Of a stretch of 64,000 bases of DNA, positions 1-64,000 are shown piece by piece. Every line of letters begins with the position of its first letter. The stretch's first letter is position 1. The stretch spans positions 90 through 64,089 of the forward strand of contig JBAXOD010000004.1 of the NCBI GenBank assembly GCA_037133435.1, in the 5' to 3' direction. The DNA comes from Candidatus Moraniibacteriota bacterium. GTDB lineage: Bacteria; Patescibacteriota; Minisyncoccia; Moranbacterales; UBA1568. A program made the position numbers and the translations under genes. The notes under the pieces are model-generated. The model had not been told where the DNA came from. It did not search any database and was given only the letters and a program-made list of their open reading frames with translations.

Positions 1-1232
1 AAAAAATTCGAGTTGTCCTGACTGTACACACCCGAGGAACCCGCATAGACGACAGAGCCCGGGGTGAACGGCGTGGTCGTGCCGGTACCGCCGAGCGTCA
101 CGCCAATCGAGGACGCCGTACTCCAGACGCCGGCGTTGACGGTCATGATGCCGGTAGACGACGACGTGTCAAGACCAGTTCCGCCGCGGGTGGTCGTCAA
201 CAGTCCGGACACGATGTCACCTGCCGAGTGCGTATGCATCGCGGCGGCCTTCCCGGCAATCTGCGCCTGGATATTCCCCGTCACCCCGGACAGGTATCCG
301 AGTTCGGTCTGGGTCGCTACCCCGAAGGTTTGCGTCGGGGAAAAAATAATGTTGCCGCCCATAGTCCCGCCGGACAAGGCGAGGTAGGTCGACCCGCCAT
401 ACCCCGCGGTGAGGATCCGATTGAAGTCCGCCCCATTGTTCGAAAGCTGCCACAGGCCCGCCGTCGCGTCGTAACGGAGTGCCGGCTTTGTGGACGCGTT
501 CGAGACGGACAGATCGAAGTTCGCCGAACCGAGTGACGTGCCGGATCCGATATCAAAGATACGCGATGACGTTCCGGTGTCGGTATTCTGATTGTGGAGT
601 CGGCCGTCGTTTCCAAGAACCAATTGTTTCGTTCCGGTGCCGGTCGGGAGGAGACTGACGGCGATCTTGCGATTGATTCCGAGAACCGGGATGTTTCCCG
701 AGGCCGTCCCAGTGACTTTTCCGGACAGTGTCTGGGCACTCTGGGCGGTTATCGCGTTTTGCGCGTTCACGGCATCGGTCGCATGAAACGCGTTCAGCGC
801 CGACGGTACCGAGGTGATCTTCTTGCGCGGGACCAACTCGGAATCCGAGTCGATCCGTATACCGAGATAATAATTCTTGCCGGTATCGGTGAACAGGTTC
901 ACAGGAAGCGCCACCGTATCACCGAGCGCGGTTCGAATGATACCGTTTCTCACCTGAACTTCCTTGGTCTCTTCCCACAGCTTTCCCGTCGTATCGACGG
1001 AGGCGGTATCGGTGCGGTCAGTGTCGTACAGGGCGAACCGAACGGAGAAAGTCCCATTCACGGCTTCGTTTTTCACGGTGAACACGGACAAAGTGACGTT
1101 AATCAAGTCGAGCGATAAACCAAAAACTGGTCGCGGGCCGCCCTGCCACCATAGGTACATCCCCGCGCATACGATCACGACGAGGAAGGATATGAGGATG
1201 TCCCGGGTTTTTTGTGTTACATACGTCGTCAT
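1..1232 (-). CDS. Partial (C-terminus beyond window start) membrane-anchored tail-fiber-like / beta-helical surface protein. The N-terminal TM helix is followed by a Gly/Thr/Ser-rich repetitive domain.
   Basis: Hand translation of the minus strand from ATG (rc of 1230-1232) is open to the window edge for more than 410 codons. It is absent from the ORF track because it has no stop codon in the window. N-terminus is MTTYVTQKTRDILISFLVVIVCAGMYLWW (TM helix). It contains motifs typical of phage tail-fibre-like proteins: LSGGTMGGNIIFSPTQTFG, ELGYLSGVTGNIQAQIAGKAAAMHTHSAGDIVSG. Confidence 0.5.
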   Translation of the reverse strand, partial: MTTYVTQKTRDILISFLVVIVCAGMYLWWQGGPRPVFGLSLDLINVTLSVFTVKNEAVNGTFSVRFALYDTDRTDTASVDTTGKLWEETKEVQVRNGIIRTALGDTVALPVNLFTDTGKNYYLGIRIDSDSELVPRKKITSVPSALNAFHATDAVNAQNAITAQSAQTLSGKVTGTASGNIPVLGINRKIAVSLLPTGTGTKQLVLGNDGRLHNQNTDTGTSSRIFDIGSGTSLGSANFDLSVSNASTKPALRYDATAGLWQLSNNGADFNRILTAGYGGSTYLALSGGTMGGNIIFSPTQTFGVATQTELGYLSGVTGNIQAQIAGKAAAMHTHSAGDIVSGLLTTTRGGTGLDTSSSTGIMTVNAGVWSTASSIGVTLGGTGTTTPFTPGSVVYAGSSGVYSQDNSNF

Positions 1233-1274
1233 GTGAATGCCATATCAGGTGACTCATCCCGATTATTTTCACTA

Positions 1275-1579
1275 CGTATCGCTCTCAAATCTCACCGCGA
1301 TATGAAGCCGAAAAATTCTGTTGGTCGTCTGAAATTCGTACATTTCAGTTACCCCGACCGTCTCGCTACGCCCGCCGCCATGACTGCCGTCGGGCTGTCG
1401 ATCGTCGCGGGCGGACAAACCCTTCAAGTTTCGTCAGGTTTGTTAGCGGGATCCTCATTTCAGTCGGATACCCGTCCTCGATTTTCAGGGTTTTTCACCG
1501 AGAGGGTGACCAACCTCTGGTCGGCGCTCAAACGAAATTTTCGGATGTACAGTTCGACATGAGACTTGAGAGAGATACT
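1275..1579. mobile_element. MITE-like element, copy A (~305 bp), with 20-bp terminal inverted repeats AGTATCTCTCTCAAATCTCA / TGAGATTTGAGAGAGATACT (left TIR slightly diverged in this copy).
   Basis: Termini and internal segments (cgtcctcgattttcagggtttttcaccgagagggtgaccaacctctgg; gaccgtctcgc...gatcgtcgcgggcgg) are shared with copies at 1948-2296 and 27035-27362. No ORF inside. Confidence 0.6.
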
Positions 1580-1580
1580 C

Positions 1581-1744
1581 AGAGCCTATCCGTTAGGGTC
1601 TCCGTCACGAGCTGTACGATCTTCGAGCGGAAAGGCGAGTAACCAGCAGAGCCTATCTGTATAATAAGGCGCCAAGAGGTACGCGCGCATGCACCGAAAA
1701 TCGTAGGGGCAGTCAGTAAATATATTCCTATTGGGATAGCCTCT
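1581..1744. repeat. Structured ~160-nt repeat, family 2, copy 1, with 17-nt terminal inverted repeats AGAGCCTATCCGTTAGG ... CCTA(A/T)(C/T)GGGATAGCCTCT. Candidate ncRNA or second MITE family.
   Basis: About 80% identical to 14863-15019. The first 32 nt are identical (agagcctatccgttagggtctccgtcacgagc). Internal differences are partly compensatory (cgAgtaaccAg vs cgGgtaaccCg). It abuts MITE copy A. Confidence 0.5.
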
Positions 1745-1947
1745 TATAATAGTAACATAAAAATCCGATTATTTGAAATGTGGCACTGGTAGGAGATGAG
1801 GTTAGTAAAGGTGTTTCTTTTTGACTAGGATAAAGTCAGAATTGGCATTCCATATTTTAGAAAGTGAAAATATTCAGTTCACAATCACAAGCTCCCTTGC
1901 CTTCTCATTATTAAAGGGCAATCCCCTTTTCCGGAAGACAAGTTATA

Positions 1948-2296
1948 AGTATCTCTCTCAAATCTCAACGCCTCTATAAGCCAAAAAATCCGCTTACCGG
2001 CTGAAATCCGAAAATTTCGGCTGCCCGCCTGCAACACTTTGCCTAGCAATGCGGGCAGGCCCGTCCGCAACGATTGCGTAGCGATTCGGGCGGACCCCGA
2101 CCGTCTCGCCAAGCGATCGTCGCGGGCGGGCAAACCATTCAAAAATCGTCAGGTTACGACAGCGGGATCCCCATCTCCTTCGGATACCCGTCCTCGATTT
2201 TCAGGGTTTTTCACCGAGAGGGTGACCAACCTCTGGTTGGCGCTCCTATCGAAATTTTCGGATGTACAGCTCGACATGAGATTTGAGAGAGATACT
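1948..2296. mobile_element. MITE-like element, copy B (~349 bp), with perfect 20-bp TIRs.
   Basis: Starts agtatctctctcaaatctca at 1948 and ends tgagatttgagagagatact at 2296. Internal palindrome ccgcctgcaacactttgcctagcaatgcgggcagg. Confidence 0.65.
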
Positions 2297-2325
2297 TACT
2301 ACACACTACCTGCTACCGTCTTCCG

Positions 2326-2375
2326 TTGTAAGTTGTGAGTTGCAGGTTGTGAGTTGTAAGTTGTAAGCTGTAAGT
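2326..2375. repeat. Heptamer-like tandem repeat (TTGTAAG / TTGTGAG, about 7 units) immediately 3' of the uvrA stop.
   Basis: gttgtaagttgtgagttgcaggttgtgagttgtaagttgtaagctgtaagtt. Confidence 0.6.
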
Positions 2376-5330
2376 TCAACGAAGCGCCCGCTTCAGATAC
2401 TCCCCCGTATACGACCCAGAGGTCTTGGCAACGTCTTCGGGCGTGCCGGAAGCGACGATCCTCCCGCCGCCCACGCCACCCTCGGGACCGATGTCAATGA
2501 TCCAATCAGCCGATTTAACGAAATCCATGCTATGTTCGATGACGAGCACCGAGTGCCCTTTGTCCACGAGCCGGTTCAATATCTCCAGGAGTTTCTTCAC
2601 GTCCTCATAGTGCAGGCCGATGGTCGGTTCGTCGAGGAGATACATCGTACGTTCGAGGTGCGGGCGGTAGAGCTCGCTCGCGATTTTTACGCGCTGCGCC
2701 TCACCGCCGGAAAGCGTCGTGGCCGCCTGACCGAGCTGCAGGTAGCCGAGGCCGACCTCTTCGAGCGTGCGCAAGCGGTCGGCGATCGCCGGAATATCCT
2801 TGAAAAAGATATGTGATTCCTCTATCGTCATCGCGAGTATGTCCGCGATGTTCTTGTGCTTGTATTCTATCTCGAGGGTCTCCTTGGTGAAGCGCTTGCC
2901 GTTGCAGACGTCGCACGGCACGTACACCGTCGGCAAAAAGTGCATCTCGACGGCGATGAATCCGTTCCCTTCGCAGGTCTCACACCTGCCACCGGGACGA
3001 TTGAACGAGAAGCGCCCAGCCTTCCACCCGCGGACACGCGCCTCCTCGGTCGAGGCGAACAGGTCGCGGACATGCGTCCACGCGCCGGTATACGTCGCCG
3101 GGTTGGAGCGTGGTGTCCGGCCGATCGGGCTCTGATCGATCAGCACCGCGCGGGACAGGTACTCCGTACCCAAAAACGAGTCGCAGTTCACGACCTTGTT
3201 CGAACGATACCGCCGGTCGAAACGTTTCTGCAAATTCGTCCACAGGATCTCGTAGAGAAACGATGACTTCCCCGAGCCCGACACACCGGTGATCGCGACA
3301 AACCGGCCGAGCGGCACGTCGACAGAGAGGTTTTTGATATTGAAAATATCCCCCCCGCGGACGCGAAGCGTCCCCTTGTCACGGGATCTCCTGATTTTGG
3401 GAATCTCGATCCGTTCCTCGTTTCGCAGGTACGAGAGCGTAAGCGAACCGGATATGTTCTTTTCCGCCAACAAAAGTTCGTCGAGCCACCCCGAGACGAC
3501 GACTTCGCCGCCATGCACTCCGGCCTTGGGGCCCAGGTCCACGAGATAGTCCGACGCGAAAATCGTATCCTCGTCGTGTTCGACGACGATAATCGTATTG
3601 CCGAGGTCGCGCAGACTCTGCAATGTCTTGATGAGCCGGTCATTGTCACGACTATGCAGGCCGATCGTCGGTTCGTCGAGCACATAAAGCGCCCCGACCA
3701 GACGACTCCCAAGCTGGGACGCGAGCCGGATACGCTGTGCCTCGCCGCCGGAAAGCGTATTCGCCCGCCGATCGAGCGTCAGGTATTCCAGTCCCACATC
3801 GAGGAGGAATTCGAGCCGGTTGCCGATCTCGCGGAATACGACCGCCGCGATCTGCCGCTCGCGCTCGGTGAGCGTGATACCGTCGAAGTACGACTTCGCG
3901 TCCGCGATCGTCATACCGGTCAGCTCGACGATATTCTTCCCGCCTGCAACGCTATGCGTTTTTTCTTTTTCAATATTATTTGTCTCATTCAATCCAATAT
4001 TTTCTTTCGGCACATCACTCTTTTTCCGTGTAGCATTGCGGGCAGGACCGCCCACATACACGTAGAGTGCCTCTTCACGGAGTCTCGAACCGTGACAGAC
4101 CTCGCACGGCTCATTGCCGAAGAAGTGCTTGGTGCCGAGTCCGTTACAGGCCGGGCACGCGCCGTACGGCGAGTTGAACGAGAACAGTCGCGGTTCGATC
4201 TCGGGATACGAGAATCCATCGTACGGACAGGAATATTTCGACGAAAGCACCCGGTCTTTCCCACCGATCGTGATACCGATCACGCCTTCGGCTTCCTCGA
4301 GCGCACGGTCCACCGCCTCGCGCAACCGTTCCTCGGACGACTGCGGATACTGTGCGAATTCGCGGAGCGGGATCTCGTCCACGACGAGACTGATATCGTG
4401 TTTCTTGTTCTTGGCCATGACGATCTGCTCTCGCAGGCTGTGACGTTTCCCGTCGATCACCGCCTCGGCGAATCCCTTACCGAGCGCGTCATAAAGAAGC
4501 TGGTAGTATTCCCCTTTGCGCCCGTGCACGACCGGTGCCGTGAGCAGAATCGTATCGGATTTCGCGAGCGTTTTATGTACGGCGATTTCAGCCTTGGCCA
4601 TCTCGCCGACCAAACCCAATATCTCGTCCGGAGCGAGCTTCTCGATCTCGCGCCCGCACACCAGACATCGCGGCCGGCCAAGCCTAGCAAACAGCACGCG
4701 CAGATAATCGTAGATCTCGGTGACGGTCGCGACCGTAGATCGCGGATTGCGCCCCGCCGATTTCTGGTCGATCGAGATAGCCGGCGAAAGCCCCGTGATC
4801 TCGTCAACGTCCGGCTTCTGCATGGTATTCAAAAACTGCCGTGCGTATGCCGAAAGGCTCTCCACGTACCGCCGTTGCCCCTCCGCAAAGATCGTATCGA
4901 ACGCGAGCGACGACTTGCCCGATCCGGAAAGTCCGGTAAACGCGATCATCCGGTTGCGCGGCATCGAGACGGAAATATTCTTCAAATTGTGCGTCCGCGC
5001 GCCCGACACGGTGATCCACTCGCTCGGCTTCCCCGCCTCAATTCTTCCTGCTCCCCTCTCAGAGGGGAGCTGTCGAGTCTGCTTGTCACGTCGCTCGCGA
5101 GCAACGTGATGAAGTGAGGGGTGGTCCCTTCCTACTCCCTTTTCCCTGTCTCCTGCTCCCCTGCCGGAGGGGAGCTGTCTCGTACTCGAGACTGAGGGGT
5201 GGGAGGACTCAACTTCAGACTGTCTCGTTTTTTTCGCCACACCCAAAACCGCCGGTTCCATTTCCGGTTTCATTGCCTTCTTCGCTCGCTTTTCCGCCGC
5301 CTTATCGGCCGCCGTTTTCTTCTTGGTCAT
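2376..5330 (-). CDS. uvrA: Excinuclease ABC subunit A (UvrA), with a Lys-rich N-terminal extension and an internal ~36-aa insertion.
   Basis: Core starts at EWITVSGARTHNLKNISVSMPRNRMIAFTGLSGSGKSSLAFDTIFAEGQRRYVESLSAYARQFL. Two ABC signature regions (LSGGEAQRIRLASQLGS, LSGGEAQRVKIASEL) and zinc-finger cysteines are present. The start is assigned to ATG at 5330 (MTKKKTAADKAAEKRAKK). The true start is uncertain because the region 5049-5203 between that ATG and the conserved core is made of palindromic repeat elements. The track ORF extends to 5519. Confidence 0.9.
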   Translation of the reverse strand: MTKKKTAADKAAEKRAKKAMKPEMEPAVLGVAKKTRQSEVESSHPSVSSTRQLPSGRGAGDREKGVGRDHPSLHHVARERRDKQTRQLPSERGAGRIEAGKPSEWITVSGARTHNLKNISVSMPRNRMIAFTGLSGSGKSSLAFDTIFAEGQRRYVESLSAYARQFLNTMQKPDVDEITGLSPAISIDQKSAGRNPRSTVATVTEIYDYLRVLFARLGRPRCLVCGREIEKLAPDEILGLVGEMAKAEIAVHKTLAKSDTILLTAPVVHGRKGEYYQLLYDALGKGFAEAVIDGKRHSLREQIVMAKNKKHDISLVVDEIPLREFAQYPQSSEERLREAVDRALEEAEGVIGITIGGKDRVLSSKYSCPYDGFSYPEIEPRLFSFNSPYGACPACNGLGTKHFFGNEPCEVCHGSRLREEALYVYVGGPARNATRKKSDVPKENIGLNETNNIEKEKTHSVAGGKNIVELTGMTIADAKSYFDGITLTERERQIAAVVFREIGNRLEFLLDVGLEYLTLDRRANTLSGGEAQRIRLASQLGSRLVGALYVLDEPTIGLHSRDNDRLIKTLQSLRDLGNTIIVVEHDEDTIFASDYLVDLGPKAGVHGGEVVVSGWLDELLLAEKNISGSLTLSYLRNEERIEIPKIRRSRDKGTLRVRGGDIFNIKNLSVDVPLGRFVAITGVSGSGKSSFLYEILWTNLQKRFDRRYRSNKVVNCDSFLGTEYLSRAVLIDQSPIGRTPRSNPATYTGAWTHVRDLFASTEEARVRGWKAGRFSFNRPGGRCETCEGNGFIAVEMHFLPTVYVPCDVCNGKRFTKETLEIEYKHKNIADILAMTIEESHIFFKDIPAIADRLRTLEEVGLGYLQLGQAATTLSGGEAQRVKIASELYRPHLERTMYLLDEPTIGLHYEDVKKLLEILNRLVDKGHSVLVIEHSMDFVKSADWIIDIGPEGGVGGGRIVASGTPEDVAKTSGSYTGEYLKRALR
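3938..4046. repeat. AT-rich palindrome-flanked insertion inside uvrA, kept in frame (encodes ARNATRKKSDVPKENIGLNETNNIEKEKTHSVAGGK).
   Basis: Flanking inverted repeats gcctgcaacgctatgcg ... cgtagcattgcgggcagg resemble the internal palindrome of the MITE family and the one at 61121-61154. The interior is AT-rich, unlike the GC-rich host gene. It falls exactly where E. coli UvrA has no residues (between YVYV and the NIVELTGMTI-like segment). Confidence 0.55.
5049..5125. repeat. REP-like double-hairpin element, family R1, copy a, carrying a nested sub-palindrome. It lies inside the putative uvrA 5' extension, in frame.
   Basis: ctgctcccctctcagaggggagc tgtcgagtctgc ... gaagtgaggggtgg. Nested cacgtcgctcgcgagcaacgtg. 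Confidence 0.55.
5151..5203. repeat. REP-like element, family R1, copy b.
   Basis: tgctcccctgccggaggggagctgtctcgtactcgagactgaggggtgggagg. Confidence 0.55.
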
Positions 5331-5409
5331 CGAGACATGATACCACGGATTAAACAAGATGGCAACAATCAAAAAAACAGTATTTTCACCAAAGAGAATA
5401 GAGCTCACA

Positions 5410-7074
5410 TTATATCTTCTTGGAATGTTCGAGAGTTCCAAGAATAACGAACAAGAACAACAATCCGAAGTTCGAGTCCCAAAGGAAGTGATCGAGAAGA
5501 AGGCTTGGGATGAGTACAAGGAATATTTCTACATTCGGAAAGACAGTTGTTCGTTTGAACGATTCCGGTAACCAGGTTGAGATTCCCGCTCCTCGATGAG
5601 GTCCGAGGACAGGCTTCGCGGGAATGACAACATTTTTGGTTTTCTTTTGCAATGATGACACTTCTCTATTTTTCGGTATGAAAAGTGAAAAGAAAAAACA
5701 CAGCGAAAGGACGAGTCCGGGAATGCCGAGTTCGGAACAAACGAGAAGCAAGACGTCATGGGCGGGTTGGATATCCCAGATCGGACGATCAGGATGTAAT
5801 CGGATCAGTTCCGCTGTCTCGTTTCCTACACCGACTCCGAGGAAGGAATGGGCACGGACGATTTGGAAAGCGTCACGATAGGTCGACATCCGGTCGACGA
5901 CCGATCCTTCCCTATCGACGACTCCCCCGTCGAAACGAGGAAAGACGGTCTCATGCAGTATGCCTGCAAATATCACGGTCGAAATGACGATGGTCGAGAA
6001 ATAAGCACATCTATACCGTCTTGTCATCCCGGGCTTGCCACGGTCGCTCGCGAGCGAACGTGACTTGACCCGGGATCCAGTATTTATAATTTCCTGGATT
6101 CCGGCTCGTAGGCCGGAATGACAAATACATTTGTTCCATGCTGTTTTCAAAGAGAGAAACACAAACCCGAGCGCGAACCCTCCCCACGCGAGACGGGAAA
6201 AAGAAACAATGAGACCCAGAAGAATGATGAGGATACCGAAGAGACTTGCGACCCATTGAAAATAAGCATACCAACCACACCCCTCCTCAATCCTCACCAC
6301 ACAAAGAGGAGGAGGCAAAAATTTTCCAAGCCATGTTAATGTATTATAGTTGCAAATATTTAAGGTTGCCCGCTCCCCTTTCAGAGGGGAGCTGTCGAGT
6401 CTGCGAGACTGAGGGGTGAGAACAAAGGAATCAATCCGCTCAGTTACTATCAACAGAACCACCGCAAGAAACAGCCCGTATAAGTTCGGATGGGGAAAGG
6501 TTCCATACGCTCGCAGGAACCGTCCCGTATCGTTCTTCAACACCGACGTCCCCGACTGCCACGATTCGTATGCGCTCGTCCCGAGAAGCGTCGAAGAAAA
6601 CGTCTCCTGCGTCAGGAATTGTCCGATTCCGATGACTGACTGGATCATTGCCGCCACGAAGAGCACCAAGACGATTTGTTTCATCTTCCCCCGTCGTACC
6701 AGATCACGCGTCATAATGAACGCATCCGCGGCGAGCAGGATCTTCACGAACGTATACCCGGCCAAAGCAGTATCCTGCGCCCAGATGATCGACAGACCCG
6801 ACCAGAGAACGAAAAGCAGAAGAAACGCATCTGACTTTCGCTCCCGCCACATTTTTTTCATCCGGACACCGATGGATTCGCTTTTCAATGCCTTCGCCTT
6901 CAGTAGCGCTCCGAGAACGATCGCACACGCCAGAACCAAGGATGACGCATATATCCCGATCGTCCCGTACTGCCACTTCCCACCCCCGATAATCGGCTCA
7001 CGCCACAAATACACCGTCTGGAACGGTAGGATGAAGAGGAACAGGAAAAAGAGATCGTCCTGAAGCTTTTGCAT
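5410..7074 (-). CDS. O-antigen ligase / Wzy_C-family polymerase-ligase. The 554-aa ORF contains two in-frame palindromic-element insertions.
   Basis: C-terminal half has the Wzy_C signature SFSRLAWGGFALGFVFL ... DRMSTYRDAFQIVRAHSFLGVGVGNETAELIRLHPDRPIWDIQPAHDVLLLVCSELGIPGL. It is a polytopic membrane protein. Region 6000-6420 of the ORF is built from repeat elements R2 (6020-6082) and R1 (6372-6420) without breaking the frame. Confidence 0.7.
   Translation of the reverse strand: MQKLQDDLFFLFLFILPFQTVYLWREPIIGGGKWQYGTIGIYASSLVLACAIVLGALLKAKALKSESIGVRMKKMWRERKSDAFLLLFVLWSGLSIIWAQDTALAGYTFVKILLAADAFIMTRDLVRRGKMKQIVLVLFVAAMIQSVIGIGQFLTQETFSSTLLGTSAYESWQSGTSVLKNDTGRFLRAYGTFPHPNLYGLFLAVVLLIVTERIDSFVLTPQSRRLDSSPLKGERATLNICNYNTLTWLGKFLPPPLCVVRIEEGCGWYAYFQWVASLFGILIILLGLIVSFSRLAWGGFALGFVFLSLKTAWNKCICHSGLRAGIQEIINTGSRVKSRSLASDRGKPGMTRRYRCAYFSTIVISTVIFAGILHETVFPRFDGGVVDREGSVVDRMSTYRDAFQIVRAHSFLGVGVGNETAELIRLHPDRPIWDIQPAHDVLLLVCSELGIPGLVLSLCFFFSLFIPKNREVSSLQKKTKNVVIPAKPVLGPHRGAGISTWLPESFKRTTVFPNVEIFLVLIPSLLLDHFLWDSNFGLLFLFVILGTLEHSKKI
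6020..6082. repeat. Palindromic element, family R2, copy a (hairpin gtcatcccgg...ccgggatccagt with nested cgctcgcgagcg).
   Basis: cttgtcatcccgggcttgccacggtcgctcgcgagcgaacgtgacttgacccgggatccagtattt. A related copy lies at 35136-35167. The tail CCAGTATTTAT recurs at 34862 and 60972. Confidence 0.5.
6372..6420. repeat. REP-like element, family R1, copy c (inside the ligase ORF).
   Basis: cgctcccctttcagaggggagctgtcgagtctgcgagactgaggggtgag. Confidence 0.55.
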
Positions 7075-7189
7075 GTGGCAAATCCTTTATTATTGCCCAT
7101 TATAGCACTTTCTGGTAGAGTAAGGACAGTCGGATATACTATCATTTCATCTCCTTTTCGACATTCCCGTTTCTCTATTCCCGTATCCT

Positions 7190-7789
7190 ATGATTCTCAT
7201 CACCCTTTCCGGCACCGACGGGTCCGGAAAATCGACCCAGCTTGCGCTGCTTCGCGACTATTTCGAACGAATGGGCAAGAAAATCGCGTATTTTCATGCG
7301 GTTGAATTCTCGCTTGCCAACCGATGGCGTCGCAAAGCGAGTGGCGAGACGGAATTTACATCCGGGAAGGATGCGGCTGTCACCAGGGCGTCATTCGCTT
7401 CCTTGTTCCTTCGCAGGTTATTTCTTGTGATTGACCTGTTCCGATTCCGGTTTCTGCTGAATTCTCTTCGAAAAGACGGGACCGATATCCTCCTCTCGGA
7501 TCGTTACTTCTACGACTCGTTCATCAATATCGACTATCTTTCCGGATCGAAGAACGCACGTTGTCTCGCCTTGAAGATGATTCCACGCCCCGATACCGCT
7601 TTTTTTCTCGATGCAACGCCCGAAGCGATCATGCGTCGTGAACGCGTTCCGGAGCAGGGTATCGATTACATCACCGCGAAACGTGATCTCTTCATGTCGA
7701 AACGGGCCGAATGGAACCTCGTCCGAATCGATGCGAACAGAACCAAAGAAGAGGTCTATGCCTCCATCCTGGAAACATTGAATCGCTAA
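7190..7789 (+). CDS. Thymidylate-kinase-family P-loop kinase (dTMP kinase-like).
   Basis: ITLSGTDGSGKSTQ P-loop and LLSDRYFYDSF (DRY motif), length 199 aa. It is divergent from the ligase gene. Confidence 0.55.
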   Translation: MILITLSGTDGSGKSTQLALLRDYFERMGKKIAYFHAVEFSLANRWRRKASGETEFTSGKDAAVTRASFASLFLRRLFLVIDLFRFRFLLNSLRKDGTDILLSDRYFYDSFINIDYLSGSKNARCLALKMIPRPDTAFFLDATPEAIMRRERVPEQGIDYITAKRDLFMSKRAEWNLVRIDANRTKEEVYASILETLNR

Positions 7790-7798
7790 TACACCTCC

Positions 7799-9271
7799 AT
7801 GAAAAACTTCTCACGCGCACTCGTCTGGCTCACTGTCTCGGAGATCGTCTTCAACGCCTCGGGGTACGTCATCCACTCCGTTGTCGGTCGGTTGCTCGGC
7901 CCGGCCGATTACGGTCGGTACGGTCTCATCGTGAACCTCACGACGACCGTCATCATCCTCATCGGCAACGGTATCCCGACCGCGATGTCGAAATACCTGA
8001 GCGAAGTTTTCGAATCGCATCCGGAAAAGATCCGCGGTATCAAACGCAAGACGATACTCCTGCAGACGGGCATCATGGCTCTCGTCACGCTCGCCTTCTA
8101 CCTCGCGTCCCCGCTTATCGCGACCCTCCTCGGCGACCAGACCCTCGTTCCGCTCTTTCAGCTCTCTTCGCTCATCATCCCCGCCTTCGCCGCCGCCTCG
8201 TTTTATTTCTATTACTTCACCGGGCTTCATTTTTTCCAGCTCCAGGCCGCCCTCAAGTCGACCCGTGCGATCACCCGGATGACGTTCATCATCCTCTTGG
8301 CGTGGTTCTTCGGGGTCAAAGGCGCCGTCGCCGGATACATCGTCTCCCCCCTCGTCGTCTTCGGCGTCGCGATCGTCCTCGATATCATATGGACGGGAAA
8401 GTATTTCCCGGAAGTCCGCACGAAGAAATCCCCCGATTTCCCCGCGAAGAAGCTCTTCGACTATGCCTGGCCGTTGACGCTGTTCCTCCTCTTCTATCAG
8501 CTCATCACCTCGCTCGACCTCTTTCTCGTGAAGTCACTCATGCAAAACGACCGGTGGACCGGACTCTACAACGCCGTCATCACGGTCGGCAACATCCCAT
8601 ATTATCTCTTTTACGCGTTGACCATCATCCTCCTGCCCGCCATCGCCAAGACCTCCACCAACCGCGACGCGACCGAAACTCGCGCGCTCGTGAACAAATC
8701 GCTGCGCCTCCTTGCGCTCATCCTCTTCCCGACGGTCACCCTCCTTTCCGCGTTCTCGGGTCCGATCATCAACCTCTTCTACGGCGGGGAATACTCGGCC
8801 GCTACCAGATCGATGGAAGTCTTCGCGGTCGGCAACGGCTTCCTGACCGTGTTCTACGTCCTCGCGTTCGCCGTCTCCGGCGCGGGACTGGTCATGATTC
8901 CGATGTACGTTTCCGGAGTCGGACTCCTCGCCTCGATCGGGCTCAATCTCCTCCTGATTCCCCCCTTCGGCATCGTCGGATCCGCGATCGCCACGACCAT
9001 CGTCACATTCATCCTCATGGTCGGCATGCTCCTCTTCACCGACAAACACTTCAAAGTCCGTATCCCGCTCAAGCTCTGGGTCGTCTCACTCGGCTCTTCC
9101 GCGCTCATCGTCATACTCTCGCGATTCGCCCCGAAGGGATCGATTACCTTCATCCTTTCCGGAGGCATCCTCTTTGCGCTTCACTTCGGCATCCTCCGGT
9201 TCTTCGGCGTCCTCGTGGATTCCGACATCGCCCCGCTCCTGAAACTCCTTCCGACCAAGTTGAAGCGATAG
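7799..9271 (+). CDS. Wzx-type polysaccharide/O-antigen flippase (MOP superfamily, polysaccharide biosynthesis protein).
   Basis: 490 aa with about 12-14 TM helices, typical polysacc_synt architecture. It lies in the glycan locus next to the ligase. Confidence 0.7.
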   Translation: MKNFSRALVWLTVSEIVFNASGYVIHSVVGRLLGPADYGRYGLIVNLTTTVIILIGNGIPTAMSKYLSEVFESHPEKIRGIKRKTILLQTGIMALVTLAFYLASPLIATLLGDQTLVPLFQLSSLIIPAFAAASFYFYYFTGLHFFQLQAALKSTRAITRMTFIILLAWFFGVKGAVAGYIVSPLVVFGVAIVLDIIWTGKYFPEVRTKKSPDFPAKKLFDYAWPLTLFLLFYQLITSLDLFLVKSLMQNDRWTGLYNAVITVGNIPYYLFYALTIILLPAIAKTSTNRDATETRALVNKSLRLLALILFPTVTLLSAFSGPIINLFYGGEYSAATRSMEVFAVGNGFLTVFYVLAFAVSGAGLVMIPMYVSGVGLLASIGLNLLLIPPFGIVGSAIATTIVTFILMVGMLLFTDKHFKVRIPLKLWVVSLGSSALIVILSRFAPKGSITFILSGGILFALHFGILRFFGVLVDSDIAPLLKLLPTKLKR

Positions 9272-9284
9272 TCGGCAGACTATC

Positions 9285-9325
9285 AAAAAAATACGCCTGT
9301 CTTTTCAGAGAGAGGCGTATCGGAA
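9285..9325. terminator. Bidirectional intrinsic terminator between the convergent flippase (+) and 9349..9789 (-).
   Basis: aaaaaaatacgcctgtcttttcagagagaggcgtat : A-run / hairpin / T-rich. Confidence 0.45.
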
Positions 9326-9348
9326 TTTCATATTTTCCTTTTTCAAAA

Positions 9349-9789
9349 TCAATTCAGATTCAGTATTATATGATCAAGAGCATCCGACGAATTGAGGTCG
9401 ACATACGATGCGACCGATACGGATATCGGCCCGACGGAGACGACCACGACGCATGATTCATTTCTCAAGTCCCGCTCCCTCATCCACGTCTCCGGAAAAT
9501 CGTTCCTGAGCACTCCGACCGGGACTTCACTCCATCGTTTGAAAAATTCATCTACAAGTGCGATATGATTCTCCCCCCTGAGTTGTCGCCGCAGCTCATC
9601 CGAACAGAATTCTTCCAGATGAGATACGAATTTTTCATTGAGAAAATTATCATCGAATCGCTCATCCTCCATATGGACCATGAAACGTATCAAGGCGGCA
9701 TTTCCGCATAACCTCTCATCATCCTCGAAAATCCTTTTCAGATAAAGGACATTCAGGACATCTCCGAAGAAAAATGTTCGATTGTTCAT
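9349..9789 (-). CDS. Hypothetical protein.
   Basis: ORF 9349..9849 with the likely start at the internal ATG (MNNRTFFFGDVLNV...). Local GC is lower. No recognisable motif. Confidence 0.35.
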   Translation of the reverse strand: MNNRTFFFGDVLNVLYLKRIFEDDERLCGNAALIRFMVHMEDERFDDNFLNEKFVSHLEEFCSDELRRQLRGENHIALVDEFFKRWSEVPVGVLRNDFPETWMRERDLRNESCVVVVSVGPISVSVASYVDLNSSDALDHIILNLN

Positions 9790-9924
9790 TGTGAAGGTTC
9801 CGGTTGGGTTCCCGCAAGCGCCGCGGTGGGCAAAGCCGTTTTTCAGCATCAGTATAGCGTATTTTTCAGAAATGAAAAGGCATATCCCAAGAATATGCCT
9901 GTTTTCAGTGTGATGGGTTACAGC

Positions 9925-12033
9925 CTACCGGAGAATCTTTTCGCGGATCGGTTTACGAAACGTTATCAAGAGCCAGGCGATAATAACCCCAGCTATCAGG
10001 CTTACCGAGATAGCGACATAGAGCGGACGCGGGAAGTAGTATGCCGTCACGACGTGCTCCCCTCCTGAAAGTGGGAAACTGAAGAATATGCCGTCACGCG
10101 TTATCGGGACCGGGGTCCCGTCGACGTCCACCCTCCAGTTCGGATCGTATTTGAGATACGTTCGAACCACCGAGTCCGCGGGATTGTTCACACGCATGAC
10201 GATCCTCCCCTCGGTCTTTTCGACGTACTCGCCCGGCAGGTCGTTTCTGATCAGGTCAAGCGTCTTTTCGGTCAAATGCGTTATCGTGCCGTCCTTTCGG
10301 GAAATCGCGACGATGCCGATATCGACGAGCTGCTGGAAATTCTCGCTCGGTATCTTGTCGTACGATTTCTTGATATCCCCCAATCCCAGACGCTTGTAGA
10401 TATCGATGTACGACTTCTCCTCGAACTGGCTGTATCCGAACGGACTCCAGGAATCATAATAGAGCGATTCCATACCCTCCACCCGTACGGAACCCAGAAC
10501 GACACGCCGGTTCGCCAGCTCCGCCGGGATGGTCGCTACCTTATAATCCGATATATCCTTCAATCGGAATTCGAGCACATCCTTACTGAAAGTGACGAGG
10601 TCGAAAAAAACGATGCAGGCGAGCAGCAGTTGCACCGCGAATACAGACTGCCACGCGACCTTCGCCGGAATGAATTTCCTGATGATCAGATACAGAATGA
10701 CAACGGCGATGATCGACCCGGTGATGATCGCGAGCACTGGAAAATATCCGTACGATACGATGGTATGAAGCGACGTCCGCTTGGCCATCTTCGCAACCAG
10801 GCTATCGTCGGCATTCAATCGCTCAATAATGAACAGATAGACGACCGGAGGAATCAGGAATACCGCCCCCATACGGAGGTGCTTCGGGGAAATCGCCCTG
10901 ATGTTTTCAATAAACAAGGCCGCCAGAAATGCGACTCCGAAACTCGACAAAGCGACGGTCCGTTCCCAATCCCGAAACAGCGTCAATAGCGGCGTGCCCG
11001 CCGGAACGAGATGATTGTACTTCAGAAACGAGAAGATGAGAAAGATCCAGATGAACACGTACGCGGCCACGACGTCACGGGATTTTCTCAAGAGCGCGAT
11101 CGCGAGACCCGCGAGCAATACCGAGGAAAGACCGAGATAGGTATAGATTTCCGTGTAGGTGAATCCCACATCGATTTTCTTGCCCTGAAAATGCACGTAC
11201 CCACCGAGTAAGTATGGGACGAAGGAAAAGACGGCCATCGACGGCGTGAGCGAGCCCTTGAGATAATCCAGATCCACCTCGCGACTGCTGCCGCCGAAAA
11301 GCCCGAATGTGGGCAGGATCTGCGGGAACGATTCCACGAAGACGAGCGCGACAAGGAGCAAGAAATAAAATGTGAATGTACGAAGCCGCATCTTCCTGAA
11401 CCCGAGGACGGCCATGTACGCGAACACTCCCATACCGACGATGATCGCCGACTGCATATGACCCCACAGGACCGCGTTCGTGAGCACGAGCGACTGCAGG
11501 ACGATCAGACCCGTCTTCCGTCTCTCGAGGAACAGATCGGTCAACAGGAGCGCCGTCGGGATCAGGAAAAAGGCCATCACGATATTGAAGTGTATCTGAT
11601 GGTCGATGGAAAAGGTGTTGAAATAATAGATGACGTTTCCGACCGCGAATCCGAGAAGGCCCATTCCTTTGCGCCGCAACAGGAAAAAAAGAGACAGCGA
11701 CCCGAGCAGGTATTCCGCCACGTGCAGCACTTTGTAAGAAATCTCCGGACCGAAGACGAGGATGCTTCCGACATTCACCGGATTCAGGTAGGAATTCTCC
11801 AGGTCCGCGTAGATCGGAAACCCGGAATACAGGCGTTCCGTCCAGAACGGGAACGTATGATGATTGACGATCTGATCATACAGATACGCCCGTGCCGGAA
11901 CATATTCTATCTCCGCGTCACTCCCCCAGAAATAGTGCGTCGCGGTCAGAAACGGCCCGTAAAACAGCACGTACGTCGAACACGATATGAGGATCGCGAA
12001 CAGTAAAATCTTGTGTCGGACGATGAATTTCAT
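9925..12033 (-). CDS. Large polytopic membrane protein (YfhO-like / GT-C-like) with a C-terminal extracytoplasmic domain.
   Basis: 702 aa with more than 12 TM helices followed by a ~200-aa soluble C-terminal domain. It is in an operon with glycosylation genes. Confidence 0.4.
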   Translation of the reverse strand: MKFIVRHKILLFAILISCSTYVLFYGPFLTATHYFWGSDAEIEYVPARAYLYDQIVNHHTFPFWTERLYSGFPIYADLENSYLNPVNVGSILVFGPEISYKVLHVAEYLLGSLSLFFLLRRKGMGLLGFAVGNVIYYFNTFSIDHQIHFNIVMAFFLIPTALLLTDLFLERRKTGLIVLQSLVLTNAVLWGHMQSAIIVGMGVFAYMAVLGFRKMRLRTFTFYFLLLVALVFVESFPQILPTFGLFGGSSREVDLDYLKGSLTPSMAVFSFVPYLLGGYVHFQGKKIDVGFTYTEIYTYLGLSSVLLAGLAIALLRKSRDVVAAYVFIWIFLIFSFLKYNHLVPAGTPLLTLFRDWERTVALSSFGVAFLAALFIENIRAISPKHLRMGAVFLIPPVVYLFIIERLNADDSLVAKMAKRTSLHTIVSYGYFPVLAIITGSIIAVVILYLIIRKFIPAKVAWQSVFAVQLLLACIVFFDLVTFSKDVLEFRLKDISDYKVATIPAELANRRVVLGSVRVEGMESLYYDSWSPFGYSQFEEKSYIDIYKRLGLGDIKKSYDKIPSENFQQLVDIGIVAISRKDGTITHLTEKTLDLIRNDLPGEYVEKTEGRIVMRVNNPADSVVRTYLKYDPNWRVDVDGTPVPITRDGIFFSFPLSGGEHVVTAYYFPRPLYVAISVSLIAGVIIAWLLITFRKPIREKILR

Positions 12034-12044
12034 ATCTAGTTCGA

Positions 12045-13136
12045 TCAGAACGCATTCAAGAGCGAAACGACCGTCCGGACGTCTTCCTCGGTATGAAAGG
12101 ACGAGATAGGCAGACTGAGTGTCGTCTCATGGATCAGGTCGGCGATCGGATACTCCTCACCTTCGAAATGGCTGCATATCGCCTTCTGACGATGGGGCGA
12201 TATCGGATAATGGATTTCCGTCTTCACCCCGTTCTCAAGCAGATATTGTCTCAGCTCGTCACGCTTCGGATGACGGATATTGTAGATGTGATAGGTGTCG
12301 AAGAAGCGCTCATCCACGACCGGCTTGATAAAATCATCTTTCAGTCCCTCGTGATAGATGGCGGCGAGCGACCGCTTGTGCGCGATGGTCTCATCGAGCC
12401 GTTTCAGTTTCACACGCAAGAGTGCCGCCTGCACCTCGTCGAGCCGGGAGTTCGTCCCGATCAGGTCGTTCTTATACTTGATTTCCGACCCGTAATTGCG
12501 GAGTTTCCGGACCGTCGCGGCCGTTTCCGGATCCGTCGTGGTCACGGCCCCCGCTTCACCGAGCGCGCCGAGGTTCTTGGTGGGATAGAAACTGAACGCC
12601 CCGGCGTCGCCGAACGACCCGGCCTTTTTTCCGAGAAAGCACGATCCGTGCGCCTGCGCGCAGTCTTCCACAAGCCTGAGTCCGTGCCGATGAGCGATGC
12701 CTTTGATCTTGTCCATCTCGGCGCATTTCCCGTACAGATGGACGATCATCAATGCCTTGGTTTTGTCGGTAATCTTCTCCTCGATCCGTTCCGGGTCGAT
12801 ATTGTATGTCCGGATATCCGGCTCCACGAGGACCGGCTTGAGTCCGGCATCGAATATGGACAGGATGGTGGCGATATAGGTGTTCGACGGGACGATCACT
12901 TCGCTTCCTTCCGGCAGGTCGAACGAACGCAGCGAAAGCTCCAACGCGTCGAGTCCGCTCCCGACCCCGACACAGTGTTCCGTTCCGACATACGCCGCGA
13001 AGGACTCCTCGAAACTCAAGACGTTCTTGCCGAGCACATACCATCCGGATTCCAGCACTTCCCGGAACGCCGCCTCCAGTTCCGGAAAGAACGGTTCGTT
13101 CGATTTCCCGAGATTCTCGTATTCGATCATATTCAT
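12045..13136 (-). CDS. DegT/DnrJ/EryC1/StrS-family PLP-dependent sugar aminotransferase.
   Basis: [20 protein letters not shown]... [30 protein letters not shown]. Start taken at ATG 13136 (the track ORF extends to 13334 through an Arg-rich junk N-terminus). There is a 4-nt ATGA overlap with the upstream cupin gene. Confidence 0.85.
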
Positions 13137-13495
13137 GATTGCGGTTCGTCGATATAATCGTCCGGATCGTAGTACTCGCTCACCAAGGCGAGGAGTATCG
13201 CGTTCGGCGAGAAATCGTACATGGTTCGGAATTCCTCGGGACCGAGAATCAGGATCTTCTCCGGCTCGTCCAGGTCGTAGATGCCGATCGATTTCCCGGT
13301 GTTCACCTTCACCTTGCAGCTGCCGCTCACGCACACGAGTGCCGTCCTGTTGCGCTTGTGCCGATGGTTCCCGCGATCGTCCGACACGCCGTAAATGAAG
13401 AATATCCTCCGTATATCGAACGGGACGACTTTCTCGATCACCGTCAGACTTCCGCGTTTGTCGACGAAGGTTTTCGCCCGTAATATTTCTGCCAT
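13133..13495 (-). CDS. WxcM/FdtA-like cupin, probable NDP-4-keto-6-deoxy-sugar 3,4-ketoisomerase.
   Basis: 120 aa, ...[11 protein letters not shown]...[15 protein letters not shown]... cupin. Translationally coupled to the aminotransferase. Confidence 0.6.
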
Positions 13496-13517
13496 ATCCG
13501 TTTCCGTTTATATGCGT

Positions 13518-14684
13518 TTACGCCGCCGGTTCGTCCATCGGGACCCGTCGCCGCAACCACACGAATTTCTTCTGTGTCGAATAGTTCCAGAAAAAGGTCA
13601 CCCCGAGTCCGACGACGAAGAAGAAGTTCGCGACCAAAATACCCTCGCCGAAGGCGTTCGTACCGGTCCAGACGATCGCGGCCTGGATCAGGGTCGCCAC
13701 CATCACGATCACGTAGAATTTGGCGAACGCGAGAAGCGAGACACCGATGGCCGTATGTTTGCGGTCATGGAAGGTATAGAAATTATTGAGCAGATAGGAC
13801 GTGACGATGGCGAACTGATCGGCGAGAATCGTCGCCCACGCCGGATTCATGTGAAACACGGCGATGAACACGTTGAAAAGGACGGCCTGCAGTACTATAC
13901 TCGACAGTCCGACCATGCCGAAACGGACGATGCGGAGACTGTTGGCCGGGTCGTATGTTTTCCGGATCACGAAATAGAGTTTCAGATCGCCCAAGAGTTT
14001 TTCCTTGAAGAGGCCCCACGGCGTGTAGTTCGATATTCCGTATTCGCGCGAATAATGCGACACCGGCACCTCGACGAACGTGGCACCGACGATTTCCAGT
14101 TTCTTGATCATCTCGCCGAGAATCGAGGCGTTCTCACTCAGGAGGGTTATCTTGTCCATGCATTCGCGCCTTATGAGACGGAAATCACAGTCCGTATCAC
14201 GGATCGGAAGCTCGAAGACGTACCGGCTGAATCGGGCATACATATCACCGAGGAAGTGACGGATGAAACCGTCCCCACGGTTCGTCTTGTACCCGTTCAC
14301 GACATCGGCTCCGGTATCCACGTGCCGTTGCACCAAAAGCGCGAGCTCGCGCATGTCGTATTGCGCGTCCCCGTCGGTATAGAATATCCAGTCCTTGGTC
14401 GCGGCCGCGAAGCCGTATTTGATGACCGCGTATCCTTCGGTATTGTCCGTCTTGTCCACCACGACCAGATCGGGGTGACGTTCTTTCATCTCGCGGATTT
14501 TCGCGAACGTGCCGTCCTTCGAATTCCCGCCGTGTATAGCGATGACTTCGACCAGATCGGCCACTTCCGCACCGACCTCGTAGGCCGCCTCAATCTGCTT
14601 TTCTACCGTCCCCTCGTCGTTATAGAACGGGAAGAATATGGACAACGAATCGAGTTTTGCGGACGTTATGGGATCGTTTTGCAT
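13518..14684 (-). CDS. GT2 glycosyltransferase fused to a GtrA-like membrane domain (polyprenol-phosphate sugar transferase, DPM1/ArnC-like).
   Basis: N-terminal IFFPFYNDEG...YTDGDAQYD (DxD) catalytic domain. C-terminal ~120 aa have 4 TM helices (GtrA-like). Confidence 0.8.
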   Translation of the reverse strand: MQNDPITSAKLDSLSIFFPFYNDEGTVEKQIEAAYEVGAEVADLVEVIAIHGGNSKDGTFAKIREMKERHPDLVVVDKTDNTEGYAVIKYGFAAATKDWIFYTDGDAQYDMRELALLVQRHVDTGADVVNGYKTNRGDGFIRHFLGDMYARFSRYVFELPIRDTDCDFRLIRRECMDKITLLSENASILGEMIKKLEIVGATFVEVPVSHYSREYGISNYTPWGLFKEKLLGDLKLYFVIRKTYDPANSLRIVRFGMVGLSSIVLQAVLFNVFIAVFHMNPAWATILADQFAIVTSYLLNNFYTFHDRKHTAIGVSLLAFAKFYVIVMVATLIQAAIVWTGTNAFGEGILVANFFFVVGLGVTFFWNYSTQKKFVWLRRRVPMDEPAA

Positions 14685-14862
14685 ATGATGAGCACAGATT
14701 CGTTGACGGATGGAATACGTTTTCTACGACCCGCACTACAGCCGCCACAATAGCCGAATAGTCTTTATTATAGCGGTTTTTCATCTTTTGTACAGACCAT
14801 GAATTCACACGTTCTGCCAAAGCATCATCCTCAAAATTCCAGTCTTTCAAAAAGGTTGGTTT

Positions 14863-15019
14863 AGAGCCTATCCGTTAGGGTCTCCGTCACGAGCCGTACG
14901 AGCTTCGAACGGAAAGGCGGGTAACCCGCGGAGCCCTATCGAGATAAGGCGACAAGGGGTACGCGCGTGTACGCCGAAGATCGTAGGCGCGGGAGGTATG
15001 TTCCTAACGGATAGGCTCT
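14863..15019. repeat. Structured repeat, family 2, copy 2 (perfect 17-nt terminal inverted repeats).
   Basis: agagcctatccgttaggg ... cctaacggataggctct. It lies in an intergenic position between two minus-strand glycosyltransferase genes. Confidence 0.5.
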
Positions 15020-16572
15020 TAATTCCGACTCCCCGAATTTCCCCATCGAAACACGACGACGTCGCCGCGGATCAATGGATCACTCTGCCGGTCCATGTTT
15101 TTGTACATGAAGTTCTCGGCATCGCGTGAGACGTAGTCCGTATCGTTATCGGACATGATTATCCAACCGGTCGGATACTGGCTCATAAGCGACTGCAGTT
15201 CCGCGACGGAAAGTTTCGCGGTCGAAAGTTCACCGCCGAAATCGTAGACCGGCGCGTGCATGCCGCTCAAGTAGTAGTTCCGGAAATTCCGCGTAACGAC
15301 GACTTCCCCTTTCGTGGCGTTCTTTCGGAAAAATTGGAATATCTTCCGGTAATTCGCGCTACTCGAAGTCGACGTCTGATGATACGTGTTGTTCTCCTCG
15401 AAGAAATATCCCCAGTTGGGGACCAAGATCGCGAGCGCGACGGTCGACACGAGGACGGCATGCTTCCATTTCGACGAAAGCAGCGCCTTCGTCTCGCGTA
15501 CAACGGCATATCCTCCGGCGGCGATGAGGATCATCAGGAACGATTGCGCGAAGAAGATATACTGATGCCCCTCGTTTCGTCGCCAGAACCATATCGCCAT
15601 GACAAGCGGCACGAGAAACGACGAGAGCAGCCAGACGGATTCCCGCTCCTTTCCGAATTTCCTGATGAGCATCCACGCCCCGAGAAGGGCGAGGACGATC
15701 GCGAAGATCGGTTCACCGTAATCGGAAACCACGTACCCGAGATACGAATAGTGATTGTCGAACCAGGTAAGCGTCCCGAGAGAGAATTTCACTTTCTCAG
15801 GCACCGCGATCACGAGGGCGAGCGCAGCCGCGATCCCGGCCGCCGCCGTCACCACATACTTATTCCGATACCCGTTCCCCTTCCGCCACTCGATCACGGC
15901 CATCGCGAGGACATAGACACCGAAGATCGGGAGGATATTGGCCGTCAGCTGATGCGTCATCGAGCTCGCGATGCCGAAGAAAATCGTCGGAACCAGAAAG
16001 AGGGCATTCGTCCCCGTCTTTTTCCAGATCGTGCGGACGACCTTCAGTTTCCCCTTGTACTCGTTCTCATAAAAAAGGAACAGCGAGGACGAAAACAGGA
16101 GGAATACCGGAAAAAACATCGCGTACATGCGGAGCCTCCGATCGAACTCGAGTCCGGAAACGGAAACCGCGAAAAGGAACGCGGCGAACAGCCCGACCGT
16201 ACGCCGACCCGAAAACTTCCAACCCGCGAAAAACATGGCCGCGATCGAGATCACGCCCCACAGTGCCGACACCGATCGGGCATTCGCCTCCGTCGGGGAC
16301 AGAAATCTGAAAACTTGTGCCACCTGCCACTTGTAGATATTGGCTCGTTCATCGCGGGCATCGTTCCCGTTCACGATCGCCGCCTTTCCGTCATTGAAGT
16401 CCCACGCTTTCCACTCCCCGGTCTTGAAATAACCGTAGGAAGAATTGATGTCCAGGAACTCGTCAGCGACGAACGAGTTATTTCCGAGTCCGAAGAACCG
16501 GAGCGCCGCACCGAGCACGAGAATCGCCACGAATATCTGGAGTTTCCTTTGCCGTATCAGTTTCATCAACAT
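15019..16572 (-). CDS. GT-C glycosyltransferase, PMT/ArnT (GT39/GT83-like) family, number 1 of 3.
   Basis: LRFFGLGNNSFVADEFL motif typical of PMT_2/ArnT. 517 aa, polytopic. Confidence 0.75.
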   Translation of the reverse strand: MLMKLIRQRKLQIFVAILVLGAALRFFGLGNNSFVADEFLDINSSYGYFKTGEWKAWDFNDGKAAIVNGNDARDERANIYKWQVAQVFRFLSPTEANARSVSALWGVISIAAMFFAGWKFSGRRTVGLFAAFLFAVSVSGLEFDRRLRMYAMFFPVFLLFSSSLFLFYENEYKGKLKVVRTIWKKTGTNALFLVPTIFFGIASSMTHQLTANILPIFGVYVLAMAVIEWRKGNGYRNKYVVTAAAGIAAALALVIAVPEKVKFSLGTLTWFDNHYSYLGYVVSDYGEPIFAIVLALLGAWMLIRKFGKERESVWLLSSFLVPLVMAIWFWRRNEGHQYIFFAQSFLMILIAAGGYAVVRETKALLSSKWKHAVLVSTVALAILVPNWGYFFEENNTYHQTSTSSSANYRKIFQFFRKNATKGEVVVTRNFRNYYLSGMHAPVYDFGGELSTAKLSVAELQSLMSQYPTGWIIMSDNDTDYVSRDAENFMYKNMDRQSDPLIRGDVVVFRWGNSGSRN

Positions 16573-16656
16573 ATGGGTCGCGTTAACGTTTTATGATATT
16601 CGTCGATTACGTTCTCACTTCTCCCCCGAAAAATTCTCCTCCGAAAAATGCCCCGA

Positions 16657-18453
16657 TCAATTCCCGTCGTCTTCCTCATCCGCCGTGTCGTTTCCGGTAT
16701 CGTTTTGCCGCTGCCACCACTCGCGCCACGTATAGCGAGGAAGCGCGGCCGTGGTCTTCGTCGTCGAGGTATCGAAAATCTGACGCTCGTCCTGGATCGC
16801 TTCCGGTTTGGGGCGGAACTCGATCAGCGTGAGCGTTCCGAATTCCCGAGTATCGATGGTATCATACTTGTCGAGATACTTTTTGGTCGCGCCGGACAGG
16901 TCCGACTGCGTCCGCAGGATCGTGACATATATCCCCTCCCTGTATATGCCGTCGAATCCGAGCACACCGTTCTCCACACCCGAGCGATCAAGCAGATATT
17001 TGAGCGCCCGCCGATGTTGGGGCTCACTGAACATATAGACCGGATATCCGTGCTCGTCGGATCTCGATTTGAGGTATGCGACGATGGTCGATTGCTGTCC
17101 AAGAGTCACCCGGGTGAGTTCCTTCAAAATCCGATCCGGCGCGATCCGGACGGATTCCGTTCCGGCTCGTCCTAGCTGTTCGAACCGCTTCGTCAGACGA
17201 TAGAGATTCGAACAGGCGAGCGTCGCGATAGCGACAGCGGTCATGAGTATCACGAAGCGTTTCCATGGAAGGAGTTTCCCTGCAGCTTCGGAAAGGAATC
17301 CCAGAAGAAGGAACGGGATCGGCGCGGTGACAAGAAAGAACCGCGGAGCGAATCCATACGCAAGCGGCAAAAAAACGAAGAACGGGACCAGAAACCACAG
17401 GATTGAAAGCAACAGTACATCCGATTTTCGTCGGTTCTTTTCATTCCGAATGAGGTATCCGAGAGAAACGAGTGAGGACACGAAAATGACCAACGCGAGG
17501 ATACCGTATTTCAACCCCCTCATACAGGCCGAATTGCAGGTAACGAACGAACCGTCCTGCGAGGAAGTGTTTCCGAACGAATAGAACCCACCGCCCTCAT
17601 ACCCCGAAGCGACGACCATATAGCCGAGCGCATGTTCCGTGGTATCCTTCACGAGTTTCCCGGCAAGAGAATGCTGACCTTGTGACGATTTGTTCGTGAC
17701 TGCGGCAATGAACGCCTTGGAATTCGCTCCCCCCGTATCGATTTCGTTCAAGACGACCGGAACATAGAAAAAGAGTCCCGCCGCGAGCGCGACCGTCCAT
17801 ACCTTCCACGGGAATCGCGGTCTTCTGATGAGGAGGAAGGCGGCCGTGACGACCGGCAGGGTCAGAAACGCCAGAAAGTGCAGATGGGTAGAGAATCCGA
17901 TCGCGAACGCGGCGAGCACGAACCATCTGCCGGCATGTCTCGCCTCGGGCTCGACGGACCGGAGCAAGGCGTAGAATCCGAGTAACGCGAAAAACGGGAT
18001 GGGATTCGGATTCCATGCGAATCGTCCATACATCGTCAGGAAGGCCGAGACCGAAAAGAGGAGCGTAAGCCCGAGAGAAAGACGCTCCGAGAAATATCGC
18101 CGCGCGAACAGAAAGAAAAGCGGGATGGAGAGGACGGACAGGATCGGCATGAACGTCGCCATCCCGACCGGTGTCGGACCGAAGAGCAGTCCGCTCAGGT
18201 ACTGCAGGTAGTAGAATCCGGGACCGAGACGGAGCGACGTGCCGCCAGCCTTCATCCCGAGCAGCGTCAGATCGCCGGGACCGCCGAAGAGGGCGTCATC
18301 CACGACCCGGGCATCCCGCGCCTGGTCGAGTTCGAAATGCAGCCAGTCGGGAAAATGAGAGAATCGGAGAAACGCCCCGAGAGCGATGATCAGCATGAGA
18401 AGCGACATCCCGACGGAAATCCTGCCAAGAAGGGCTTTCTTTTCCTGTGACAT
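16657..18453 (-). CDS. GT-C glycosyltransferase, PMT/ArnT family, number 2 of 3.
   Basis: LRFSHFPDWLHFELDQARD motif. 598 aa, polytopic, with an acidic C-terminal tail. Confidence 0.75.
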   Translation of the reverse strand: MSQEKKALLGRISVGMSLLMLIIALGAFLRFSHFPDWLHFELDQARDARVVDDALFGGPGDLTLLGMKAGGTSLRLGPGFYYLQYLSGLLFGPTPVGMATFMPILSVLSIPLFFLFARRYFSERLSLGLTLLFSVSAFLTMYGRFAWNPNPIPFFALLGFYALLRSVEPEARHAGRWFVLAAFAIGFSTHLHFLAFLTLPVVTAAFLLIRRPRFPWKVWTVALAAGLFFYVPVVLNEIDTGGANSKAFIAAVTNKSSQGQHSLAGKLVKDTTEHALGYMVVASGYEGGGFYSFGNTSSQDGSFVTCNSACMRGLKYGILALVIFVSSLVSLGYLIRNEKNRRKSDVLLLSILWFLVPFFVFLPLAYGFAPRFFLVTAPIPFLLLGFLSEAAGKLLPWKRFVILMTAVAIATLACSNLYRLTKRFEQLGRAGTESVRIAPDRILKELTRVTLGQQSTIVAYLKSRSDEHGYPVYMFSEPQHRRALKYLLDRSGVENGVLGFDGIYREGIYVTILRTQSDLSGATKKYLDKYDTIDTREFGTLTLIEFRPKPEAIQDERQIFDTSTTKTTAALPRYTWREWWQRQNDTGNDTADEEDDGN

Positions 18454-18542
18454 TGTGGTAACGTATCGGGTATTAGAGGTCCGTTTCCGGACCGAATTTC
18501 ATAAAAATTGTACCGCTTTCCGCCGAAGAAAGCAATCATCCT

Positions 18543-20807
18543 ATGTGGTTTTTCAAAACGGCCGATCGGAGGGAAGTCATCGCGCTTGCGACACTCGCGA
18601 CGATGTTCAACATGAACTGTTTTCTCTTCATTCTCAAGTTCATACCGCACGTCCCGAAAATCGCGTTGCTGTCCGATCGGAATTTCTTTCTCATTTCGTT
18701 GCCGATCTCATCGCTCCTGCTGCTCGCCGGGATATTCTTCTTCAATCCGTTCCACAAGGTCCGGGATTGGTCATCGAAACTCCTCTTATTCCTGTTTCCC
18801 ACGGTCATCGTTTTCGCGATCGTCTGGAACCGAGGCGATTTGATTCCGGATTCGGCCAAGATATTCGTCTGTTTCTCTGTTCTCTTCATCGGGGCGTATT
18901 ATGCGGTGAGGGTGATCGGGAAACGCTCCGATATGCTTCACTCGCCCTCGATCGAAGAACCGTCACCCTCACGATGGGTCCGCAACCAGGGTTTCTCCCG
19001 ACTGGCGACCGTCATCGCCCTTACCGCGGTCTTTTTCGGATTCGCTATCCGCGATCTCGGAACCTTCGCGGCCGTCGATGAGGCGCTCTGGCTCTACGGC
19101 CGCATTCCGAAATACTGGAATGCGTTTGCCAGCCTCGAACCGGCAAAGACGAATATCAGCGACAAACCGGGCATCACGGTCGCCCTCACGACTGGCTTTG
19201 GGCTTCTCAGCGAAAATAATCCCAAAGCCTGGAAAGATCTCGAGGGGAACTACCGTCATATCGACGACTTCTTCCGCCTGTTCCGTCTGCCGATCGTCGT
19301 CCTCGCGACACTGCTCCTGCCGCTCTTCTACTATCTCTTGGAGCGACTTTCCGGAAAGACGTCCGCCCTGTTCGCCTATTCGTTCATCGCCCTTTCCCCT
19401 GTCACGATCGGCATGACGAAGATCATCAATCCGGATTCGCTCTTGTGGCTTTTCGCCCCGCTTTCCCTCTTCGCCTATCTCGCCTACGTCAAACGGCGGC
19501 ATCTCGGGTTTCTCTTACTGTCCGGCGGCCTGCTCGGACTCGCGCTCCTCACGAAATATGTGGCCAATATCCTTTTTGTCTTCGTGCTCGGCATCATCTT
19601 TCTCGAATACGTGTTTCGCAAGGAAGAGGAACCATTCCTGGTATACCTCAAACGCTCACTGCTCGCCTATGCCGTCTGGACGTTCACCGCGATATCGGTC
19701 TTTTTCGTCCTTTTTCCGGCAACCTGGGTAAAGCCGGTCAAGATACTCAACGCGACCATCTTCTCGCAGGCATTCGAAAAGGTCACGTATCTGTTCATCG
19801 CGCTGTTCGCGATCATTCTCGCCGACAGCCTCCTGAACCGGTCCCGTTTCACCGGGGCGATCGCGGGATTCCTTCGCAGGAGATACCGCTTCGTCGCCCT
19901 CTCAATCGGCATCATCTGGACGATGTTCTTTCTCTTCGTCACGACGGACGTCTGGACCGGGATGAAGCCGTATGATTTCATGACCATCCTCGCCGCGCCG
20001 AAAACCGTCCTGAAAGGGGCCAACATCTTCGGCGTCTTCGCGTCCAACGCGTATCCGCTCGTCTTCGGCGTGACCCCGTTCGTATTTTTTCTTCTCATCG
20101 CGGCGTCATTCATCGCCATCCGCAAACGACACCTTCGCACGGCGGCGGGAAAATTCGTTTTCTTCGGCGTCCTCTTCATCATGCTCTACTATGCGGGTAC
20201 CACGATCAGCAAGGTCGGCGCGATCACGCGCTACCAGATCATGCTCTTCCCGATCGCCGGAGCGATCGCGGGTATCTCGCTTTCCTTGTTCCTGAAAACC
20301 CTGTTGAAGTCGTCCGTTGGAAACCAGCCATGGTCCGCGAAACTGATTCCGACGATTCTCGCCGTAATCATCGTTTCCGGTTTGACAACCCTTTTCATGA
20401 CACCCTTCCCGCTCAGTTACGCGTCCGTCCTTCTCCCGAGACAATACGGCCTCGATGTGAAGGACATGGGAGAAGGGAGCTACGAAGCGGCACAATATCT
20501 GAACTCATTTCCGGACGCATACAAGCTTGTCATCTGGAGCGACAAGGACGGTGTCTGTAAATTTTTCAACGGCGTCTGCAAGTCCGGATTCGATTGGAGC
20601 GCCTATTCGAAAATCCATTTGGACTATTATGTCGTCACGTCCGGCCGGGAGAGCCGCACCGGAAAATTCGTGGGTTCCGCGGTCCGGAGCGCCCGGAGCG
20701 ACACCATCCGTCTCGACGAATTTTATGACCGGACCGATCCGCAGTGGGAGCTCCTCATCAACGATCGACCGTCGCAGTTCATAAAGATCTTCCCCAATAC
20801 GCAGTAG
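18543..20807 (+). CDS. GT-C glycosyltransferase, PMT/ArnT family, number 3 of 3, with a large C-terminal domain.
   Basis: FAAVDEALWLYG motif. 754 aa, polytopic. Confidence 0.7.
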   Translation: MWFFKTADRREVIALATLATMFNMNCFLFILKFIPHVPKIALLSDRNFFLISLPISSLLLLAGIFFFNPFHKVRDWSSKLLLFLFPTVIVFAIVWNRGDLIPDSAKIFVCFSVLFIGAYYAVRVIGKRSDMLHSPSIEEPSPSRWVRNQGFSRLATVIALTAVFFGFAIRDLGTFAAVDEALWLYGRIPKYWNAFASLEPAKTNISDKPGITVALTTGFGLLSENNPKAWKDLEGNYRHIDDFFRLFRLPIVVLATLLLPLFYYLLERLSGKTSALFAYSFIALSPVTIGMTKIINPDSLLWLFAPLSLFAYLAYVKRRHLGFLLLSGGLLGLALLTKYVANILFVFVLGIIFLEYVFRKEEEPFLVYLKRSLLAYAVWTFTAISVFFVLFPATWVKPVKILNATIFSQAFEKVTYLFIALFAIILADSLLNRSRFTGAIAGFLRRRYRFVALSIGIIWTMFFLFVTTDVWTGMKPYDFMTILAAPKTVLKGANIFGVFASNAYPLVFGVTPFVFFLLIAASFIAIRKRHLRTAAGKFVFFGVLFIMLYYAGTTISKVGAITRYQIMLFPIAGAIAGISLSLFLKTLLKSSVGNQPWSAKLIPTILAVIIVSGLTTLFMTPFPLSYASVLLPRQYGLDVKDMGEGSYEAAQYLNSFPDAYKLVIWSDKDGVCKFFNGVCKSGFDWSAYSKIHLDYYVVTSGRESRTGKFVGSAVRSARSDTIRLDEFYDRTDPQWELLINDRPSQFIKIFPNTQ

Positions 20808-20865
20808 TCACGAACCGACAGGCGGAAGCGCGCTCGGATTCGACCTCGGACCATGTTTCAGGTAT

Positions 20866-20899
20866 AAAAATAAAGACCCGTTTACGGGTCTTTATTTTC
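20866..20899. terminator. Bidirectional intrinsic terminator.
   Basis: aaaaataaagacccgtttacgggtctttattttct between convergent genes. Confidence 0.7.
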
Positions 20900-20911
20900 T
20901 CTCATGAAATA

Positions 20912-21604
20912 TCACTTCGCGTACGCTCCCGCCGCATTGTTCGAAGCCCATTTCTGCAGCCATTTCTGCTGCGTTTTCCCGAGACTCTTCGTGTAAAGCG
21001 ATGACTCGGCGATCGCCTTGTCCATCGGCCACCCCTCTACGCTGTAGCGATAAAGCGCGACCGCGATACCGGTACGCCCGATACCCGCCGCACAATGGAC
21101 GTTTGCGGGCTGATTTTGCGGATCCGTCACGAATTTCAAGTACTGATCAGCCTGTTCGTTCGTGGGATTACCGCCATCCTTGATCGGAAGGCTCAAGAAA
21201 CGAAGTCCCAACTCGTTGAATCCGGGCAGCTTCGAATCGACGGCATACTGGTTATCCTTCTCCCCGTCCTGACGAAAATCGACAACGCTCTTCCATCCGT
21301 TTTCCTTCATCCAGCGGAATTCGTCGAGGGTGGGCTGTTCGGAACGGGAGAGTTTTCCCGGAACCGGGATGGCAAACAGATTGAATTCGTCCTTGTTCGG
21401 GGCATTTTCCGGAACATTTCCCCGCGGCCCGACGAGTTCGGGATCTCCGGCATAGGCCGCATAATCATGCGTCACCGTATCGGCAACCGCGGTCTTCTTG
21501 ATTGTGGCTTTCTTGTATTGGTGATACGCGAAATATGCTCCACAGGCAATCAGGATCACCGCCCCGACGGCGACGAGTATCATCGTCACGTTTCTTTTAT
21601 TCAT
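20912..21604 (-). CDS. Membrane-anchored protein tyrosine / dual-specificity phosphatase.
   Basis: N-terminal TM helix plus CX5R P-loop HCAAGIGRTG. Confidence 0.75.
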   Translation of the reverse strand: MNKRNVTMILVAVGAVILIACGAYFAYHQYKKATIKKTAVADTVTHDYAAYAGDPELVGPRGNVPENAPNKDEFNLFAIPVPGKLSRSEQPTLDEFRWMKENGWKSVVDFRQDGEKDNQYAVDSKLPGFNELGLRFLSLPIKDGGNPTNEQADQYLKFVTDPQNQPANVHCAAGIGRTGIAVALYRYSVEGWPMDKAIAESSLYTKSLGKTQQKWLQKWASNNAAGAYAK

Positions 21605-21605
21605 A

Positions 21606-22505
21606 GTGTCTGCTATAATGACTACCCATCATCGAACGCACTATATCATGGAAACCGCAAAAAAAATACCGGCTATCATCCGCTCGCTCTTCGGGAACAG
21701 AAAGAGGCTGACTTCGATTATCGGAATCATATTGATCGTTGCCATCGTTTTCTTCACGAAAGACGCCTCGTACGGCGCGTATCTGAAATATGTCAGAAGC
21801 CACGATAACGAACTGAAAATCGGCTTCGTCACGGACATCCATGCCGGAAACAAGGCAAGCAAGGAAAAGGGAAGCGGGCTGATCTACCCGATGCACTTCA
21901 GGGAGAACATGACCTCCGCGCTCGACGACATGAGAAACGACGACTATATCGTCACACTCGGTGACAACCTCGATGTGGAAAAAGGATGTCAGAAATACAT
22001 CGACGAACTGCACAAGATGACGAAAAACTTCGACGTGCTGTGGACGAAAGGCAATCACGACAAGGATGCCTGTTTTCCGTCTCTCGAGTCCCGCGGAAAC
22101 TACTACTCTGTCGACGTGAAGGATTGGCGACTTGTGGTCCTGGACAATTCGAGTTGGTATACCGACGAAGAGCGCGCCTCGAACGGGAGCCAAAACAGGA
22201 TCGGATCGATCGATGCCGGACAGATGGCCTGGCTCAAGGATTCCCTGAAGACGGACAAAAAAATACTGATCGCCATCCATGTCCCGATCTGGGACGACAA
22301 CGGCAATGGAAACTATTCCATGCGCACCGACTATCTCGACCTGAAGAAGATGCTCGAGGACAGCGGAAACGTGAAATATGTCCTCTCCGGCCATTACCAC
22401 AACGATGACTGGAAACACGAGGAGAACGGTATCACCTATTACATTCTCCCCTCGATCGAACAGGAGGGTTCCGAGGGGTATCATATGACCCTGAAGCTCG
22501 AGTAG
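21606..22505 (+). CDS. Calcineurin-like metallophosphoesterase with an N-terminal TM anchor.
   Basis: GFVTDIHAG...TLGDNLD...GNHD...GHYHND motifs. Start ambiguous (GTG 21606, or ATG at codon 5 or 15). Confidence 0.75.
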   Translation: MSAIMTTHHRTHYIMETAKKIPAIIRSLFGNRKRLTSIIGIILIVAIVFFTKDASYGAYLKYVRSHDNELKIGFVTDIHAGNKASKEKGSGLIYPMHFRENMTSALDDMRNDDYIVTLGDNLDVEKGCQKYIDELHKMTKNFDVLWTKGNHDKDACFPSLESRGNYYSVDVKDWRLVVLDNSSWYTDEERASNGSQNRIGSIDAGQMAWLKDSLKTDKKILIAIHVPIWDDNGNGNYSMRTDYLDLKKMLEDSGNVKYVLSGHYHNDDWKHEENGITYYILPSIEQEGSEGYHMTLKLE

Positions 22506-22540
22506 ACGGGCGGCAGGTAACGCATCCTCCCTTCCGACCT

Positions 22541-22582
22541 CAAAAAACGGATACCCGCGTACGCGGGTATCCGTTCCGGTTT
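22541..22582. terminator. Bidirectional intrinsic terminator.
   Basis: caaaaaacggatacccgcgtacgcgggtatccgttccggtttta. Confidence 0.6.
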
Positions 22583-22595
22583 TATACGCACATCG

Positions 22596-23546
22596 TCACT
22601 CCCCTTCTATCCCGTATTCCTTCTTCTCCCGGAAAAACGACGGGGCACCGGCAAGACTGACGAGGATCTGCAGAAACCTGCCGAGGAGCGCCACCGCGAG
22701 CGCCGTTTCCGGCCGGATACCGATAAGCGGCAAGAACGCGTAATACGCCCACTCCTTGAGACCGATATTGTTCACCGAAACAGGCAGGCTTGAAATGATG
22801 CTGATAAGGAATACCACGGAAAGATACGGGACGATCGGCACCGGAGTACCGAGCGCCCAGAAGATGGTCATATTGAACAGTCCCACGCCGACGACCGCGA
22901 ACACGACCGAAACGATGAACGTGTCCCGGAAGAATCTCATATCCGTATATCCGCCGATCTCTCCGAAGACGTTCCGTATCTTTTCCGGCAGGAATTTGAA
23001 GACATTCTGCAGATGCCGTCGCGCATAGAAGAAGAACGCGTCGACGACGAGAAAAACGGTCAGGAATATCCCGAATGCCGCGAACAGGTCCTGCGAGAAC
23101 ACCTCACGGAACCCGATTACCCCGAACAACAGGAACAGGATGATCGTCACGAAGAGTCCCATGAACCGCACGAACATGACGGTGGAGAACGCCGCGGCAT
23201 ACCGCTTTTCGGATTTCCCGAGAATATAACTCTGATAGGCGTCCCCGCCGAGAAACGACGGCAGGAAATTGTTCAGGAACAATCCGGCATAGAAATGTTC
23301 CCGCGCGTTTCCGAGCGTCATGGAGAATCCCTTATACTGCGAGGTGCGCCACCATCTCCGTACGCACAGTTCGACGCCGAAACCGTACAAAACGGTAGCC
23401 ACGAGCAAGAATGGGATGGACGCCTTGGCAAACTCCCCCCACATCCTCGACCAATCGACCTGCCAGATAAGCAGTCCGATGAGCCCCGCCGCCACGGCCG
23501 ACTTGGCGATCAGGAGAAGCTTTTTTTTCGGTTCCTTTTCGGGCAT
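22596..23546 (-). CDS. UPF0104 / lysyl-PG-synthase-TM-like (flippase-like) membrane protein.
   Basis: About 315 aa with 8 TM helices. Start taken at MPEKEPKKKLLLIAKSAV. Confidence 0.45.
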   Translation of the reverse strand: MPEKEPKKKLLLIAKSAVAAGLIGLLIWQVDWSRMWGEFAKASIPFLLVATVLYGFGVELCVRRWWRTSQYKGFSMTLGNAREHFYAGLFLNNFLPSFLGGDAYQSYILGKSEKRYAAAFSTVMFVRFMGLFVTIILFLLFGVIGFREVFSQDLFAAFGIFLTVFLVVDAFFFYARRHLQNVFKFLPEKIRNVFGEIGGYTDMRFFRDTFIVSVVFAVVGVGLFNMTIFWALGTPVPIVPYLSVVFLISIISSLPVSVNNIGLKEWAYYAFLPLIGIRPETALAVALLGRFLQILVSLAGAPSFFREKKEYGIEGE

Positions 23547-23651
23547 ACGGTGAGATTTTACGGAAAGTGACTTCCAGGATACTATGAAGATGACCCGCAT
23601 TCCAATGGTAGCAGGAAGCGTCTTTTTTCGATAGACCCGTCAAAAAACCCT

Positions 23652-24029
23652 ATGAGAATCTATATCAGTCATCCGAGAGCGTCGGACTTCGAGAATGAAC
23701 TTTATGCGCCCATTCGCGAGCATTTTTCCGAAAGCGGGCACGAGTTCATACTGCCGCATGAACACGGAAACGACGAGGAAACCAAATCGGTCATCCCGAC
23801 CTGTGACCTCTTGATCGCCGAGGTCTCGAAGCCCGCGACCGGCGTCGGCATCGAGCTCGGCCGTGCCGAAGCGGCCGGCATACCGATCGAATGTATCTGT
23901 CACACCGGAAATATCCCATCCTCGTCACTCGATCGACTCGTCGACGAAATACATGAATACGATTCGAAGGAATCAATGCTGACTCTCTTCAAGACGATCA
24001 TCGAAAAGCACGATCTTAATTGCAATTAA
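23652..24029 (+). CDS. Nucleoside 2-deoxyribosyltransferase-like (Rossmann-like) protein.
   Basis: MRIYISHP... and a catalytic-Glu region VGIELGRAEAAGIPI. Confidence 0.45.
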   Translation: MRIYISHPRASDFENELYAPIREHFSESGHEFILPHEHGNDEETKSVIPTCDLLIAEVSKPATGVGIELGRAEAAGIPIECICHTGNIPSSSLDRLVDEIHEYDSKESMLTLFKTIIEKHDLNCN

Positions 24030-24039
24030 ATCCGACATT

Positions 24040-24432
24040 ATGAAAACCATACTGGTCGATGCCGCATTTACTTTTACGATAGACAGCGAAAGCGGTTTCC
24101 ATATCTTTCAGGAATTGCATGATCTTCTTGATACGTTTCCGAATCCGAAGATTATCCTCACGAACGCGAACGACGAACAGCTTTTGAAATTCGGCATCGT
24201 CGATATGCCCTATCCCGTCTTTTCCCTGAAGCACGAACCGGACAAGGTCGTGCCCGAATATTTCGTAATAATGCTCGATCATTTCAACCTGAAACCGGAA
24301 GATATCGTCTATTTCGAACATGACCTGAATGCCGTACGAAGTGCGGAGTCAGTCGGCATCACATCGTATCACTACGATGCCGACAAAAAAGACCTCGTGT
24401 CGCTTCGAAATTTTCTCGAGCACAATGTCTAG
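24040..24432 (+). CDS. HAD-like small hydrolase family protein (motif I degenerate).
   Basis: KIILTNANDEQLLKFG... YFEHDLNAVRSAESVGI (motif IV-like). Confidence 0.35.
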   Translation: MKTILVDAAFTFTIDSESGFHIFQELHDLLDTFPNPKIILTNANDEQLLKFGIVDMPYPVFSLKHEPDKVVPEYFVIMLDHFNLKPEDIVYFEHDLNAVRSAESVGITSYHYDADKKDLVSLRNFLEHNV

Positions 24433-25024
24433 AAACGATACCATCGTAATCGTCCCAGGTGCCCGGTATCCGAATTCCGAGAACCCGTTCATCCAATCGG
24501 TGATTGTGAAGCTGCTCGGTCTGTTCAATGTCATTCCCTCCCCTACCGACACCGAGGAAGAATGGATACGGGCGCTTGAGAACGGAAATCGCCAGATTAT
24601 CCGATTCGTCTGGAGTGGACGCGCATCCGTGCATTCCGTCCGGAAGGCGGCACGAGAACTCGCCTCGCTGATCCGAAAATATCCTTCCGTCACCGTCGTT
24701 TCCTGCAGTCTCGGGACGCAGGTCGCATTATTGGCAACAAAACGCAATAACGATATCAGGAAGATTGTTTCACTTTCCGGCGTATATCGACGATCGGATA
24801 CGCCGTTTCCGATCATCGACATCCGTTCTTCCGACGACCCGTTCGCAAATGTGTTTCATGCCATACTAAACCTGTTCTCTCTCACTTCGAAACCTACACA
24901 ACAAATCATACTCGAAGGAATCCGGCACGACGAGTTCGGTACGGATGTGCTCCTTCAAAAGGGAAAATTCTCGGGTCGGAATATTTCCGACGTGATAGAA
25001 TCATTCATCGATCCGTCTGTCTGA
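24425..25024 (+). CDS. Alpha/beta-hydrolase-fold protein.
   Basis: Nucleophile elbow VVSCSLGTQ. Start taken at MSRNDTIVIVPG. 8-nt overlap with the upstream gene. Confidence 0.4.
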   Translation: MSRNDTIVIVPGARYPNSENPFIQSVIVKLLGLFNVIPSPTDTEEEWIRALENGNRQIIRFVWSGRASVHSVRKAARELASLIRKYPSVTVVSCSLGTQVALLATKRNNDIRKIVSLSGVYRRSDTPFPIIDIRSSDDPFANVFHAILNLFSLTSKPTQQIILEGIRHDEFGTDVLLQKGKFSGRNISDVIESFIDPSV

Positions 25025-25312
25025 TTTGACAGGGGCCGAATGCGCCCTTATACTGGCGCATATGAACTTCACAGTGAATACGACGAAGGGCATCGCGTGG
25101 TGGACCGCTTCCTGAATGAGGCGGATATTTGACGTTGTCACCCGATATCCCGCCTCTTTCCAGGGCGGTTTTATATTTGTTTATTCTATTCTTATGTCCC
25201 CGAACACATACTTCCTCTATCGCGGTGCATCGACCTTTTCCTGGCGACGCTCGATTCGGCTTTTCTATGCGATATTATCGCGTGTATTTCATTCCATTCA
25301 TATTCAAATTTT

Positions 25313-26545
25313 ATGACCGCATTCATTCATGACGACCACAAGACGAACAAAGAAATCCTCGGCGAACTTCCAGATAGCAAAGGCTACTTCGGCGAATACG
25401 GCGGACAACTGATCCCGCCGGAACTCAAAACCGCGATAGACGAGGTCGCGATAGCGTACGAAGAAGCGAAAAACGACCCCGCGTTCCAAAAAGAATATAG
25501 GGACCTCCTCTCGGAGTATGTCGGCCGCCCTTCCCCGATATTTTTCGCCAAGCGGCTTTCGGAAAAAATTGGCGGGGCGAAAATATTCCTCAAGCGCGAG
25601 GACCTGAACCATACCGGAGCGCACAAGATCAACCATACCCTCGGGGAAGCGCTCCTCGCGAAACGCATGGGAAAAACGAAGCTCCTCGCCGAAACGGGCG
25701 CCGGCCAGCACGGTGTGGCACTCGCGACCGCAGCGGCGCTCACAGGTCTCGACTGTGAGATCCACATGGGTACGATCGATATCGAGAAACAGCATCAAAA
25801 CGTGTTACGTATGCGGATGCTCGGCGCGACCGTGGTTCCGGTAGAAAGCGGGGGGCGATGTCTCAAGGATGCGGTCGACAGCGCGTTCTCGGCATTCATC
25901 GCCGATCACGAACATACGTTCTTCGGCATCGGTTCCGTCGTCGGTCCGCACCCGTACCCGATGATGGTCCGCGACTTTCAATCGATCGTGGGCGAGGAGG
26001 CCCGTCGTCAGATGCTCGAACGGGAAGGGCGTCTTCCGGATACGCTCGTCGCGTGCGTCGGTGGCGGTTCGAACGCGATCGGTCTCTTCACGGCGTTCCT
26101 CGATGACGAAGTCGATATGGTCGGCGTGGAACCGGCCGGACGAAGTTTCAAGAAGGGCGACCATGCCGCGACACTGACCCTCGGGACGCCGGGTGCCATC
26201 CATGGCATGTTCACATATCTATTGCAGGACGCGGAAGGAACACCCGACCCGGTCCATTCCGTCGCCTCGGGACTCGACTATCCCGGTGTCGGTCCGGAGC
26301 ACGCTCACCTCAAGGACACGGGACGCGTCACCTACGCGACCGCGACAGACAAGGAGGCGCTTCAGGCCTTCTCCGTCCTCTCCGAGACGGAAGGTATCAT
26401 CCCGGCGCTCGAAAGCGCACATGCGGTGGCGTACGCGATGAAAATCGCACCGGATATGGACAAGGACGCGATCATCCTCGTCAACCTTTCCGGCCGCGGC
26501 GATAAGGACATCGACTATGTCGCGGATGTGATCGAACGTATATGA
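25313..26545 (+). CDS. trpB: Tryptophan synthase beta chain.
   Basis: [40 protein letters not shown]. No trpA adjacent. Confidence 0.92.
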
Positions 26546-26810
26546 TAGCATTTCTAAATATTATTCCCTATACGATTGTGTTTGCGAGCCCGCACTCGGG
26601 CTGCCTGCCCCGCGCATGCCAGGGTGGCAATTCAGCCCCCTCGGTCTTTGCGAGGGAGTCCTCGACCGCGGCAATCCAGAATGAGAGAATATGACATGAA
26701 CCGCCACATCTCACCTTTCGCGAAAGGCGGAACTCGCGGAGACAAAGGGAGCAGATTTCTTAGAAATGGTAAAATCATCACTTTCACTCGATCCGACTCA
26801 GTTCGTAAAT

Positions 26811-26846
26811 GTTACATCTGATACGCTATCGCGTATCAGATGTAAC
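26811..26846. repeat. 36-bp perfect palindrome, variant of the 40-bp palindrome family (compensatory arm changes).
   Basis: gttacatctgatacgctatcgcgtatcagatgtaac vs gttacatttgctacgctatcgcgtagcaaatgtaac at 62657 and 63948. Confidence 0.6.
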
Positions 26847-26919
26847 TCCGAATGACCCTGTTTTCAACCAATAAGACATAATATATCCCCTGATTCCGGT
26901 TCGATGCTTTACTGATTCC

Positions 26920-26968
26920 GGAAGGGCGCGAACGGACGACCGTCCGTTCGCGCCCTTCCCTGTTTTCC
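26920..26968 (+). terminator. Strong intrinsic terminator (19-bp GC stem plus T-run) on the plus strand.
   Basis: ggaagggcgcgaacggacgaccgtccgttcgcgcccttccctgttttcc. Confidence 0.6.
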
Positions 26969-27034
26969 GCGCATTCCTGAACAACACAGCTAACCAAAAA
27001 AAAGACACACTGAGTGTCCGAGGTTTCTCTTCTT

Positions 27035-27362
27035 AGTATCTATCTCAAATCTCACCACGATAATAAGCCAAAAAATCCGTTTGTCGTCTGAAATCCGTAC
27101 ATTTCGGCTGCCCGCCCGAATCGCTACGCGAAGCGTTGCGGGCGGGCCCAGACCGTCTCGCCAAGCGATCGTCGCGGGCGGGCCCAGACCGTCTCGCCAA
27201 GCGATCGTCGCGGGCGGGCCCAGACCGTCTCGCCAAGCGATCGTCGCGGGCGGACAAACCCTTCAAATCTCCTCGGGTTACGACAGTAGCCCTCGACGAT
27301 TTTCAGTGTTTTCGCTCGAAATGTACGGATTTCAGTTCGACATGAGATTTGAGAGAGATACT
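27035..27362. mobile_element. MITE-like element, copy C (~328 bp), containing a 36-bp x3 internal tandem repeat.
   Basis: TIRs agtatctatctcaaatctca / tgagatttgagagagatact. Internal (cccagaccgtctcgccaagcgatcgtcgcgggcggg) x3 at about 27140-27250. Confidence 0.65.
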
Positions 27363-27369
27363 TATTCCT

Positions 27370-27747
27370 TTACGAAAAATGTCGGATTTCGCGAACGGAT
27401 AGCCATTGTTTGAAATAGGTGCACCGCCCTGCCTCGTCGAGAGAAACCTGAAAAATGCCGTCCATCTCCACCCGGTTCCCGGTAGCTAAGACCGTTCTCG
27501 TCAGTCGAAAATGAATGATGCCGCATTTCTCGTTCTCCGCAAGAATCTCGTATGAATACTCGATATCCTTCTGATATTCCGGCGCGACTTCCCAGAGTCT
27601 CCGGATCGCATGGATATCCAGGCAAGGTTTGTCGAAAACCGTCTCATAATATGCACAATCCTCCGCGATCGTCGACATGACCCGCTCGACATCGCGGTTC
27701 TTCCAACCCTCCATGAACGCGTCCATCCATGCACTATATTTATTCAT
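27370..27747 (-). CDS. NTF2-like / SnoaL-like small protein.
   Basis: 125 aa, MNKYSAWMDAFMEGWKNRDVERVMSTIAEDCAYYETVFDKP... pattern. Confidence 0.4.
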   Translation of the reverse strand: MNKYSAWMDAFMEGWKNRDVERVMSTIAEDCAYYETVFDKPCLDIHAIRRLWEVAPEYQKDIEYSYEILAENEKCGIIHFRLTRTVLATGNRVEMDGIFQVSLDEAGRCTYFKQWLSVREIRHFS

Positions 27748-27762
27748 AATGAGTCAATTCTT

Positions 27763-28902
27763 CTATAATACTCCCCGATATTCCTCCACATACCGCTGAG
27801 ACACTGATTTCCAACTCATCGATTCCGCCTTCGTGCGGCTGGCAACGGCCATACGGGCGCGGAGAGCGGGGTCGGCGATCAATGTGCCGAGCTTGGCCGC
27901 GAGGTCTTCCGGTGATTCCTTCTCCGCGAAAAATCCGTTCTCCCCGTCCGAGACGAGTTCTTCCGTCCCGCCAGTCACGGTCGCCACGATAGGAAGTCCG
28001 GATGCGATCGCCTCGAGCACGGTATTGCTCATCCCTTCGTTGAGTGACGGCATGCAGAAAATATCACATTCACGATATATTTCCGGAAGGTCGTCATGCG
28101 GTATAAGCCCGCGGAATTCCACGCGATCCGTCACGCCTGACTCGGCCGCGACCGATTCCAGATTCGCCCGTTCCCCACCCCCGCCAACGACGATCAACCG
28201 TGCAGATCCGGGAAGCGACTCCATCGCACGGATCAAAAACCGCATTCCTTTGCGCGGGGTAAGCCGCGAAACGACCAGGATACGTACGATACCGTCGGAA
28301 ATTCGATTGCTTTCCGGCATGAACTGAATCGTATCCACGCCGTTTGGTATGACGGGAATATCACGCTTCGGATCGGTCACAAGTGCCAAATCGCGCAAAC
28401 CGTCGCTGTTCGACACGACCCGCGAGGATCGGTGCCACACCAGTCGCACGATGGGACGAAGGATCGCATAGAGTACCGTAAACCGTTCACTGTATCCCGG
28501 GACGTCCGCACCCCGGAGCGAGACGACATATGGTAACCGGAACTCGAACCCGAGCACCATGGCCAGAAATCCGCACGGGACTGTGAAAAACGCGTGTATC
28601 AGGTCGAAACCGCGTTCCTTGCGGATGAGCTTTCGGGAAAAGAAATATGCCTTCCACGAATACGTGATCAGGTCGGTACGCGACTGATAGTGGAGATTCT
28701 TCGGATTCTTGCCGATCGGCAACCGATGAATGATGATGCGCTCCCCGATCGTCTCGCGGGAATACTCGTTTCCTACGGCCGAAGTGACAAGATGCACTTT
28801 GAGATCCGGTACCGACGCGAACTCACGCAAAAGATACGCGGTCGCATTCCCCGCCCCACCCCCGAGCGGAGGATACTCGTAATTCAGAAACAATACCTTC
28901 AT
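27763..28902 (-). CDS. GT4 glycosyltransferase.
   Basis: MKVLFLNYEYPPLGGGAGN... EGMSNTVLEAIASGLPIVAT (E-X7-E region). Confidence 0.8.
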   Translation of the reverse strand: MKVLFLNYEYPPLGGGAGNATAYLLREFASVPDLKVHLVTSAVGNEYSRETIGERIIIHRLPIGKNPKNLHYQSRTDLITYSWKAYFFSRKLIRKERGFDLIHAFFTVPCGFLAMVLGFEFRLPYVVSLRGADVPGYSERFTVLYAILRPIVRLVWHRSSRVVSNSDGLRDLALVTDPKRDIPVIPNGVDTIQFMPESNRISDGIVRILVVSRLTPRKGMRFLIRAMESLPGSARLIVVGGGGERANLESVAAESGVTDRVEFRGLIPHDDLPEIYRECDIFCMPSLNEGMSNTVLEAIASGLPIVATVTGGTEELVSDGENGFFAEKESPEDLAAKLGTLIADPALRARMAVASRTKAESMSWKSVSQRYVEEYRGVL

Positions 28903-28924
28903 AGAATGACCAATAATCAAAGCG

Positions 28925-29242
28925 TCAATCCGCCGCGTGTTCCTTCATCTCCAATTTCGATATGATTACGGAGAGAATCTTCTTCAGTTCGACCGACTCC
29001 AGTTCCAGCCCCTCAATCCTTCGGCTCATATCCGGATTGGCCTCAATAATCAGCTCCAGCCAGAAATGAGTCTCCTTAGCTTCTTTCCTTGAAATACGCA
29101 GGCGCATGAGTCTGTCCTTCTTGCCCAAGGCATCGTTCGCTTCACGATAATTCGCGCCCACTGAACCTGCCGACCGTATTATCTGACTGACAAGCTTATC
29201 ATTGACGATATTTACAGGGAGCTCCCGGCACATCCGAATCAC
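28925..29242 (-). CDS. Four-helix-bundle protein (TIGR02436, 23S-IVS-type), N-terminally truncated.
   Basis: LVSQIIRSAGSVGANYREANDALGKKDRLMRLRISRKEAKETHFWLELI matches helices 2-4. The first ~25-aa helix is absent. GTG start, with an AT-rich repeat-laden region upstream. Confidence 0.6.
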   Translation of the reverse strand: MIRMCRELPVNIVNDKLVSQIIRSAGSVGANYREANDALGKKDRLMRLRISRKEAKETHFWLELIIEANPDMSRRIEGLELESVELKKILSVIISKLEMKEHAAD

Positions 29243-29405
29243 ACGCTTTGCAAATATAAGAGTGCGCTCTTCTCAATCGAAATCTTTATGAGTTGTCGGG
29301 TCTTGATTCTTACTCATCACTCTCTCTTTTGATGATTGGATTTCGGTTGTTCTTCTCCCCATTGGTGATTGGAACTTGATTCTTGGTTATTATCGCTTAG
29401 GCAGT

Positions 29406-30731
29406 CTAGCGACCTATAGAATGGTATTCGAATCCAAGCCCTTTCATTTTCTTCGGATCATACAAGAGACGTCCGTCGAATACGACCGGCTCGCTCAGTG
29501 ACTTTTTGATACGGTCGAAGTCCGGCGTGCGGAATTCCTTCCATTCGGTGACGACGATCATCGCGTCGGCGCCCGTTAGCGCCTCATACTTGTCATCGAA
29601 ATACGTGATAGACGGATTGTCACCGAAATATTCCGGCGTCTTCGCCATCTTCATCGCCTCCGGATCGTGCGCCCGGATGGTCGCTCCACGCTCGATGAGT
29701 ATGTTGACGACCGATATCGCCGGAGATTCGCGCATATCGTCGGTTCCGGCCTTGAATGCCAATCCCCATATGCCGAACGTTCTCCCGGTCAGGTCCTTGC
29801 CGAATCTGTCCTCAACCATTCCCGAGAGCACGAGTTTCTGCTTCTCGTTGGTATCCAAGGTCTGTCGTAACATGCGGGCATCGTATCCGAAATCGGCCGC
29901 CGTCTTCACCAACGCCTTCACATCCTTCGGAAAACAGGAGCCGCCGAACCCGGCGCTCGCATAAAGGAATGCCTCGCCGATCCGCGGATCGGCACCCATG
30001 GCCTTGCGGACATTCTCGTAATCGGCACCGGCCTTCGAGCAGATATTCGCCAATTCGTTCGAAGCCGAGATCTTCACGGCCAAAAAACAGTTCGAGGCAT
30101 ACTTCACGATCTCGGCCGTCTTCGCGTCCATCGCGAAAAACCGTCCTTCGCGACGCGTGAACGGCGCGTACAGTTCCCGCATCGTCTCGATCGCCTTCGG
30201 ATCGTCGGACCCGACCACGATCCGGCTTGGTTCCAAAAAGTCCTTGACCGCCGTACCCTGCGCCAAAAACTCGGGATTGCTCACTACCTGGAACGGGATC
30301 TCGACGCCACGTATTTCTAATTGCTCTGCGATCTTTGCCGCGACGAGTTCCGCGGTTCCGACCGGCACCGTCGACTTGTCGACCACGACGATCTCGTGAT
30401 CCATGCATCGTCCGAGGTCGGTCGCCACCCCCAGAACGTGAGAAAGGTCGGCGCTCCCGTCCTCGTTCGGCGGAGTACCGACGGCGATGAAGACGATGTC
30501 GCTTCCCTTGAGGGCCGTCTCGAAATCGGTCGTAAACGTGAGCGTCCCGTTCTTCAGGTTCCGCAAGACGAGTTCGTCGAGTCCCTTCTCGTGAAGCGGC
30601 GCTTTCCCGGACTCGAACTTGTCGATCTTGTTCTGGTCCTTGTCGACACAGACGACGGTATTGCCCATTTCCGCGAAGCACACGCCCGTCACCGAACCGA
30701 CATACCCCGTCCCAATCACTGCGATATTCAT
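29406..30731 (-). CDS. ugd: UDP-glucose 6-dehydrogenase.
   Basis: MNIAVIGTGYVGSVTG..., GFGGSCFPKD catalytic Cys. 441 aa. Confidence 0.9.
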   Translation of the reverse strand: MNIAVIGTGYVGSVTGVCFAEMGNTVVCVDKDQNKIDKFESGKAPLHEKGLDELVLRNLKNGTLTFTTDFETALKGSDIVFIAVGTPPNEDGSADLSHVLGVATDLGRCMDHEIVVVDKSTVPVGTAELVAAKIAEQLEIRGVEIPFQVVSNPEFLAQGTAVKDFLEPSRIVVGSDDPKAIETMRELYAPFTRREGRFFAMDAKTAEIVKYASNCFLAVKISASNELANICSKAGADYENVRKAMGADPRIGEAFLYASAGFGGSCFPKDVKALVKTAADFGYDARMLRQTLDTNEKQKLVLSGMVEDRFGKDLTGRTFGIWGLAFKAGTDDMRESPAISVVNILIERGATIRAHDPEAMKMAKTPEYFGDNPSITYFDDKYEALTGADAMIVVTEWKEFRTPDFDRIKKSLSEPVVFDGRLLYDPKKMKGLGFEYHSIGR

Positions 30732-30744
30732 ATGGATGCGATTA

Positions 30745-31686
30745 CTACGAGTTGATTGTCTCTCGTATCGAATAGTTCATTCTCCCGCGCTGCCGATAGT
30801 AGGTCTTCACCGAGATGTCGACGAGGATGCCGAAGACGAAAAGCTGCACGCCGACGAGGATGAGCAACGTTCCCACGAGCGGCCAGATGCGTTCCGAAAG
30901 CGATGCCCCGAAGAAAACCTTGTCGAGGAACATCCAGAACAGTATGGCCAGGCCGAGCATGACGGACACGATACCCGTCCCTCCGAAAAGATGGAGCGAA
31001 CGGTACGAGTATTTCCTCCAGAACCACAGGAACACCATGTCGACGAATCCCTTGATGCCCCGTTTCCAATTATATTTCGTCTTGCCGTGGACGCGCGGGT
31101 GATGCGATACCTTCACCTCGGTCACGCGGAATCCGTCGAGCAGCAGGAGAGCCGGAATGAATCGGTGCATCTCCCCGAACAGATCGACGCCGTCGAAGCA
31201 TTCCCGTCGGAACGCTTTCAGGCTGCATCCGGAATCATGGATACCGTCCTTGATGAGCAGTCCGCGCAGCACGTTCGCCGTCCGCGAAAAGAATTTCTTC
31301 ATGAAAGAATCCTTGCGCTTGTGCCGCCAACCGGACACGACGTCGTATCCCGCTTCGATCTGTTCGATAAGCGCGGCGAAATCCGCCGGATCGTTTTGCA
31401 GGTCGCCGTCCATCGTGATGATGATATCCCCGGTCGCGGCCTTGATGGCGGCATCGAACGCGGCCGTCTGCCCGAAATTCTTGCGGAAGCACACGAGCCG
31501 GAGCGGCGACAGTCCTTCGCAATCCGCGACCGTCTTGTCCGTCGAACCGTCATCGACGAAGATGATCTCGTACGGTTTCCCCATCCTGTCGAGCGACTCC
31601 TTGATCCGTCGATGCTGCTCCCTGACGTTCCCCTCCTCGTTGTAGAGCGGCACCACCACCGACACATACGGCCTTGATCCGTCCAT
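30745..31686 (-). CDS. GT2 glycosyltransferase (polyprenol-phosphate hexosyltransferase, GtrB/DPM1-like) with 2 C-terminal TM helices.
   Basis: YVSVVVPLYNEEGN... IITMDGDLQNDP. Confidence 0.8.
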   Translation of the reverse strand: MDGSRPYVSVVVPLYNEEGNVREQHRRIKESLDRMGKPYEIIFVDDGSTDKTVADCEGLSPLRLVCFRKNFGQTAAFDAAIKAATGDIIITMDGDLQNDPADFAALIEQIEAGYDVVSGWRHKRKDSFMKKFFSRTANVLRGLLIKDGIHDSGCSLKAFRRECFDGVDLFGEMHRFIPALLLLDGFRVTEVKVSHHPRVHGKTKYNWKRGIKGFVDMVFLWFWRKYSYRSLHLFGGTGIVSVMLGLAILFWMFLDKVFFGASLSERIWPLVGTLLILVGVQLFVFGILVDISVKTYYRQRGRMNYSIRETINS

Positions 31687-31796
31687 AAGGCGAAAACATG
31701 AATGGTATACTCGTATTCTAGCGACAAAAACGCTTCCTGGCAAACCTCAAGCGTAAGAAAAAAGCCCCGTCTTGAGGCTTTTCGACGGAAGCTGAT

Positions 31797-32519
31797 TCAA
31801 CGCCGTCTCCGTATTATCCAGAACGCGAACGCGACGATGGCAATCGCACCCAGGGATCCGACAACGAGTACGAATATCCTACTATTGTCCTGTGTCGTCG
31901 TCGAAACCGGTTGCGTCGGTGCAACATCGGTCGGCTGCGGAGGCATGCCGACGGGCGTATAATCGCGGAGTTGCGTTTCTCCGGTATTCGGATTCTTGAT
32001 GGTGCCGCCGCTCTTATCGAGCAGTGTCTTCGTCTCCGGGCTGAACTCAACTTTGCCCGACGCACAGTCGGAAAGACAAGTATTGATATTCTCGCCCTTC
32101 TCGTACTCGCAAATACCATTCGCATTACAGGTCACGAAATCCGCAAGACTCCCTTCGAGAAGAACCGCCCCGGTTTTGACCAAAGTGAGTTGGAACCGAT
32201 TCACGATACTGAAATACGGGACCTCGAACGAATTCTTACCTTGCGGAATATCGAAGTGCGTGGAAACCGCTTTCGCCCCGCTCACATCGAACATATCAAG
32301 ACTGTACGGACCGGCGTGCGTCGACTTCGAAAAACCCAACAATGAAAATGCGGGGTCATCAATTTTCGCTATCGTTTTGGATACAGACGCATCCAGTGTG
32401 ATCTTATCTCCATTTCGTTCAAGATGAAAAACCCAGGCATCCTCGGCAGAAGCCTTAGAGAAAGGTGTCAGCGCGAGAAGAAGGAACGAAGCGGCAATCA
32501 GGCCTAGACGATATTTCAT
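31797..32519 (-). CDS. Exported protein with a signal peptide and a C-terminal TM anchor.
   Basis: MKYRLGLIAASFLLLALTPFSKASA ... IFVLVVGSLGAIAIVAFAFWIIRRRR. Confidence 0.4.
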   Translation of the reverse strand: MKYRLGLIAASFLLLALTPFSKASAEDAWVFHLERNGDKITLDASVSKTIAKIDDPAFSLLGFSKSTHAGPYSLDMFDVSGAKAVSTHFDIPQGKNSFEVPYFSIVNRFQLTLVKTGAVLLEGSLADFVTCNANGICEYEKGENINTCLSDCASGKVEFSPETKTLLDKSGGTIKNPNTGETQLRDYTPVGMPPQPTDVAPTQPVSTTTQDNSRIFVLVVGSLGAIAIVAFAFWIIRRRR

Positions 32520-32532
32520 AAGAATGCCGTTA

Positions 32533-33660
32533 CTATTTACAGTTGCTATAGTAGGTCTCGACACGACCGCAATAATCATTTGTACTTTTGGCACAATTAT
32601 TCGGTTGCCCGGTATTCCAGCAGGAAGCGACCTGTCGGATATCGGTCGTAGTGCATCTACTCTTCTCATGATTTATAAGCCATGCCGTACAGTTCATATC
32701 AAGCGTGATATCGTTCTGAATCTTCGTGCACGTCTCAGTCTGAGTGCCAGTTATACCACACGCCGTCCTATTCGCCGGCAACAGCTGACCGTATCCGCAT
32801 GAACCTTTCCCATCACTCGAGACCGATTTATTGCAACCTTCACCACCCTGAATAATAGCCATGATGACGTTCGAAGCAACGCCGAATGTATTATTTTTTA
32901 TAGCATTGACAATCGAGGCATTGGTGGCGCATGTTCCGTTCGTACAGGTCCCCGTCCCACCGCTGCCCGCCGACGTATACGTGTACGGCACGTTCGTGTT
33001 CGCGTTGGTGAGCGCCGTCGACGTCGTGAGCGACGTATCGGATTCGATCGAGGCAACCGTTACGGACTGGCCGTTGATAGTGATCGTATCGCCGACTTTG
33101 AGCGTCGACTTGAACGTGGTACCCGTACCGGTAACCGTCGTCGAGCCCGCCTCATTCGATACGGTACCGACTCCGTTCTGCGTCGTCGTACCGACACCCG
33201 TTCCCGTCGCCGTACCGGCCGACGACGTCGTATCGCAGTTCATCTGGAACCCGTGAGCGATACTGAACGACGCCCCGACCCCGAAATCGGTTTTGGCGGG
33301 CATGAGCCAATAAATGATCAGGTTGACGATAAGCCAGGCGAACAGTACGATCGCGATACCGGAAAGCGTGGTCCACAGACCCTTCTTCGCCGTGGTGATA
33401 AGTCCCTCGTTCCCGGCGGAGACGATATAGAGCACGCCCATCGCCGTGATGATGGACAGGCCCAGAAACATCATCACCGCGAAGAAATAGTCGACGATGT
33501 TCTTGATGCCGATGAAGAAATGACAGAGCGTGCACGGCGCTTCCGTGGGACCGCCGCACGGAACGACACCCGCCGCCCGAACCAAAGAAGGCGCGAATGC
33601 GACCGCCAATATGACAAGAGACACGGCGAGGACGACGCGGAACGATTTCGATCGGATCAT
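32533..33660 (-). CDS. TrbC/VirB2-like pilin-family protein with a long Thr/Gly- and Cys-rich C-terminal extension.
   Basis: Signal peptide, then CGGPTEAPCTLCHFF..., then two TM helices with SAGNEGL...KKGLW...IVNLIIYWL (VirB2-like pattern), then a ~230-aa T/G/C-rich domain. Confidence 0.45.
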   Translation of the reverse strand: MIRSKSFRVVLAVSLVILAVAFAPSLVRAAGVVPCGGPTEAPCTLCHFFIGIKNIVDYFFAVMMFLGLSIITAMGVLYIVSAGNEGLITTAKKGLWTTLSGIAIVLFAWLIVNLIIYWLMPAKTDFGVGASFSIAHGFQMNCDTTSSAGTATGTGVGTTTQNGVGTVSNEAGSTTVTGTGTTFKSTLKVGDTITINGQSVTVASIESDTSLTTSTALTNANTNVPYTYTSAGSGGTGTCTNGTCATNASIVNAIKNNTFGVASNVIMAIIQGGEGCNKSVSSDGKGSCGYGQLLPANRTACGITGTQTETCTKIQNDITLDMNCTAWLINHEKSRCTTTDIRQVASCWNTGQPNNCAKSTNDYCGRVETYYSNCK

Positions 33661-33733
33661 AACTGCAAGTGATTCGTTTTGTATTTACCGTCTACCGTCG
33701 ACACTCTTTCACGCGTATATCGTACCATATCTA

Positions 33734-33783
33734 AGTATCTATCTCAAATCTCACGACGCTCATAAGCGGAAAAGAGAGATACT
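33734..33783. mobile_element. Internally deleted MITE remnant (left TIR plus a partial right TIR, about 50 bp).
   Basis: agtatctatctcaaatctcacgacgctcataagcggaaaagagagatact. Confidence 0.5.
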
Positions 33784-33811
33784 GACACGTTCACAAAAGC
33801 GTCCCGGGTAT

Positions 33812-34771
33812 TCAGGTCCGGTAATATTCCCGGTACCACGAGACGAACTTCGCGATGCCGTCGTCGATATGGGTCGTGGGCGCCCAACCGAGCGCACGCA
33901 GTTTCGAGATATCCGCGACCGTACGGGTCACGTCACCTGGTTGCATCGGGAGCATTCGCTTCTCGACAATCTTGCCGGCGTGTTTTTCGACCGCCCCGAT
34001 ATAATCCGAAAGCGCCTCATCCCGGTCACCACCGATATTCATGACGCTGCCCGGCGGTAAATCGGCATCGAGCGTGACAAGCGTCCCGGATACGATGTCG
34101 TCGATATAGGTGAAGTTTCGTCGCATATTCCCACCGTTGTAGAGATCGATCGGTTTCCCCTCGATGATATTTCGTACGAATGTGAACACACCCATGTCCG
34201 GCCGTCCCCACGGACCGTACACCGTGAAGAATCGTAGTCCGGTCGTTTTCAGTCCATGCACGTGCCCATAGACGTCGGCAAGGAGTTCCGTCGCCTTCTT
34301 CGTCGCGGCATAGACCGATACCGGATGTTCGACCGGGTCGGATTCGGAAAACGGCACCTTGGCATTCTCTCCGTAGACCGAGGAAGAAGATGCATACACG
34401 AAATGCTTCGTACCGTACTTCCGGGCGCATTCGAGTATGTTAAGTGTCCCCATCACGTTCACATCGGCATACAGTTCGGGCCGTTCGAGCGAATACCGTA
34501 CCCCGGCCATCGCCGCCAGATGAACGATCTTTTCCGGGCGTTCCTTCTCAAAAACGGTATCAAGAAACGCCTTGTCACGGATGTCTCCTTCATACAAGCG
34601 GAACTTCCCCTCATATCCGGCGAGAAATATCGAAATCCGGTCGCGCTTGAGCTGCGGATCGTAGTAATCGTTGAAATTGTCGATGAGTATCGGCGTATCG
34701 CCGCGCTCCATCAAAGCCTTGGCCACCGCCGACCCGATGAATCCCGCCCCGCCGGTCACGAGTATGTTCAT
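33812..34771 (-). CDS. NAD-dependent epimerase, UDP-glucuronate 4-epimerase-like.
   Basis: MNILVTGGAGFIGSAVAKAL... YASSSSVYG... YAATKKATELLADVY. Adjacent to ugd. Confidence 0.8.
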   Translation of the reverse strand: MNILVTGGAGFIGSAVAKALMERGDTPILIDNFNDYYDPQLKRDRISIFLAGYEGKFRLYEGDIRDKAFLDTVFEKERPEKIVHLAAMAGVRYSLERPELYADVNVMGTLNILECARKYGTKHFVYASSSSVYGENAKVPFSESDPVEHPVSVYAATKKATELLADVYGHVHGLKTTGLRFFTVYGPWGRPDMGVFTFVRNIIEGKPIDLYNGGNMRRNFTYIDDIVSGTLVTLDADLPPGSVMNIGGDRDEALSDYIGAVEKHAGKIVEKRMLPMQPGDVTRTVADISKLRALGWAPTTHIDDGIAKFVSWYREYYRT

Positions 34772-35294
34772 ATTTTTTCATTGTTGAATGATTTCATTAT
34801 CATGCCATTTCTCAATTATGCACTCCCTGTAAGGCTGTCTTTGCGAGCCCGTACTCGGGCGTGGCAATCCAGTATTTATGGCAGAGATCTGGACCGCCAC
34901 AGATTTCCGAAGACGAAAATCTTCGCGGAGACGGAGGAAACGGGGGGGTCTTATCTTGGGAATGGTATCTCATTGTTGGATTGATACACGGCTACATTGC
35001 AACACTACTACGCCACTTGTTGCATTGTCTCATTGTTTCATTGTCGAATCAATCCATACGATGCTCATCCGATGCTCATCCATCCATTTCTCACTCAATG
35101 AACTACCCCGCGGCAAGCCACGAGGTATCCCCCGACTTGTCATCCCGGACTTGATCCGGGATCCAGTCCCACTCCGTGAGACATATCCGCGGCGAGCAGC
35201 GAGGAATTAACCCTAAAAAAGATTAACTGTAACCCTAGAAAACAACGATTATGGCTAAAGAGAGCCATATTTACTTAGACATTAGTGCCGAACA

Positions 35295-35323
35295 TTGACA
35301 AGTATGTTATCATGGTGTATAAT
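35295..35323 (+). promoter_or_regulatory. Consensus sigma70 promoter (TTGACA, 17 nt spacer, TATAAT).
   Basis: ttgacaagtatgttatcatggtgtataat. Confidence 0.55.
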
Positions 35324-35379
35324 ACATTTTACAAAGTGATAGTAGTGATAGTCGGCCAAAAAATTTATCAGGGGAAAAT

Positions 35380-35538
35380 ATGGACAAGCTGTTTTCAAAT
35401 TTCGAATGGTATCGTCGTTGGACACGGGATAACTGGGTCCTTATTGATACCGGCAAAGTCACAACGTGGCTCCGCGGCAATTCCGCAAAGATAGTGCGGA
35501 CACACAGCTATACATTCGTCCGTAGGGACGCAGAGTAA
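35380..35538 (+). CDS. Small ORF (52 aa), basic, with an AGGGGA RBS. Not in the track (under 60 aa).
   Basis: MDKLFSNFEWYRRWTRDNWVLIDTGKVTTWLRGNSAKIVRTHSYTFVRRDAE. It sits between a consensus promoter and a terminator. Confidence 0.4.
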   Translation: MDKLFSNFEWYRRWTRDNWVLIDTGKVTTWLRGNSAKIVRTHSYTFVRRDAE

Positions 35539-35558
35539 CTGTGATACCACCGCCTTTT

Positions 35559-35596
35559 GACCTTCACGAAATGAAATCGTGGAGGTCGTTTTTTTA
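35559..35596 (+). terminator. Intrinsic terminator.
   Basis: gaccttcacgaaatgaaatcgtggaggtcgttttttta (10-bp stem with one G.U pair, then a T-run). Confidence 0.65.
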
Positions 35597-36070
35597 TGTC
35601 TCGATAACTTTGACACCTTTCGGGAGGTCAGAGAAAGTCACTTCGATGACTTCAATCGGATGAACCGTTTCCGGACTCCTGCAATCCATTCCCCTGAAAT
35701 CACCAAATTTTCTTTTGTCCAAAACATATACATAACCGATTTTGTCTTTCGCCCGCTCCATCAATATTTGGCCGGCCGTAAAATGTAATTGATCATGATC
35801 ATCTATTCCCGTCTTATTCTCGAATTCCTTGCCATGTATCAATGACCTGAAAATGGCGCAATCGGCGTACGTGCTCGCGAAAACCGCCGGTTCGCCATCG
35901 TTCTCATGTCGACCCGTCTCCTCATCATAGCCACAAGCCTGATGCGGTTCCAAAGCCTCGACACGTTCGTACGAACCATGAAAGACATATTTTCCTTCTT
36001 TTTCCAAGGACAACAGTCGTTCGCGTGCGGCACTTATCTGTTCCTTATTGTTCGGCTGATCGAAATTCAT
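35594..36070 (-). CDS. Hypothetical protein (158 aa) in an AT-richer islet.
   Basis: ORF with protein-like composition and no recognisable family. Confidence 0.4.
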   Translation of the reverse strand: MNFDQPNNKEQISAARERLLSLEKEGKYVFHGSYERVEALEPHQACGYDEETGRHENDGEPAVFASTYADCAIFRSLIHGKEFENKTGIDDHDQLHFTAGQILMERAKDKIGYVYVLDKRKFGDFRGMDCRSPETVHPIEVIEVTFSDLPKGVKVIET

Positions 36071-36174
36071 AGGTTATCGACAAAATACATTTGAATTCAG
36101 ATTTCGACTCCGTACCGCAGTCGAAATCCAATACACCGATACAAACCTTACATTGGAAATTGATTAATATCACC

Positions 36175-36226
36175 TGCTCCCCTTTCGGAGGGGAGCTCCT
36201 GAATCTTCGAGGGTGAGGGGTGGGAG
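36175..36226. repeat. REP-like element, family R1, copy d.
   Basis: ctgctcccctttcggaggggagctcctgaatcttcgagggtgaggggtgggag. Confidence 0.55.
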
Positions 36227-36337
36227 AAATTCCATATGTCGCCACGCTGTAGCCTCGACACAAGTCGATTCCCTGCCCGCTCATCCCTACAAGCGGGTCC
36301 GTTCACTTCGCCTTGCGGTGATGTAGCGGATTATCTG

Positions 36338-37534
36338 CTATCTGACTCGTGCTATCGCTTCTTTCAGATATTCCACATATTCCCTGTCATCGGCGTCCGT
36401 CGTCACGTACTTGGAAAGAGCGGTTTTTCGAGCCTGCTCACCGATGCGTTTCCGAAGATCGGGATCGGTGATGAGACGTTCGAGCTTCTCCTCCCACTGC
36501 GCTTCGTCTGCGGCCACGAACCCGTCCACACCGTCCGTGATCGCCTCGCGGAAGGTCCGCGTGACGCAAGCGACCGTCGGCACCCCGAGAATGCCCGCCT
36601 CGAAGAATTTCAGTTCCGACTTCCCCTCGCAGAACGGATTGCCGATCTCAAGTGGCGCGATGATGATATCCGACTGGGAAATGTTTTCGAAATGTCTTTG
36701 ACGCGGGACATAATGCATCCGCTCGATCCGGCCAGAAAACACCTCGAACCGGTCATCGATCGTGAGCGGTCCGACGAGCAACAACCGCAACCGCGGATAT
36801 TTTTCCAGAAGATGCAACATCGCCCCGGTGATCGTCCCGAAGTCCTTGTCATGCCCGAGTGAACCGCTGAAATAACCGATCGTCACCGTATCGCGCGCTC
36901 CCGACGCGAGTCGCGCCATGCGCTCCTCGTAAAGCGGGGCTACGGTTTTCACGTCCGACTCGGGAAGTCGGTTCGGGATCACGAAGACGCGTTTCCCTTT
37001 CGTGCGGAGTTCGTCGGCGATGAACGAAGTCGAGGTCGTCGCCACCTTCACGTACGGATCGGCCAGGATCTCGCCGCCGACGCCGTTCTCGTAGAGTTTT
37101 CGTTCCATGGAGTTCATCAGGCGCCAGTAATCCATATGCTTGAGGAACGCCGGATCATGTACGAGGTCATCGGTCTCGAAGATGATCTCTTTTCCTTGTT
37201 TCTTGATCAGGGCGATAAGCTTCGCGACCGACGGCGTGAAGAGAACGCGATGAAAGACGAAGACCGAAAATTTGCCCGCATACGAAGAAAGGCGGGGGTT
37301 GTCCTGCACCGTCACGGACGAGGTGATGCCGCGAAAGCCGATCTCCTCGGCCACATGCTTCGTCCGGAACCGGGCGCTGTCCCCCACCCCGCCGGTGACA
37401 AACAGCACGTCCGCCGGACGCACGCGCCCGAACAGTGCGAGTCCCGCCGGGATGATCCGTTTCATCCCATGGACAAAACCTTCCCGCTTCAGGGTCTGCC
37501 ACGCCTTCCCGATCTTGATCGATAGCAGTCTCAT
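36338..37534 (-). CDS. GT4-fold (group 1) glycosyltransferase.
   Basis: 398 aa. C-terminal GT-B domain with CEGKSELKFFEAGILGVPTVA. Confidence 0.7.
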   Translation of the reverse strand: MRLLSIKIGKAWQTLKREGFVHGMKRIIPAGLALFGRVRPADVLFVTGGVGDSARFRTKHVAEEIGFRGITSSVTVQDNPRLSSYAGKFSVFVFHRVLFTPSVAKLIALIKKQGKEIIFETDDLVHDPAFLKHMDYWRLMNSMERKLYENGVGGEILADPYVKVATTSTSFIADELRTKGKRVFVIPNRLPESDVKTVAPLYEERMARLASGARDTVTIGYFSGSLGHDKDFGTITGAMLHLLEKYPRLRLLLVGPLTIDDRFEVFSGRIERMHYVPRQRHFENISQSDIIIAPLEIGNPFCEGKSELKFFEAGILGVPTVACVTRTFREAITDGVDGFVAADEAQWEEKLERLITDPDLRKRIGEQARKTALSKYVTTDADDREYVEYLKEAIARVR

Positions 37535-37606
37535 ATATTTCTATTGATTCGTTGTCTCATGGTCGGATGGTTCCCATTCCCAATCCCGTCTTCCAACGAA
37601 CGGATA

Positions 37607-38824
37607 TCATTCGGCTTCTTTCAAAATATTCCTATAGATTTTTTCAAGCTTTTCCCCCGTCTTGTCCCAGGTGAAATCGTGCGACCGGAGCCGGTTGGCC
37701 CGTCCGATATCGTCCCATGATGCCCGTTTTCCGGCAAGCGAGACAATGGCGTCGGAAAGCGATTCAGGCGTATTCGTGACCGCATACACGCCCCCGTCAC
37801 CGAGATAGTTCCGATTGTTTTGCGTATCGAAACAGACGACCGGAAGTCCGGCTCCCATATACTGCAGCATCTTGCCGCTCGCCTGACCCGTATCCTCGTG
37901 TTTCGGGTCAATCGCGAAATCACCGATACCGAGAATGTCGCCGATCGTGAAATATGGGAGAGGAGAAACGACCGTCACCCGATCAGTCACGCCGTATTTC
38001 GAAAGAAGCGCCTCAAGCTGGTCCTTGGGAAATCCCGCAAGCACGAAACGGAGATCCGTCACGTTCGCAAGCGACGAAGGAATCGAACCGACGAGCGCCT
38101 CCACGCCCTTGTTCGGCAGAAACGATCCGGTATAAACGGCAACCGTCGCGTCTTGCGGGATACCATACCGTTCCCGAATGCCCGATCGGATATCCGGAGA
38201 AAGCTTTGGAAGGTCCCGGGCGCCGTCAAGTGCCGTTTCCACCGGCCCCTTTTTTCGTATCTGCGAGATCTCGTCCGCGCTCGCCCACGAACTCGCCACG
38301 GCCGCATCGCCGAGATCATTGAGCCATGCCTCGACCGACCGGAAAATCCGACGAAGCAGACCACCCCGAAGATAGGCGTGGGAAGCCATCTCTCTCGTCA
38401 GACTGCCCTGGAAGTCCGCCACGAGTTTCGGGCGCTGCCCATGGAGACGCAGAAGCAGGATCGCCACCCACGCGATCGCCACGCCCTCGTGGATATGCGC
38501 GTGTATGATATCGGGCCTGAATTCGCGCGACACGGTATACGTCTTGCGGATGAGCAGCACGTCGAGGACGAGTTTCTGCCAATCCGGTCCGGCTTCGAGT
38601 TTGCGGTACCAGAACAGCAGGCGGCGGATACGCCGAACCTCGATGCCGGGATTCTCGGGTTCGGGAATATCGCGGCCGATGTGATAGGTCACGATCTTCA
38701 CCTCGTGACCGAGATGAACCAGGGCCCGCGCTTCCTCCAGGATACGGATATGCATCCCCCGATCCGCGAAGAACGGGGTCGGGGCCACCATGAGCACTTT
38801 TAGATGCTGCCGCGATTCGGTCAT
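37607..38824 (-). CDS. GT4 glycosyltransferase.
   Basis: LKVLMVAPTPFFADRGMHIRILEE... GQASGKMLQYMGAGLPVV. Confidence 0.75.
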   Translation of the reverse strand: MTESRQHLKVLMVAPTPFFADRGMHIRILEEARALVHLGHEVKIVTYHIGRDIPEPENPGIEVRRIRRLLFWYRKLEAGPDWQKLVLDVLLIRKTYTVSREFRPDIIHAHIHEGVAIAWVAILLLRLHGQRPKLVADFQGSLTREMASHAYLRGGLLRRIFRSVEAWLNDLGDAAVASSWASADEISQIRKKGPVETALDGARDLPKLSPDIRSGIRERYGIPQDATVAVYTGSFLPNKGVEALVGSIPSSLANVTDLRFVLAGFPKDQLEALLSKYGVTDRVTVVSPLPYFTIGDILGIGDFAIDPKHEDTGQASGKMLQYMGAGLPVVCFDTQNNRNYLGDGGVYAVTNTPESLSDAIVSLAGKRASWDDIGRANRLRSHDFTWDKTGEKLEKIYRNILKEAE

Positions 38825-38867
38825 TTCGGTATGTTCAACAGCCAATCACCCGTATCATCCATATTCA

Positions 38868-41333
38868 TCAACCGAGATCCGCCTCGGAAATCGTGACGGT
38901 CCCCCGTTCGGCCACTTCTCCCGAGATCACTTTCCGCACGATCACGTCCTCGATGTGATCCTCGATATACCGGTTGATGGAACGCGCCCCGAATACCGGC
39001 TCATATCCGCGGGCGACTACGGCGGCGGCGAGACCCGGCGCGAATTCGATACCGATGTTCTTCTGCTTGCGGATCCGCGCCGCGAGCGCGGCCAGCTTGT
39101 TGTCCACGACCTGGCACAATTCCCCTCCCTCAAGCGGGGCGAAACAGATGATGCCGTCGAATCGGTTCAAGAATTCCGTACGGAAAATCCCCGTCGCCGC
39201 GATATCTGCCAAGATCCGCTGCCGCATCACCTCTTGCGTCGCCCCTTCCGTGACGAGCTGCGCGATGAGACCGGAACTCGCGTTCGACGTCGCGATGATG
39301 ATCGACTTGCGGAAATTGATCTTCTTGCCGAACCCGTCGGTCACGAATCCCTCGTCGAGGATCTGCAGGAAGATATCGAGTACCTTCGGATACGCCTTCT
39401 CGATCTCGTCGAGCAACACGACCGAGAACGGGTGCTCCTTCATGATATTTGACAAGCGACCCTCCTCGCCGGTGATGCCCGATCCGAGCATGTGCTCGGC
39501 TGCATCGGACGATTGGAATTCGCTCATGTCGAGCCGGACCATCCGGTTCTCGTCCCCGAAATATGCCTCGGCGAGCGCCTTGGCCGTCTCGGTCTTGCCG
39601 ACGCCGGTCGGTCCGAGAAACAGGAAGGATCCGAGCGGACGATTCGGATTGCCGAAACCGGCCCGGGCACGACGAAGCGATTCGGATACCTGCCGGACAG
39701 CCTCGTCTTGTCCCACAACTCGATAATGCAGGATCTCCTCGAGCTTGAGCAGGCGCTCCTTCTCGCTGTCCCCGAGCGTGCCGATCGGAACGCCGGTCTT
39801 GATCGATACGTACGTGGCGACGGACTTTTGCGTGATGTACGGCCCGTCCGGATCCATCTGCCAGTTGCGAAGCGTCTGCGCCGCGAGATCGATCGCCTTT
39901 TCCGGATACGGGATATCCCATTCGTACTGTCCGGAATATTCGACGATGGACTGGAGCGCCTTCCAGGAATAGAGGACCCCGACACGCTCCTCCGGCCCGA
40001 GCACGTCGAGCATGATGCGGACCGTATCGTCCGATCCGGGTTCCCGGAGATAGACCGCCTCGAAGAATTTGAGCGTGGGTTCGTCGTCATGGGCGAGCGA
40101 ATGATACCCGGCGGTACCCATCATGCCGATGACCCGAAACGATGACAACGGGAGGAATTCCGCGAATACCCCGGACAGGTCGATCCGCCCCGCCTTGCCG
40201 CTCAAATACATGTCGAGGTTGTCGATCACGAGCACGACATTGCCCGCGTTGGTCGCCTCGTAGAACAGGGAACGGACGAAGTTGGCCGGATCCTCCCCGC
40301 GGTTTCCGGCATCGCCGACCGCGACCGAAAGATCGAACGAGACGAATCGGAGCTGTTCGAAGCCCGGCAGATCCCCTTCCCGGATCTTTCGCGCGAGCGC
40401 ATGCACGAAGGTCTTCTTGCCGATTCCGGCATCGCCGACCAGGATGAGGCTGTTCTGCCCGGGACGGCCGAGGAGCAACGTCGTGATACGGAGTTCGTCG
40501 TCGCGACCGAAGAGGTGCAGCTTCGAATACTCGGAATAATCCTCGTGCGAGATGTCCACGGAATAGCGGTCGAGGTGGACGGTGAATCCGAATTGCCACC
40601 CGCGACCGATAGGAACGGTCTTCCGAAGGTTCTCCCACAAGAGCGGTTGCCGACGTTTCGCGTTGCGTTCCGCGGCGAGCGCCTCATAGGTGACGATCGC
40701 TTCGAAATCATCGACACTCATATTGAGTTCCGCCAGCCGATCATTGAACGACTCGTCGGTCTTCCAATCCCGCGCATGGAAATCCGCAGGAGCGATGCCG
40801 AGCCGCCCAAGCACGCGCGGGAACCATCTCATCTTGAATAACTGACTGCGGTCACGCGGGAGAAACACCTTCGGCTGACGGGAAAAGAACGCCACGAGCT
40901 GTGACAGCAATACGACGAACGCGAAGAGGAGGAACAGCCATTCCGCCCTGCCGACATTTCCGAAGGGCGTCCTGACCACGAACCAGAAGAGGACCGGCAA
41001 AGATGCGAGCCAGAAGAGGATGTAGACGACACCGAAAACGGCCAAGAAAGCGATGGATGCGACTCCGGCGACCAGCACGAAACTGCGGACGATCACTCCC
41101 ATGAACCGCGAGAAGATATTCATCGCGAAACGGTTGAGTGTTTTCGGTATATCGAGTCCGAGCCAATCCTTCGGTGAACTGTCACGTTTCCACGGCGCGA
41201 AAAATGTCGGGATAAGATCGCGGAAATTGAACAGGTGCACGAAATACCTGAAGAGTGTCTCCCACGACGAAACGAGGGCGAAAAACCCTTCGAAATACAT
41301 CCACAACAAGAAAGAGAACGGGAACATAGACAA
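38868..41333 (-). CDS. ClpA/ClpB-family double-AAA+ ATPase with an N-terminal polytopic membrane domain in place of the Clp N-domain.
   Basis: AAA-1 is GRDDELRITTLLLGRPGQNSLILVGDAGIGKKT. AAA-2 is LFLGPTGVGKTETAKALAEAYFGDENRMVRLDMSEF... VVLLDEIEKAYPKVLDIFLQILDEG. The first ~230 aa have 4-5 TM helices. Confidence 0.7.
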   Translation of the reverse strand: MSMFPFSFLLWMYFEGFFALVSSWETLFRYFVHLFNFRDLIPTFFAPWKRDSSPKDWLGLDIPKTLNRFAMNIFSRFMGVIVRSFVLVAGVASIAFLAVFGVVYILFWLASLPVLFWFVVRTPFGNVGRAEWLFLLFAFVVLLSQLVAFFSRQPKVFLPRDRSQLFKMRWFPRVLGRLGIAPADFHARDWKTDESFNDRLAELNMSVDDFEAIVTYEALAAERNAKRRQPLLWENLRKTVPIGRGWQFGFTVHLDRYSVDISHEDYSEYSKLHLFGRDDELRITTLLLGRPGQNSLILVGDAGIGKKTFVHALARKIREGDLPGFEQLRFVSFDLSVAVGDAGNRGEDPANFVRSLFYEATNAGNVVLVIDNLDMYLSGKAGRIDLSGVFAEFLPLSSFRVIGMMGTAGYHSLAHDDEPTLKFFEAVYLREPGSDDTVRIMLDVLGPEERVGVLYSWKALQSIVEYSGQYEWDIPYPEKAIDLAAQTLRNWQMDPDGPYITQKSVATYVSIKTGVPIGTLGDSEKERLLKLEEILHYRVVGQDEAVRQVSESLRRARAGFGNPNRPLGSFLFLGPTGVGKTETAKALAEAYFGDENRMVRLDMSEFQSSDAAEHMLGSGITGEEGRLSNIMKEHPFSVVLLDEIEKAYPKVLDIFLQILDEGFVTDGFGKKINFRKSIIIATSNASSGLIAQLVTEGATQEVMRQRILADIAATGIFRTEFLNRFDGIICFAPLEGGELCQVVDNKLAALAARIRKQKNIGIEFAPGLAAAVVARGYEPVFGARSINRYIEDHIEDVIVRKVISGEVAERGTVTISEADLG

Positions 41334-41452
41334 CCTTTGACGTCGTCACATCGGGCGCGACGTTTCTCCCTTTATTTTACCCGTGAAGGTCACCTTTTGC
41401 AAACCGGGTCACCGATTTTGAACTGACCGGACCTTTCAGGTATACTGTCAAT

Positions 41453-43225
41453 ATGAAACATGATACTTCCGCAGCCGACAACGAATGGCGTTTCTTGTAC
41501 GCGATGGCAGGAATCGTCGCATTCGGATTGTTCTCATACGGTGCGACCGTCACCGGGATTCTCTTTCTTCCGGTCGCGCTCATCTTCGCTCTTCCCGTCT
41601 TCGTCCTCACGCTCACTTTTCTTTTTCGATGGTTGCTCGTAGAAACCGTTCCGACCCGTATCATAGTCGCGATCGCGATATTCCTTCCGATAGTTCTCCT
41701 CCCCTTCGCCGAGCCGACGATTTTTTCAGGCCGTGACCAGGGTGCTATCGCGGAAGCCGCGATCGAGCTCTCTGACAACGGCTCACTCCATTTCGGCGGA
41801 CCGGCCATACGGACCTTTTTCAGTATGTACGGACCGGGGAAAGCGCTGAACTTCCCGGGTTTCTTCTACACCGATCAGGGCGAACTCTCGACGCAGTTCC
41901 CCATCGGCTCGATCGCGTTCCATGGCGCATTCGTTTCCCTCTTCGGCACGAACGGACTCCTTGTCGGAAACGGGGTCCTGCTCTTCGCGTCTCTGCTCAT
42001 GGTTTTCATGATTGTTCGTTTTCTCGCCGACGAATGGTATGCCACAGGTGCTTTCCTTGCCGCGGCCGTATCGTTTCTTCCTCTCTGGTTCGCGAAATCC
42101 GCGCTTTCCGAAAACCTCTCGCTCTTTCTCTTCCTGTTCCTCTCGTATTCCCTGGTACGGTTCCTTCGCAAGCCCGACGCTCTTTTGTTTTTATTCTCGC
42201 TCGCCTCGGCGATACTGCTTTCGGCGACCCGTATGGAAGGCCTCTTCTCGCTTGCCGTCACGGTCGTCCTCCTCTTCCTCACCACTCCGGAAAAAACGTT
42301 CTCCTCAAAGAATCCGTTTCTCTTCCGCGTCCTTCCGTTACTCGTCATATCTGTCATGCTGTTTGTGAACGTATTTTCCGCGATGCCGGCCTTCCGGAGC
42401 ATCGGCAAGGCCATCTTGCAAAGCCAGATCATATCGGGGTCCGCCACCGCAGCGACCGGTATCTCGGCCACGATATCACTGTGGACACTCTTCGTTCCCT
42501 ACGGACTGTTCCTCCCGTTCTCTCTCGGCCTTGTCGGCATCGCGATATTGTTCTTTCGGAAACGATTCATCGAGCTCGTCCCGGCGGCGCTTGCCCTCCC
42601 GGCATTCATTTTTTTCCTCTATCCGAATATCACCCCGGATCATCCATGGATGCTGAGACGGTACCTTTTCTCATTGTGGCCGACGCTTTTCATCGCGTTT
42701 CCGGTCGCGCTCCGATCCGTTTTAACATCACGAAAGGCACACGCTGCCCAAATGTCGGGAAAAGCGATACCGACCGCCATCTTCGCGGTCGTCATCCTCT
42801 GGTCGCTTCCCGCGACCATCTCCACATTCGCCTTCTCGGACGATCACGGGCTGGCCGATGAAACGGCATCGCTTTCGGAACACATCGGGGACCGCGATCT
42901 CGTCTTGGTCGACCGCGCCGCGACCGGTGATCCGTACGCCATGCCCGCCGGACCGCTCCGATTCCTCTCCCACAAGAATGCCGCCTACTTTTTCAATCCT
43001 TCGGATTATGAGAAGATACGAAAAGACGATTACGATCATATCTTTCTGCTCGCCCCGGCGGATTCCGCTCTTTTATGGGAAAAGCAGAACGTAAGCCTGA
43101 TTCCCGTCACGAAAACCGTCTTTTCCTTCGACCGACTCGAACGGTTGCCTCTTCGGGACCCACGATTCCCCACCCGGGAAACCGTCTCACAGGAAGCGCT
43201 ACTGTTCGAACTCAAGCCCCTATGA
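41453..43225 (+). CDS. Polytopic membrane protein, possible GT-C-type glycosyltransferase.
   Basis: 590 aa with more than 10 TM helices plus a C-terminal soluble domain. No diagnostic motif. Confidence 0.3.
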   Translation: MKHDTSAADNEWRFLYAMAGIVAFGLFSYGATVTGILFLPVALIFALPVFVLTLTFLFRWLLVETVPTRIIVAIAIFLPIVLLPFAEPTIFSGRDQGAIAEAAIELSDNGSLHFGGPAIRTFFSMYGPGKALNFPGFFYTDQGELSTQFPIGSIAFHGAFVSLFGTNGLLVGNGVLLFASLLMVFMIVRFLADEWYATGAFLAAAVSFLPLWFAKSALSENLSLFLFLFLSYSLVRFLRKPDALLFLFSLASAILLSATRMEGLFSLAVTVVLLFLTTPEKTFSSKNPFLFRVLPLLVISVMLFVNVFSAMPAFRSIGKAILQSQIISGSATAATGISATISLWTLFVPYGLFLPFSLGLVGIAILFFRKRFIELVPAALALPAFIFFLYPNITPDHPWMLRRYLFSLWPTLFIAFPVALRSVLTSRKAHAAQMSGKAIPTAIFAVVILWSLPATISTFAFSDDHGLADETASLSEHIGDRDLVLVDRAATGDPYAMPAGPLRFLSHKNAAYFFNPSDYEKIRKDDYDHIFLLAPADSALLWEKQNVSLIPVTKTVFSFDRLERLPLRDPRFPTRETVSQEALLFELKPL

Positions 43226-44379
43226 TCCTCTTCGATGCCGCCACCGTCCTGCCAGAAAAGATCCGGATCCGATTCCGATGGTTTCAGGTCGTCTTGGTAC
43301 TGGTCTTCCTCTTCGCCGCCTTCATGTCGGGATACGCCCTCCTGTTCCCGTTCCAGAATTTCTCGTTCAACTTCTCGAATCCGGACACCGCCAAAAACAC
43401 GCTCGAAGATCCGGTCGGACCGGACCTGACGAGTCTCAAAAAAGGACGGGTGAAGGCCGGCGAAACGCTCCGCACCTATGCCGGCACCACGGCGAGTTTC
43501 TCGTCGGTCCGGGTCGATCTCGCGCTGGAAAAGGATTCGCCGCTCCCCGATATGATCACGGTCTCGCTGCGCCGCTCATTCCGCTCGTTTTTCCTGCCCG
43601 CCGGCAAACCGCTCGACAGCGCACCGGATCAACGCGTCCTGGCCGTTGACGGTTCCCCGTACCTGTTCTCGCAGCAATCACTCTCCCCGTTCATAAGCGA
43701 CACGGCCGCCCTTTCCTGGGCGCCGAAGGAAAAAGTCCTTCCGGGAAAGAACGACATCCTTACGATTTTCCCTCCGCAGGATACGCTCGTGGGATTCCGT
43801 CATGGGACACTCGTTTCCGACGCACAGGGCGTGTATGCGATCGGTGGCGACGACAAGGCCCATCCGATCGGCAATACGACCGTCTTCGAATCGCTCGGTT
43901 TTCATTGGAACGATGTGCGCCCGGTCAGCGAGGAAGAACTCGGTTTGCACAAGAGGGGGAAGATAATCCTCTTCGACGCCGCACAGCCGGACGGAACGGT
44001 GTTCCTCGACCGTGCCACGAAGCAGTATTATGTCATCGACTCGGGAACCAAAGCCCCTATCGTGAACAAGGACCGGCTCGATACGCTTCTGGGTGTCACG
44101 ACCCCGATAGAGGCTACGAGCGATACGTTCCGACGCCCCGTGAAGTGTGTCCTGAATAAAAACATCCTTCCCTTCGGACGCACCTATTCCTGCGATATCC
44201 CGATCGAGTCGCTTCGTAACCTGCCCGGAGGCAGCTTCGAACTCTCGCTCGATTCGGTGCGCGACTTGCATCTGGCCGATCTTTCCCTCAGTTTCCACAC
44301 GAGTCCGGACTGGCAGAATTTCTCCCTGTTCCTCACCCAGCTGAAAGAGCGGTTTCTCGCCGTCTATGGCAAAAAATAA
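43222..44379 (+). CDS. Membrane-anchored hypothetical protein (N-terminal TM helix plus ~350-aa extracytoplasmic domain).
   Basis: Start taken at MILFDAATVLPEK... giving an ATGA overlap with the upstream gene. Confidence 0.4.
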   Translation: MILFDAATVLPEKIRIRFRWFQVVLVLVFLFAAFMSGYALLFPFQNFSFNFSNPDTAKNTLEDPVGPDLTSLKKGRVKAGETLRTYAGTTASFSSVRVDLALEKDSPLPDMITVSLRRSFRSFFLPAGKPLDSAPDQRVLAVDGSPYLFSQQSLSPFISDTAALSWAPKEKVLPGKNDILTIFPPQDTLVGFRHGTLVSDAQGVYAIGGDDKAHPIGNTTVFESLGFHWNDVRPVSEEELGLHKRGKIILFDAAQPDGTVFLDRATKQYYVIDSGTKAPIVNKDRLDTLLGVTTPIEATSDTFRRPVKCVLNKNILPFGRTYSCDIPIESLRNLPGGSFELSLDSVRDLHLADLSLSFHTSPDWQNFSLFLTQLKERFLAVYGKK

Positions 44380-44382
44380 CCT

Positions 44383-44844
44383 ATGAACCGGCAGAAAAAG
44401 ACCATTCGGAAGCGATTCAGCACGATCCGTTCGACCGGAGCCGTTTTCGTGAAAAATTCACGGGAATGGATCGTATCGATGTTCCCTTTTTCCTATGCCG
44501 CTCTCCTCGACATCATCGAACTGTCGCTGTTCGCATTCGCCCTCATCATCACCGCCGAGGCCGTCCTCCCCGGCATCATCTCGCTCCGATTGAACCTGGC
44601 GAAGCCGTTTTTCGTCATCCTCATCCTGATCGCGCTTTCGGGACTCATCGGCCGGAAAATCGGCGCCTCGTTCCCGTTCGTTCCCGACAAGAAAAGCCCG
44701 GTCACATGGATCGGTATCTCGTGGCTTGCGTTCCTGCTCACCCTGTCTTCGATCAAGTTCTCTCCGTTTCTCGTACCGATCATCGTCGGCGCGTTCTTCC
44801 TCATCATCCGTCTCTTTTGGAAACTGCTCTTCCGCAAGGGATAA
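44383..44844 (+). CDS. Small integral membrane protein.
   Basis: 153 aa, 4 TM helices. Confidence 0.4.
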   Translation: MNRQKKTIRKRFSTIRSTGAVFVKNSREWIVSMFPFSYAALLDIIELSLFAFALIITAEAVLPGIISLRLNLAKPFFVILILIALSGLIGRKIGASFPFVPDKKSPVTWIGISWLAFLLTLSSIKFSPFLVPIIVGAFFLIIRLFWKLLFRKG

Positions 44845-44873
44845 CGACAACCGTTTCAGATTGCAAAGACGAC

Positions 44874-44906
44874 AAAAAAATCGGAACGATCACGTTCCGT
44901 TTTTTG
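44874..44906. terminator. Bidirectional intrinsic terminator.
   Basis: acaaaaaaatcggaacgatcacgttccgttttttg. Confidence 0.65.
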
Positions 44907-44918
44907 CGTTCGTGAAAT

Positions 44919-46037
44919 TTATACGTTCCGTATGCAATCGAGGGTCTCCTCCGCGCACCGATCCCAGGAGAAAAGTTTCACACGTTCATATCCCTTCGCG
45001 ATAAGCCGCTCACGAAGCGATTCGTCTTCCCACAACAGCGAAAGTTTTTCCGCGATATCGTTCTCGAGATACGGATCGACATAGAGCGCGGCATCGCCCC
45101 CGACTTCCGGCAGGCTCGAGATGTTCGAGGTGAGTACCGGCGTTCCCGAAGCGAACGCTTCGAGGACCGGCAGACCGAATCCTTCATACAGCGACGGGAA
45201 TGCGAAGCATCGCGCACCCCTATACCAGACCGGGAGTTCGCTCATCGGTGCCTGTCCGACGCGGACGATGTCTGCCGCGAACCGGCTCCGCTCCATGCGT
45301 GAGACGATGTCGTCGGATAACCATGCTTTCTCGCCTACGATGACGAGTTTCATCTCCGGATGTTTCTTTTTCGCTTTCTCGAATGCCGAGACGAGCCGGA
45401 TAAGATTTTTTCGCGGCTGGATCGCGCCCACGTAGAGTGCGTACGAACCGGACGAGAGACCGTATCGGTTCAACACTGCGCCCAGTTCAGCCTCATCTAT
45501 CGTCCTCGAGAAGAAATCCGCATTCACCCCGTGATGGATGACGGTGATTTTCGATTCGGGCACGTGCGGATAAAACCGCATGATATCCGCCTTCGTCGAT
45601 TCCGAAACCGCGATGATCCGTGTCGCCTTGCTGATAAGGACACCGAGCAACAGATTCAGTTTGGCCCGCGAAGCGGCTGGGAACGTCTTCGGGAAAAATC
45701 GGAACGCAAGGTCGTGCACGGTCGCGACGATCTCCACCCCGGGCGGCGTGGTGACCGGAGCCGCCTGTACGGGTATGAAGATCCGGTCCGGTCGCATCCG
45801 ATACAGCGCCTGGGCGAAAGCGGTCTGCATCCACAGACGCTCCCCGGGAAGCGCGATAATCTCGTAGTTTTGGAGTTTCGGCGGTGCGAGCTCGGGATTG
45901 AACTCGCCTTTGTGGCAGATAAAGAACGTATCGTCGCGATCGATGTCGCCGAAACGCCGAAGCAGTTCACGGATGTACGTCCGCGTCCCATCCACCCGCT
46001 TGGCATCCAGATCCGCCGCCTGTATCGCTATTCTCAT
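44919..46037 (-). CDS. GT4 glycosyltransferase.
   Basis: MRIAIQAADL... PSLYEGFGLPVLEAFASGTPVLTSN. Confidence 0.8.
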   Translation of the reverse strand: MRIAIQAADLDAKRVDGTRTYIRELLRRFGDIDRDDTFFICHKGEFNPELAPPKLQNYEIIALPGERLWMQTAFAQALYRMRPDRIFIPVQAAPVTTPPGVEIVATVHDLAFRFFPKTFPAASRAKLNLLLGVLISKATRIIAVSESTKADIMRFYPHVPESKITVIHHGVNADFFSRTIDEAELGAVLNRYGLSSGSYALYVGAIQPRKNLIRLVSAFEKAKKKHPEMKLVIVGEKAWLSDDIVSRMERSRFAADIVRVGQAPMSELPVWYRGARCFAFPSLYEGFGLPVLEAFASGTPVLTSNISSLPEVGGDAALYVDPYLENDIAEKLSLLWEDESLRERLIAKGYERVKLFSWDRCAEETLDCIRNV

Positions 46038-46049
46038 ATTCATATCATT

Positions 46050-46190
46050 TCGAAATCACTCCCGCCCGTTCCACTATCCGCATAACACCCCGTTCCGCGT
46101 CGACCTCGACGAGATCACCATTGCGCAGGATTTGAGTCGCGATCTTGGTTCCGACGATGCATGGAATTCCAAGCTCGCGGCTTGTCAGTG
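46050..46190 (-). pseudogene. Remnant of a PEP-utilizers swivel domain lacking the catalytic-His segment.
   Basis: Translation SLTSRELGIPCIVGTKIATQILRNGDLVEVDAERGVMRIVERAGV lies in a different frame from the upstream ORF. The ...GGxTCHAAIV segment is missing. Confidence 0.45.
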
Positions 46191-46197
46191 ATACTTC

Positions 46198-48645
46198 CTA
46201 TTTCCGACCGCCACGATTAATCACGTTTTTCACCAGTTCCTTTTCCGTATCAGTCGCGATCCGCACCTTCCCTCCTCGGGCGACCGTCATACATTCCCCG
46301 TTCATCCGCTCCTCGGAAGTCCGTTTCAAATGCTCGATGTTCGTCTTCAATCCGGCGAGTTCTTCGGTGAAAAGGAATTTCAAATTTTTGATCGGGATTC
46401 CGAAACGCGCCGAGAGCTCCTTGAGCACGTTCCCATACTCGTAACAGAGCTGATATTCGAGCATCTTCCGTTCATCCGTCCAAATCGCCATCGTACGGAG
46501 TATCGTGATCCACTGTTTCGCTTTTCTGTCGGCAAGATACTGTTTTGCGAGATATTCCGATCGTTGTCTTGTATCGTGTTCATGCCGATTCATCGCCTCC
46601 AGCCTCTCGGGTATCGTTTTCCGACGGACGCGATTCTCATTGATCCGATCGGCGAAATATTCCTCATCCAAGACACTGGGGCCATCGTATCCGAATGGGA
46701 TCCAGTAATATCGCCGTACAAGTCGTCTCACAGCGGCATTAACATTTGGATCATGATCAAGTGACACTTCGAGGATTTCCCGTTCCATCCGAGTAGGATG
46801 GTTCTCCTGCTCTGGTAAAGACAGCGCGTCCAGATCTTCCGCAGGAATCCCAAGTGCGGTCGAAACCCGTTTCACGAATGGTTCCTTGGCGACAAACCTG
46901 TAAAAGACGCTCGCCGCGTCATATCGCATGAAGAGGTCTCGCACTCTCTCCGCAAGTCCGAAGAGATCGCGATCACTTGTCACTTCGAGATCCCGTTTTT
47001 CCATTTCAGCCAGAAAAGAAAGGACTTCCTTTTTCGCCTCTTCGGTCGATCGGGCGATCTGCTCATAAAAACCGTTCTCTGAAAACAGTCTTTCCGCGAC
47101 GAGAGCCCCGACTTCTTCCCAATCCTTCTCGGGAATGACGACATTCATTTTCCCTTCTGAAAAGAAATTGTACTCGACCGGAAAGGTTTTTCCGTACAGC
47201 TCAGAAACGAGCGGGCTCGTCTGGATCAACGCGTTCCAATAGATCGGTGCGAGGTCGTATTCCCCGGTCATCGGCACGACGAATTTCTTGTCCGTTCCTT
47301 CTTTGGTAGCATGCTCCCGTTCCGAAAGTTTTCGCACTATCCCCTGGTCGGCATCGACTTCGACCAGATCTCCATCCTTGAGTATTCGTGTGGCATTTTG
47401 GGTACCGATGATACATGGGATTCCCAGCTCGCGCGATACGATCGCGGCATGACATGTCACGCTTCCCTCGTTGGTGACGATGGCCGCCGCCTTCCTGAGG
47501 ATAGGAGCGTATTCCGGACGGGTCATAGAGGCGACCAAAATATCCCCTTCCTCCACCTTGTCAAAATCATCCCTCCCCATGACGACACGTACCGGACCAG
47601 ATGCCCGGCCTTTGGAAGCGGTCACTCCCGAAAGACTGTCATTGAACGCCGATGTCGACAGTTTCTCCCACTCTTCCTCGGTGATGTCCGTAAATCCGGT
47701 TTCATGCGATGTCCGAATGAGACGTTCACCGGGATACTCCGACAAGTGACCGCTCTTCTTCTGCCGTTCGAATTCGTCCGGCGAGAGCATGACCGCCTGC
47801 TCATACCTGATACCGTAAATGTCGCATTCCCGTTTCAGATACCGGCAATACAGTACGTTGAAGAGCATATTGCATCGTTTCCGTTCATCACGGATATGCG
47901 TCGCGAAACCGATCCATTCGGGCATCGTTTCCGGCCGTCCGATCTCACCCGGCTCATCGACAGTACCGCCTTCCATCAATCCGGAAAGCCGATCGGTAAA
48001 ATAGGCCAGTCCCGTGGGATGGTATCCTTTGTAGTCGCTCAAGATGAACGAATACAGTGCGGCGTGATCCCGAAGCTTTTCATCTTTTTCGACGCCGTCA
48101 TCCATTCGGGCGATCTGCCGCAATTCCCGCTCTTCCCGTGCGATGAACGATTCGCCGGGAATTTTTACGTCGCTCAAATCTATATGATGTTCCGATACGT
48201 ACGATTCGAACGCCACGTCCATGACATATGCCACCCCGATGACCCATGGGAACAGTTCTGCATATTCATCGTAGAATTCCGACTTTTCGGGAATTCGGTC
48301 GTACAAAACTTCCGCGTAGTTTATCTCCTGCAATCGGTCCGCGAGCGGCGCGATGGAGGAATACTGCCGATAGAGCGTCTCGGTGAATTCGACATCCCCC
48401 TCCTCGAGCAGTCGTATGAAGTGCATTCCGTAATCAATGAGAGACTCCTTTGGAATGATGACCTCACTGTTCCCCTCGTAGCGATACCGGATATACCAGG
48501 GTCCGCACAGGTAGGAATCATTGTATCTGAGAAGCGACGACGCCCCGCCGTGAAAAAAATTGGTGATCGGGTACATCGGCAAATTGACATGAAAAAAATC
48601 ATGTTCCGTCCGGCGTGACGACAGGGAATCCTTTTCCGAAGCCAT
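46198..48645 (-). CDS. Tandem fusion of two paralog units: [N-domain + PEP-utilizers swivel domain] followed by a second N-domain whose swivel domain is deleted or frameshifted.
   Basis: Swivel domain GSVTCHAAIVSRELGIPCIIGTQNATRILKDGDLVEVDADQGIV lies mid-protein. A possible internal second start is MTGEYDLAPIYWN. The C-terminus ends ARGGKVRIATD..., just where a swivel domain should begin. Start taken at MASEKDSL... Confidence 0.55.
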   Translation of the reverse strand: MASEKDSLSSRRTEHDFFHVNLPMYPITNFFHGGASSLLRYNDSYLCGPWYIRYRYEGNSEVIIPKESLIDYGMHFIRLLEEGDVEFTETLYRQYSSIAPLADRLQEINYAEVLYDRIPEKSEFYDEYAELFPWVIGVAYVMDVAFESYVSEHHIDLSDVKIPGESFIAREERELRQIARMDDGVEKDEKLRDHAALYSFILSDYKGYHPTGLAYFTDRLSGLMEGGTVDEPGEIGRPETMPEWIGFATHIRDERKRCNMLFNVLYCRYLKRECDIYGIRYEQAVMLSPDEFERQKKSGHLSEYPGERLIRTSHETGFTDITEEEWEKLSTSAFNDSLSGVTASKGRASGPVRVVMGRDDFDKVEEGDILVASMTRPEYAPILRKAAAIVTNEGSVTCHAAIVSRELGIPCIIGTQNATRILKDGDLVEVDADQGIVRKLSEREHATKEGTDKKFVVPMTGEYDLAPIYWNALIQTSPLVSELYGKTFPVEYNFFSEGKMNVVIPEKDWEEVGALVAERLFSENGFYEQIARSTEEAKKEVLSFLAEMEKRDLEVTSDRDLFGLAERVRDLFMRYDAASVFYRFVAKEPFVKRVSTALGIPAEDLDALSLPEQENHPTRMEREILEVSLDHDPNVNAAVRRLVRRYYWIPFGYDGPSVLDEEYFADRINENRVRRKTIPERLEAMNRHEHDTRQRSEYLAKQYLADRKAKQWITILRTMAIWTDERKMLEYQLCYEYGNVLKELSARFGIPIKNLKFLFTEELAGLKTNIEHLKRTSEERMNGECMTVARGGKVRIATDTEKELVKNVINRGGRK

Positions 48646-48784
48646 AGACGTGAATATTAACGCTATGAGAAACCTACCGACAGTATACGGCCATATATAT
48701 CCCGTCGGCAAGCTCCAACAGACCATCAGGACACGAAAAACGGCCCGGGAAATCCGAGTAGCTATCGTCGTTGAATTGTGATCG

Positions 48785-49861
48785 CTACACCGCCCGATCA
48801 GCCTTTTCCACAGCGACTTCCTTCTTTTCTTTAACAAATCCCGCGATCGTCTGAAGCGGTACGTCCTCGTTAAAGACGAATGTACTCGCCGTCCCGTCCG
48901 CTTTCACGTACTCTTTCGTAAAGGCGATGTTGACAACCGGCTCATCCTCACCCGGCACAGTCATGATGTCGACTGTAAACCCCTCGACGTCACCAAATCC
49001 CACATTGCCCAGCGATTCGACGAATGCGTTCCGCTCCTCCACTCCCTTGGTCGTTTCGATCAATTTTGCCAAGAACGATTCCCCGATTCCCTGATGGGAC
49101 CCAAAAAACCGTTCGAGTGTTTCGGTATATCCTTTCGACTCTTTTCCGCTCGCAACACGAAACGCGTCTTGCGCAACGAGCTGATCCCAGTTCTTTTCCA
49201 CCTTCGCATATTTCACGAGAACTTCGGCAATATTTGATACAAAATCCGAATATCGGGAATCAGTCGTATTTCCAAGTTGCTCTGCGAGTGCGTCGCTCTG
49301 CTCGATAAGAAATGAAAGGTATCGTTTTTCCCCGATCGACTTCACCATCGCGGTGCCATATTCACCCTTCATGTCGAGTGCGAAGTCCAGTCGACTGTCC
49401 ACTCCGGTCTTCTTACCATTCAATTCGAATCCGTTATCGAGCGCTTCTTGAGAAACGACCCCGGCATCCACGGCTTCCTGTGCGAGTGCGGCGTCGAATT
49501 TCGCCTTCAGTTCATCGAGTGTCTCGTCTCCCGTTATAGCATCTTCACTTCCCGCCATCTTGAATGCCGCCGTCTGCTCAGCGCGCGGTTTCGTACTACC
49601 GAAAGCAATCGACTGTCGAACATTCGTTTCCGGATTGCTCGCCGCAACCGCCTCGCCTCGCCCCTTTTCTGACAACAACACCGAATCCGCAGTCTGTCCC
49701 TCCGCGGGTTTCGCCTTGTCCCCATGCCGGAAGAAGCTCAGTCTCGTCCGGGAGGAATACTTCCTGACTTTCTCCTTCTCAACGCCCTTCCACTCGACCG
49801 ATTCCGGAGTCTTCTCAGGTACCTGTTCAATAGGATGCAACCTATCAAAACCAAATTTCAT
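48785..49861 (-). CDS. Histidine-phosphatase-superfamily (phosphoglycerate-mutase-like) protein with a C-terminal extension.
   Basis: LSFFRHGDKAKPAEGQ (RHG motif) and LSEKGRGEA. Start taken at MKFGFDRL. Confidence 0.5.
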   Translation of the reverse strand: MKFGFDRLHPIEQVPEKTPESVEWKGVEKEKVRKYSSRTRLSFFRHGDKAKPAEGQTADSVLLSEKGRGEAVAASNPETNVRQSIAFGSTKPRAEQTAAFKMAGSEDAITGDETLDELKAKFDAALAQEAVDAGVVSQEALDNGFELNGKKTGVDSRLDFALDMKGEYGTAMVKSIGEKRYLSFLIEQSDALAEQLGNTTDSRYSDFVSNIAEVLVKYAKVEKNWDQLVAQDAFRVASGKESKGYTETLERFFGSHQGIGESFLAKLIETTKGVEERNAFVESLGNVGFGDVEGFTVDIMTVPGEDEPVVNIAFTKEYVKADGTASTFVFNEDVPLQTIAGFVKEKKEVAVEKADRAV

Positions 49862-49924
49862 ACTATTTTCCTTACGAATTATATACACCCGTATTATACA
49901 CCCATCATATCCGCCGTGAAGAAA

Positions 49925-51463
49925 TCATACCTCTGCCCGCTCAAGTATCCGCACCACCCCGTGATCCGCGTCCACCTCCACAAGGTCGCCGTCATGGAGT
50001 ATCTTCGTCGCAGTCTTCGTGCCGATCACGCACGGCTTCCTCATCTCCCGGGCGATGATCGCCGCGTGGCAGGTAATACCGCCCATATCGGTAATGAATG
50101 CTCCTGCTTTCTGCATGGCCGAGATGAGATCCGGATTCGTCGAAGGCGATACCAATATATCCCCGTCATTCATCTTCACGACATCTTCTCTGTCGATGAT
50201 GATCTTCACCGCTCCTTGCACCTTTCCGACGAACGCTGTCGAGCCTTTCAATTCCGTCACTTCATCAATCGTTATTTCTTCCATAATCTCCCGCCTGACC
50301 CGTTCAATCGCGTTATCATCAAGCACCTCCGTCTGCCCACCACCGATACGAAACATGCAATATTTCGTCCGTTTTTTCGCTATGGTCGAAAAATCTTTCT
50401 TCTCTTTGAGCGCTTCACCGATTTCCGCGGTCGTGAGATATTTCGTCTCCTCCACCGAAAGTCCGACCCGCTTCGCGATCTCCGTAATAACCGGATCCAT
50501 CGCCACATATGATTTCTGATATATCCCCTTCCGGTGGTCTTTCAGGGAAAGGAATGTCGCATATATCCGGAACAGGTGTTGCAAATCGTCCGTCAAGCCT
50601 ACTTCCTTGATTATCTCCTCTTTTTCGCGAGCCAGTTTTTCCGAGCGTTCGACGAGCCTCTGTAGTTTGGTTCCGACCGTTTCTCCGGTCGCCAGGAATT
50701 CCGAAAGCGACACTACGACATCATTCGGCGTCATTCCTGGCCCCTCGTACGCGTACGGGAGCCATTCGAATTCCCTCGCATGCGCCACGATACGTCCGTG
50801 AATCTCCGGGGATGCGTCACGAATATCTTCGAGAAACCGTTCCGGGGATTCGGTCCGCATACGCTCCACCGCATCGCGATCCATTGCAAGGATATCCGCA
50901 AGCATCCTTATCCATGCGATCTCCTCGGTCCGAACTTCGCTCTCTTCCTCGCTCGAACTCAATACGGAAAACAGGGAAGCCGTTCGTTCTTCCATTCCAT
51001 GTTCTTTCATGAATTCCTGAAACGCCTCCTGTATATGATTTGTCAAAAACGATTCCAGCATCCCATCGATAATCACCGGCACCCAACCCCACACCCGCAT
51101 CACACCCAATTTGTGAGCATACGTCACATATAGGTCGTTTAATTCCTGCTCGGTCGCCACTGACACATCGCGATCCCTGATCGAATCACAAAACGCAAGC
51201 AATGTCGCTCCCTCCCCAAGCGTACGATCCTTGACCATGGCCGCGAATCCGGGGTCAGCGAGAGTTCTCGCACAGAGCGCTTTCCCGAGAGCGTTCATCT
51301 CCGAAGGATCCAGATAGTAATACATGTGTCCCTTACAAAATTCGAGCAGTATCGATGAGATTTTGAGACCGAGTACCCTCTCCATGTCGTTCGTCAACAC
51401 CTCGTCGGAAAAATACCATGGATAAAGGTACATCCGGTTCCTGTCCCAGATCTTCTTATACAT
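49925..51463 (-). CDS. PEP-utilizers swivel-domain protein (unknown ~400-aa N-domain plus C-terminal phosphohistidine domain).
   Basis: DGDILVSPSTNPDLISAMQKAGAFITDMGGITCHAAIIAREMRKPCVIGTKTATKILHDGDLVEVDADHGVVRI. Confidence 0.7.
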   Translation of the reverse strand: MYKKIWDRNRMYLYPWYFSDEVLTNDMERVLGLKISSILLEFCKGHMYYYLDPSEMNALGKALCARTLADPGFAAMVKDRTLGEGATLLAFCDSIRDRDVSVATEQELNDLYVTYAHKLGVMRVWGWVPVIIDGMLESFLTNHIQEAFQEFMKEHGMEERTASLFSVLSSSEEESEVRTEEIAWIRMLADILAMDRDAVERMRTESPERFLEDIRDASPEIHGRIVAHAREFEWLPYAYEGPGMTPNDVVVSLSEFLATGETVGTKLQRLVERSEKLAREKEEIIKEVGLTDDLQHLFRIYATFLSLKDHRKGIYQKSYVAMDPVITEIAKRVGLSVEETKYLTTAEIGEALKEKKDFSTIAKKRTKYCMFRIGGGQTEVLDDNAIERVRREIMEEITIDEVTELKGSTAFVGKVQGAVKIIIDREDVVKMNDGDILVSPSTNPDLISAMQKAGAFITDMGGITCHAAIIAREMRKPCVIGTKTATKILHDGDLVEVDADHGVVRILERAEV

Positions 51464-51468
51464 ATCGA

Positions 51469-52071
51469 TTACTGATACAGATTACGCAGTCTCGATTCCG
51501 CCAATTCGCGAAATTCCGGAAAAATGAACGTACAAAGACTCTCATCGAGCATCTTTTTCACTACTGATTCATCGGAATAGAGATCGCGAACGTTCTTTAA
51601 TCGAAGTTCGGAAAAACGATCCAACCGATCAAAGTCATGAAAAATCTTCTTATTCTCGGTATCATAAAATCGATCGTGGTCGATTCCTTCCAGAGCATCG
51701 GCATCGTGAATACTGATGATATCGACGATCTCGCCCGATTTTCCTGTATCATATCCCGCGGACTCGAGCACTTCCCTCGCAACCTTCGCTCCGGTCAGCA
51801 TATGCACCAGTTTTCCATTTACAATCTTTTCCGGACCCGTGACATACCGGAAGTGCTCGGGCAATATCGCGATATGCCCGATATCGTGCATCATCGCGAC
51901 CGGGACGAGTACATCGAGGTCTATCGGAATCCCACCCCGATATTCAAGAATCATCTTCACCGTTTCCACGGCATGATCTACGTCTCCCGCCCTACCCCGT
52001 TCCAACATCGGTTTTGCCCGATCCCAGATATTCCGATACGGTTCCGGCACGAATGCATCCTCATATTCCAT
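51469..52071 (-). CDS. HD-domain phosphohydrolase.
   Basis: VAMMHDIGHIAI ... HDAD motifs. Confidence 0.7.
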   Translation of the reverse strand: MEYEDAFVPEPYRNIWDRAKPMLERGRAGDVDHAVETVKMILEYRGGIPIDLDVLVPVAMMHDIGHIAILPEHFRYVTGPEKIVNGKLVHMLTGAKVAREVLESAGYDTGKSGEIVDIISIHDADALEGIDHDRFYDTENKKIFHDFDRLDRFSELRLKNVRDLYSDESVVKKMLDESLCTFIFPEFRELAESRLRNLYQ

Positions 52072-52334
52072 ATTCGTAGAACGTTACATGTATTTTCACT
52101 ATACCCTCGTTTCGAATCTCCCTCAATCGATTCGAAATAATCATACGGTTCTCTCTTGCCAACGGTATATAATTAATATATCATAGGTTATACCATGCGT
52201 GTCTCACTAAAAACCCCTCATCACACAAAATAGCCCTCTATGGGGCTGTTTTTTGACTCTTTTTGTTCCGCACGACTTGAAATGAAAAACTTGGGATACT
52301 GAAGGGGCTATTTTATCCACCACCAGTATCCGCT

Positions 52335-52589
52335 ATGTATCAAGGGAAGTATGTTTTCGCACAAATCATGGAATACCTGCCTCGACACGAGTTCGATATA
52401 TGTGTCGCTCGATATCACGGAGAACGGTATGCTAAACATTTCTCGTGTCGTGATCAGTTTCTTGCGATGGTATTCGGACTCCTTCCCATCGATTCCGCTA
52501 TCGCCCGACACGAATACCCCTTGTCGAGAAGAATCCCGATCTCAAGCCGCTCGGCACGGCTCAGTTTTTTCATTTTTTCCATGCGGTAA
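52335..52589 (+). pseudogene. IS4-family transposase N-terminal fragment (DUF4372-like), truncated.
   Basis: MYQGKYVFAQIMEYLPRHEFDICVARYHGERYAKHFSCRDQFLAMVFG matches the conserved N-terminus of IS4-family transposases, and the remainder diverges. Inverted motifs caaaatagcccc / ggggctatttt lie at 52224 and 52297. Confidence 0.5.
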
Positions 52590-52683
52590 TTATAGACCAA
52601 GAGTGTCCTAATCCAGAACGGAATGAATTTTTAACAAGGCAGTCAAAGAACATTCAACCATCAACCGAAAGGGAGAGCTTATA

Positions 52684-54129
52684 ATGCGACATTTAGCCAT
52701 AAGGCCGGAAACGGTCGCTTACGTAATCACGGTCCACAACCATCTCCACACACATCCTGAAACCCGTTGGGAAGAGACCAAAACACTCTCCTATATCAAA
52801 CAACAAATCGGGTTTCTCGGTATCAAGGGCAGTCTATCAGAATTGCAAGGGGGTCTGACATTCGATTATGTTGTTAATCCGAATCTCGCATGGGTCCTCT
52901 TCCGGGCGGATATCGATGCTCTTCCGATTCTGGAACATGTGGAGAATGTCCCAAGATCGGAAAATGACGGGGTCATGCATGCATGCGGACACGACATCAA
53001 TACTGCCGTTCTCCTCGGGCTCATGAAAGAAATCGCGGACGACTACGTCTTGCCGACGAAAAATATCCGTTTTGTCTTCCAGCGTGCCGAGGAAAATCCT
53101 GGTGCGTCGCCACAGGCGAAATCAGGCGGTGCCAGTCTCGTTGAAGCGGGTATCTGCGACGGTATGTCGGCAGCGTACATGCTTCATACTTGGGCCGAAG
53201 GAACACCCGGTGCTTTTTCCTCTCGACCCGGTGCCATGCTGGGATGCAGCGATCGGATGGGTATCATTCTCTCACTCGAGGAAGGCCGCGATCCGAAAAC
53301 CATCATGCAAGCACTCCAGACGATCTGGAACACCTTGGAAGGATTTCCGAACCGGACGATCGGTCCGATCGAACCGGCGACGCTGGAGCCGGTCAAAGGA
53401 AGGAAGGCAAGCAATGTCATGCCTGACAAGGTATGGCTTTGGTATGCGATCAATCCATTCGCATTTCTTCCACAAGGGTTAGAAAATATCAGGAAAATCG
53501 TCATCGCCGCCTTCCCGGAAACGAAACTCGAATTCTTTCGTGAGAACGACTCGATCGTCGTTTCCGTGGAATCGACCGGCGGACATGTCGCTTTACCGCA
53601 AAAAGGCACGAATGCCCTCCGCGCCTCTCGGTTCGTCATGAATACGATCGACATGCTCGGCTACTCGGTATCTATGAAACCGATTTCCTATTCATGCGAT
53701 ACCGACAAAGATATGGGAAAATCGAATGTTCTCGAGGCCTGGTACGGCGTTCGAACCATGCTTTCAGCGAAAAGACGCGACGAATATTTCGTCGAACTCG
53801 AACGAGTCGTGGTATCCGTAGTCTCGGCGTTTCCGGGAGTCGGTGTCAGGATCGAGAAAATACTCGGCCACCCCGCTCTCATCAATACCGACTTCGAAAA
53901 AATTGCAGGAGTATTGAAAACTGCCGGAGAAAACGTCGAAAAAGCCGATCCGAGTCTCGGTGGTGAGGATTTCGCGTATTACCTCCAGAAAATTCCCGGG
54001 TCATCCTGGCTGCTCTGCACGCACCGGGAAGGAAGCGGTCACCTCCATACCGCCACGTTCAATCCCGATCCGGAAATTTTCGCCGAGAAGGGAGTACGGT
54101 TCTGGACGCTCTTGGCCACGGAGCCGTAA
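52684..54129 (+). CDS. M20/M20D-family amidohydrolase (hippurate hydrolase / N-acyl-amino-acid amidohydrolase-like).
   Basis: HACGHD motif. 481 aa. Confidence 0.7.
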   Translation: MRHLAIRPETVAYVITVHNHLHTHPETRWEETKTLSYIKQQIGFLGIKGSLSELQGGLTFDYVVNPNLAWVLFRADIDALPILEHVENVPRSENDGVMHACGHDINTAVLLGLMKEIADDYVLPTKNIRFVFQRAEENPGASPQAKSGGASLVEAGICDGMSAAYMLHTWAEGTPGAFSSRPGAMLGCSDRMGIILSLEEGRDPKTIMQALQTIWNTLEGFPNRTIGPIEPATLEPVKGRKASNVMPDKVWLWYAINPFAFLPQGLENIRKIVIAAFPETKLEFFRENDSIVVSVESTGGHVALPQKGTNALRASRFVMNTIDMLGYSVSMKPISYSCDTDKDMGKSNVLEAWYGVRTMLSAKRRDEYFVELERVVVSVVSAFPGVGVRIEKILGHPALINTDFEKIAGVLKTAGENVEKADPSLGGEDFAYYLQKIPGSSWLLCTHREGSGHLHTATFNPDPEIFAEKGVRFWTLLATEP

Positions 54130-54154
54130 ATGAAGGTTCCCAACAGACAGCAAA

Positions 54155-54190
54155 ACTCTTCCGTTCAAAATGCGCGGAAGAGCTTTTTTT
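54155..54190. terminator. Bidirectional intrinsic terminator.
   Basis: aaaactcttccgttcaaaatgcgcggaagagcttttttta. Confidence 0.6.
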
Positions 54191-54206
54191 ATTCTTTTGA
54201 ACCGAG

Positions 54207-55133
54207 TCAGACATCGATATCGAGAAGATAGGTGACGACAGCGAGACCGATTTCCATGAACGGCTCCCGTTTCATATAGAGAGCGCGTGGATCCGAATCG
54301 ACCGCCTTCTCAATCTCGAATATTCTCGGTGTGATCATGCTAAGAACCGCGTCAGGACGCAATCGTTTCATGTGTTCCGTGTTGATCGGAAGATAGGATT
54401 TGAGAATCAATTCTTCCTTTTCTTTCGGGAATTTGTTTTCCGGAATGATGCCTTTCTGCAGCCCTCGCGTCACCACGAGCACGTCGACATCACCGATGAA
54501 ATTATCGAGCTTGTCATATCGCAGTTCGACGAGTCCATTGCGCACGGCGTCTTCCTCGACCTGCTTCGGCACCGGAAAATGACCCAAATCATCCACGACA
54601 AGACTCATCTTGTACATCCCCATGACCGGAATGAGGGATTTGCAGACACGGTTGATCTCTGGTGTCCCGTACAACCCCACTTTCAACCCCTCCAACGGAC
54701 GCCCGGAGTGATAGAACCAATCATAGAGCATCATCGCGGCACCGACCGCATGTTCCTTCGAACCACTGCCACCGTTTATGACCGGCACGGCGGACGCCGC
54801 CTTCGCCCGCTCGGCCGAATCCTCATCGGGGTGGCGCAAAACGATGACATCCGCGAGACTGCCGAACGTGGTTATCGTATCATCGAGGCTTTCGCCTTTT
54901 TCCATGGAAATACCCTGTTCTCCGGAAACGGCAAGATACCCGCCTCCGGCACGAATCATAGCAGACTGGAATGAACCGGCCGTCCTGGTCGAGGGCTGAA
55001 AAAACAGGGTTGCCGCGATTTTTCCACGGCAGATGTCGGGTGAGATCCCTTCATCCACGAATTTCTTCGCGCGCCGAAAAATCTCGTCATAATCCGACCG
55101 ATCGAGGTCCTGCGAATTTATGAGGTGTTTCAT
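54207..55133 (-). CDS. Aspartate/ornithine-carbamoyltransferase-family protein (substrate unknown).
   Basis: FFQPSTRTAGSF (STRTR motif). 308 aa. ATGA overlap with the upstream M20 gene. Confidence 0.65.
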   Translation of the reverse strand: MKHLINSQDLDRSDYDEIFRRAKKFVDEGISPDICRGKIAATLFFQPSTRTAGSFQSAMIRAGGGYLAVSGEQGISMEKGESLDDTITTFGSLADVIVLRHPDEDSAERAKAASAVPVINGGSGSKEHAVGAAMMLYDWFYHSGRPLEGLKVGLYGTPEINRVCKSLIPVMGMYKMSLVVDDLGHFPVPKQVEEDAVRNGLVELRYDKLDNFIGDVDVLVVTRGLQKGIIPENKFPKEKEELILKSYLPINTEHMKRLRPDAVLSMITPRIFEIEKAVDSDPRALYMKREPFMEIGLAVVTYLLDIDV

Positions 55134-56581
55134 ATGACTGCCTCTCCGGTCGATCCGCCCTCAGGGCGCATCGATGACGATGAATTATAATGATTAATGC
55201 CGTTTAACGCGAGTATGGAGTACGCTTCGGCGAGATCCTTCAGCGCCTCGGGATCGATTCGGAAATTCGGGGAATGATGATCCACCTTCGGGTACCCGCT
55301 GTCGGGACTTGCACCGCCGATCCCCATATACACGCCGGGTATCCGTTTGCTTTGCAACTCTTCAAGGTAAAAGGAGAAATCCTCTCCGCCCATGATGAGC
55401 GCATCATCTTGTTTGGCATTATCCCCCATAACTTCTCTGGCCGATCGCACGGCCAGACCCACCAATTCCGCATCATGATGGACGACCGGACGATATCCGT
55501 CCCGTCGTTTGAATTCGACCGTTATTTCCTTGTTTACCGCTGAGCCTGTTGGATCCATTCTTTCAAGTTCCTCGAGATGTCGCGAAATAACCTCGTCCGT
55601 CACCTGCCGTATCTCGCTTGCTACGGACTGTGACATTTTTTTGAAATCAGGCGAAGCGATACGGATTACCCAGGTGCTTTTTCCGGATGCCGGCATTACG
55701 TTGTATCCCCCGCTTGAATATTCCGGTCCGCGGGTATTGATGACCGCTTCGTTTTTTTCAAAGAGCGGCCGAAATCGTTCCTGTAATTCCAAAGTGATCT
55801 GGGAAAAAACGCGGTTCAGATCGGGACTCTCATACGAATTCATGATGTGACCTCCGGGACCGTGCAGTTCGATATCCATCTCGCCGGAACTCGCCATAAA
55901 GACGCCTTCACGGGTCAGAATAGTTCCTTTCTCCGCCATACCGAAGACATGAAGACCGAAGAAAGCCCGAATATCATCACGAAGCCCGTTTCGCTCAAGA
56001 AATGCTATCATGGGGACCGAACCCGGTTTTTTCTGATGCGCTTTCTCTTCACTTGGCTGAAATAAGAGGACGACTTCCCCCTTGAGCGCTCCCTCATCCG
56101 CCAACTCCTTCAAGATACGCGCCGCCCCCATGAGACCTGCAGTGTGCAGATCATGACCACAGCCGTGCATCATTCCGTTTTTCTTCGAGCGGGGCTCGTT
56201 CACCGGGTTTTCCTCCATTGGCAACGCGTCCATATCGGCCCGAAGCGCGACTATAGATCCACTCTCCTTACCTTTGATCTTCGCCACGATTCCGGTTCCG
56301 CCGATACCTTCACCAAGAATCTCGATTCCGAGCGATTCGAGGTGCAGTTTGACACGCGCCGCCGTCTCGAATTCCTCCCCTCCAAGCTCGGGATTCTCGT
56401 GGATAGCGATATAATCCTTGAGCATTTCAGGATAGATCTCCCGTGCCCGTTCGACGATCCGACCGGCGAGGGTCTGTTCCCTCTTTTCCATCTTCAGGTC
56501 GGGAGTGTTGCCAACCCCCGAGTCATTCAAGATTTGCTGTTCATGCTTCATATTTCTCGATATTTTGCGATATGTTTCCAT
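55130..56581 (-). CDS. M20D-family amidohydrolase.
   Basis: MHGCGHD motif. Start taken at METYRKIS... (the track ORF extends to 56764 and would overlap the next gene). Confidence 0.65.
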   Translation of the reverse strand: METYRKISRNMKHEQQILNDSGVGNTPDLKMEKREQTLAGRIVERAREIYPEMLKDYIAIHENPELGGEEFETAARVKLHLESLGIEILGEGIGGTGIVAKIKGKESGSIVALRADMDALPMEENPVNEPRSKKNGMMHGCGHDLHTAGLMGAARILKELADEGALKGEVVLLFQPSEEKAHQKKPGSVPMIAFLERNGLRDDIRAFFGLHVFGMAEKGTILTREGVFMASSGEMDIELHGPGGHIMNSYESPDLNRVFSQITLELQERFRPLFEKNEAVINTRGPEYSSGGYNVMPASGKSTWVIRIASPDFKKMSQSVASEIRQVTDEVISRHLEELERMDPTGSAVNKEITVEFKRRDGYRPVVHHDAELVGLAVRSAREVMGDNAKQDDALIMGGEDFSFYLEELQSKRIPGVYMGIGGASPDSGYPKVDHHSPNFRIDPEALKDLAEAYSILALNGINHYNSSSSMRPEGGSTGEAVI

Positions 56582-56594
56582 TCTATCAGACCGA

Positions 56595-58046
56595 TCACGA
56601 TCGGCAAATTTCCGAGGAAATAAGCCGCACGACCCCGTGATCCGCATCCACCTCCACGAGGTCGCCGTCATGGAGGACTCGTGTCGCGTTCGATGTGCCG
56701 ATAATGCACGGGACGTCCAATTCGCGGGACACGATAGCAGCATGACAAGTGACGCCACCTTCATCGGTCACGATCGCGGCCGCCTTTCTCATGAGCGGAA
56801 CATACTCCGTCCTGGTCATGGACGTGACAAGGACGTCCCCTTCTTCAAACGAAGCGAAATCGTTTCCGCCGAAGATCACTTTTACCGTGCCCTTTCCAAA
56901 TCCTTTTCGGGCGACGGTTCCACGGATCTCAGACAGAGACATTTCGGGACGGGACACGAGAACATCATAGATTCTCGCGATAGCCGCATCGGGGTCGGAA
57001 TATTCGAAATGCGGACCCTCGGAATCGCAGAAGACGACACACCGTTTTCTTTTTTCCAATTCGTCACCGTATCCCGGCTGCCGATACCGATCCGTAAAGA
57101 AATCCGCATACGCGGCATTTGGCGCAAGGTCGGTCAAAATTCCGGTGCGCGAGAGAGCTTCCTTCGCCGCGACGGCGATGATCGTCATGATCCGCAACTG
57201 GGGTTCCTTCCGGATATCCCGAGTTTTCATGGACAGCTGGATGAAATCGAACAATTTCCGAAGCGGCGGCTCAAGTGTCGCGCGATACGTCTCCAGCCGT
57301 TCCTTATTCATCCGTATTTCCGACACTCTAAGGCTGATTTCATCTCGTATTCCGGCTGCGCCTCCTTTTTCAATCATCGTTTCTTTCACTTTCGAGTCGA
57401 ATCGATCGATATCGACCGCATCATGATAGTCGGTGAAAATCCACAGAGCGTCTTGAACGTTCCCATCGACCAGATACTTTTCGATCTGTCTGTCGGCTCG
57501 GAGCGAGAAGGATTCGAACACAGGCAGCGTTGTTTTGGCGAGAAATTCATCAAAATTTCGGTCGTTACCTCCGGACTCACGATACATCTTCCGTATCAAT
57601 TCCTCATCGACCGCCTCCGAGAAAATGGACGAGGAAAGGAGATCCCAATACGACTCGAACGCCTCCCGAATTAGCGATTCCATCTGGACGTCGAAATACC
57701 TGCCGAGTTCCGACAGGTTCGTGGTCGAGTACAGGGCGTGGATACGCTCCGACACATTCACGAAATCCGAGTATTCACGAAAGTCATCGTTTTTCTCCAA
57801 CCTGCAGAATCGCTCGTATGAGATCAGCGACGTCTTCGTATACGTTTCCATATCAAAAAACAGCACGCCGTATTTCGGTTTGGCAATAAATAGCACTTTT
57901 TCGAAATCAAAATCGTAATATCGTGACGAGTACGGCGGAAATATTTCGGGTACGAAACTCATGAAAAGAAGGCATGAGAAATTTCCTTCCTGCTTCGTAA
58001 TAGTGGCCGTCTTTATCCCGTCCAGATATCGATCGACATTATCCAT
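56595..58046 (-). CDS. PEP-utilizers swivel-domain protein (N-domain plus phosphohistidine domain).
   Basis: EGDVLVTSMTRTEYVPLMRKAAAIVTDEGGVTCHAAIVSRELDVPCIIGTSNATRVLHDGDLVEVDADHGVV. Confidence 0.7.
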   Translation of the reverse strand: MDNVDRYLDGIKTATITKQEGNFSCLLFMSFVPEIFPPYSSRYYDFDFEKVLFIAKPKYGVLFFDMETYTKTSLISYERFCRLEKNDDFREYSDFVNVSERIHALYSTTNLSELGRYFDVQMESLIREAFESYWDLLSSSIFSEAVDEELIRKMYRESGGNDRNFDEFLAKTTLPVFESFSLRADRQIEKYLVDGNVQDALWIFTDYHDAVDIDRFDSKVKETMIEKGGAAGIRDEISLRVSEIRMNKERLETYRATLEPPLRKLFDFIQLSMKTRDIRKEPQLRIMTIIAVAAKEALSRTGILTDLAPNAAYADFFTDRYRQPGYGDELEKRKRCVVFCDSEGPHFEYSDPDAAIARIYDVLVSRPEMSLSEIRGTVARKGFGKGTVKVIFGGNDFASFEEGDVLVTSMTRTEYVPLMRKAAAIVTDEGGVTCHAAIVSRELDVPCIIGTSNATRVLHDGDLVEVDADHGVVRLISSEICRS

Positions 58047-58057
58047 ATCATATCATC

Positions 58058-59110
58058 TTATCGTGAACCACCGCGTTTCACCACCCGCACCACCCCGTGA
58101 TCCGCGTCCACCTCGACCAGGTCGCCGTCACGGAGGACCTGTGTCGCGAACTTGGTTCCGATGATACAGGGCTTGCCCATCTCGCGTGCGACGATGGACG
58201 CATGGCACGTGATACCGCCCTCGTCGGTGACGAATGCGGCGGCTTGTTTCATGGCGGGAAGGAAATCCGGCGTCGTCATGGGCGACACGAGAATATCCCC
58301 GTCATGCACCGCATCCATATCACTTTGCTTCCGCACGATACGCACGACACCGGTTACGACGCCCTTGCAGGCAGACTGGCCCTCCAGTTCATTCCGATCG
58401 ATCACCGCTTCGGTTTCAAAGACGTATTCCGGATGGGTCGCGACGTATTCATCGATCGTACCGAGTTTCGCCTCTTTGCCGTCTATCAGGAGATACGATT
58501 TCAACCGTCGTTCCAGAATTTCCGCAAACGGAATATTTTCCACCTCGTCCGGCAATACGACTCCGGCCGCCTCGGAGGAAATTCCTGCCAATCCGGAAAT
58601 CTCCGTGCGCACGAACGCATCGTTGTCCGCGAAAAAGTCTGCGATCTCACGGGCACGAACGGCAACTTCCTGAGCCTCATCCGGACTCCTCTCGTCCGTT
58701 CCGGTATAGTAAAACAACGTCATGCGGAGCGCGGCATAAGAGATCGCGTCTGCATAATCCTTCCGGCCCGAAGGAGAAGAAAAGCAGTCTTTCCCGCGAA
58801 GGGTCTCGATATTTTGAAGCACTTCCACGTATTCCTCGAATACCTTTCCGAGAAACGCAGTCCCCTTCCGATTCTCCTCGAGCAACCGGTCCAAGAACCA
58901 CCGCATACCCGTTTGGTGTTCCCAGATTTCCACGACGCCATCACGGACGAAATGTCCGACCAACGGCAGATAGGGATTCTTCCAACCGAATGCCTCTTCG
59001 GTTCCGTGTGAAAGCGTCCCGGCCCAGAGCGCCTGCATATAGAGGGTCGTATCTCTGGAATTGGCTTTCTCGAATCGAAGTGACGGAGCGGGATGTACAA
59101 CGTTCGACAT
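58058..59110 (-). CDS. PEP-utilizers swivel-domain protein (middle domain plus phosphohistidine domain), the partner of the ATP-grasp protein upstream.
   Basis: DGDILVSPMTTPDFLPAMKQAAAFVTDEGGITCHASIVAREMGKPCIIGTKFATQVLRDGDLVEVDADHGVV. Start taken at MSNVVHPAPSL. Confidence 0.7.
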   Translation of the reverse strand: MSNVVHPAPSLRFEKANSRDTTLYMQALWAGTLSHGTEEAFGWKNPYLPLVGHFVRDGVVEIWEHQTGMRWFLDRLLEENRKGTAFLGKVFEEYVEVLQNIETLRGKDCFSSPSGRKDYADAISYAALRMTLFYYTGTDERSPDEAQEVAVRAREIADFFADNDAFVRTEISGLAGISSEAAGVVLPDEVENIPFAEILERRLKSYLLIDGKEAKLGTIDEYVATHPEYVFETEAVIDRNELEGQSACKGVVTGVVRIVRKQSDMDAVHDGDILVSPMTTPDFLPAMKQAAAFVTDEGGITCHASIVAREMGKPCIIGTKFATQVLRDGDLVEVDADHGVVRVVKRGGSR

Positions 59111-59151
59111 AAGGATATATCGAAAAAATATGATCGGGCGACGGAAGACGA

Positions 59152-60114
59152 TCAGTCTTCCTTCGTCGTGCCGCCGGCAAGTGTGGTGATCGGACGTGAC
59201 TGGACGATATGGAATGCGCTCCCTTCGTACGCCCACTCGATGTCGCATGGGAATCCGTAATGATTTTCGATCCGCATGACGATGTCGGCGAGTTCAAGAA
59301 CCAGGGTATCATCGAGTTTCCGGTCCGAGCCGTGCTCACCGAGGTCACGCCATTCGTTCCCGCCGTCTTCCTTGCGGTAGATGCCGCGTGTCTGGTCGCT
59401 CACGTTCACGTCGAGGATATTCCGACCTTTTTTTGAGATAACATAGGAATCCGGGGTGATCTGCCCGGAGACGATCGCCTCGCCCAGTCCGAAGCCGGCC
59501 TCGATGATGATCTGATCATGATCCTCGGTCACCGGATGGACGGAAAACGCGATCCCACTCACCTCGGACTCGATCATTTTTTGCACGACGACCGCTACCG
59601 ACACACGTGAATCACGGAGGCCCTGTTCAAGGCGGTAGAAGATGGCCCGCGGGGTGAAAAGCGAGGCGAAACAGCGTTTCACGTTTCGCAGCAGGGTCGC
59701 CTCGGTGGTATTGAGGAAAGAATCGAGCTGTCCCGCCCACGCGGCCGACGCCGAGTCCTCGGCGGTCGCCGAAGAACGCACCGCAACGAACTTCGCGTCG
59801 AGCTCGATAAACGCATCCGTGACCGCTTTCGCGATATCTTCTGGCATGTTTGCTTCCAAAATGTGCTTCTGTATGCGTTCGCTCGCGTACTCGACCGTGT
59901 GAATCTGATCACGGTTCACATCATTGAGTTCACTTTCGATCTCCTGCACGAGATCCGCTTCCGCAAGAAACCGCTCAAACGCATCCGTAAGGATGACGAA
60001 TCCCTGCGGAACAGGAATACCGGCCTGTGTCATTTCGCCGAGCGATGCGCCCTTGCCCCCGGCGATACCGGCGTCGCTTTTCGAGAGAGAAGCAAAAGGA
60101 AGGATATAGGCCAT
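59152..60114 (-). CDS. Stand-alone PPDK_N-type ATP-grasp nucleotide-binding domain protein (PEP synthase / rifampin phosphotransferase N-domain-like).
   Basis: DAGIAGGKGASLGEM ... FAVRSSATAEDSASAAWAGQ ... DIEWAYEGSAFHIVQSRPIT (canonical domain end). Start taken at MAYILPF. Confidence 0.75.
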   Translation of the reverse strand: MAYILPFASLSKSDAGIAGGKGASLGEMTQAGIPVPQGFVILTDAFERFLAEADLVQEIESELNDVNRDQIHTVEYASERIQKHILEANMPEDIAKAVTDAFIELDAKFVAVRSSATAEDSASAAWAGQLDSFLNTTEATLLRNVKRCFASLFTPRAIFYRLEQGLRDSRVSVAVVVQKMIESEVSGIAFSVHPVTEDHDQIIIEAGFGLGEAIVSGQITPDSYVISKKGRNILDVNVSDQTRGIYRKEDGGNEWRDLGEHGSDRKLDDTLVLELADIVMRIENHYGFPCDIEWAYEGSAFHIVQSRPITTLAGGTTKED

Positions 60115-60130
60115 ATGATTCTTCAAATAA

Positions 60131-60826
60131 TTAACTGATGATGGTTCCTTCGAATGCCTCGCCCGCGAGATATCGGGACACGTTCCCGAGATCGCCACCA
60201 GACAAGATGGCCACTTCCATCCCTTCTTCTTCGGCGAGCTTGGATGCGATCGGATCGAACGGTGCGTTCAATCCCGGCGTCCATTCCGATCCCACGAGCT
60301 CACGAAATTCCGGCCAGGTCATCCTCTCGAATTGCTGCGCATCCGGAAATTCACGCGGATCGCGGTCGTACACGTGATCGATATTGGAAAGGTTGACAAT
60401 CTTCTTCACGCCGAGGTACTTCCCGAGGAGCGTGGCATCGTAGTCGGTCGAGCAACCCGGGCGCCAACCGGCCGCTACGAGAATGGGGCTGCGCGCAAGG
60501 TAGAAATCCTCCAGGTCGTGCGGGTTCGTATTGATGCGCGGATAAGAATACTCGCGGAGTATGGTCCGCAACAGCTGCGCATTGAGACGTGTCGCGTGAA
60601 TACCCATCCAGTCACGATCTTCGTCGGAAACCGGAGTCGCCTCGCTCGCCGCATCGATATACGCCCGCGCCGTCCGCCCCCCTCCGGTCACCACGATGAA
60701 CCGTCTGCCTTTCGCGATCTCGCCCTCGATGAATTCCTTGAACGTCTTCAGAAACCGCCAGTCTATGCCGTCCGGCACGATAAGCGATCCCCCGAGCGAT
60801 ATGATGATGCGATCAGAATCTTCCAT
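60131..60826 (-). CDS. Amino-acid-kinase-family protein, UMP kinase (archaeal/eukaryal-type PyrH)-like.
   Basis: IISLGGSLIVPDG ... FIVVTGGGRTARAYI. Confidence 0.55.
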   Translation of the reverse strand: MEDSDRIIISLGGSLIVPDGIDWRFLKTFKEFIEGEIAKGRRFIVVTGGGRTARAYIDAASEATPVSDEDRDWMGIHATRLNAQLLRTILREYSYPRINTNPHDLEDFYLARSPILVAAGWRPGCSTDYDATLLGKYLGVKKIVNLSNIDHVYDRDPREFPDAQQFERMTWPEFRELVGSEWTPGLNAPFDPIASKLAEEEGMEVAILSGGDLGNVSRYLAGEAFEGTIIS

Positions 60827-61120
60827 AGTGAGTGGTCAGTAATCAGTTATCAGTGAGCATGAAACATTGAACAGGTGGCAGCAAATAGATAAGCGGAACA
60901 GGCTGCCCGAGTACCTCATAACAAAGACCGAAGGAACTTTTTTTTATCTGTCTCCGCGAGGATGTAGTCATCCGTGGCGGTCCAGTATTTTGTTCTCTGT
61001 TCCCTGCATCGCCACGCCGTAGCTTTGTCGAAGGCGGGCATCGCCACGCCGGAGTCTTAGCGGAGATGGGTTTTCTGTTTTAAAAACTGGATTGCCACGC
61101 CTCGCAGAATCGTCTCACAC

Positions 61121-61154
61121 CCGCCTGCAACGCTTTGCGAAGCAATGCGGGCAG
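61121..61154. repeat. Palindrome related to the MITE internal hairpin.
   Basis: ccgcctgcaacgctttgcgaagcaatgcgggcagg. Confidence 0.5.
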
Positions 61155-61183
61155 GAAGACCGAAGGGGTCTGTTCCCTTCCGC

Positions 61184-61210
61184 CTGTTATCTGTTATCTG
61201 TTATCTGTTA
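61184..61210. repeat. (CTGTTAT)x4 heptamer tandem repeat spanning the proS stop codon.
   Basis: ctgttatctgttatctgttatctgtta. Confidence 0.6.
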
Positions 61211-62438
61211 AATATTCCACGAGTTCGGACAATTTGACCATCTCGGTTTCTTCACTCGTCCGACGTTTCACCTCCGCTTCACCGTTTTCTGCGGAACGCT
61301 TGCCGATTACGACCCGGTACGGGATACCCAACAAGTCGCTGTCCGCGAATTTTTCTCCCGCGCGCGCGTCCCGATCGTCATAGAGCACCTCGACACCCGC
61401 GTCGAGCAGCGTCCGATACGCCGCATCGGCTTCCTCGTCCGCCCCGAGCGACAGGAGGTGTACCCTGAAAGGCGCGATCGCCTCGGGCCAGACGAGTCCT
61501 TTTTCATCCGAAAATTGCTCAACCACGATTCCCATGAGCCGAGTGATGCCGATACCGTATGATCCAAGAATCACCGGTTTCTGACTCCCGTCCTCATCCT
61601 TGAAGAAGAGTCCGAGTTGCTCGCATTTCGTCCCGCCGAAACTGAAGATATTTCCCACCTCGACCGCTTTCACTTCCTCGAGCGTCTCACGGTCCAACCC
61701 GAGTTGTGTGACCACCTCGTCCGTCAGCACTTCCTGATTGATCGCGATCTTCTTGTTCCGATCGAGATAGATGACATCTTCCCCAACAGACGAAATCGTC
61801 TGAAATTCATGACTGAACTGCGTGAACGCTCCTCCCGAAGCAAAGGTCAAAAAGGTCGAATCACCGAGTCCGACGCGCTCGAAGACGCGTAGGTATGCCG
61901 CGATTGCACTGTCATAAAAAGCCTTGTGATCCTCTTCCGTGCGACTGTACGAATACAGGTCCTTCATCACAAACTCACGCCCCCGCATGATGCCGGATTT
62001 CGCCCGAAGCTCGTTTCGCAGTTTCGTCTGAAATTGATATCCGTAGACCGGCAAATCCCGATAGCTCGAGATATAGTTCCGCATCATATCCGTGATCGGC
62101 TCCTCGTGCGACCAGCCGAACCCGACCTGCCCGCCGTTCTTGAGCTCCGATTTGAACCACACATCGACCTTGCGGTCGTCCCATCGATCCGTTTTCTCCC
62201 AGAGTTCCTTCCGCTGAAGCGACGTCATGATGAACTCCTGACACCCCAGCGCGTTCATTTCTTCCCTGACGATTCCCTTGATCTTCTCGATTACCCGAAG
62301 CCCGAGCGGCATATAGGCATACACCCCGGCCATCTCCTTGTGGACGTACCCGGCCCGGATCAAGAGCTGCGCATTGCGGCTTTCCTCGTCCTTGGGCGCC
62401 TCCCGCCGCGACCGGGTGAACAGCTGGCTTTGTCTCAT
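61194..62438 (-). CDS. proS: Prolyl-tRNA synthetase, short bacterial form lacking the INS editing domain.
   Basis: MRQSQLFTRSRREAPKDEESRNAQLLIRAGYVHKEMAGVYAYMPLGLRV. Class II motifs present. About 415 aa. Confidence 0.85.
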   Translation of the reverse strand: MRQSQLFTRSRREAPKDEESRNAQLLIRAGYVHKEMAGVYAYMPLGLRVIEKIKGIVREEMNALGCQEFIMTSLQRKELWEKTDRWDDRKVDVWFKSELKNGGQVGFGWSHEEPITDMMRNYISSYRDLPVYGYQFQTKLRNELRAKSGIMRGREFVMKDLYSYSRTEEDHKAFYDSAIAAYLRVFERVGLGDSTFLTFASGGAFTQFSHEFQTISSVGEDVIYLDRNKKIAINQEVLTDEVVTQLGLDRETLEEVKAVEVGNIFSFGGTKCEQLGLFFKDEDGSQKPVILGSYGIGITRLMGIVVEQFSDEKGLVWPEAIAPFRVHLLSLGADEEADAAYRTLLDAGVEVLYDDRDARAGEKFADSDLLGIPYRVVIGKRSAENGEAEVKRRTSEETEMVKLSELVEYLTDNR

Positions 62439-62463
62439 ATCGGCTAAAATTAACAATAGTACC

Positions 62464-62516
62464 CGCTCCCCTGCCAGAGGGGAGCTCCTCGGCTTTGCGA
62501 GGTGAGAGGTGGGAGC
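62464..62516. repeat. REP-like element, family R1, copy e.
   Basis: cgctcccctgccagaggggagctcctcggctttgcgaggtgagaggtgggagc. Confidence 0.55.
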
Positions 62517-62656
62517 AGATTTTTTGCCTCAAATATATACAATCCTAGCCCCTTTTCCTTCCCATCATACCCGAATGCTACACTCGGGTCAAAAAAGAGC
62601 CCATCCTATATAGGATGGCTTTCCCAATTTCCCGCCGCATATCCCCCCCACAACCA

Positions 62657-62696
62657 AAGTTACATTTGCTACGCTATCGCGTAGCAAATGTAACTT
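62657..62696. repeat. 40-bp perfect palindrome, copy 1.
   Basis: aagttacatttgctacgctatcgcgtagcaaatgtaactt, preceded by aaccaa. Confidence 0.7.
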
Positions 62697-62928
62697 CGCC
62701 CGCCACCATAATTGCCGTCAGGCTGTCGCGCTGGCGTAGCGATGCGGACAGGCGCAGTAATACGAGCAGGCAGAGAGGCGTATTGAAAATGGTTTAGATT
62801 TCGGTTTCTAGCGTAACCGAGTATATTCAGCACACCAAGCAAAAAGAAAAACCTTTCCATTACAGAAAGGCGTTCGGTATCCGACCCTGTACGGGTCGAA
62901 TACCAGACAAAGATTCAAAGAACAAGAC

Positions 62929-63768
62929 TCAAAATCCACTGCGGGAGGCCACGGCACGCAAAACCGAGAACGAGCCAACCGGCGTGACCCCGAACACGCA
63001 CGCGCCAAGCGCGCCCGCATCGCCGAAGCAAACGAGGCTGCCGTCGGTCGAAGGGGAAGATGACCATGAATAGAAATCCCTGAATAACTTTTCACCGGTA
63101 CAGCCATGGACGATCAGGTACCGGAAAAATGTGTTTTGCACGGGTTCCCGAAGAAGACGGACGATATCAAGGACGGTAAGGAAAAGTGTCGTAGCAGCAT
63201 TGTTCCCTTGTTCCAGCAGTTGATACGCAACCTTCCGCTCGTATCCTTCCCATTTCGATATCGCTGTTTGCAATGCCCGTGGAAGGCGGCCGCTCAACAG
63301 ACTTTCCATGTTTCCAATCAGAACATCCGTCTGACTGATAAAGTTTTCTCTTGCCGTACCAGCTACCTCTTCGGGTGACACAAATTGCCATCCGCTCCGG
63401 AGTACAGTAGAAGAAACAAGCAAGTCATTTTTCATCCAAGCTCTCTCTTCGTAGTTCCCACTCTCTTCGAATTGGTCACCCCACAGCAATCCCGCGGGAA
63501 GCGAACTCACAACAGACGAATACCAAGTCGCCATCTTCTCGAGCGTTATCGGTGTGTTCTGTAGCCGGTTCGGATAGCAGAACCGAACCGGATAGCAGAT
63601 CAGCATATGCCCCGCTTCTGCATGCAGTTCATAGTCTTTCGACGTCCAGTATCCCGGAAGCGGATCGTCTTTCGGACGGAAACCGAACACCTGTTCGGTC
63701 TGGTCGTCAGCATAGAATTTCTTCCCGAATATGCTTTGTGCATCGGGTATGGTCATTTTGATATCCAT
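62929..63768 (-). CDS. Hypothetical protein (279 aa). GC content is lower than the surrounding genes.
   Basis: ORF MDIKMTIPDAQSIFGKKFYADDQTEQ... with no recognisable family. It is flanked by identical 40-bp palindromes. Confidence 0.45.
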   Translation of the reverse strand: MDIKMTIPDAQSIFGKKFYADDQTEQVFGFRPKDDPLPGYWTSKDYELHAEAGHMLICYPVRFCYPNRLQNTPITLEKMATWYSSVVSSLPAGLLWGDQFEESGNYEERAWMKNDLLVSSTVLRSGWQFVSPEEVAGTARENFISQTDVLIGNMESLLSGRLPRALQTAISKWEGYERKVAYQLLEQGNNAATTLFLTVLDIVRLLREPVQNTFFRYLIVHGCTGEKLFRDFYSWSSSPSTDGSLVCFGDAGALGACVFGVTPVGSFSVLRAVASRSGF

Positions 63769-63947
63769 CGCTCATCTCCGTTTTAAGGTTCATACAGCCA
63801 GCGAATGCTGACCAGACAGAATAGCGTTTTTATACGATTTGTCAATGATACTTTTTTTACTTCCTTTTATAATCCTCGTATGTTCTTCGGTAACGAAATG
63901 CTTCCAAAACGATGCGCTTCTCTCTCCTTCACATAAACCCAACCAAA

Positions 63948-63987
63948 AAGTTACATTTGCTACGCTATCGCGTAGCAAATGTAACTT
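63948..63987. repeat. 40-bp perfect palindrome, copy 2 (identical to 62657-62696, including the aaccaa(a) 5' flank).
   Basis: aagttacatttgctacgctatcgcgtagcaaatgtaactt. Confidence 0.7.
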
Positions 63988-64000
63988 TTCAAAACGAGAT

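Follow-up and report, generated by a model that had tools for sequence, protein, structure and literature searches.

What are the noncoding repeats that recur among the genes of a Moraniibacteriota contig, and by what means did they come to be there? The genomes of CPR/Patescibacteria are about 1 Mb in size and are usually called streamlined and poor in mobile DNA. We analyzed a 64,000-nucleotide stretch of this contig, referred to as the window, in which an initial annotation had described a noncoding MITE family placed by independent insertions. That description held up: we found at least 140 complete copies in public assemblies, at unrelated intergenic sites, with target-site duplications, a pair of filled and empty sites, and modular sizes. 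It is highly likely that the repeats are a nonautonomous DNA transposon (MITE) family resident in Moraniibacteriota-like CPR bacteria.

Copies in the window

Three full copies and one internally deleted derivative lie on the plus strand at the places first described. Copy A (positions 1276 to 1578, 303 bp) has the left repeat GTATCGCTCTCAAATCTCA and the right repeat TGAGACTTGAGAGAGATAC, with 2+1 mismatches, and its flanks, TAC and TCA, are a decayed duplication. Copy B (1949 to 2295, 347 bp) has perfect 19-bp terminal inverted repeats and the flanks TAA and TTA. Copy C (27036 to 27361, 326 bp) has one mismatch in the left repeat and none in the right, and among the four it alone retains an intact duplication, TTA at 27033 to 27035 with its partner TTA at 27362 to 27364. 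Copy D (33735 to 33782, 48 bp) has one mismatch and joins the left repeat and some 20 nt of the adjoining left subterminal sequence to the last 9 nt of the right repeat (GAGAGATAC). It had been described as a 50-bp derivative (33734 to 33783) that keeps only the termini, as is the case, the remnant of the right repeat there being only GAGAGATACT. Minis resembling copy D, of 69 to 108 bp, are present in other assemblies, and such forms arise by internal deletion. The only open reading frames over the window copies (1212 to 1562 and 27081 to 27413, both with TTG starts) traverse the repeat modules and are not conserved from copy to copy.

Copies A, B, and C are mutually 74 to 80% identical and differ in module content. 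Except where the flanks of the neighbors A and B overlap, the sequences on either side of the four copies are unrelated to one another, and the copies are therefore independent insertions, not a segmental duplication. As only copy C has kept its duplication and A, B, and C have diverged to this degree, activity in the window genome may be old. The orthologous intergenic regions of the Moraniibacteriota metagenome-assembled genome (MAG) ELA282 were checked for empty sites of the window copies; none was found, the regions being too diverged for alignment. ELA282 has its own copy in the intergenic region that holds copy C, with TCA instead of TTA as the duplication and with different flanks, so the two are read as independent insertions. 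The right end of copy A adjoins a copy of a second MITE family, itself with a TNA duplication, and copy C lies 8 bp downstream of the stop codon of a SnoaL-like gene (27370 to 27747, minus strand).

Ends and target site

The 20-mer AGTATCTCTCTCAAATCTCA occurs seven times in the window at up to 3 mismatches (0 expected), and its matches mark exactly the left end of D and both reported ends of each full copy. The ends had thus been located correctly; however, the inverted repeats, reported as perfect and 20 bp long, measure 19 bp and are perfect in copy B only. The true ends are GTATCT[C/A]TCTCAAATCTCA, and the element proper spans GTATC...GATAC, since the outermost A/T of the reported repeat, its base 20, belongs to a 3-bp TNA target-site duplication. 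The 19-bp end is conserved in all copies and hardly varies among 17 core copies drawn from 11 assemblies, and it is the most conserved part of the element.

The TNA is identical on both sides in 36 of the 47 complete copies listed (20 TTA, 13 TAA, 2 TGA, and 1 TCA). Among the 172 ends listed, position −3 is T in 162, position −1 is A in 162, and position −4 is C in 108; TTA or TAA stands at 137 of them and TGA or TCA at 19. The MAG ELA282 has a filled site, gCTAA[GTATC..GATAC]TAAGataagc (L073), and its empty counterpart, gCTAAGataagc (L018 and L063), a pair that places the insertion at C-TAA-G. The target is C-TNA-G, mostly with TTA or TAA, and the TNA is duplicated on insertion. The initial annotation had proposed looking in the flanks for a duplication, possibly of TA; a duplication was there, of 3 bp and not TA, and in the window it is intact in copy C only. 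The family therefore has the features by which MITEs are defined: it is short, lacks coding capacity, and has terminal inverted repeats and a fixed-length duplication, at many unrelated loci with filled and empty sites. Its copy lengths, 48 to 349 bp, fall within the MITE size criterion of about 50 to 600 bp.

Internal modules

The core of the element is 185 bp, and the window copies exceed this length because they carry optional hairpin modules, all on the plus strand. Copy B has three diverged 36-nt GC-rich hairpin units (2024 to 2131, with units at 2024 to 2059, 2060 to 2095, and 2096 to 2131), copy C has four (27111 to 27254, one diverged unit followed by three nearly identical ones), and copy A has a single unit of this type (1353 to 1415), into which about 27 nt have been inserted. 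A 36-bp tandem expansion had been reported, and it is present in copy C as a contiguous array (Tandem Repeats Finder [TRF] at 27134 to 27253, period 36, 3.3 copies, 98% matches); however, copy C has four units where three had been counted, and the diverged units of B had been passed over. Another optional hairpin module, TTTTTCACCGAGAGGGTGACCAACCTCTGGTCGGCGCTC, is present in copy A (1491 to 1529) and copy B (2207 to 2245), missing from copy C, and found in many copies elsewhere. Most copies of the family hold no 36-nt unit or one; in the window genome the units have expanded in tandem to three or four, probably by replication slippage. The size classes of the family are modular, in keeping with the mosaic of palindromic modules first suggested. 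The lone palindrome noted at 61121 is indeed a 36-nt unit outside any copy (61120 to 61155, plus strand), 92% identical to unit 1 of B, whereas the palindrome reported as flanking the uvrA insertion belongs to another repeat family, GCTCCCCT-N4-AGGGGAGC, at 5050, 5155, and 6372.

Modular, high-copy intergenic hairpins are known as BOX elements in Streptococcus pneumoniae and as Correia, ERIC, and RUP elements; in BOX the end modules pair and the middle module occurs in variable copy number, and Correia and RUP duplicate TA. By these descriptions they resemble the present family in build, which differs in its exact ends, its 3-bp duplication (TNA, not TA), and its empty site. A closer parallel for the array is BrickBuilt, a Porphyromonas gingivalis MITE that is always intergenic and has an internal tandem minisatellite without spacers and in variable number (PMC4596501). 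By description, BrickBuilt shares with our family the small inverted-repeat ends, the spacerless internal array, and the intergenic position. However, its unit is 23 nt against 36 nt here, its host belongs to another phylum, and its array is the main body of the element, whereas our family has a 185-bp hairpin core into which an array is optionally inserted.

Could the 36-nt units, and possibly other modules, instead be independent REP-like palindromes, mobilized by a RAYT-type Y1 transposase, that landed inside the MITE? We regard this as unlikely. The units fold as hairpins with energies of −12 to −24 kcal/mol, three of them are found away from any copy (window 61120, L020 at 144, and L053 at 2006), and a Y1_Tnp (IS200-like) gene (L064, 6687 to 7430) adjoins a truncated copy in ELA282. 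However, outside the window 9 of 12 units are inside copies at the same internal position, no Y1 gene other than that of L064 was found in the window or the other loci examined, and the head-to-tail arrays hold their 36-nt phase exactly, a pattern better accounted for by slippage than by repeated insertion. The element as a whole is not of the REP/BIME kind, which comprises RAYT-linked, GC-rich palindromes of 20 to 40 nt without ends or duplication; the present element has both. No RAYT gene is present in the window, and only the 36-nt modules of the element are REP-like.

Distribution and host

The complete copies, nearly all of those listed being in Moraniibacteriota/Patescibacteria assemblies, comprise at least 47 plus at least 92 (genome and metagenome contigs) and span 69 to 349 bp with a mode of 185 bp. 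The window genes are 72 to 86% identical at the nucleotide level to those of ELA282, which has at least 45 copies and at least 90 element ends, many at contig ends. As many ELA282 contigs end inside a copy, the element probably breaks the assembly. The window genome is itself contained in the metagenome SRR12676967. The 47 copies contributed by the window and the genome scan all lie between genes, and their orientation relative to the neighboring genes shows no bias (10 ++, 12 −−, 10 convergent, and 5 divergent). Within single genomes, the loci examined revealed no stretch of repeated DNA above 350 bp, the only such matches being orthologous ones between genomes.

Eleven MAGs labeled "uncultured Bdellovibrionales" carry the element. 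The loci of nine of them have genes in common with contigs of Moraniibacteriota and Patescibacteria (52 to 83% amino acid identity), and the labels are probable taxonomy errors. A complete copy is also found on contig L028, binned to a Firmicutes soil MAG ("Candidatus Fimivivens"), which has nothing in common with the other loci except the element. This contig may be either misbinned CPR DNA or the site of a genuine copy in another phylum. Four 19-mer matches in viral contigs come without further similarity and are attributed to chance. The 185-bp core had no match in the PLSDB plasmids.

Search for the transposase

The MITE would move by cut and paste, through a DDE transposase supplied in trans that binds the conserved 19-bp ends. 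The 3-bp TNA/TWA duplication points to an enzyme of the IS5/PIF-Harbinger type, and judging from sequence the family is probably a Tourist-like MITE. In the IS1031 and IS427 groups of IS5, the ends are typically GAG/GG. The IS1031 group has three-nucleotide insertion sites (PMC2516522), and canonical Harbinger elements make 3-bp duplications (PMC12730594). Tourist-like MITEs of this kind (IS5/PIF-Harbinger; IS1031 and IS427 groups) are likewise small, ORF-less, and intergenic, with terminal inverted repeats and strong hairpin potential, and they share the 3-bp TNA duplication, the preference for TTA/TAA, and the palindromic target. The present family differs in that its ends start with GTATC, its host is a CPR bacterium, and no IS5 gene was found in 2.2 Mb.

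An autonomous partner was sought in three ways: ends were paired at up to 4 mismatches, the sequence up to 4 kb from each lone end was examined for a weak partner with up to 7 mismatches, and any GTATC/GATAC or GAGCC/GGCTC pair separated by 600 to 3,000 bp was considered if 14 or more of its 20 bases were complementary. Among the matches listed, the 2.2 Mb of copy-bearing DNA yielded no such partner; the searches gave only chance pairs or pairs of separate MITEs. Among the roughly 140 complete copies, matching ends were never separated by more than 400 bp. A six-frame regular expression for the IS5-type C-terminal motif, strict and relaxed, had 0 matches in the 2.2 Mb, a search that very divergent enzymes would escape, and neither an IS5-type gene nor an IS5-family element with these ends was found in the same DNA.

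Several other candidates were rejected. A match to the terminal repeat beside an IS110-family gene (L192) lies inside coding sequence and is due to chance. Copy-bearing contigs carry three distinct IS30-family genes (L185, L140, and L156), whose ends are unrelated to those of the MITE. The window had been said to hold no cognate transposase, and none of that kind is there; it does, however, contain two short transposase fragments (52336 to 52604), one of them a 42-amino-acid IS30-family fragment, whose ends do not match the MITE ends. IS30-family insertion sequences make 2- to 3-bp duplications, and an enzyme of this family, whose genes are present in copy-bearing lineages, is the alternative to one of the IS5 type, although the ends of the IS30-family elements found (e.g., ATTCATTCCGTTCTGGATTAGGACAC in L185) are unlike the MITE end GTATCTNTCTCAAATCTCA. 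The kind of element is thus ordinary and known, and what stands out is the CPR host, the lack of a matching transposase in the DNA searched, and the unusual conservation.

Copy segments are 92 to 97% identical between assemblies whose genes are 72 to 91% identical. Copies more conserved than genes are unlike what a purely neutral, vertically inherited parasite would leave. One reading of this, which we hold to be rather improbable, takes the family to lack a cognate transposase in its host genomes and its copies to be near-identical between species with 10 to 25% divergence in their genes. The enzyme that moves the element and exchanges it among CPR cells, or with their hosts, would then have its gene elsewhere, for instance on a phage, in the host bacterium, or as a domesticated single-copy gene; alternatively, the end-to-end hairpin would have been co-opted for a host function in such streamlined genomes.

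Hairpin and possible functions

The 185-bp core folds end to end as a near-complete hairpin. Pairing is retained in 95.6% of cells, against 85.8% in shuffled and 28 to 47% in slid alignments, and 24 of the 63 hairpin pairs have changed on both sides (113 cells versus 37.5 in shuffled alignments). The z-scores for single-stranded DNA folding range from −9.7 to −12.6. Under transposition, mobilization may require a snap-back hairpin or make one, which would keep the arms complementary; templated repair that corrects one arm against the other would be another route.

A domesticated element would also keep such a fold, with the hairpin selected, in the form of RNA or of single-stranded or cruciform DNA, for a host role such as transcript stabilization, termination, or regulation and with transposition as its origin only. 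This strong arm covariation across lineages would fit that reading, as would the conservation of copies over genes between species, the outcome of the transposase search, and a weak outward-facing promoter-like site seen in the left arm of copy C. However, the unbiased orientation relative to neighboring genes speaks against it. Of the stem columns, 15 show G.T mismatches and 15 show A.C mismatches, a balance that favors no single transcribed strand, and matches to promoters and terminators were no more frequent than in shuffled sequences. Rfam 15 gave no match at the gathering score over the window and, at E values up to 1, only chance microRNA matches over 1200 to 2400. In addition, the 19-bp end is the best-conserved part, as expected of a transposase binding site, and copy number and content vary freely. 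We therefore think it distinctly unlikely that the family now persists through such a role, and we retain the MITE reading.

Two other readings have practically no chance. A segmental duplication, which the initial annotation had set against independent insertion, or an assembly artifact might be suspected behind the copies from the mere 370 bp between A and B, but this is refuted by the unrelated flanks and the filled and empty sites in ELA282, and copies of differing modules and identity, the TTA duplication of copy C's own, and hundreds of unrelated sites in independent assemblies also speak against it. That the array of copy C is a degenerate CRISPR-like array is suggested by the 36-nt length and palindromic character of its units, but these abut without spacers at period 36, as had been noted from the start, which refutes it, and the array is contained in a transposon that has ends of its own, and the unit is single-copy in copies elsewhere.

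Significance

With at least 45 copies of one MITE family in a single MAG, a CPR bacterium is an unexpected host. Our literature search found no paper on MITEs in CPR/Patescibacteria phyla, and the largest MITE census drew on RefSeq and left out MAGs (PMC11602168). If external exchange or co-option proved true, the Firmicutes-binned copy on L028 could mark a link between symbiont and host. The 19-bp end provides a simple lineage marker that exposes probable taxonomy errors, and the element could serve for tracing gene flow among co-occurring CPR populations.

Boundaries, target site duplication, and proof of insertion

The repeats in the window are a genuine MITE family. With up to 3 mismatches allowed, the 20-mer AGTATCTCTCTCAAATCTCA matches the window seven times, with 0 expected by chance: pairs at 1275/1579, 1948/2296, and 27035/27362, which belong to the full copies A, B, and C, respectively, and a lone left end at 33734, which belongs to the internally deleted copy D. 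The initial annotation described perfect 20-bp terminal inverted repeats, which is true of B only, since A has 2 + 1 mismatches and C has 1 + 0. The 50-bp derivative (33734 to 33783) is confirmed, with the left repeat and about 20 nt of left subterminal sequence retained and the right repeat reduced to GAGAGATACT. Over aligned columns, A, B, and C share 74 to 80% identity, and their sets of modules differ. No sequence is common to the flanks of all four copies, the sole similarity being the trivial overlap of the right flank of A with the left flank of B, so a segmental duplication, named earlier as the refuting condition, fails as an explanation and the copies are independent insertions.

The anatomy of the element was determined from 47 complete copies lined up with their flanks, with 172 ends scored. 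The base just outside GTATC is A, and the third base out is T, each in 162 of the 172 ends, and the middle base of this triplet is variable (T 74, A 72, C 13, G 13). Both sides have the same middle base in 36 of the 47 copies (20 TTA, 13 TAA, 2 TGA, and 1 TCA). The MITE therefore runs GTATC...GATAC; its ends are 19 bp long, and the duplicated target is 3 bp, TNA. The 20th base of the repeat as first annotated is part of this duplication, outside the element proper, and the TA duplication suggested earlier is excluded by the TCA and TGA cases. Position -4 is C in 108 of 172 ends, which extends the target to a palindromic C-TNA-G. All 47 copies are intergenic; in about 12 flanks, the distance to an ORF end is 0 or -1, and the duplicated target is the TAA stop codon. 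Of the window copies, C alone retains an intact duplication (TTA/TTA); the flanks read TAA/TTA for B, TAC/TCA for A, and TAA/TGA for D.

Direct proof of insertion came from ELA282, a related Moraniibacteriota MAG. Another repeat is uninterrupted there as ...gCTAAGataagc... in L018 and L063 (L numbers denote loci from other assemblies) and is split in L073 as ...gCTAA[GTATC...GATAC]TAAGataagc.... With these corrections, the MITE reading of the initial annotation stands.

Modular architecture

The commonest length class is 185 bp; others lie at about 207, 221, 242, and 255 bp, minis of 69 to 108 bp also occur, and the window copies rank among the longest found. Almost all of the 185-bp core forms a hairpin, whose left arm has a single asymmetric segment of about 32 nt. 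Longer copies contain optional inserts: a 39-nt hairpin with the 47-copy consensus TTTTTCACC[C/G]AGAGGGTGACCAACCTCTGGT[T/C]GGCGCTC, a segment ...GGATACCCGTCCTC, and a GC-rich hairpin unit of 36 nt. Tandem Repeats Finder reported a 36-nt period in C (27134 to 27253; 3.3 copies, 98% matches). Three exact tandem units had been counted in this copy; there are four (27111 to 27254), three of which are nearly identical. B has three diverged units (2024 to 2131), and elsewhere the unit is single in many copies and doubled in L213. Outside the window, 9 of 12 units sit within MITE copies. The lone unit noticed earlier in the window is present, at 61120, and others stand alone in L020 and L053. The exact-phase head-to-tail array fits slippage. 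Among published elements, the nearest parallel is BrickBuilt, a P. gingivalis MITE with a 23-nt minisatellite without spacers (PMC4596501).

Conservation of the hairpin

We built a covariation alignment of 17 core copies from 11 assemblies. RNAalifold returned end-to-end pairing, with both sides changed in 24 of 63 pairs. With the structure fixed, 95.6% of cells pair, versus 85.8% after shuffling and 28 to 47% with partners slid, and double changes occupy 113 cells versus 37.5 expected. The 19-bp ends are nearly invariant, and the covariation lies in the subterminal and central stems. Folded as single-stranded DNA, the core reaches -48.8 kcal/mol (z = -10.8), with z values of -9.7 for C and -12.6 for B. 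G.T mismatches number 43 versus 23 for A.C by cells and 15 versus 15 by columns, and there is no good evidence of selection on one transcribed strand. Rfam gave no match to the MITE, promoter and terminator motifs are not in excess, and copies show no preferred orientation with respect to neighboring genes. The covariation would be explained no less well by a DNA-level constraint or arm-to-arm templated correction than by an RNA function.

Distribution and possible exchange

Scanning with GTATCTNTCTCAAATCTCA matched at least 106 stretches among genomes (one per species) and at least 120 in metagenomes. Among the genome matches listed, nearly all are MAGs labelled Candidatus Moraniibacteriota, Moranbacteria, or Patescibacteria. 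Window genes share 72 to 86% nucleotide identity with ELA282 contigs, which indicates that the window is DNA of a related CPR bacterium. ELA282 has at least 90 MITE ends, many of them 30 to 80 nt from contig ends. Also among the genome matches listed are 11 element-carrying TPA MAGs titled "uncultured Bdellovibrionales bacterium" (loci L001, L004, L009, L024, L031, L035, L037, L041, L046, L050 to L053, L058, L062, L072, L074, L078, L097, L100, and L105). In nine of them, loci carry genes 52 to 83% identical in amino acids to those of Moraniibacteriota/Patescibacteria, with several adjacent genes matching at some of these loci, and the label is therefore probably wrong. Matches of the 19-mer in Eubacterium, Paenibacillus, Bacteroidales, Saccharibacteria, and viral contigs and within an IS110 gene were dismissed as chance, as nothing is similar outside the 19-mer. 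Locus L028 carries a complete copy (4244 to 4428; 185 bp, TAA duplication) on a 34-kb contig (DATMYW010000051.1) assigned by binning to a soil MAG of the Firmicutes ("Candidatus Fimivivens sp."), with a tgt-like gene on one side of the copy and a gene of 632 aa on the other. Either CPR DNA was mis-binned here or this is a cross-phylum copy.

Window copies share segments of 92 to 97% identity with copies in assemblies in which gene identity to the window is only 72 to 91% and the orthologous intergenic DNA is too diverged to align. Recent exchange among related Moraniibacteriota would be the simplest reading, and selection on the hairpin a rival one. In other lineages the ends are the same and the arms differ, with internal compensation, so the MITE sequence itself is not universally constrained.

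Neighboring repeats

A second family, MITE-like and about 155 bp long, has inverted ends of 16 to 17 bp (GAGCCTATCCGTTAGG) and occurs at 1582 to 1743 and 14864 to 15018; copies 90 to 94% identical are found in several other assemblies. It also has a 3-bp TNA duplication (TTA/TTA at 14861 to 14863 and 15019 to 15021). The first family abuts it with a common TNA at copy A and in L029, L081, L155, L143, and L122, and the second family is a frequent insertion neighbor of the first.

The palindrome flanking uvrA, previously taken for a MITE module, belongs to a distinct family, GCTCCCCT-N4-AGGGGAGC followed by ...GAGGGGTGGGA (5050 to 5070, 5155 to 5175, 6372 to 6392, 36176 to 36196, and 62465 to 62485). 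Two copies fall in frame within an extension of about 110 codons at the 5' end of the uvrA ORF, ahead of the canonical UvrA N terminus; they may be translated, or the true start may lie further downstream. A 41-nt near-perfect palindrome, AAAGTTACATTTGCTACGC-TAT-CGCGTAGCAAATGTAACTT, occurs at 26808 to 26848, where it is kept at the orthologous place in ELA282, and at 62656 to 62696 and 63947 to 63987, where it brackets a 279-aa ORF (62929 to 63768, minus strand) without a Pfam match. Heptamer microsatellites are present between copy B and the uvrA stop codon ((GTTGTAA)x7.4, 2325 to 2376) and at 61184 to 61210 ((CTGTTAT)x3.9). Four 224-nt segments with 61 to 77% mutual identity (47332 to 47555, 49949 to 50172, 56625 to 56848, and 58085 to 58308) sit in large minus-strand ORFs and are probably a paralogous gene family.

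Search for the transposase

No autonomous element was found in 2.2 Mb of copy-bearing DNA. Among some 140 complete copies, matching ends are never separated by more than 400 bp, and the ends that occur alone belong to truncated copies. A six-frame search of this DNA gave no IS5-type C-terminal motif. The window had been said to have no cognate transposase. It does contain two transposase fragments, oriented head to head, a 48-aa DUF4372 N terminus of an IS4-like transposase (52336 to 52478, plus strand) and a 42-aa HTH_38 N terminus of an IS30-family transposase (52478 to 52604, minus strand), but their ends are unlike the MITE ends. An IS200-like Y1 transposase (RAYT-like; Pfam Y1_Tnp) lies beside a truncated MITE copy in ELA282 (L064, 6687 to 7430), and a pair of AGGAGCTAAGCTCCT palindromes also adjoins it; the window has no homologue.

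From the duplication alone, we infer a putative IS5 (IS1031-type)/PIF/Harbinger enzyme, 3-bp TNA/TWA being the signature of IS5 (IS1031-type), PIF/Harbinger, and Tourist MITEs (PMC2516522, PMC12730594). Alternatively, an IS30-family enzyme may move the MITE, as such enzymes make 2- to 3-bp duplications and are found in these lineages. A full-length IS30-family gene occurs in metagenome locus L185 (1300 to 2280; NF033563, 209 bits), and one more each in L140 and L156; all three were rejected as cognate because their ends are unlike the MITE ends.

A literature search found no published MITE for CPR genomes. A MITE family in a streamlined CPR genome is an above-routine feature, and its copy number, missing transposase, arm covariation, and cross-species conservation are notable as well.

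Follow-up and report, generated by a model that had tools for sequence, protein, structure and literature searches.

Can palindromic repeats settle inside protein-coding genes and stay there as part of the reading frame? In-frame palindromic passengers are known from Rickettsia and a handful of other bacteria, where they count as a curiosity. The question was raised by a 64,000-nucleotide stretch of Candidatus Moraniibacteriota DNA (hereafter the window), in which palindromic segments had been predicted to lie in frame within uvrA and an O-antigen ligase gene, in the manner of Rickettsia palindromic elements (RPEs). Ortholog alignments, a frame census and structure models bore this out, and on re-reading the sequence every element named in the original prediction was found at its place or a few bases off. 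The accompanying description of a high-GC organism was too strong, the window being moderately GC-rich with just 54% G+C. The first interpretation, dispersed palindromic elements in ORFs with the frame kept as in RPEs, was supported; the relation to RPEs would be one of analogy, not homology.

All inserts in the two genes have a length divisible by three, stay open in the frame in which they are read, and lie in loops or linkers modelled with low confidence. Their presence is patchy across orthologs with 48-95% identity. At least four repeat families are in play, R1, R3, R4 and D8, with units of 36 nt for D8, about 30 nt for R3 and a 48-nt period for tandem R1, and elements are nested within one another's hairpin loops (nested additions of 27 and 30 nt). 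Outside genes, a D8-family 36-nt hairpin unit lies at 2024-2059 (plus strand), with further copies at 27111-27146 and 61120-61155 and a D8-linked 36-nt tandem array at 27139-27250, and a solo R3 hairpin occupies 35137-35170 (plus strand). The way in which the elements are distributed suggests selfish, mobile DNA. Rfam searches gave chance-level matches only, with no family at the gathering threshold in the whole window or at the E-value threshold in 4950-6500; a tRNA/tmRNA scan found none, and a transposase domain was absent from the ten window proteins checked.

Repeat insertions in uvrA

The uvrA gene (2376-5330, minus strand; gene call, Pfam UvrA_inter and ABC_tran) hosts three repeat insertions and encodes a 984 aa product, 100% identical to an annotated Moraniibacteriota UvrA. 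The internal insert, recognized by comparing empty and filled sites in orthologs that carry it patchily, occupies 3939-4046 (minus strand) and encodes aa 429-464. It is bounded by a palindrome and adds 36 codons, as had been proposed, but is 108 nt long and not 109. Hairpin arms of 18 nt belonging to the D8 family (CCCGCCTGCAACGCTATGCG and GTAGCATTGCGGGCAGG) enclose a 72-nt AT-rich interior, no repeat of which was found anywhere in the sampled DNA; the predicted fold has -26.7 kcal/mol (z -3.9). In the protein alignment the closest UvrA orthologs (P0002-P0005, 92-95% identity) lack the insert. The only other carriers are P0006 and P0011, the latter with a different interior.

The DNA of the empty site is GTG GGC GGG AAG, and GGCGGG occurs there once in genome L001. 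In the window the last 6 nt of the insert are GGCGGG (3939-3944), and the sequence itself shows GGCGGT on the sense strand just upstream (4047-4052, minus strand). MITEs are marked by terminal inverted repeats, a target-site duplication and a parent IS encoding a transposase; in the uvrA insert the arms are inverted and a direct repeat of 6 bp is present. Its length is 108, 105 and 90 nt in three genomes, and between the window and L002 it differs by two synonymous and about eight non-synonymous changes and a one-codon deletion.

The original prediction had suggested structure models as a check, and in AlphaFold2 models the inserts of both genes fall in segments with pLDDT below 50, between helices or domains; values across the internal uvrA insert are 25-33. 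With a mean pLDDT of 58 the UvrA model is poor, and the assignment to a surface loop therefore depends mainly on alignment to solved UvrA structures.

The other two insertions are copies of R1, an element of 47-48 nt consisting of a C-arm, a loop, a G-arm, a covarying hairpin (P2) and a G-rich tail that mirrors the G-arm. Copy A (5149-5207, plus strand, antisense to uvrA; covariance model 78.1 bits, E 1e-21) corresponds to aa 42-61 and reads SSHPSVSSTRQLPSGRGAG. Copy B (5044-5130, plus strand; covariance model) corresponds to aa 67-96 and carries in P2 a nested hairpin (5085-5110; net addition 27 nt), an arrangement found likewise in L001 and L094. As predicted, two R1 copies separate the uvrA start from the conserved core, and every canonical start codon in frame lies upstream of both. 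The UvrA N-terminus, MTKKKTAADKAA, is conserved in 12 orthologs, and the distance from the start to GARTHNLK is 351, 351, 216, 255 and 267 nt in five genomes, always a multiple of three. For the valine directly preceding the core, relatives use GTC or GTT, so that this codon is not a start. A non-ATG start beyond the R1 copies, which would have made the in-frame reading a coincidence, is at odds with this conserved upstream start.

Inserts in the Wzy_C ligase gene

The O-antigen-ligase-family (Wzy_C) gene (5410-7074, minus strand; 554 aa; Pfam Wzy_C, alignment, gene call) has three insert regions, crossed without stop or frameshift as had been stated. It had been asked whether this ORF might be two genes or a pseudogene; it is a single uninterrupted ORF encoding one continuous Wzy_C protein, aligned at both ends with 17 homologs. 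R1 copy C (6366-6424, plus strand, antisense to the gene; covariance model 75.4 bits) corresponds to aa 217-237, reads LTPQSRRLDSSPLKGERA in a different frame, and has pLDDT below 50. A degenerate R1-like segment (CCTCCTC..GAGGAGG..GGGGTG; 6272-6318, minus strand; aa 253-268, encoding LPPPLCVVRIEEG) is common to the window, P0122, P0123 and P0125; its covariance E-value of 0.9 makes it tentatively an R1 relic.

The element predicted as "R2" at 6020-6082 is present at 6021-6080 (plus strand) but proved to be an R3-type hairpin, R3a (TTGTCATCCCGGG..CCCGGGATCCAG), holding a second hairpin of the R4 family (6038-6063) in its loop. Ortholog P0125 has the same R3a hairpin without R4, as read from the sequence. 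Together with R3b (6094-6124, plus strand), which has the opposite orientation, R3a adds aa 317-352, and the composite folds with -54.5 kcal/mol (z -7.4). The version encoding CHPGLDPGS..DSGSKAGMT is present in P0122, P0124, P0133 and P0136 and not in P0123, P0126 and P0127. A third hairpin, R3c, with a small nested hairpin (5579-5630, plus strand; alignment, fold and pLDDT), lies within a 37-aa insert near the C-terminus (aa ~471-508) found in the window only; residues 489-511 have pLDDT below 50. The R1 and "R2" elements had thus both been noticed correctly, but those at 6094-6124, 5579-5630 and 6272-6318 had been overlooked. All three ligase inserts, the one containing R1 copy C included, are missing in P0128-P0158, insert-free sites being known at the protein level only. 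In P0125 a 1-nt deletion within R3 truncates the protein, which means that the repeat inserts are not always harmless.

The R1 family and DUF559 nuclease genes

All R1 copies share the invariant GCTCCCCT-N5-AGGGGAGC, and the second interval consists of T, a 12-20 nt hairpin and T. All six P2 pairs covary, and none of 500 shuffles reached the observed score; the hairpin pattern matches the window five times versus zero expected from 100 shuffles. Five copies had indeed been predicted, but only two are intergenic instead of three: 36170-36228 (plus strand, 70 bits), across which no long ORF runs, and 62459-62517 (plus strand, 63.7 bits), which abuts the start of a class II aminoacyl-tRNA synthetase gene (61194-62456, minus strand; Pfam). 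In ELA282, the closest genome available, all five stand at corresponding places, and recent R1 movement is therefore not seen. For solo R1 a target-site duplication could not be defined, the element being asymmetric and its flanks hypervariable.

The same 26 fixed bases occur in more than 107 stretches from species-representative genomes, and the hosts include Patescibacteria, Bacteroidales, Clostridia, Victivallales and Bifidobacterium. The expectation that the inserted segments are lineage-specific agrees with the patchy insertions in ortholog alignments, but not with R1 itself, which crosses phyla. By its design R1 appears to belong to a cross-phylum family of BoxC/PIT-like repeats. Identity at 26 bases across phyla exceeds what a neutral parasite would need, and may reflect a function or a strongly constraining enzyme. 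Viral contigs gave three R1 matches only, which makes phages no obvious vector. Hammerhead, twister, pistol and HDV ribozymes and group II domain V were rejected as identities for R1 by inspection and Rfam. A literature search on the R1 sequence, CPR palindromic repeats and DUF559 with repeats returned nothing relevant. A 58-aa R1-containing peptide had five matches at E <= 0.001 among 1.84 billion representative proteins, being too short to serve as a census of host proteins, and a 60-aa concatemer of R1 peptides gave no candidates in a word-indexed protein search.

Within ORFs lie 37 of 63 CPR-type R1 copies and three of the five window copies. A frame count of repeat copies had been proposed as a check, and we performed it for ORFs of 150 aa or more, which contain 37 CPR-type copies. 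Five of the six frames are used (anti0 18, anti1 6, anti2 5, same0 3, same1 5), and the only one never used, same2, carries a conserved TGA. In CPR proteins, Pfam domains flank the in-frame R1 on both sides in LeuRS, UvrB, PheT, ValRS, AlaRS and TsaD; non-CPR hosts with the same arrangement are a radical-SAM/SPASM protein, a GH20 protein and an AraC-type regulator. The UvrB insert is found in L001 and L080, which hold different R1 subtypes at the site, and is missing in L002. CPR bacteria have very little intergenic DNA. In-frame passengers thus recur in an unrelated group with small genomes, in UvrA, UvrB, four aminoacyl-tRNA synthetases and TsaD. A repeat origin accounts for some of the puzzling "insertions" in CPR proteins, and annotators and structure predictors should be warned that such segments are repeat-derived.

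In other genomes, inverted R1 copies bracket a gene for a 115-aa DUF559 (Vsr-like) nuclease, forming a cassette of about 466 bp. The flanked genes match DUF559 (PF04480) with 94.7-127.5 bits (gathering cut-off 20.6), their match to Vsr is weak, and D53, E64, D66 and H70 are invariant in the proteins. Elements of R1 design are about 11-fold enriched beside 80 metagenomic DUF559 genes, with a motif density of 5.3 per kb in the flanks versus 0.49 per kb in distant intergenic DNA, and significant terminal inverted repeats of this design were found at 27 of 64 such genes. When 1995 ORFs within 2.5 kb of R1 were clustered, DUF559 was the sole recurrent non-syntenic neighbour family. The window contains no DUF559 gene, and no R1-flanked one was found in the sampled chunks of R1-rich Bacteroidales UBA2939 and Clostridia MAGs. 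E. coli has both BoxC and the DUF559 gene ycjD, with BoxC/PIT/TMECO elements at and downstream of the latter.

DUF559 Vsr-fold nucleases have, to our knowledge, no assigned function, and DUF559 is not known as a transposase. We infer from these associations that a DUF559 nuclease may mobilise the repeats, and the R1-DUF559-R1 cassette is a possible parent element of solo R1. A wider proposal, which we advance tentatively and with some doubt, is that BoxC/PIT/triplex-motif repeats across the Bacteria have DUF559 proteins (E. coli YcjD-like, Vsr-fold) as their partner enzymes, in a PD-(D/E)XK parallel to the RAYT-REP system. The roughly 466-bp cassette, repeat>-DUF559-<repeat, would seed solo repeats, and the CPR copies would survive largely as in-frame passengers in essential genes. 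We know of no function or spreading route found for BoxC/PIT repeats since the 1990s, and the link to a small nuclease gene offers a concrete hypothesis for both.

Origin of the inserts and relation to known repeats

We consider it probable that the segments are copies of small dispersed palindromic repeats (R1, R3, R4, D8) that entered uvrA and the ligase gene at loops and linkers able to tolerate them, or grew there, and that translation runs through them. The ribosome would read across the inserts, which would encode short peptides rich in Pro, Ser, Gly and Arg in disordered regions, and selection would purge out-of-frame copies. Copies would persist because they are a multiple of three long, free of stops in the frame used and confined to a short peptide in a disordered region. 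Such inserts are probably neutral or slightly deleterious passengers, translated and not cut from the mRNA, and may have spread by a DUF559 nuclease or by structure-induced errors of replication and repair.

Spread could also have needed no dedicated enzyme. Hairpin or triplex DNA would stall replication, and template switching, slippage and gene conversion would place copies of the units at new positions, within one another's loops and in tandem arrays, DUF559 genes merely sitting in, or homing into, unstable repeat doublets. Holder et al. (2015, PMC4666352) tied BoxC/TMECO elements to local genomic instability and saw no connection with mobile elements. The tandem 36-nt and 48-nt arrays and adjoining heptamer arrays resemble slippage products, the 6-bp direct repeat at the uvrA insert and the opposite geometry of R1 copies around the DUF559 gene of L072 point the same way, and the two subtypes at one UvrB site fit gene conversion. 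Such a process nevertheless leaves unexplained both the same 26 bases in distant phyla and the enrichment, mostly as inverted pairs, around DUF559 genes, and we judge it rather unlikely. That the inserts are functional, as peptides (e.g. HPSV..GQLPSGRGAG) or as mRNA hairpins serving as flexible linkers, pause sites or mRNA-stability elements, would agree with the strong conservation of R1 and the covariation of P2. It would also agree with the orientation of R1, 29 of 37 genic copies being antisense to the gene that hosts them (binomial p = 0.015 versus 60% expected from open frames), and the GGGGAG of the copy at 62459, which abuts a start codon, is a putative ribosome-binding site. One element is, however, read in five frames to give unrelated peptides, the closest orthologs of essential genes lack the inserts, the interior of the uvrA insert evolves free of amino-acid constraint, and R1-type elements are also intergenic, in either position relative to genes. 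A function is in our opinion improbable.

Removal of the hairpins from the mRNA in an intron-like manner (e.g. by an endonuclease and an RtcB-type ligase), so that they never reach the protein, is very improbable. In its favour, the elements all form stable stem-loops that bring flanking exon-like sequence together at the base, an RtcB gene adjoins the ligase gene in related contigs, and P0125 holds an out-of-frame version. Every other genic copy examined, however, is a multiple of three long, free of stops and has its indels in frame, a constraint that excised sequence would escape, and no ribozyme or intron family matches; nor do we know of such a mechanism in bacteria. An artefact of assembly or annotation, or decay of both genes to pseudogenes, is scarcely credible: the source is a metagenome-assembled contig of about 8x coverage, and misassembly is common at repeats, but the same insertions, diverged, occupy the same sites in independent ENA, JGI and NCBI assemblies, and both ORFs are intact with conserved domains in frame on either side.

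Cyanobacterial SDR/STRR repeats, reportedly described by Elhai and co-workers in 2008, are said to be very small hairpin repeats that insert into each other beside tandem heptamer arrays; the nesting is alike, the sequences are unrelated, and the likeness may serve as a lead only. RPEs, of about 105-146 bp and restricted to Rickettsia, occur in intergenic DNA and in frame in coding sequences (Ogata et al. 2000; reviewed by Delihas 2011, PMC3184786). They share with the elements of the window a palindromic nature, stop-free insertion in genes including housekeeping genes, presumably tolerant surface regions and hosts with small genomes. The window elements, compared with RPEs as described, differ in size and host (Moraniibacteriota) and apparently have no sequence relation to them; R1 moreover has a BoxC-like three-segment design and occurs in many phyla, and here several families nest. 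BRE of Betaproteobacteria and pneumococcal BOX/RUP/SPRITE repeats are likewise found inside coding sequences (Delihas 2011, PMC3184786). They too are small and non-autonomous, and are joined in frame to chromosomal ORFs, either within them or at their ends, but differ in sequence, size and taxa, and none is reported from CPR or is BoxC-like.

REP/REPIN sequences are by definition extragenic, and their RAYT is an HUH/Y1 (IS200-like) enzyme (Bertels and Rainey 2011, PMC3116915). R1 resembles them as a short GC-rich multi-copy hairpin whose structure is kept by compensatory changes, and in having one small nuclease-type gene between two inverted copies. The R1-flanked gene, however, encodes a PD-(D/E)XK, Vsr-like DUF559 protein, R1 is often inside ORFs, and neither a RAYT nor another transposase turned up among the ten window proteins checked or near R1 copies.

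In design R1 is close to BoxC/PIT/TMECO, intrastrand-triplex repeats of E. coli and other Proteobacteria, which share with R1 a C-rich arm, a short loop (3-6 nt), a complementary G-rich arm and a second G-rich segment, and are multi-copy, often in inverted pairs, and strongly conserved in sequence. The TMECO consensus is CCCTCNCCC-N3-6-GGGNGAGGG-N3-GGGNGAGGG, and its second loop measures 3 nt (Holder et al. 2015, PMC4666352). TMECO is reported to lie in intergenic DNA without exception and to show no linkage with genes or mobile elements, and it formed a triplex in vitro (PMC4666352). R1 has a different sequence, replaces the 3-nt loop by the covarying 12-20 nt hairpin, is often genic and flanks DUF559 genes, and its triplex is putative. 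Its GAGGGGT mirrors AGGGGAG at seven of seven positions (A to T allowed), versus three of seven as a direct repeat; in the wider DUF559-flanking family the numbers of matches were 188 for mirror, 160 for direct and 144 for shuffled sequences, which makes the mirror rule statistically inseparable from G-richness.

Repeat insertions in uvrA and the ligase gene

Two adjacent minus-strand genes of the window (G+C content 54%), which comes from a Candidatus Moraniibacteriota MAG of the CPR/Patescibacteria group, carry repeats: uvrA (2376-5330, 984 aa) and a gene of the Wzy_C O-antigen-ligase family (5410-7074, 554 aa). The proteins encoded by both have matches of 100% identity in public collections.

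The internal insert of uvrA (3939-4046, 108 nt) adds residues 429-464 (GG/PARNAT...HSVAGG/KNIV, slashes marking the junctions). Among 23 aligned UvrA proteins, the four most similar to that of the window (92-95% identity) lack it. The ortholog P0006 (88% identity) has clearly the same insert, 35 aa long, and P0011 (80% identity) has an insert at the exact same site, whose interior consists of repeated 18-nt half-units (PARNAS PARNAL PARNAS...). The empty site reads GTG GGC GGG AAG and the filled site GGC GGT / CCTGCCCGCAATGCTAC ... GCATAGCGTTGCA GGCGGG / AAG, thus a 6-bp direct repeat stands on both sides of the insert. Its arms belong to a 36-nt hairpin family, D8, which has intergenic copies at 2024, 27111 and 61120 and a 36-nt tandem array at 27139-27250. 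Because the window and the related locus L002 differ in the insert by 2 synonymous and about 8 non-synonymous changes and a one-codon deletion, the insert is, as judged from this comparison, sequence without constraint in which the reading frame is maintained. Alignment to Geobacillus UvrA (2r6f) places it directly after the second zinc module. The AlphaFold model of UvrA was poor overall, with the lowest confidence in the N-terminal extension and the insert.

The second type of repeat in uvrA is R1, a 47-48 nt element. A covariance model built from R1 copies detected five in the window, every one on the plus strand: 5044-5130 and 5149-5207 in uvrA, 6366-6424 in the ligase gene, 36170-36228 and 62459-62517. 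In copy B (5044-5130) an R4 hairpin (5085-5110) is nested in the R1 hairpin P2, with a net gain of 27 nt. The original prediction had allowed that uvrA might start downstream of the repeats, their in-frame position being then coincidental. This possibility was not borne out, because both R1 copies lie downstream of all canonical in-frame start codons, the N-terminus MTKKKTAADKAA is common to 12 orthologs, R1-bearing and R1-free, and the distance from the ATG to the GARTHNLK motif (351, 351, 216, 255 and 267 nt in five genomes) is always a multiple of three. The number of R1 copies differs between uvrA orthologs (2, 1, 0 or more than 2), and the residues directly following R1, EAGKPSEWI, are conserved at the protein level. 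Predicted junction peptides of UvrA include ...ESSHPSVSSTR / QLPSGR....

Comparison with 17 homologs revealed three extra regions in the ligase. Region 1 (residues ~217-268) comprises R1 copy C, translated as TPQSRRLDSSPLKGERA in a frame other than in uvrA, then an AT-rich stretch and a degenerate R1-like relic. Region 2 (residues 317-352) consists of two inverted R3 hairpins, TTGTCATCCCGGG..CCCGGGATCCAG, with an R4 hairpin nested in its loop, and CTGGATTCCGGC..GCCGGAATGACAA. Region 3 (residues ~471-508), which none of the homologs shares, contains a further R3 hairpin, again with a hairpin nested in it. One predicted junction peptide of the ligase is ...TPQSRRLDSSPLK.... The R3 pair (CHPGLDPGS...DSGSKAGMT) is carried by the homologs P0122, P0124, P0133 (54% identity) and P0136 (48%); P0123, P0126 and P0127 are without it. 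In the AlphaFold model (pTM 0.72) pLDDT is below 50 at residues 219-266, 317-350 and 489-511, segments falling between confidently predicted transmembrane helices. RNA folding of the R3 composite gave -54.5 kcal/mol (z -7.4). The ORF of the ligase ortholog P0125 (JGI contig of 42.9 kb), which lacks the nested R4 hairpin, stops inside the R3 pair owing to a 1-nt deletion in R3b relative to the window. P0125 may be a pseudogene caused by the repeat, or the deletion may be a sequencing error; the truncation suggests that repeat passengers can be harmful.

Patchy in-frame inserts among the orthologs of both genes support the analogy with Rickettsia palindromic elements (RPE) that had been proposed for this locus. 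We infer that the inserts are translated and that they are neutral.

Some further features of the two genes were observed. A tandem heptamer array (GTTGTAA / GTTGTGA / GTTGCAG...) at 2325-2376 begins right after the uvrA stop codon. UvrA of the window and its Moranbacteria relatives carries a Lys-rich extension (55-100 aa) at the N-terminus, and has about 115 residues fewer than Geobacillus UvrA (2r6f) at residues ~401-403, the halves of zinc module 2 being directly joined. Going by published UvrA domain boundaries, the absent segment is the insertion domain. In relatives (locus L112 and the contig encoding P0128) the ligase gene is followed by a gene for the RtcB RNA ligase, not by uvrA, so in the window a local rearrangement has brought the ligase gene and uvrA together.

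R1 in other genomes

One genome per bacterial species was scanned with the R1 pattern GCTCCCCT-N5-AGGGGAGCT-N12-20-TGAGGGGTG (26 fixed bases), which yielded at least 107 matching stretches. Among the matches listed, the Moraniibacteriota MAGs ELA282 and bin-413 had about 20 and 14 copies, respectively, and other Patescibacteria were represented by Taylorbacteria, Paceibacteria, Falkowbacteria and Nomurabacteria. The listed matches also included Bacteroidales UBA2939, Muribaculaceae, Prevotellaceae, several Clostridia/Oscillospiraceae MAGs, Victivallales, Kiritimatiellae, Margulisiibacteriota, Bdellovibrionales and the isolate Bifidobacterium catulorum. By this distribution, R1 is not lineage-specific. 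The variable segment forms hairpin P2, all six pairs of which showed compensatory changes (54 double-change cells); none of 500 shuffles reached the covariation score. R1 matched no Rfam family. R1 was arrayed in tandem in Clostridia and Bacteroidales MAGs (L110, L108), repeating every 168 nt and 99 nt, and lay very frequently at the end of a contig; in these genomes it appears to belong to longer high-copy, assembly-breaking repeats.

In R1, a C-rich arm and its loop are followed by the complementary G-rich arm AGGGGAG; P2 comes next, and then GAGGGGT, which mirrors the G-arm. E. coli BoxC (later named PIT and TMECO) has the same layout. Its sequence is different, and TMECO shows a 3-nt loop at the position of the R1 hairpin. 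An intrastrand purine-motif triplex of BoxC/PIT/TMECO was demonstrated in vitro. Holder et al. 2015 (PMC4666352) counted 23 copies of TMECO in MG1655, "always located intergenically", and 3610 across 262 genomes of Proteobacteria.

Of 63 R1 copies in CPR-type loci, 37 lay within stop-free ORFs of at least 150 aa, 29 of them antisense to the host gene. Five of six frames were used (anti0 18, anti1 6, anti2 5, same0 3, same1 5), and none of the 37 copies occupied the sixth, which contains the conserved TGA of the tail. With Pfam domains flanking both sides, R1 was found in CPR genomes inside LeuRS (two copies), UvrB, PheRS-beta (within the tRNA-binding domain), ValRS, AlaRS and TsaD, and outside CPR inside two Bacteroidales proteins (one radical-SAM/SPASM, one GH20) and an AraC-type regulator of UBP6. 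Of the UvrB loci, L001 and L080 have the insert, each with an R1 subtype and flanks of its own, and L002 lacks it. Internal in-frame repeat insertion is a known type of event (RPE, BRE, pneumococcal repeats; Delihas 2011, PMC3184786). New here are CPR as host group and the number of essential genes hit. In a Moranbacteria genome (RIFCSPLOWO2_12_FULL_48_12, L027, ~6319-6366) an in-frame R1 lies between conserved blocks of a reverse-transcriptase-like ORF, upstream of its YADD motif.

Association of R1 with DUF559 genes

When all ORFs near R1 copies were clustered, a single family recurred as a neighbour outside syntenic context. Its proteins, about 115 aa long, match DUF559 (PF04480, 95-128 bits) and E. 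coli YcjD (PRK09767), show a weak match to Vsr, and have conserved acidic and His residues. In the Moranbacteria loci L005, L029/L081, L077 and L117 the gene forms a cassette of about 466 bp, [R1>] - 12-30 nt - ATG...TAA - ~10 nt - [<R1]. L059 is similar, with the left R1 about 130 nt away from the gene. The cassette adjoins rsmI in three of the Moranbacteria cassette genomes and tatD in ELA282. The geometry is reversed in L072, and in L011, from a Phascolarctobacterium genome, R1 lies after the DUF559 gene. The window contains no DUF559 gene.

In 80 metagenomic loci encoding relatives of the R1-flanked protein, weak matches to the R1 model concentrated at the borders of the DUF559 genes. Significant terminal inverted repeats were found at 27 of 64 testable genes, and most of the 15 with the highest scores, when inspected, contained a C-arm/G-arm hairpin and, after it, a G-rich segment. 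A simple detector found 5.27 such motifs per kb in DUF559 flanks vs 0.20 elsewhere and 0.49 in distant intergenic DNA, with at least one in 71 of 80 loci (Poisson p ~1e-116). Across this wider family, third segments modelled as mirror, direct or shuffled versions gave 188, 160 and 144 hits, so that statistically the mirror rule was not distinguished from mere richness in G. E. coli K-12 has a BoxC-like hairpin at the end of ycjD and, some 170 nt further downstream in the spacer between ycjD and fabI, a TMECO-type element. It was from this locus that BoxC was originally described.

These associations point to a possible role for DUF559. The main rival explanation for the spread of the repeats is replication or repair error induced by their structure, with no dedicated enzyme; TMECO is without mobile-element association and has been tied to local genome instability (Holder et al. 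2015, PMC4666352). A literature search for DUF559 and repeats found no paper connecting them. Also new are the identity of the main element, a hairpin-bearing BoxC/PIT variant common to several phyla, and DUF559 as candidate partner nuclease.

In the E. coli spacer (NC_000913.3, 1351040-1351410, L197) the BoxC/TMECO element comes after an incomplete extra copy of the 3′ end of ycjD; the stop codon of the actual ycjD gene overlaps with a second BoxC-like hairpin. Heptamer arrays (ACTCACT, GNAGTGA, TCCCYNN, TAAACCY) similar to the one behind uvrA adjoin R1 copies and also the outer ends of R1-DUF559-R1 cassettes (L005, L059, L063, L077, L104); in L104 the array is translated within LeuRS.

Other repeats in the window

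Composite repeats of about 350 bp at 1273-2300 and 27030-27370 have inverted repeats of 22-28 nt (TAAGTATCTCTCTCAAATCTCA) as their boundaries, those at 1946-1967 and 2277-2298 being 100% complementary. With the arrayed 36-nt D8-like hairpins that they contain, they resemble MITEs assembled from small hairpin units. Near-perfect 41-nt palindromes (AAAGTTACATTTGCTACGCTATCGCGTAGCAAATGTAACTT) occur at 26808-26848, 62656-62696 and 63947-63987. Two identical copies flank a 279-aa ORF (62929-63768, minus strand) with no Pfam match, which may be another repeat-flanked gene cassette. A paralogous gene family is recognisable between 46067 and 58308 by a segment of 113-224 nt, present in four to five diverged copies (61-77% identity); one member of the family (58058-59248) has a PEP-utilisers mobile domain.

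What the first reader, a model, noticed from the sequence alone, without database searches (positions are those of the whole stretch)
38868..41333. ClpA/B-type double-AAA+ unfoldase with an N-terminal integral-membrane domain, embedded in a glycosyltransferase cluster
Both AAA modules are canonical (Walker A GDAGIGKKT and GPTGVGKTE, sensor and arginine-finger regions present). The usual Clp N-domain is replaced by about 230 aa containing 4-5 TM helices. The gene sits directly between GT4 transferase genes and a GT-C-like membrane protein. A membrane-tethered Clp/Hsp100-class machine is unusual. It could extract or unfold envelope glycoproteins or pilins (a TrbC-like pilin is 5 kb away), or feed a membrane protease.
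Basis: partly seen in the sequence, partly recalled or inferred. Interest (0 to 1): 0.6.

Follow-up and report, generated by a model that had tools for sequence, protein, structure and literature searches.

The report
Membrane-anchored Clp-like ATPase, one ring dead
This is a real gene for a membrane-tethered relative of the ClpB/ClpC protein-remodelling machines. Only its second ATPase ring looks active, and both rings lack the usual substrate-gripping tyrosines. It is widespread in the tiny "CPR" bacteria, appears undescribed, and here sits in an operon with cell-envelope sugar-transfer enzymes.

Summary
The ORF 38868-41333 (-) is real and unbroken. It folds as a two-ring ClpB/ClpC-type ATPase behind an N-terminal membrane anchor. 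The fusion is collinear in 73 species-level Moraniibacteriota/Patescibacteria genomes.

- D1 is not canonical. The Walker A Thr/Ser, the Walker B Glu, the pore-loop Tyr and the Arg-finger pair are each lost in 0/73 to 7/73 retention.
- D2 is fully catalytic, but its pore loop is 4 residues shorter and lacks the Tyr.
- The anchor has two membrane spans (N-in, C-in), not 4-5.

There is no Clp_N domain, no M-domain and no ClpP-docking loop. Canonical ClpB and ClpC coexist in relatives.

New finding: the first ~124 aa form an independent module (NMOD). In other lineages NMOD is a separate ~130-aa gene, translationally coupled to a membrane-anchored Clp-like gene. The window protein is therefore a Rosetta-stone fusion.

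Context: the gene is divergent from a GT-C-fold transferase (≥50/64 loci) and co-oriented with GT4 genes (54/66 loci, often overlapping by 4 nt). A distant subclade lacks this context.

Best reading: a D2-driven, membrane-tethered remodeller with a non-aromatic pore, tied to envelope biogenesis. Its function is inferred, not shown.

The parts
38868..41333 (-). Whole gene: NMOD-TM-Clp fusion protein, 821 codons from TTG 41333. The probable start is ATG 41327, giving 819 aa.
41085..41333 (-). NMOD cytoplasmic head, residues 1-83. It comprises amphipathic helices 6-35 and 37-44, the invariant (S/A)PW(K/R)RD loop, and a juxtamembrane helix with invariant N72, R76, G79 and R83. It is basic, with about 11 K+R.
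40971..41084 (-). Membrane span 1, residues 84-121. A 37-39-aa hydrophobic helix of fixed length, with conserved G90 and P113. This is the C-terminal end of the NMOD module.
40881..40949 (-). Membrane span 2, residues 129-151. It follows a 6-9-residue uncharged external loop and returns the chain to the cytoplasm.
40518..40880 (-). Cytoplasmic helical linker, residues 152-272. It carries the family motifs FPRVLGRLG (R177) and GRGWxYG(Y/F)TVHLDRY (W246, T251, D255, Y257). A relation to Clp_N is not supported.
39849..40517 (-). D1, a degenerate AAA+ module (pseudo-ATPase). It may still bind nucleotide: G300, G303 and G305 are invariant and K306 is K or R.
40410..40436 (-). D1 Walker A, GDAGIGKKT. 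The Mg-coordinating Thr/Ser position is Lys here, and is Thr/Ser in 0 of 73 species.
40290..40316 (-). D1 pore loop, GDAGNRGED. It aligns with the canonical AGAKYRGE; the Tyr position is Asn. The loop is conserved and polar.
40215..40238 (-). D1 Walker B, VVLVIDNL. The catalytic Glu is replaced by Asn, and is Glu in 0 of 73 species.
38871..39848 (-). D2, the catalytically intact AAA+ module with its ClpB_D2-small domain. Motifs: Walker A GPTGVGKTE, Walker B LLDEIEK, sensor-1 N684, Arg finger R724, sensor-2 GAR.
39453..39488 (-). D2 pore loop, LGSGITGEEGRL. It is 4 residues shorter than the canonical GSPPGYVGxxxGGQL and variable across the family. The Tyr position is Gly or Asn.
41334..41452 (.). 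Divergent intergenic region with sigma-70-like hexamers facing both genes.
37607..38845 (-). GT4 glycosyltransferase (GT4_d1). It starts 22-45 nt after the Clp stop with no terminator between them. It is the conserved next gene in the operon.
36338..37534 (-). Second GT4-like glycosyltransferase (GT4_d2), a conserved operon member.
33812..34771 (-). NAD-dependent sugar epimerase/dehydratase (GalE-like SDR), conserved downstream.
41453..43225 (+). 590-aa polytopic membrane protein with a GT-C glycosyltransferase fold. It has an invariant GRDQG motif and is the conserved divergent neighbour.
43219..44379 (+). 386-aa protein with one N-terminal TM segment and no known family. It is the conserved partner of the GT-C gene, with a 7-nt overlap.
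44383..44844 (+). 153-aa small polytopic membrane protein with no known family, conserved after orf386.

Best explanation
What it is (shown):
- A specialised extra paralogue of the ClpB/ClpC (class-I Hsp100) ATPases, anchored in the cytoplasmic membrane by a two-span hairpin.
- Both its conserved N-terminal head (NMOD) and its two AAA+ modules face the cytoplasm.

How it most likely works (inferred by analogy with solved Hsp100 hexamers):
- It assembles as a hexameric double ring under the membrane.
- D1 keeps the glycine/lysine P-loop but has lost every hydrolysis residue. It probably serves only as a nucleotide-stabilised assembly ring, as NSF-D2 does.
- All mechanical work then comes from D2, whose Walker A/B, sensor-1, Arg finger and sensor-2 are invariant.
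- Neither ring has the aromatic pore-loop residue, so clients are not gripped in the canonical ClpB/ClpA way.
- The D1 loop is instead a conserved polar D-A-x-(N/S)-R-G-(E/D)-D motif.
- The conserved surfaces are the cytoplasmic NMOD head and the G-R-G-W-x-Y-G-Y-T motif on top of D1, not the membrane helices.

Proposed job (inferred from gene context):
- ATP-driven remodelling, meaning assembly, disassembly or extraction, of specific membrane-embedded clients from the cytoplasmic face.
- In Moraniibacteriota the clients would belong to the Und-P-sugar/GT-C envelope-glycosylation machinery with which the gene is co-transcribed.

What it is not:
- It is not a ClpP partner.
- It is not a DnaK-coupled disaggregase.
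For: - Identity and fold.
- D1 degenerate, D2 intact, and no pore-loop Tyr, across 26 homologues and 73 species. A split-type relative has lost the D1 P-loop altogether.
- No M-domain. No ClpP loop, with the segment fixed at 38 aa.
- Canonical ClpB (L057) and ClpC-like genes (L029, L043) coexist nearby, so this is an additional specialised paralogue.
- Topology is N-in, two spans, C-in.
- NMOD is an independent partner. There are 49 stand-alone 125-177-aa genes. In at least 27 loci NMOD is followed by a membrane-anchored Clp-like gene, with a -4 to +8 nt junction in 22 of the 26 measured junctions. The same pairing occurs in L007.
- The family is large and under constraint: 1657 representatives at 50% identity, 910 of them with E below 1e-10.
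- Operon context: the divergent GT-C gene is adjacent in at least 50 of 64 loci. GT4 genes lie downstream in 54 of 66 loci. In more than 10 species the Clp-GT4 junction is -3 to +4 nt. No terminator separates them in the window.
- GT-C fold of the neighbour. ArnC-like GT2, UGDH, SDR and DegT genes lie in the same island.
- The membrane helices are poorly conserved apart from G90 and P113. That fits an anchor rather than a channel.
Against: - No experiment exists. No client has been identified.
- The hexameric state and nucleotide binding by D1 are inferred from homology only.
- The GT neighbourhood could reflect vertical collinearity. A tRNA synthetase and an amino-acid kinase upstream are collinear too.
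- The GT context is absent in about 10 loci of a distant subclade, where the gene is next to pheS-pheT or ftsA-ftsZ. It is also absent in the split-type lineages, where serS and an FtsQ-like gene lie upstream.
- Without aromatic pore loops, any translocation-type remodelling is uncertain.
- Topology rests on hydropathy, charge bias and AF2. No dedicated TM predictor was run.
Confidence: 0.45

Rival explanations
1. General membrane-protein quality-control or housekeeping ATPase, for example divisome or envelope maintenance, with no specific link to glycosylation. On this view the GT neighbourhood in Moraniibacteriota is inherited gene order.
For: - Flanking housekeeping genes (tRNA synthetase, AA_kinase) are collinear as well.
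- In other subclades the gene sits next to pheST/leuS or between ftsA-ftsZ and nrdR-comEC.
- Split-type homologues follow serS and an FtsQ-like POTRA protein.
Against: - Junctions of 4-nt overlap or 2-4 nt with GT4_d1 in more than 10 species suggest translational coupling rather than mere proximity.
- The divergent GT-C gene shares a 119-bp promoter region with this gene.
Confidence: 0.25
2. Non-threading, Torsin-like nucleotide switch. The ring does not move a substrate through a pore. Instead it uses ATP-dependent oligomerisation changes to activate or gate a membrane partner, with NMOD as the cofactor or partner interface.
For: - Pore-loop aromatics are lost in both rings, and the D2 loop is variable.
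- Torsins are also Clp-D2-like, membrane-associated and lack aromatic pore-loop residues (review PMC5425593, found).
- There is an obligatory small membrane partner, NMOD.
Against: - Torsins lack their own Arg finger. This family keeps it, along with sensor-2, in 72-73 of 73 species, and retains a complete second ring plus the D2-small domain.
- The D1 pore loop is conserved, which suggests the pore still matters.
Confidence: 0.15
3. One reading: a classical processive unfoldase or dislocase. It would extract envelope glycoproteins or pilins from the membrane and thread them, possibly into a partner protease.
For: - ClpB/ClpC fold, an active D2 and a membrane anchor.
- Precedents of membrane-anchored AAA+ extractors such as FtsH and Msp1 (own knowledge; PMC7018516 listed).
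- A weak pilin-like ORF lies 5 kb away.
Against: - No aromatic pore-loop residue at the canonical position in either ring in 73 of 73 species.
- No ClpP-docking loop.
- No protease gene in the conserved cluster.
- The pilin match is below threshold.
Confidence: 0.1
4. A motor for a non-protein cargo. The polar pore and ATPase ring would help move or release lipid-linked glycan or polymer intermediates made by the adjacent GT4 and GT-C enzymes.
For: - Tight operon linkage with GT4 genes and the GT-C gene.
- The D1 pore loop is conserved, polar and charged rather than aromatic.
Against: - No AAA+ precedent for glycan or lipid cargo.
- The membrane helices carry no conserved polar residues that could line a conduit.
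- The external loop is only 6-9 residues.
- The GT linkage is not universal.
Confidence: 0.04

Closest known systems
ClpB/Hsp104 disaggregases (class-I Clp/Hsp100)
   Same: - Two AAA+ modules plus a D2-small domain.
- The best sequence and fold matches: T. thermophilus ClpB gives 351 bits and D2 is about 45% identical. Foldseek TM is about 0.75.
- No ClpP-docking loop, as in ClpB.
   Different: - No Clp_N domain and no coiled-coil M-domain.
- D1 is catalytically dead.
- No pore-loop tyrosines.
- Membrane-anchored, with an NMOD head.
- All NCBIfam scores are far below the equivalog cutoffs: 397 against 1232.
ClpA/ClpC (ClpP-coupled unfoldases)
   Same: - The ClpA model aligns collinearly from D1 to the C-terminus without an M-domain gap.
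- ClpC chains are the top Foldseek hits.
   Different: - Lacks the IGL/VGF ClpP-binding loop. The segment has ClpB length.
- Lacks the N-domain, D1 catalysis and the pore Tyr.
- Genuine ClpC-like genes with an LGF loop coexist in related genomes.
Torsins (ER-membrane-associated, Clp-D2-like AAA+)
   Same: - Related to the Hsp100 D2 lineage.
- Membrane-associated.
- No aromatic pore loop.
- Works with small membrane-protein partners (own knowledge; review PMC5425593).
   Different: - Torsins have a single ring, lack their own Arg finger and sit in the ER lumen.
- This protein has two rings and keeps its own Arg finger and sensor-2.
- It is bacterial and faces the cytoplasm.
NSF, p97, Pex1/Pex6 (double-ring AAA+ with one inactive ring)
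   Same: One ring does the work while the other is a nucleotide-binding or structural ring (own knowledge; papers listed).
   Different: - They belong to a different AAA+ clade (classical rather than HCLR/Clp).
- They are soluble, and their active rings keep aromatic pore loops.
FtsH, Msp1 and Bcs1 (membrane-anchored AAA+ machines)
   Same: An N-terminal TM anchor places a ring-forming ATPase under the membrane (own knowledge; PMC7949044, PMC7018516 and PMC10567702 listed).
   Different: - They have a single AAA module of the classical clade.
- FtsH carries a protease domain.
- FtsH and Msp1 keep aromatic pore loops.
- None has an NMOD-like partner.

Membership tests
Class-I Clp/Hsp100 (ClpA/ClpB/ClpC superfamily) | Two tandem AAA+ modules (D1, D2) with the ClpB_D2-small C-terminal domain | tested here: met
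   Pfam AAA_2 at 8.8e-40 and ClpB_D2-small at 3e-17. The ClpA HMM is collinear over residues 253-816. The AF2 model matches ClpC/ClpB chains in Foldseek with TM about 0.75.
Class-I Clp/Hsp100 (ClpA/ClpB/ClpC superfamily) | Clp_N (double Clp repeat) N-terminal domain | tested here: not met
   No PF02861 hit. hhalign of the linker against a Clp_N profile gives 7% probability.
Class-I Clp/Hsp100 (ClpA/ClpB/ClpC superfamily) | Catalytically competent D1 (Walker A GK[T/S], Walker B DE, Arg fingers) | tested here: not met
   In 73 species, 0 have Thr/Ser at the Walker A position and 0 have the Walker B Glu. The RR finger pair is replaced by K then Y/F.
Class-I Clp/Hsp100 (ClpA/ClpB/ClpC superfamily) | Catalytically competent D2 | tested here: met
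   GPTGVGKTE, LLDEIEK, TSN, R724 and GAR are conserved in 72-73 of 73 species.
Class-I Clp/Hsp100 (ClpA/ClpB/ClpC superfamily) | Aromatic pore-loop-1 residue in D1 (KYR) and D2 (GYVG) | tested here: not met
   The D1 Tyr position is N/S/A. The D2 loop is 4 residues shorter and its Tyr position is G/N. Any aromatic residue in these loops occurs in only 3 of 73 (D1) and 5 of 73 (D2) species.
ClpB/Hsp104 disaggregase | Coiled-coil M-domain inserted in the D1 small subdomain (the DnaK/Hsp70 coupling site) | tested here: not met
   The alignment to T. thermophilus ClpB jumps from ClpB residue 390 to 520, while the query runs from 489 to 499. The NCBIfam ClpB score is 397 against a cutoff of 1232.
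ClpA/ClpC/ClpE (ClpP-coupled) | [ILV]G[FL] ClpP-docking loop inserted between D2 sensor-1 and the Arg finger | tested here: not met
   The segment is a fixed 38 aa with no insertion. The motif is absent in 72 of 73 species.
ClpV/TssH (type VI secretion) | Membership score on the TssH model and a T6SS gene context | tested here: not met
   TIGR03345 scores 320 bits against a cutoff of 885. No T6SS genes are present in the window or in related loci.
Torsin-like AAA+ | Single D2-like ring that lacks its own Arg finger and depends on a cofactor to supply it | tested here: not met
   The protein has two rings. The Arg finger R724 is invariant.
NMOD-TM-Clp family (defined here; Patescibacteria) | NMOD head (W..Y, (S/A)PW(K/R)R, N..SR..G..VR) plus a long hydrophobic helix, either fused to or encoded immediately upstream of a membrane-anchored Clp-like ATPase carrying the G-x-x-W-x-[YF]-G-[YW]-T...L[DN].[YF] motif | tested here: met
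GT-C glycosyltransferases (the neighbouring gene, 41453-43225) | Polytopic GT-C fold | tested here: met
   The AF2 model has pLDDT 87 and pTM 0.90. The top 36 Foldseek PDB hits are all GT-C enzymes (ALG12 at 5e-8, ArnT at 1.6e-5, PglB/STT3 and others). PMT_2 is hit in 6 of 26 family members.
GT-C glycosyltransferases (the neighbouring gene, 41453-43225) | Use of a polyprenyl-phosphate-linked sugar donor and an identified acceptor | not testable with these tools
   Only context is available: an ArnC-like GT2 (3e-47, below cutoff), a UGDH, an SDR and a DegT gene in the same island.

The most novel reading that the evidence does not exclude
NMOD plus the membrane-anchored Clp paralogue would form a previously unrecognised class of bacterial membrane AAA+ machine. 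It would be specific to Patescibacteria/CPR and work without aromatic pore-loop threading, using a polar pore with a dedicated small membrane subunit. It would be a dedicated energy source for envelope biogenesis: assembling or recycling the Und-P-sugar/GT-C glycosylation apparatus, or handing its substrates across the membrane interface. This would be a role no Hsp100 is known to have.
Probability: 0.2. Interest if true: 0.85.

Novelty: new variant of a known kind. Interest (0 to 1): 0.62.

Why it matters
- Class-I Hsp100/Clp proteins are textbook soluble, tyrosine-gripping threading machines. This family is large (over 900 clusters at 50% identity) and conserved, yet membrane-tethered, runs on one ring and has discarded the gripping tyrosines. 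That challenges the assumption that the fold always works by aromatic pore-loop threading.
- It gives a natural bacterial counterpart to the poorly understood Torsin situation.
- CPR bacteria have tiny genomes. Keeping this paralogue alongside ClpB and ClpC implies an important, lineage-specific function at the envelope, which is the interface these episymbionts use to contact hosts.
- The split and fused NMOD forms provide a ready-made handle for identifying the complex.
- The tight operon with GT4/GT-C enzymes gives a testable hypothesis for an ATP requirement in envelope glycosylation.
- Public annotation currently calls these proteins 'ATP-dependent Clp protease ATP-binding subunit', which is probably misleading.

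Tried and rejected
- **Frameshift or merged-ORF artefact: rejected.** The window has a single frame, and the N-terminus-to-D1 junction is collinear in 26 homologues and 73 species. In other lineages NMOD really is a separate upstream gene.
- **Residual Clp_N domain in residues 155-245: not supported.** hhalign gives 7% probability. Pfam finds no Clp_N even in the longer relatives P0245, P0312 and P0327. My first impression from reading those sequences was therefore not confirmed.
- **Known family for NMOD or for the 386-aa and 153-aa neighbours: none.** Pfam up to E = 10 and NCBIfam find nothing.
- **Second NMOD or another Clp gene in the window: none**.
- **FtsQ-like protein near the Moraniibacteriota loci or in the window: none**.
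- **Sequence-profile search of the GT-C neighbour against PDB: no hit**. The fold search was needed.
- **Literature:** six full-text searches found no description of a membrane-anchored or D1-dead Clp in CPR. A TM7x transcriptome paper mentions only host clp genes and one 'predicted clp protease'.
- **Searches that could not run:** The first metagenome query alignment was too diverse.
- **Rfam and tRNA scans** of the low-GC gap at 34.7-36.4 kb, and of the whole window for tRNAs, found nothing.
Full report

Window 38868-41333 on the minus strand is one uninterrupted ORF of 821 codons. The listed start is TTG 41333. An ATG two codons later (41327) has an AAAGG 8 nt upstream and matches the start of the closest homologue, so 819 aa is more likely.

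Several results place the protein in the ClpA/ClpB/ClpC class:
- Pfam finds AAA_2 (residues 565-726, 8.8e-40) and ClpB_D2-small (737-815). In D1 it finds only weak generic P-loop hits, and no Clp_N.
- The NCBIfam ClpA model aligns collinearly over residues 253-816. All Clp models score far below their cutoffs, for example ClpB at 397 bits against 1232.
- Against PDB sequences, T. thermophilus ClpB matches D2 with 279 bits and D1 with only 72 bits.
- An AF2 model built on 26 homologues has pLDDT 83 and pTM 0.70.
- Foldseek matches ClpC and ClpB chains with TM about 0.75 over about 580 columns.

The gene, the double-AAA+ fold and both quoted P-loop strings are therefore real.

**2. What the motifs actually say**

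In the residue-by-residue alignment to ClpB, D1 differs at every catalytic motif:

| D1 motif | This protein | Canonical ClpB |
|---|---|---|
| Walker A | GDAGIGK-K-T | GEPGVGK-T-A |
| Walker B | VID-N-L | IDE-L |
| Pore loop | AG-N-RGE | AK-Y-RGE |
| Arg-finger pair | KFF | RRF |

The ~130-residue M-domain of ClpB is absent.

I aligned 73 species-level family members from GTDB genomes, with a canonical ClpB from a relative as reference. The D1 results are:
- The Walker A Thr/Ser position is never Thr or Ser (K47, R9, H7, Q5 and others).
- The Walker B Glu is never Glu (N38, H20, D12).
- The pore Tyr position is N, S or A.
- The glycines and lysine of the P-loop are kept.

D2 is the opposite. 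GPTGVGKTE, LLDEIEK, TSN, the Arg finger R724 and sensor-2 GAR are present in 72-73 of 73 sequences.

The D2 pore loop is nevertheless 4 residues shorter than the canonical GSPPGYVGxxxGG. It is variable, and it has Gly or Asn at the Tyr position. Any aromatic residue in the loop occurs in 5 of 73 sequences for D2 and 3 of 73 for D1.

The segment where ClpA and ClpC carry their ClpP-docking loop is a fixed 38 residues. It lacks an [ILVM]G[FLM] motif in 72 of 73 sequences.

This is a one-motor machine with a pseudo-ATPase D1 and no canonical substrate-gripping residues.

**3. The N-terminus**

Kyte-Doolittle hydropathy finds only two hydrophobic regions, residues 76-123 and 129-153. AF2 gives helices 6-35 and 37-44, a low-confidence loop at 49-58, one long helix at 62-124 and a helix at 129-150.

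Across the 73 sequences:
- Residues 1-83 carry about 11 K+R.
- The loop at 122-128 is 6-9 residues long and carries about 0.3 K+R.
- Residues 152-180 carry about 5 K+R.
- Hydrophobic segment 1 has a fixed length of 37-39 residues, and segment 2 about 21.

This supports an N-in, two-span, C-in topology, not 4-5 TM helices.

The conserved residues are not in the membrane, apart from G90 and P113. They lie in the cytoplasmic head (W..Y, (S/A)PW(K/R)RD, N72, R76, G79, R83) and in the linker (R177 in FPRVLGRLG; GRGWxYGYTVHLDRY). A relation of the linker to Clp_N is not supported, with an hhalign probability of 7%.

**4. The family, and an unexpected split form**

Full-length homologues of about 815-840 aa covering 99-100% of the query are all from Moranbacteria, Patescibacteria or Minisyncoccota MAGs. 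The window itself is from a Candidatus Moraniibacteriota MAG.

A profile of the N-terminal 272 aa finds 1657 representatives among 1.84 billion sequences, 910 of them below 1e-10. Most are 800-900 aa with the module at the N-terminus. Many hits, however, are proteins of about 113-135 aa that match only profile positions 5-121. These share the same invariant W, PW, G, N, R and G residues.

In metagenome contigs these short forms are genuine stop-to-stop ORFs: 49 of them, 125-177 aa long.
- In at least 27 loci the short ORF is followed on the same strand by a gene of about 806 aa. The junction is -4 to +8 nt in 22 of the 26 junctions that could be measured.
- That downstream gene has AAA_2 and ClpB_D2-small domains and its own two TM helices.
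- Its D1 P-loop is completely lost, its D2 is intact, and it has no pore Tyr.

The same pair occurs at the locus of P0048. There a 123-aa NMOD gene (hmmsearch 4e-21) overlaps the start of a 2-TM Clp-like gene by 4 nt.

The window protein is therefore a Rosetta-stone fusion of a small membrane protein (NMOD) with a membrane-anchored Clp paralogue. That argues the two parts work as one complex. The fusion is also topologically consistent: NMOD would be N-in and C-out, and the fused form keeps only the second Clp TM helix, running out to in.

Canonical ClpB occurs close to the TM-Clp gene in relatives. It has the N-domain, M-domain, KYR and GYVG (L057). ClpC-like genes with an LGF loop occur in L029 and L043. 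The TM-Clp is therefore an additional paralogue, not the lineage's only Hsp100.

**5. Genomic context**

In the window the gene is followed by a GT4 gene (37607-38845) after 22-45 nt with no terminator-like site. Then come a second GT4-like gene (36338-37534) and a GalE-like SDR (33812-34771).

Upstream, across 119 bp with promoter-like hexamers on both strands, three genes run divergently:
- a 590-aa polytopic protein (41453-43225);
- a 386-aa single-TM protein (43219-44379);
- a 153-aa membrane protein (44383-44844).

The 590-aa protein has no Pfam hit itself, but 6 of 26 family members hit PMT_2. Its AF2 model (pLDDT 87, pTM 0.90) matches only GT-C enzymes in its top 36 PDB hits: ALG12, ALG9, ArnT, PglB/STT3/AglB, DPY19, AftD, PMT and EmbB.

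The wider island, roughly 12-46 kb, also encodes a DegT aminotransferase, two further PMT_2 GT-C proteins, a UDP-glucose dehydrogenase, an ArnC-like GT2 (3e-47, below cutoff) and more GT4 genes. It looks like an Arn-like pathway of envelope glycosylation via Und-P-sugars and GT-C enzymes.

Across 79 loci from GTDB species representatives:
- The divergent GT-C gene is adjacent in at least 50 of 64 assessable loci.
- GT4_d1 or GT4_d2 lies downstream in 54 of 66.
- The Clp-GT4 junction is -3 to +4 nt in more than 10 species.

There are three caveats:
- Flanking housekeeping genes are collinear too.
- About 10 loci of a distant subclade have the gene before pheS-pheT-leuS/valS-lytB, or between ftsA-ftsZ and nrdR-comEC.
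- The split-type genes follow serS and an FtsQ-type POTRA protein.

The GT link is thus strong within Moraniibacteriota but not universal. The common theme is envelope and division loci.

**6. Mechanism**

Shown:
- Membrane anchoring is predicted.
- D1 has lost its hydrolysis residues.
- D2 is fully equipped.
- There are no aromatic pore loops, no ClpP loop and no M-domain.
- NMOD partnership is obligatory.
- The gene forms an operon with GT4 genes in this lineage.

Inferred:
- The protein forms a hexamer.
- D1 acts as a nucleotide-stabilised scaffold.
- D2 is the sole motor.
- It acts from the cytoplasmic face on membrane-embedded clients of the envelope-glycosylation machinery, through a polar pore and the NMOD collar.

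I give this reading about 0.45. The rivals are:
- a general membrane housekeeping ATPase whose GT synteny is simply inherited (0.25);
- a Torsin-like non-threading switch (0.15);
- a motor for glycan or lipid-linked cargo (0.04).

**7. Comparison and novelty**

The protein belongs to the class-I Hsp100 superfamily by fold and by D2. It fails the defining tests for ClpB (M-domain, N-domain, pore Tyr, active D1), for ClpA/ClpC (ClpP loop) and for ClpV (score and context). It resembles Torsins in being a membrane-associated D2-like ATPase without aromatic pore-loop residues. It resembles NSF and p97 in having one dead ring, but it is not a member of either group.

Six full-text literature searches found no description of such a protein. 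Public annotations call it 'ATP-dependent Clp protease ATP-binding subunit' or 'AAA family ATPase'.

I rate it a new variant of a known kind, with interest about 0.6. The anatomy is well supported and surprising for the Hsp100 field. The function is still only inferred from context.

Noticed in passing
L089-L168 (e.g. L133:273-662 and L133:664-3084); L007:7633-8004 and L007:8001-10409: In other Patescibacteria lineages the N-terminal module is a separate ~130-aa gene. It is translationally coupled, typically with a 4-nt overlap or a 1-4 nt gap, to an ~806-aa Clp-like gene. That gene has its own two TM helices and a D1 whose P-loop is completely lost. The conserved upstream genes are serS and an FtsQ-type POTRA protein. 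A PAP2 phosphatase is often 2-3 genes downstream.
   Followed up: partly
window 12045-13334, 16657-18453, 18543-20807, 27763-28920, 29406-31743: The Clp gene lies in a ~35-kb envelope-glycan island. The island holds a DegT/ArnB-like aminotransferase, two further PMT_2 (GT-C) membrane proteins, another GT4, a UDP-glucose dehydrogenase and an ArnC-like polyprenyl-phosphate glycosyltransferase. Together these resemble an Arn-type pathway (Und-P-aminosugar to GT-C).
   Followed up: partly
window 35295-35600 (+): A perfect sigma-70 consensus promoter (TTGACA-17-TATAAT, 12/12) lies at 35295-35323. It is followed by a GGGGA ribosome-binding site, a 52-aa ORF (35380-35538, MDKLFSNFEWYRRW...) and a strong 12-bp-stem terminator with a T-run (35558-35588). 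All of this sits in a low-GC gap inside the glycosylation operon. There is no Rfam or tRNA match. The adjacent 158-aa ORF (35594-36070, -) has no family.
   Followed up: partly
window 46198-48837, 49925-51463, 58058-59248 (all -): Three paralogous proteins (879, 512 and 396 aa) in which Pfam recognises only the ~70-aa PEP-utilizers mobile (swivelling phosphohistidine) domain. The rest of each protein is unassigned. A 724-aa counterpart is syntenic in L001.
   Followed up: no
It is conserved, together with the following 290-aa ORF, in the closest relatives (L001, L010, L013, L017-L019).
   Followed up: partly
L079 and L085 (e.g. L085:6976-14504): In one distant subclade the fused TM-Clp gene sits directly after ftsA-ftsZ and before nrdR and comEC. 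This is a cell-division context rather than a glycosylation one.
   Followed up: partly
L011, L020, L024 and many other loci (record titles): Many GTDB records carrying this Patescibacteria-type locus are titled 'uncultured Bdellovibrionales' or 'Pseudobdellovibrionaceae bacterium'. These are probably mislabelled bins.
   Followed up: no
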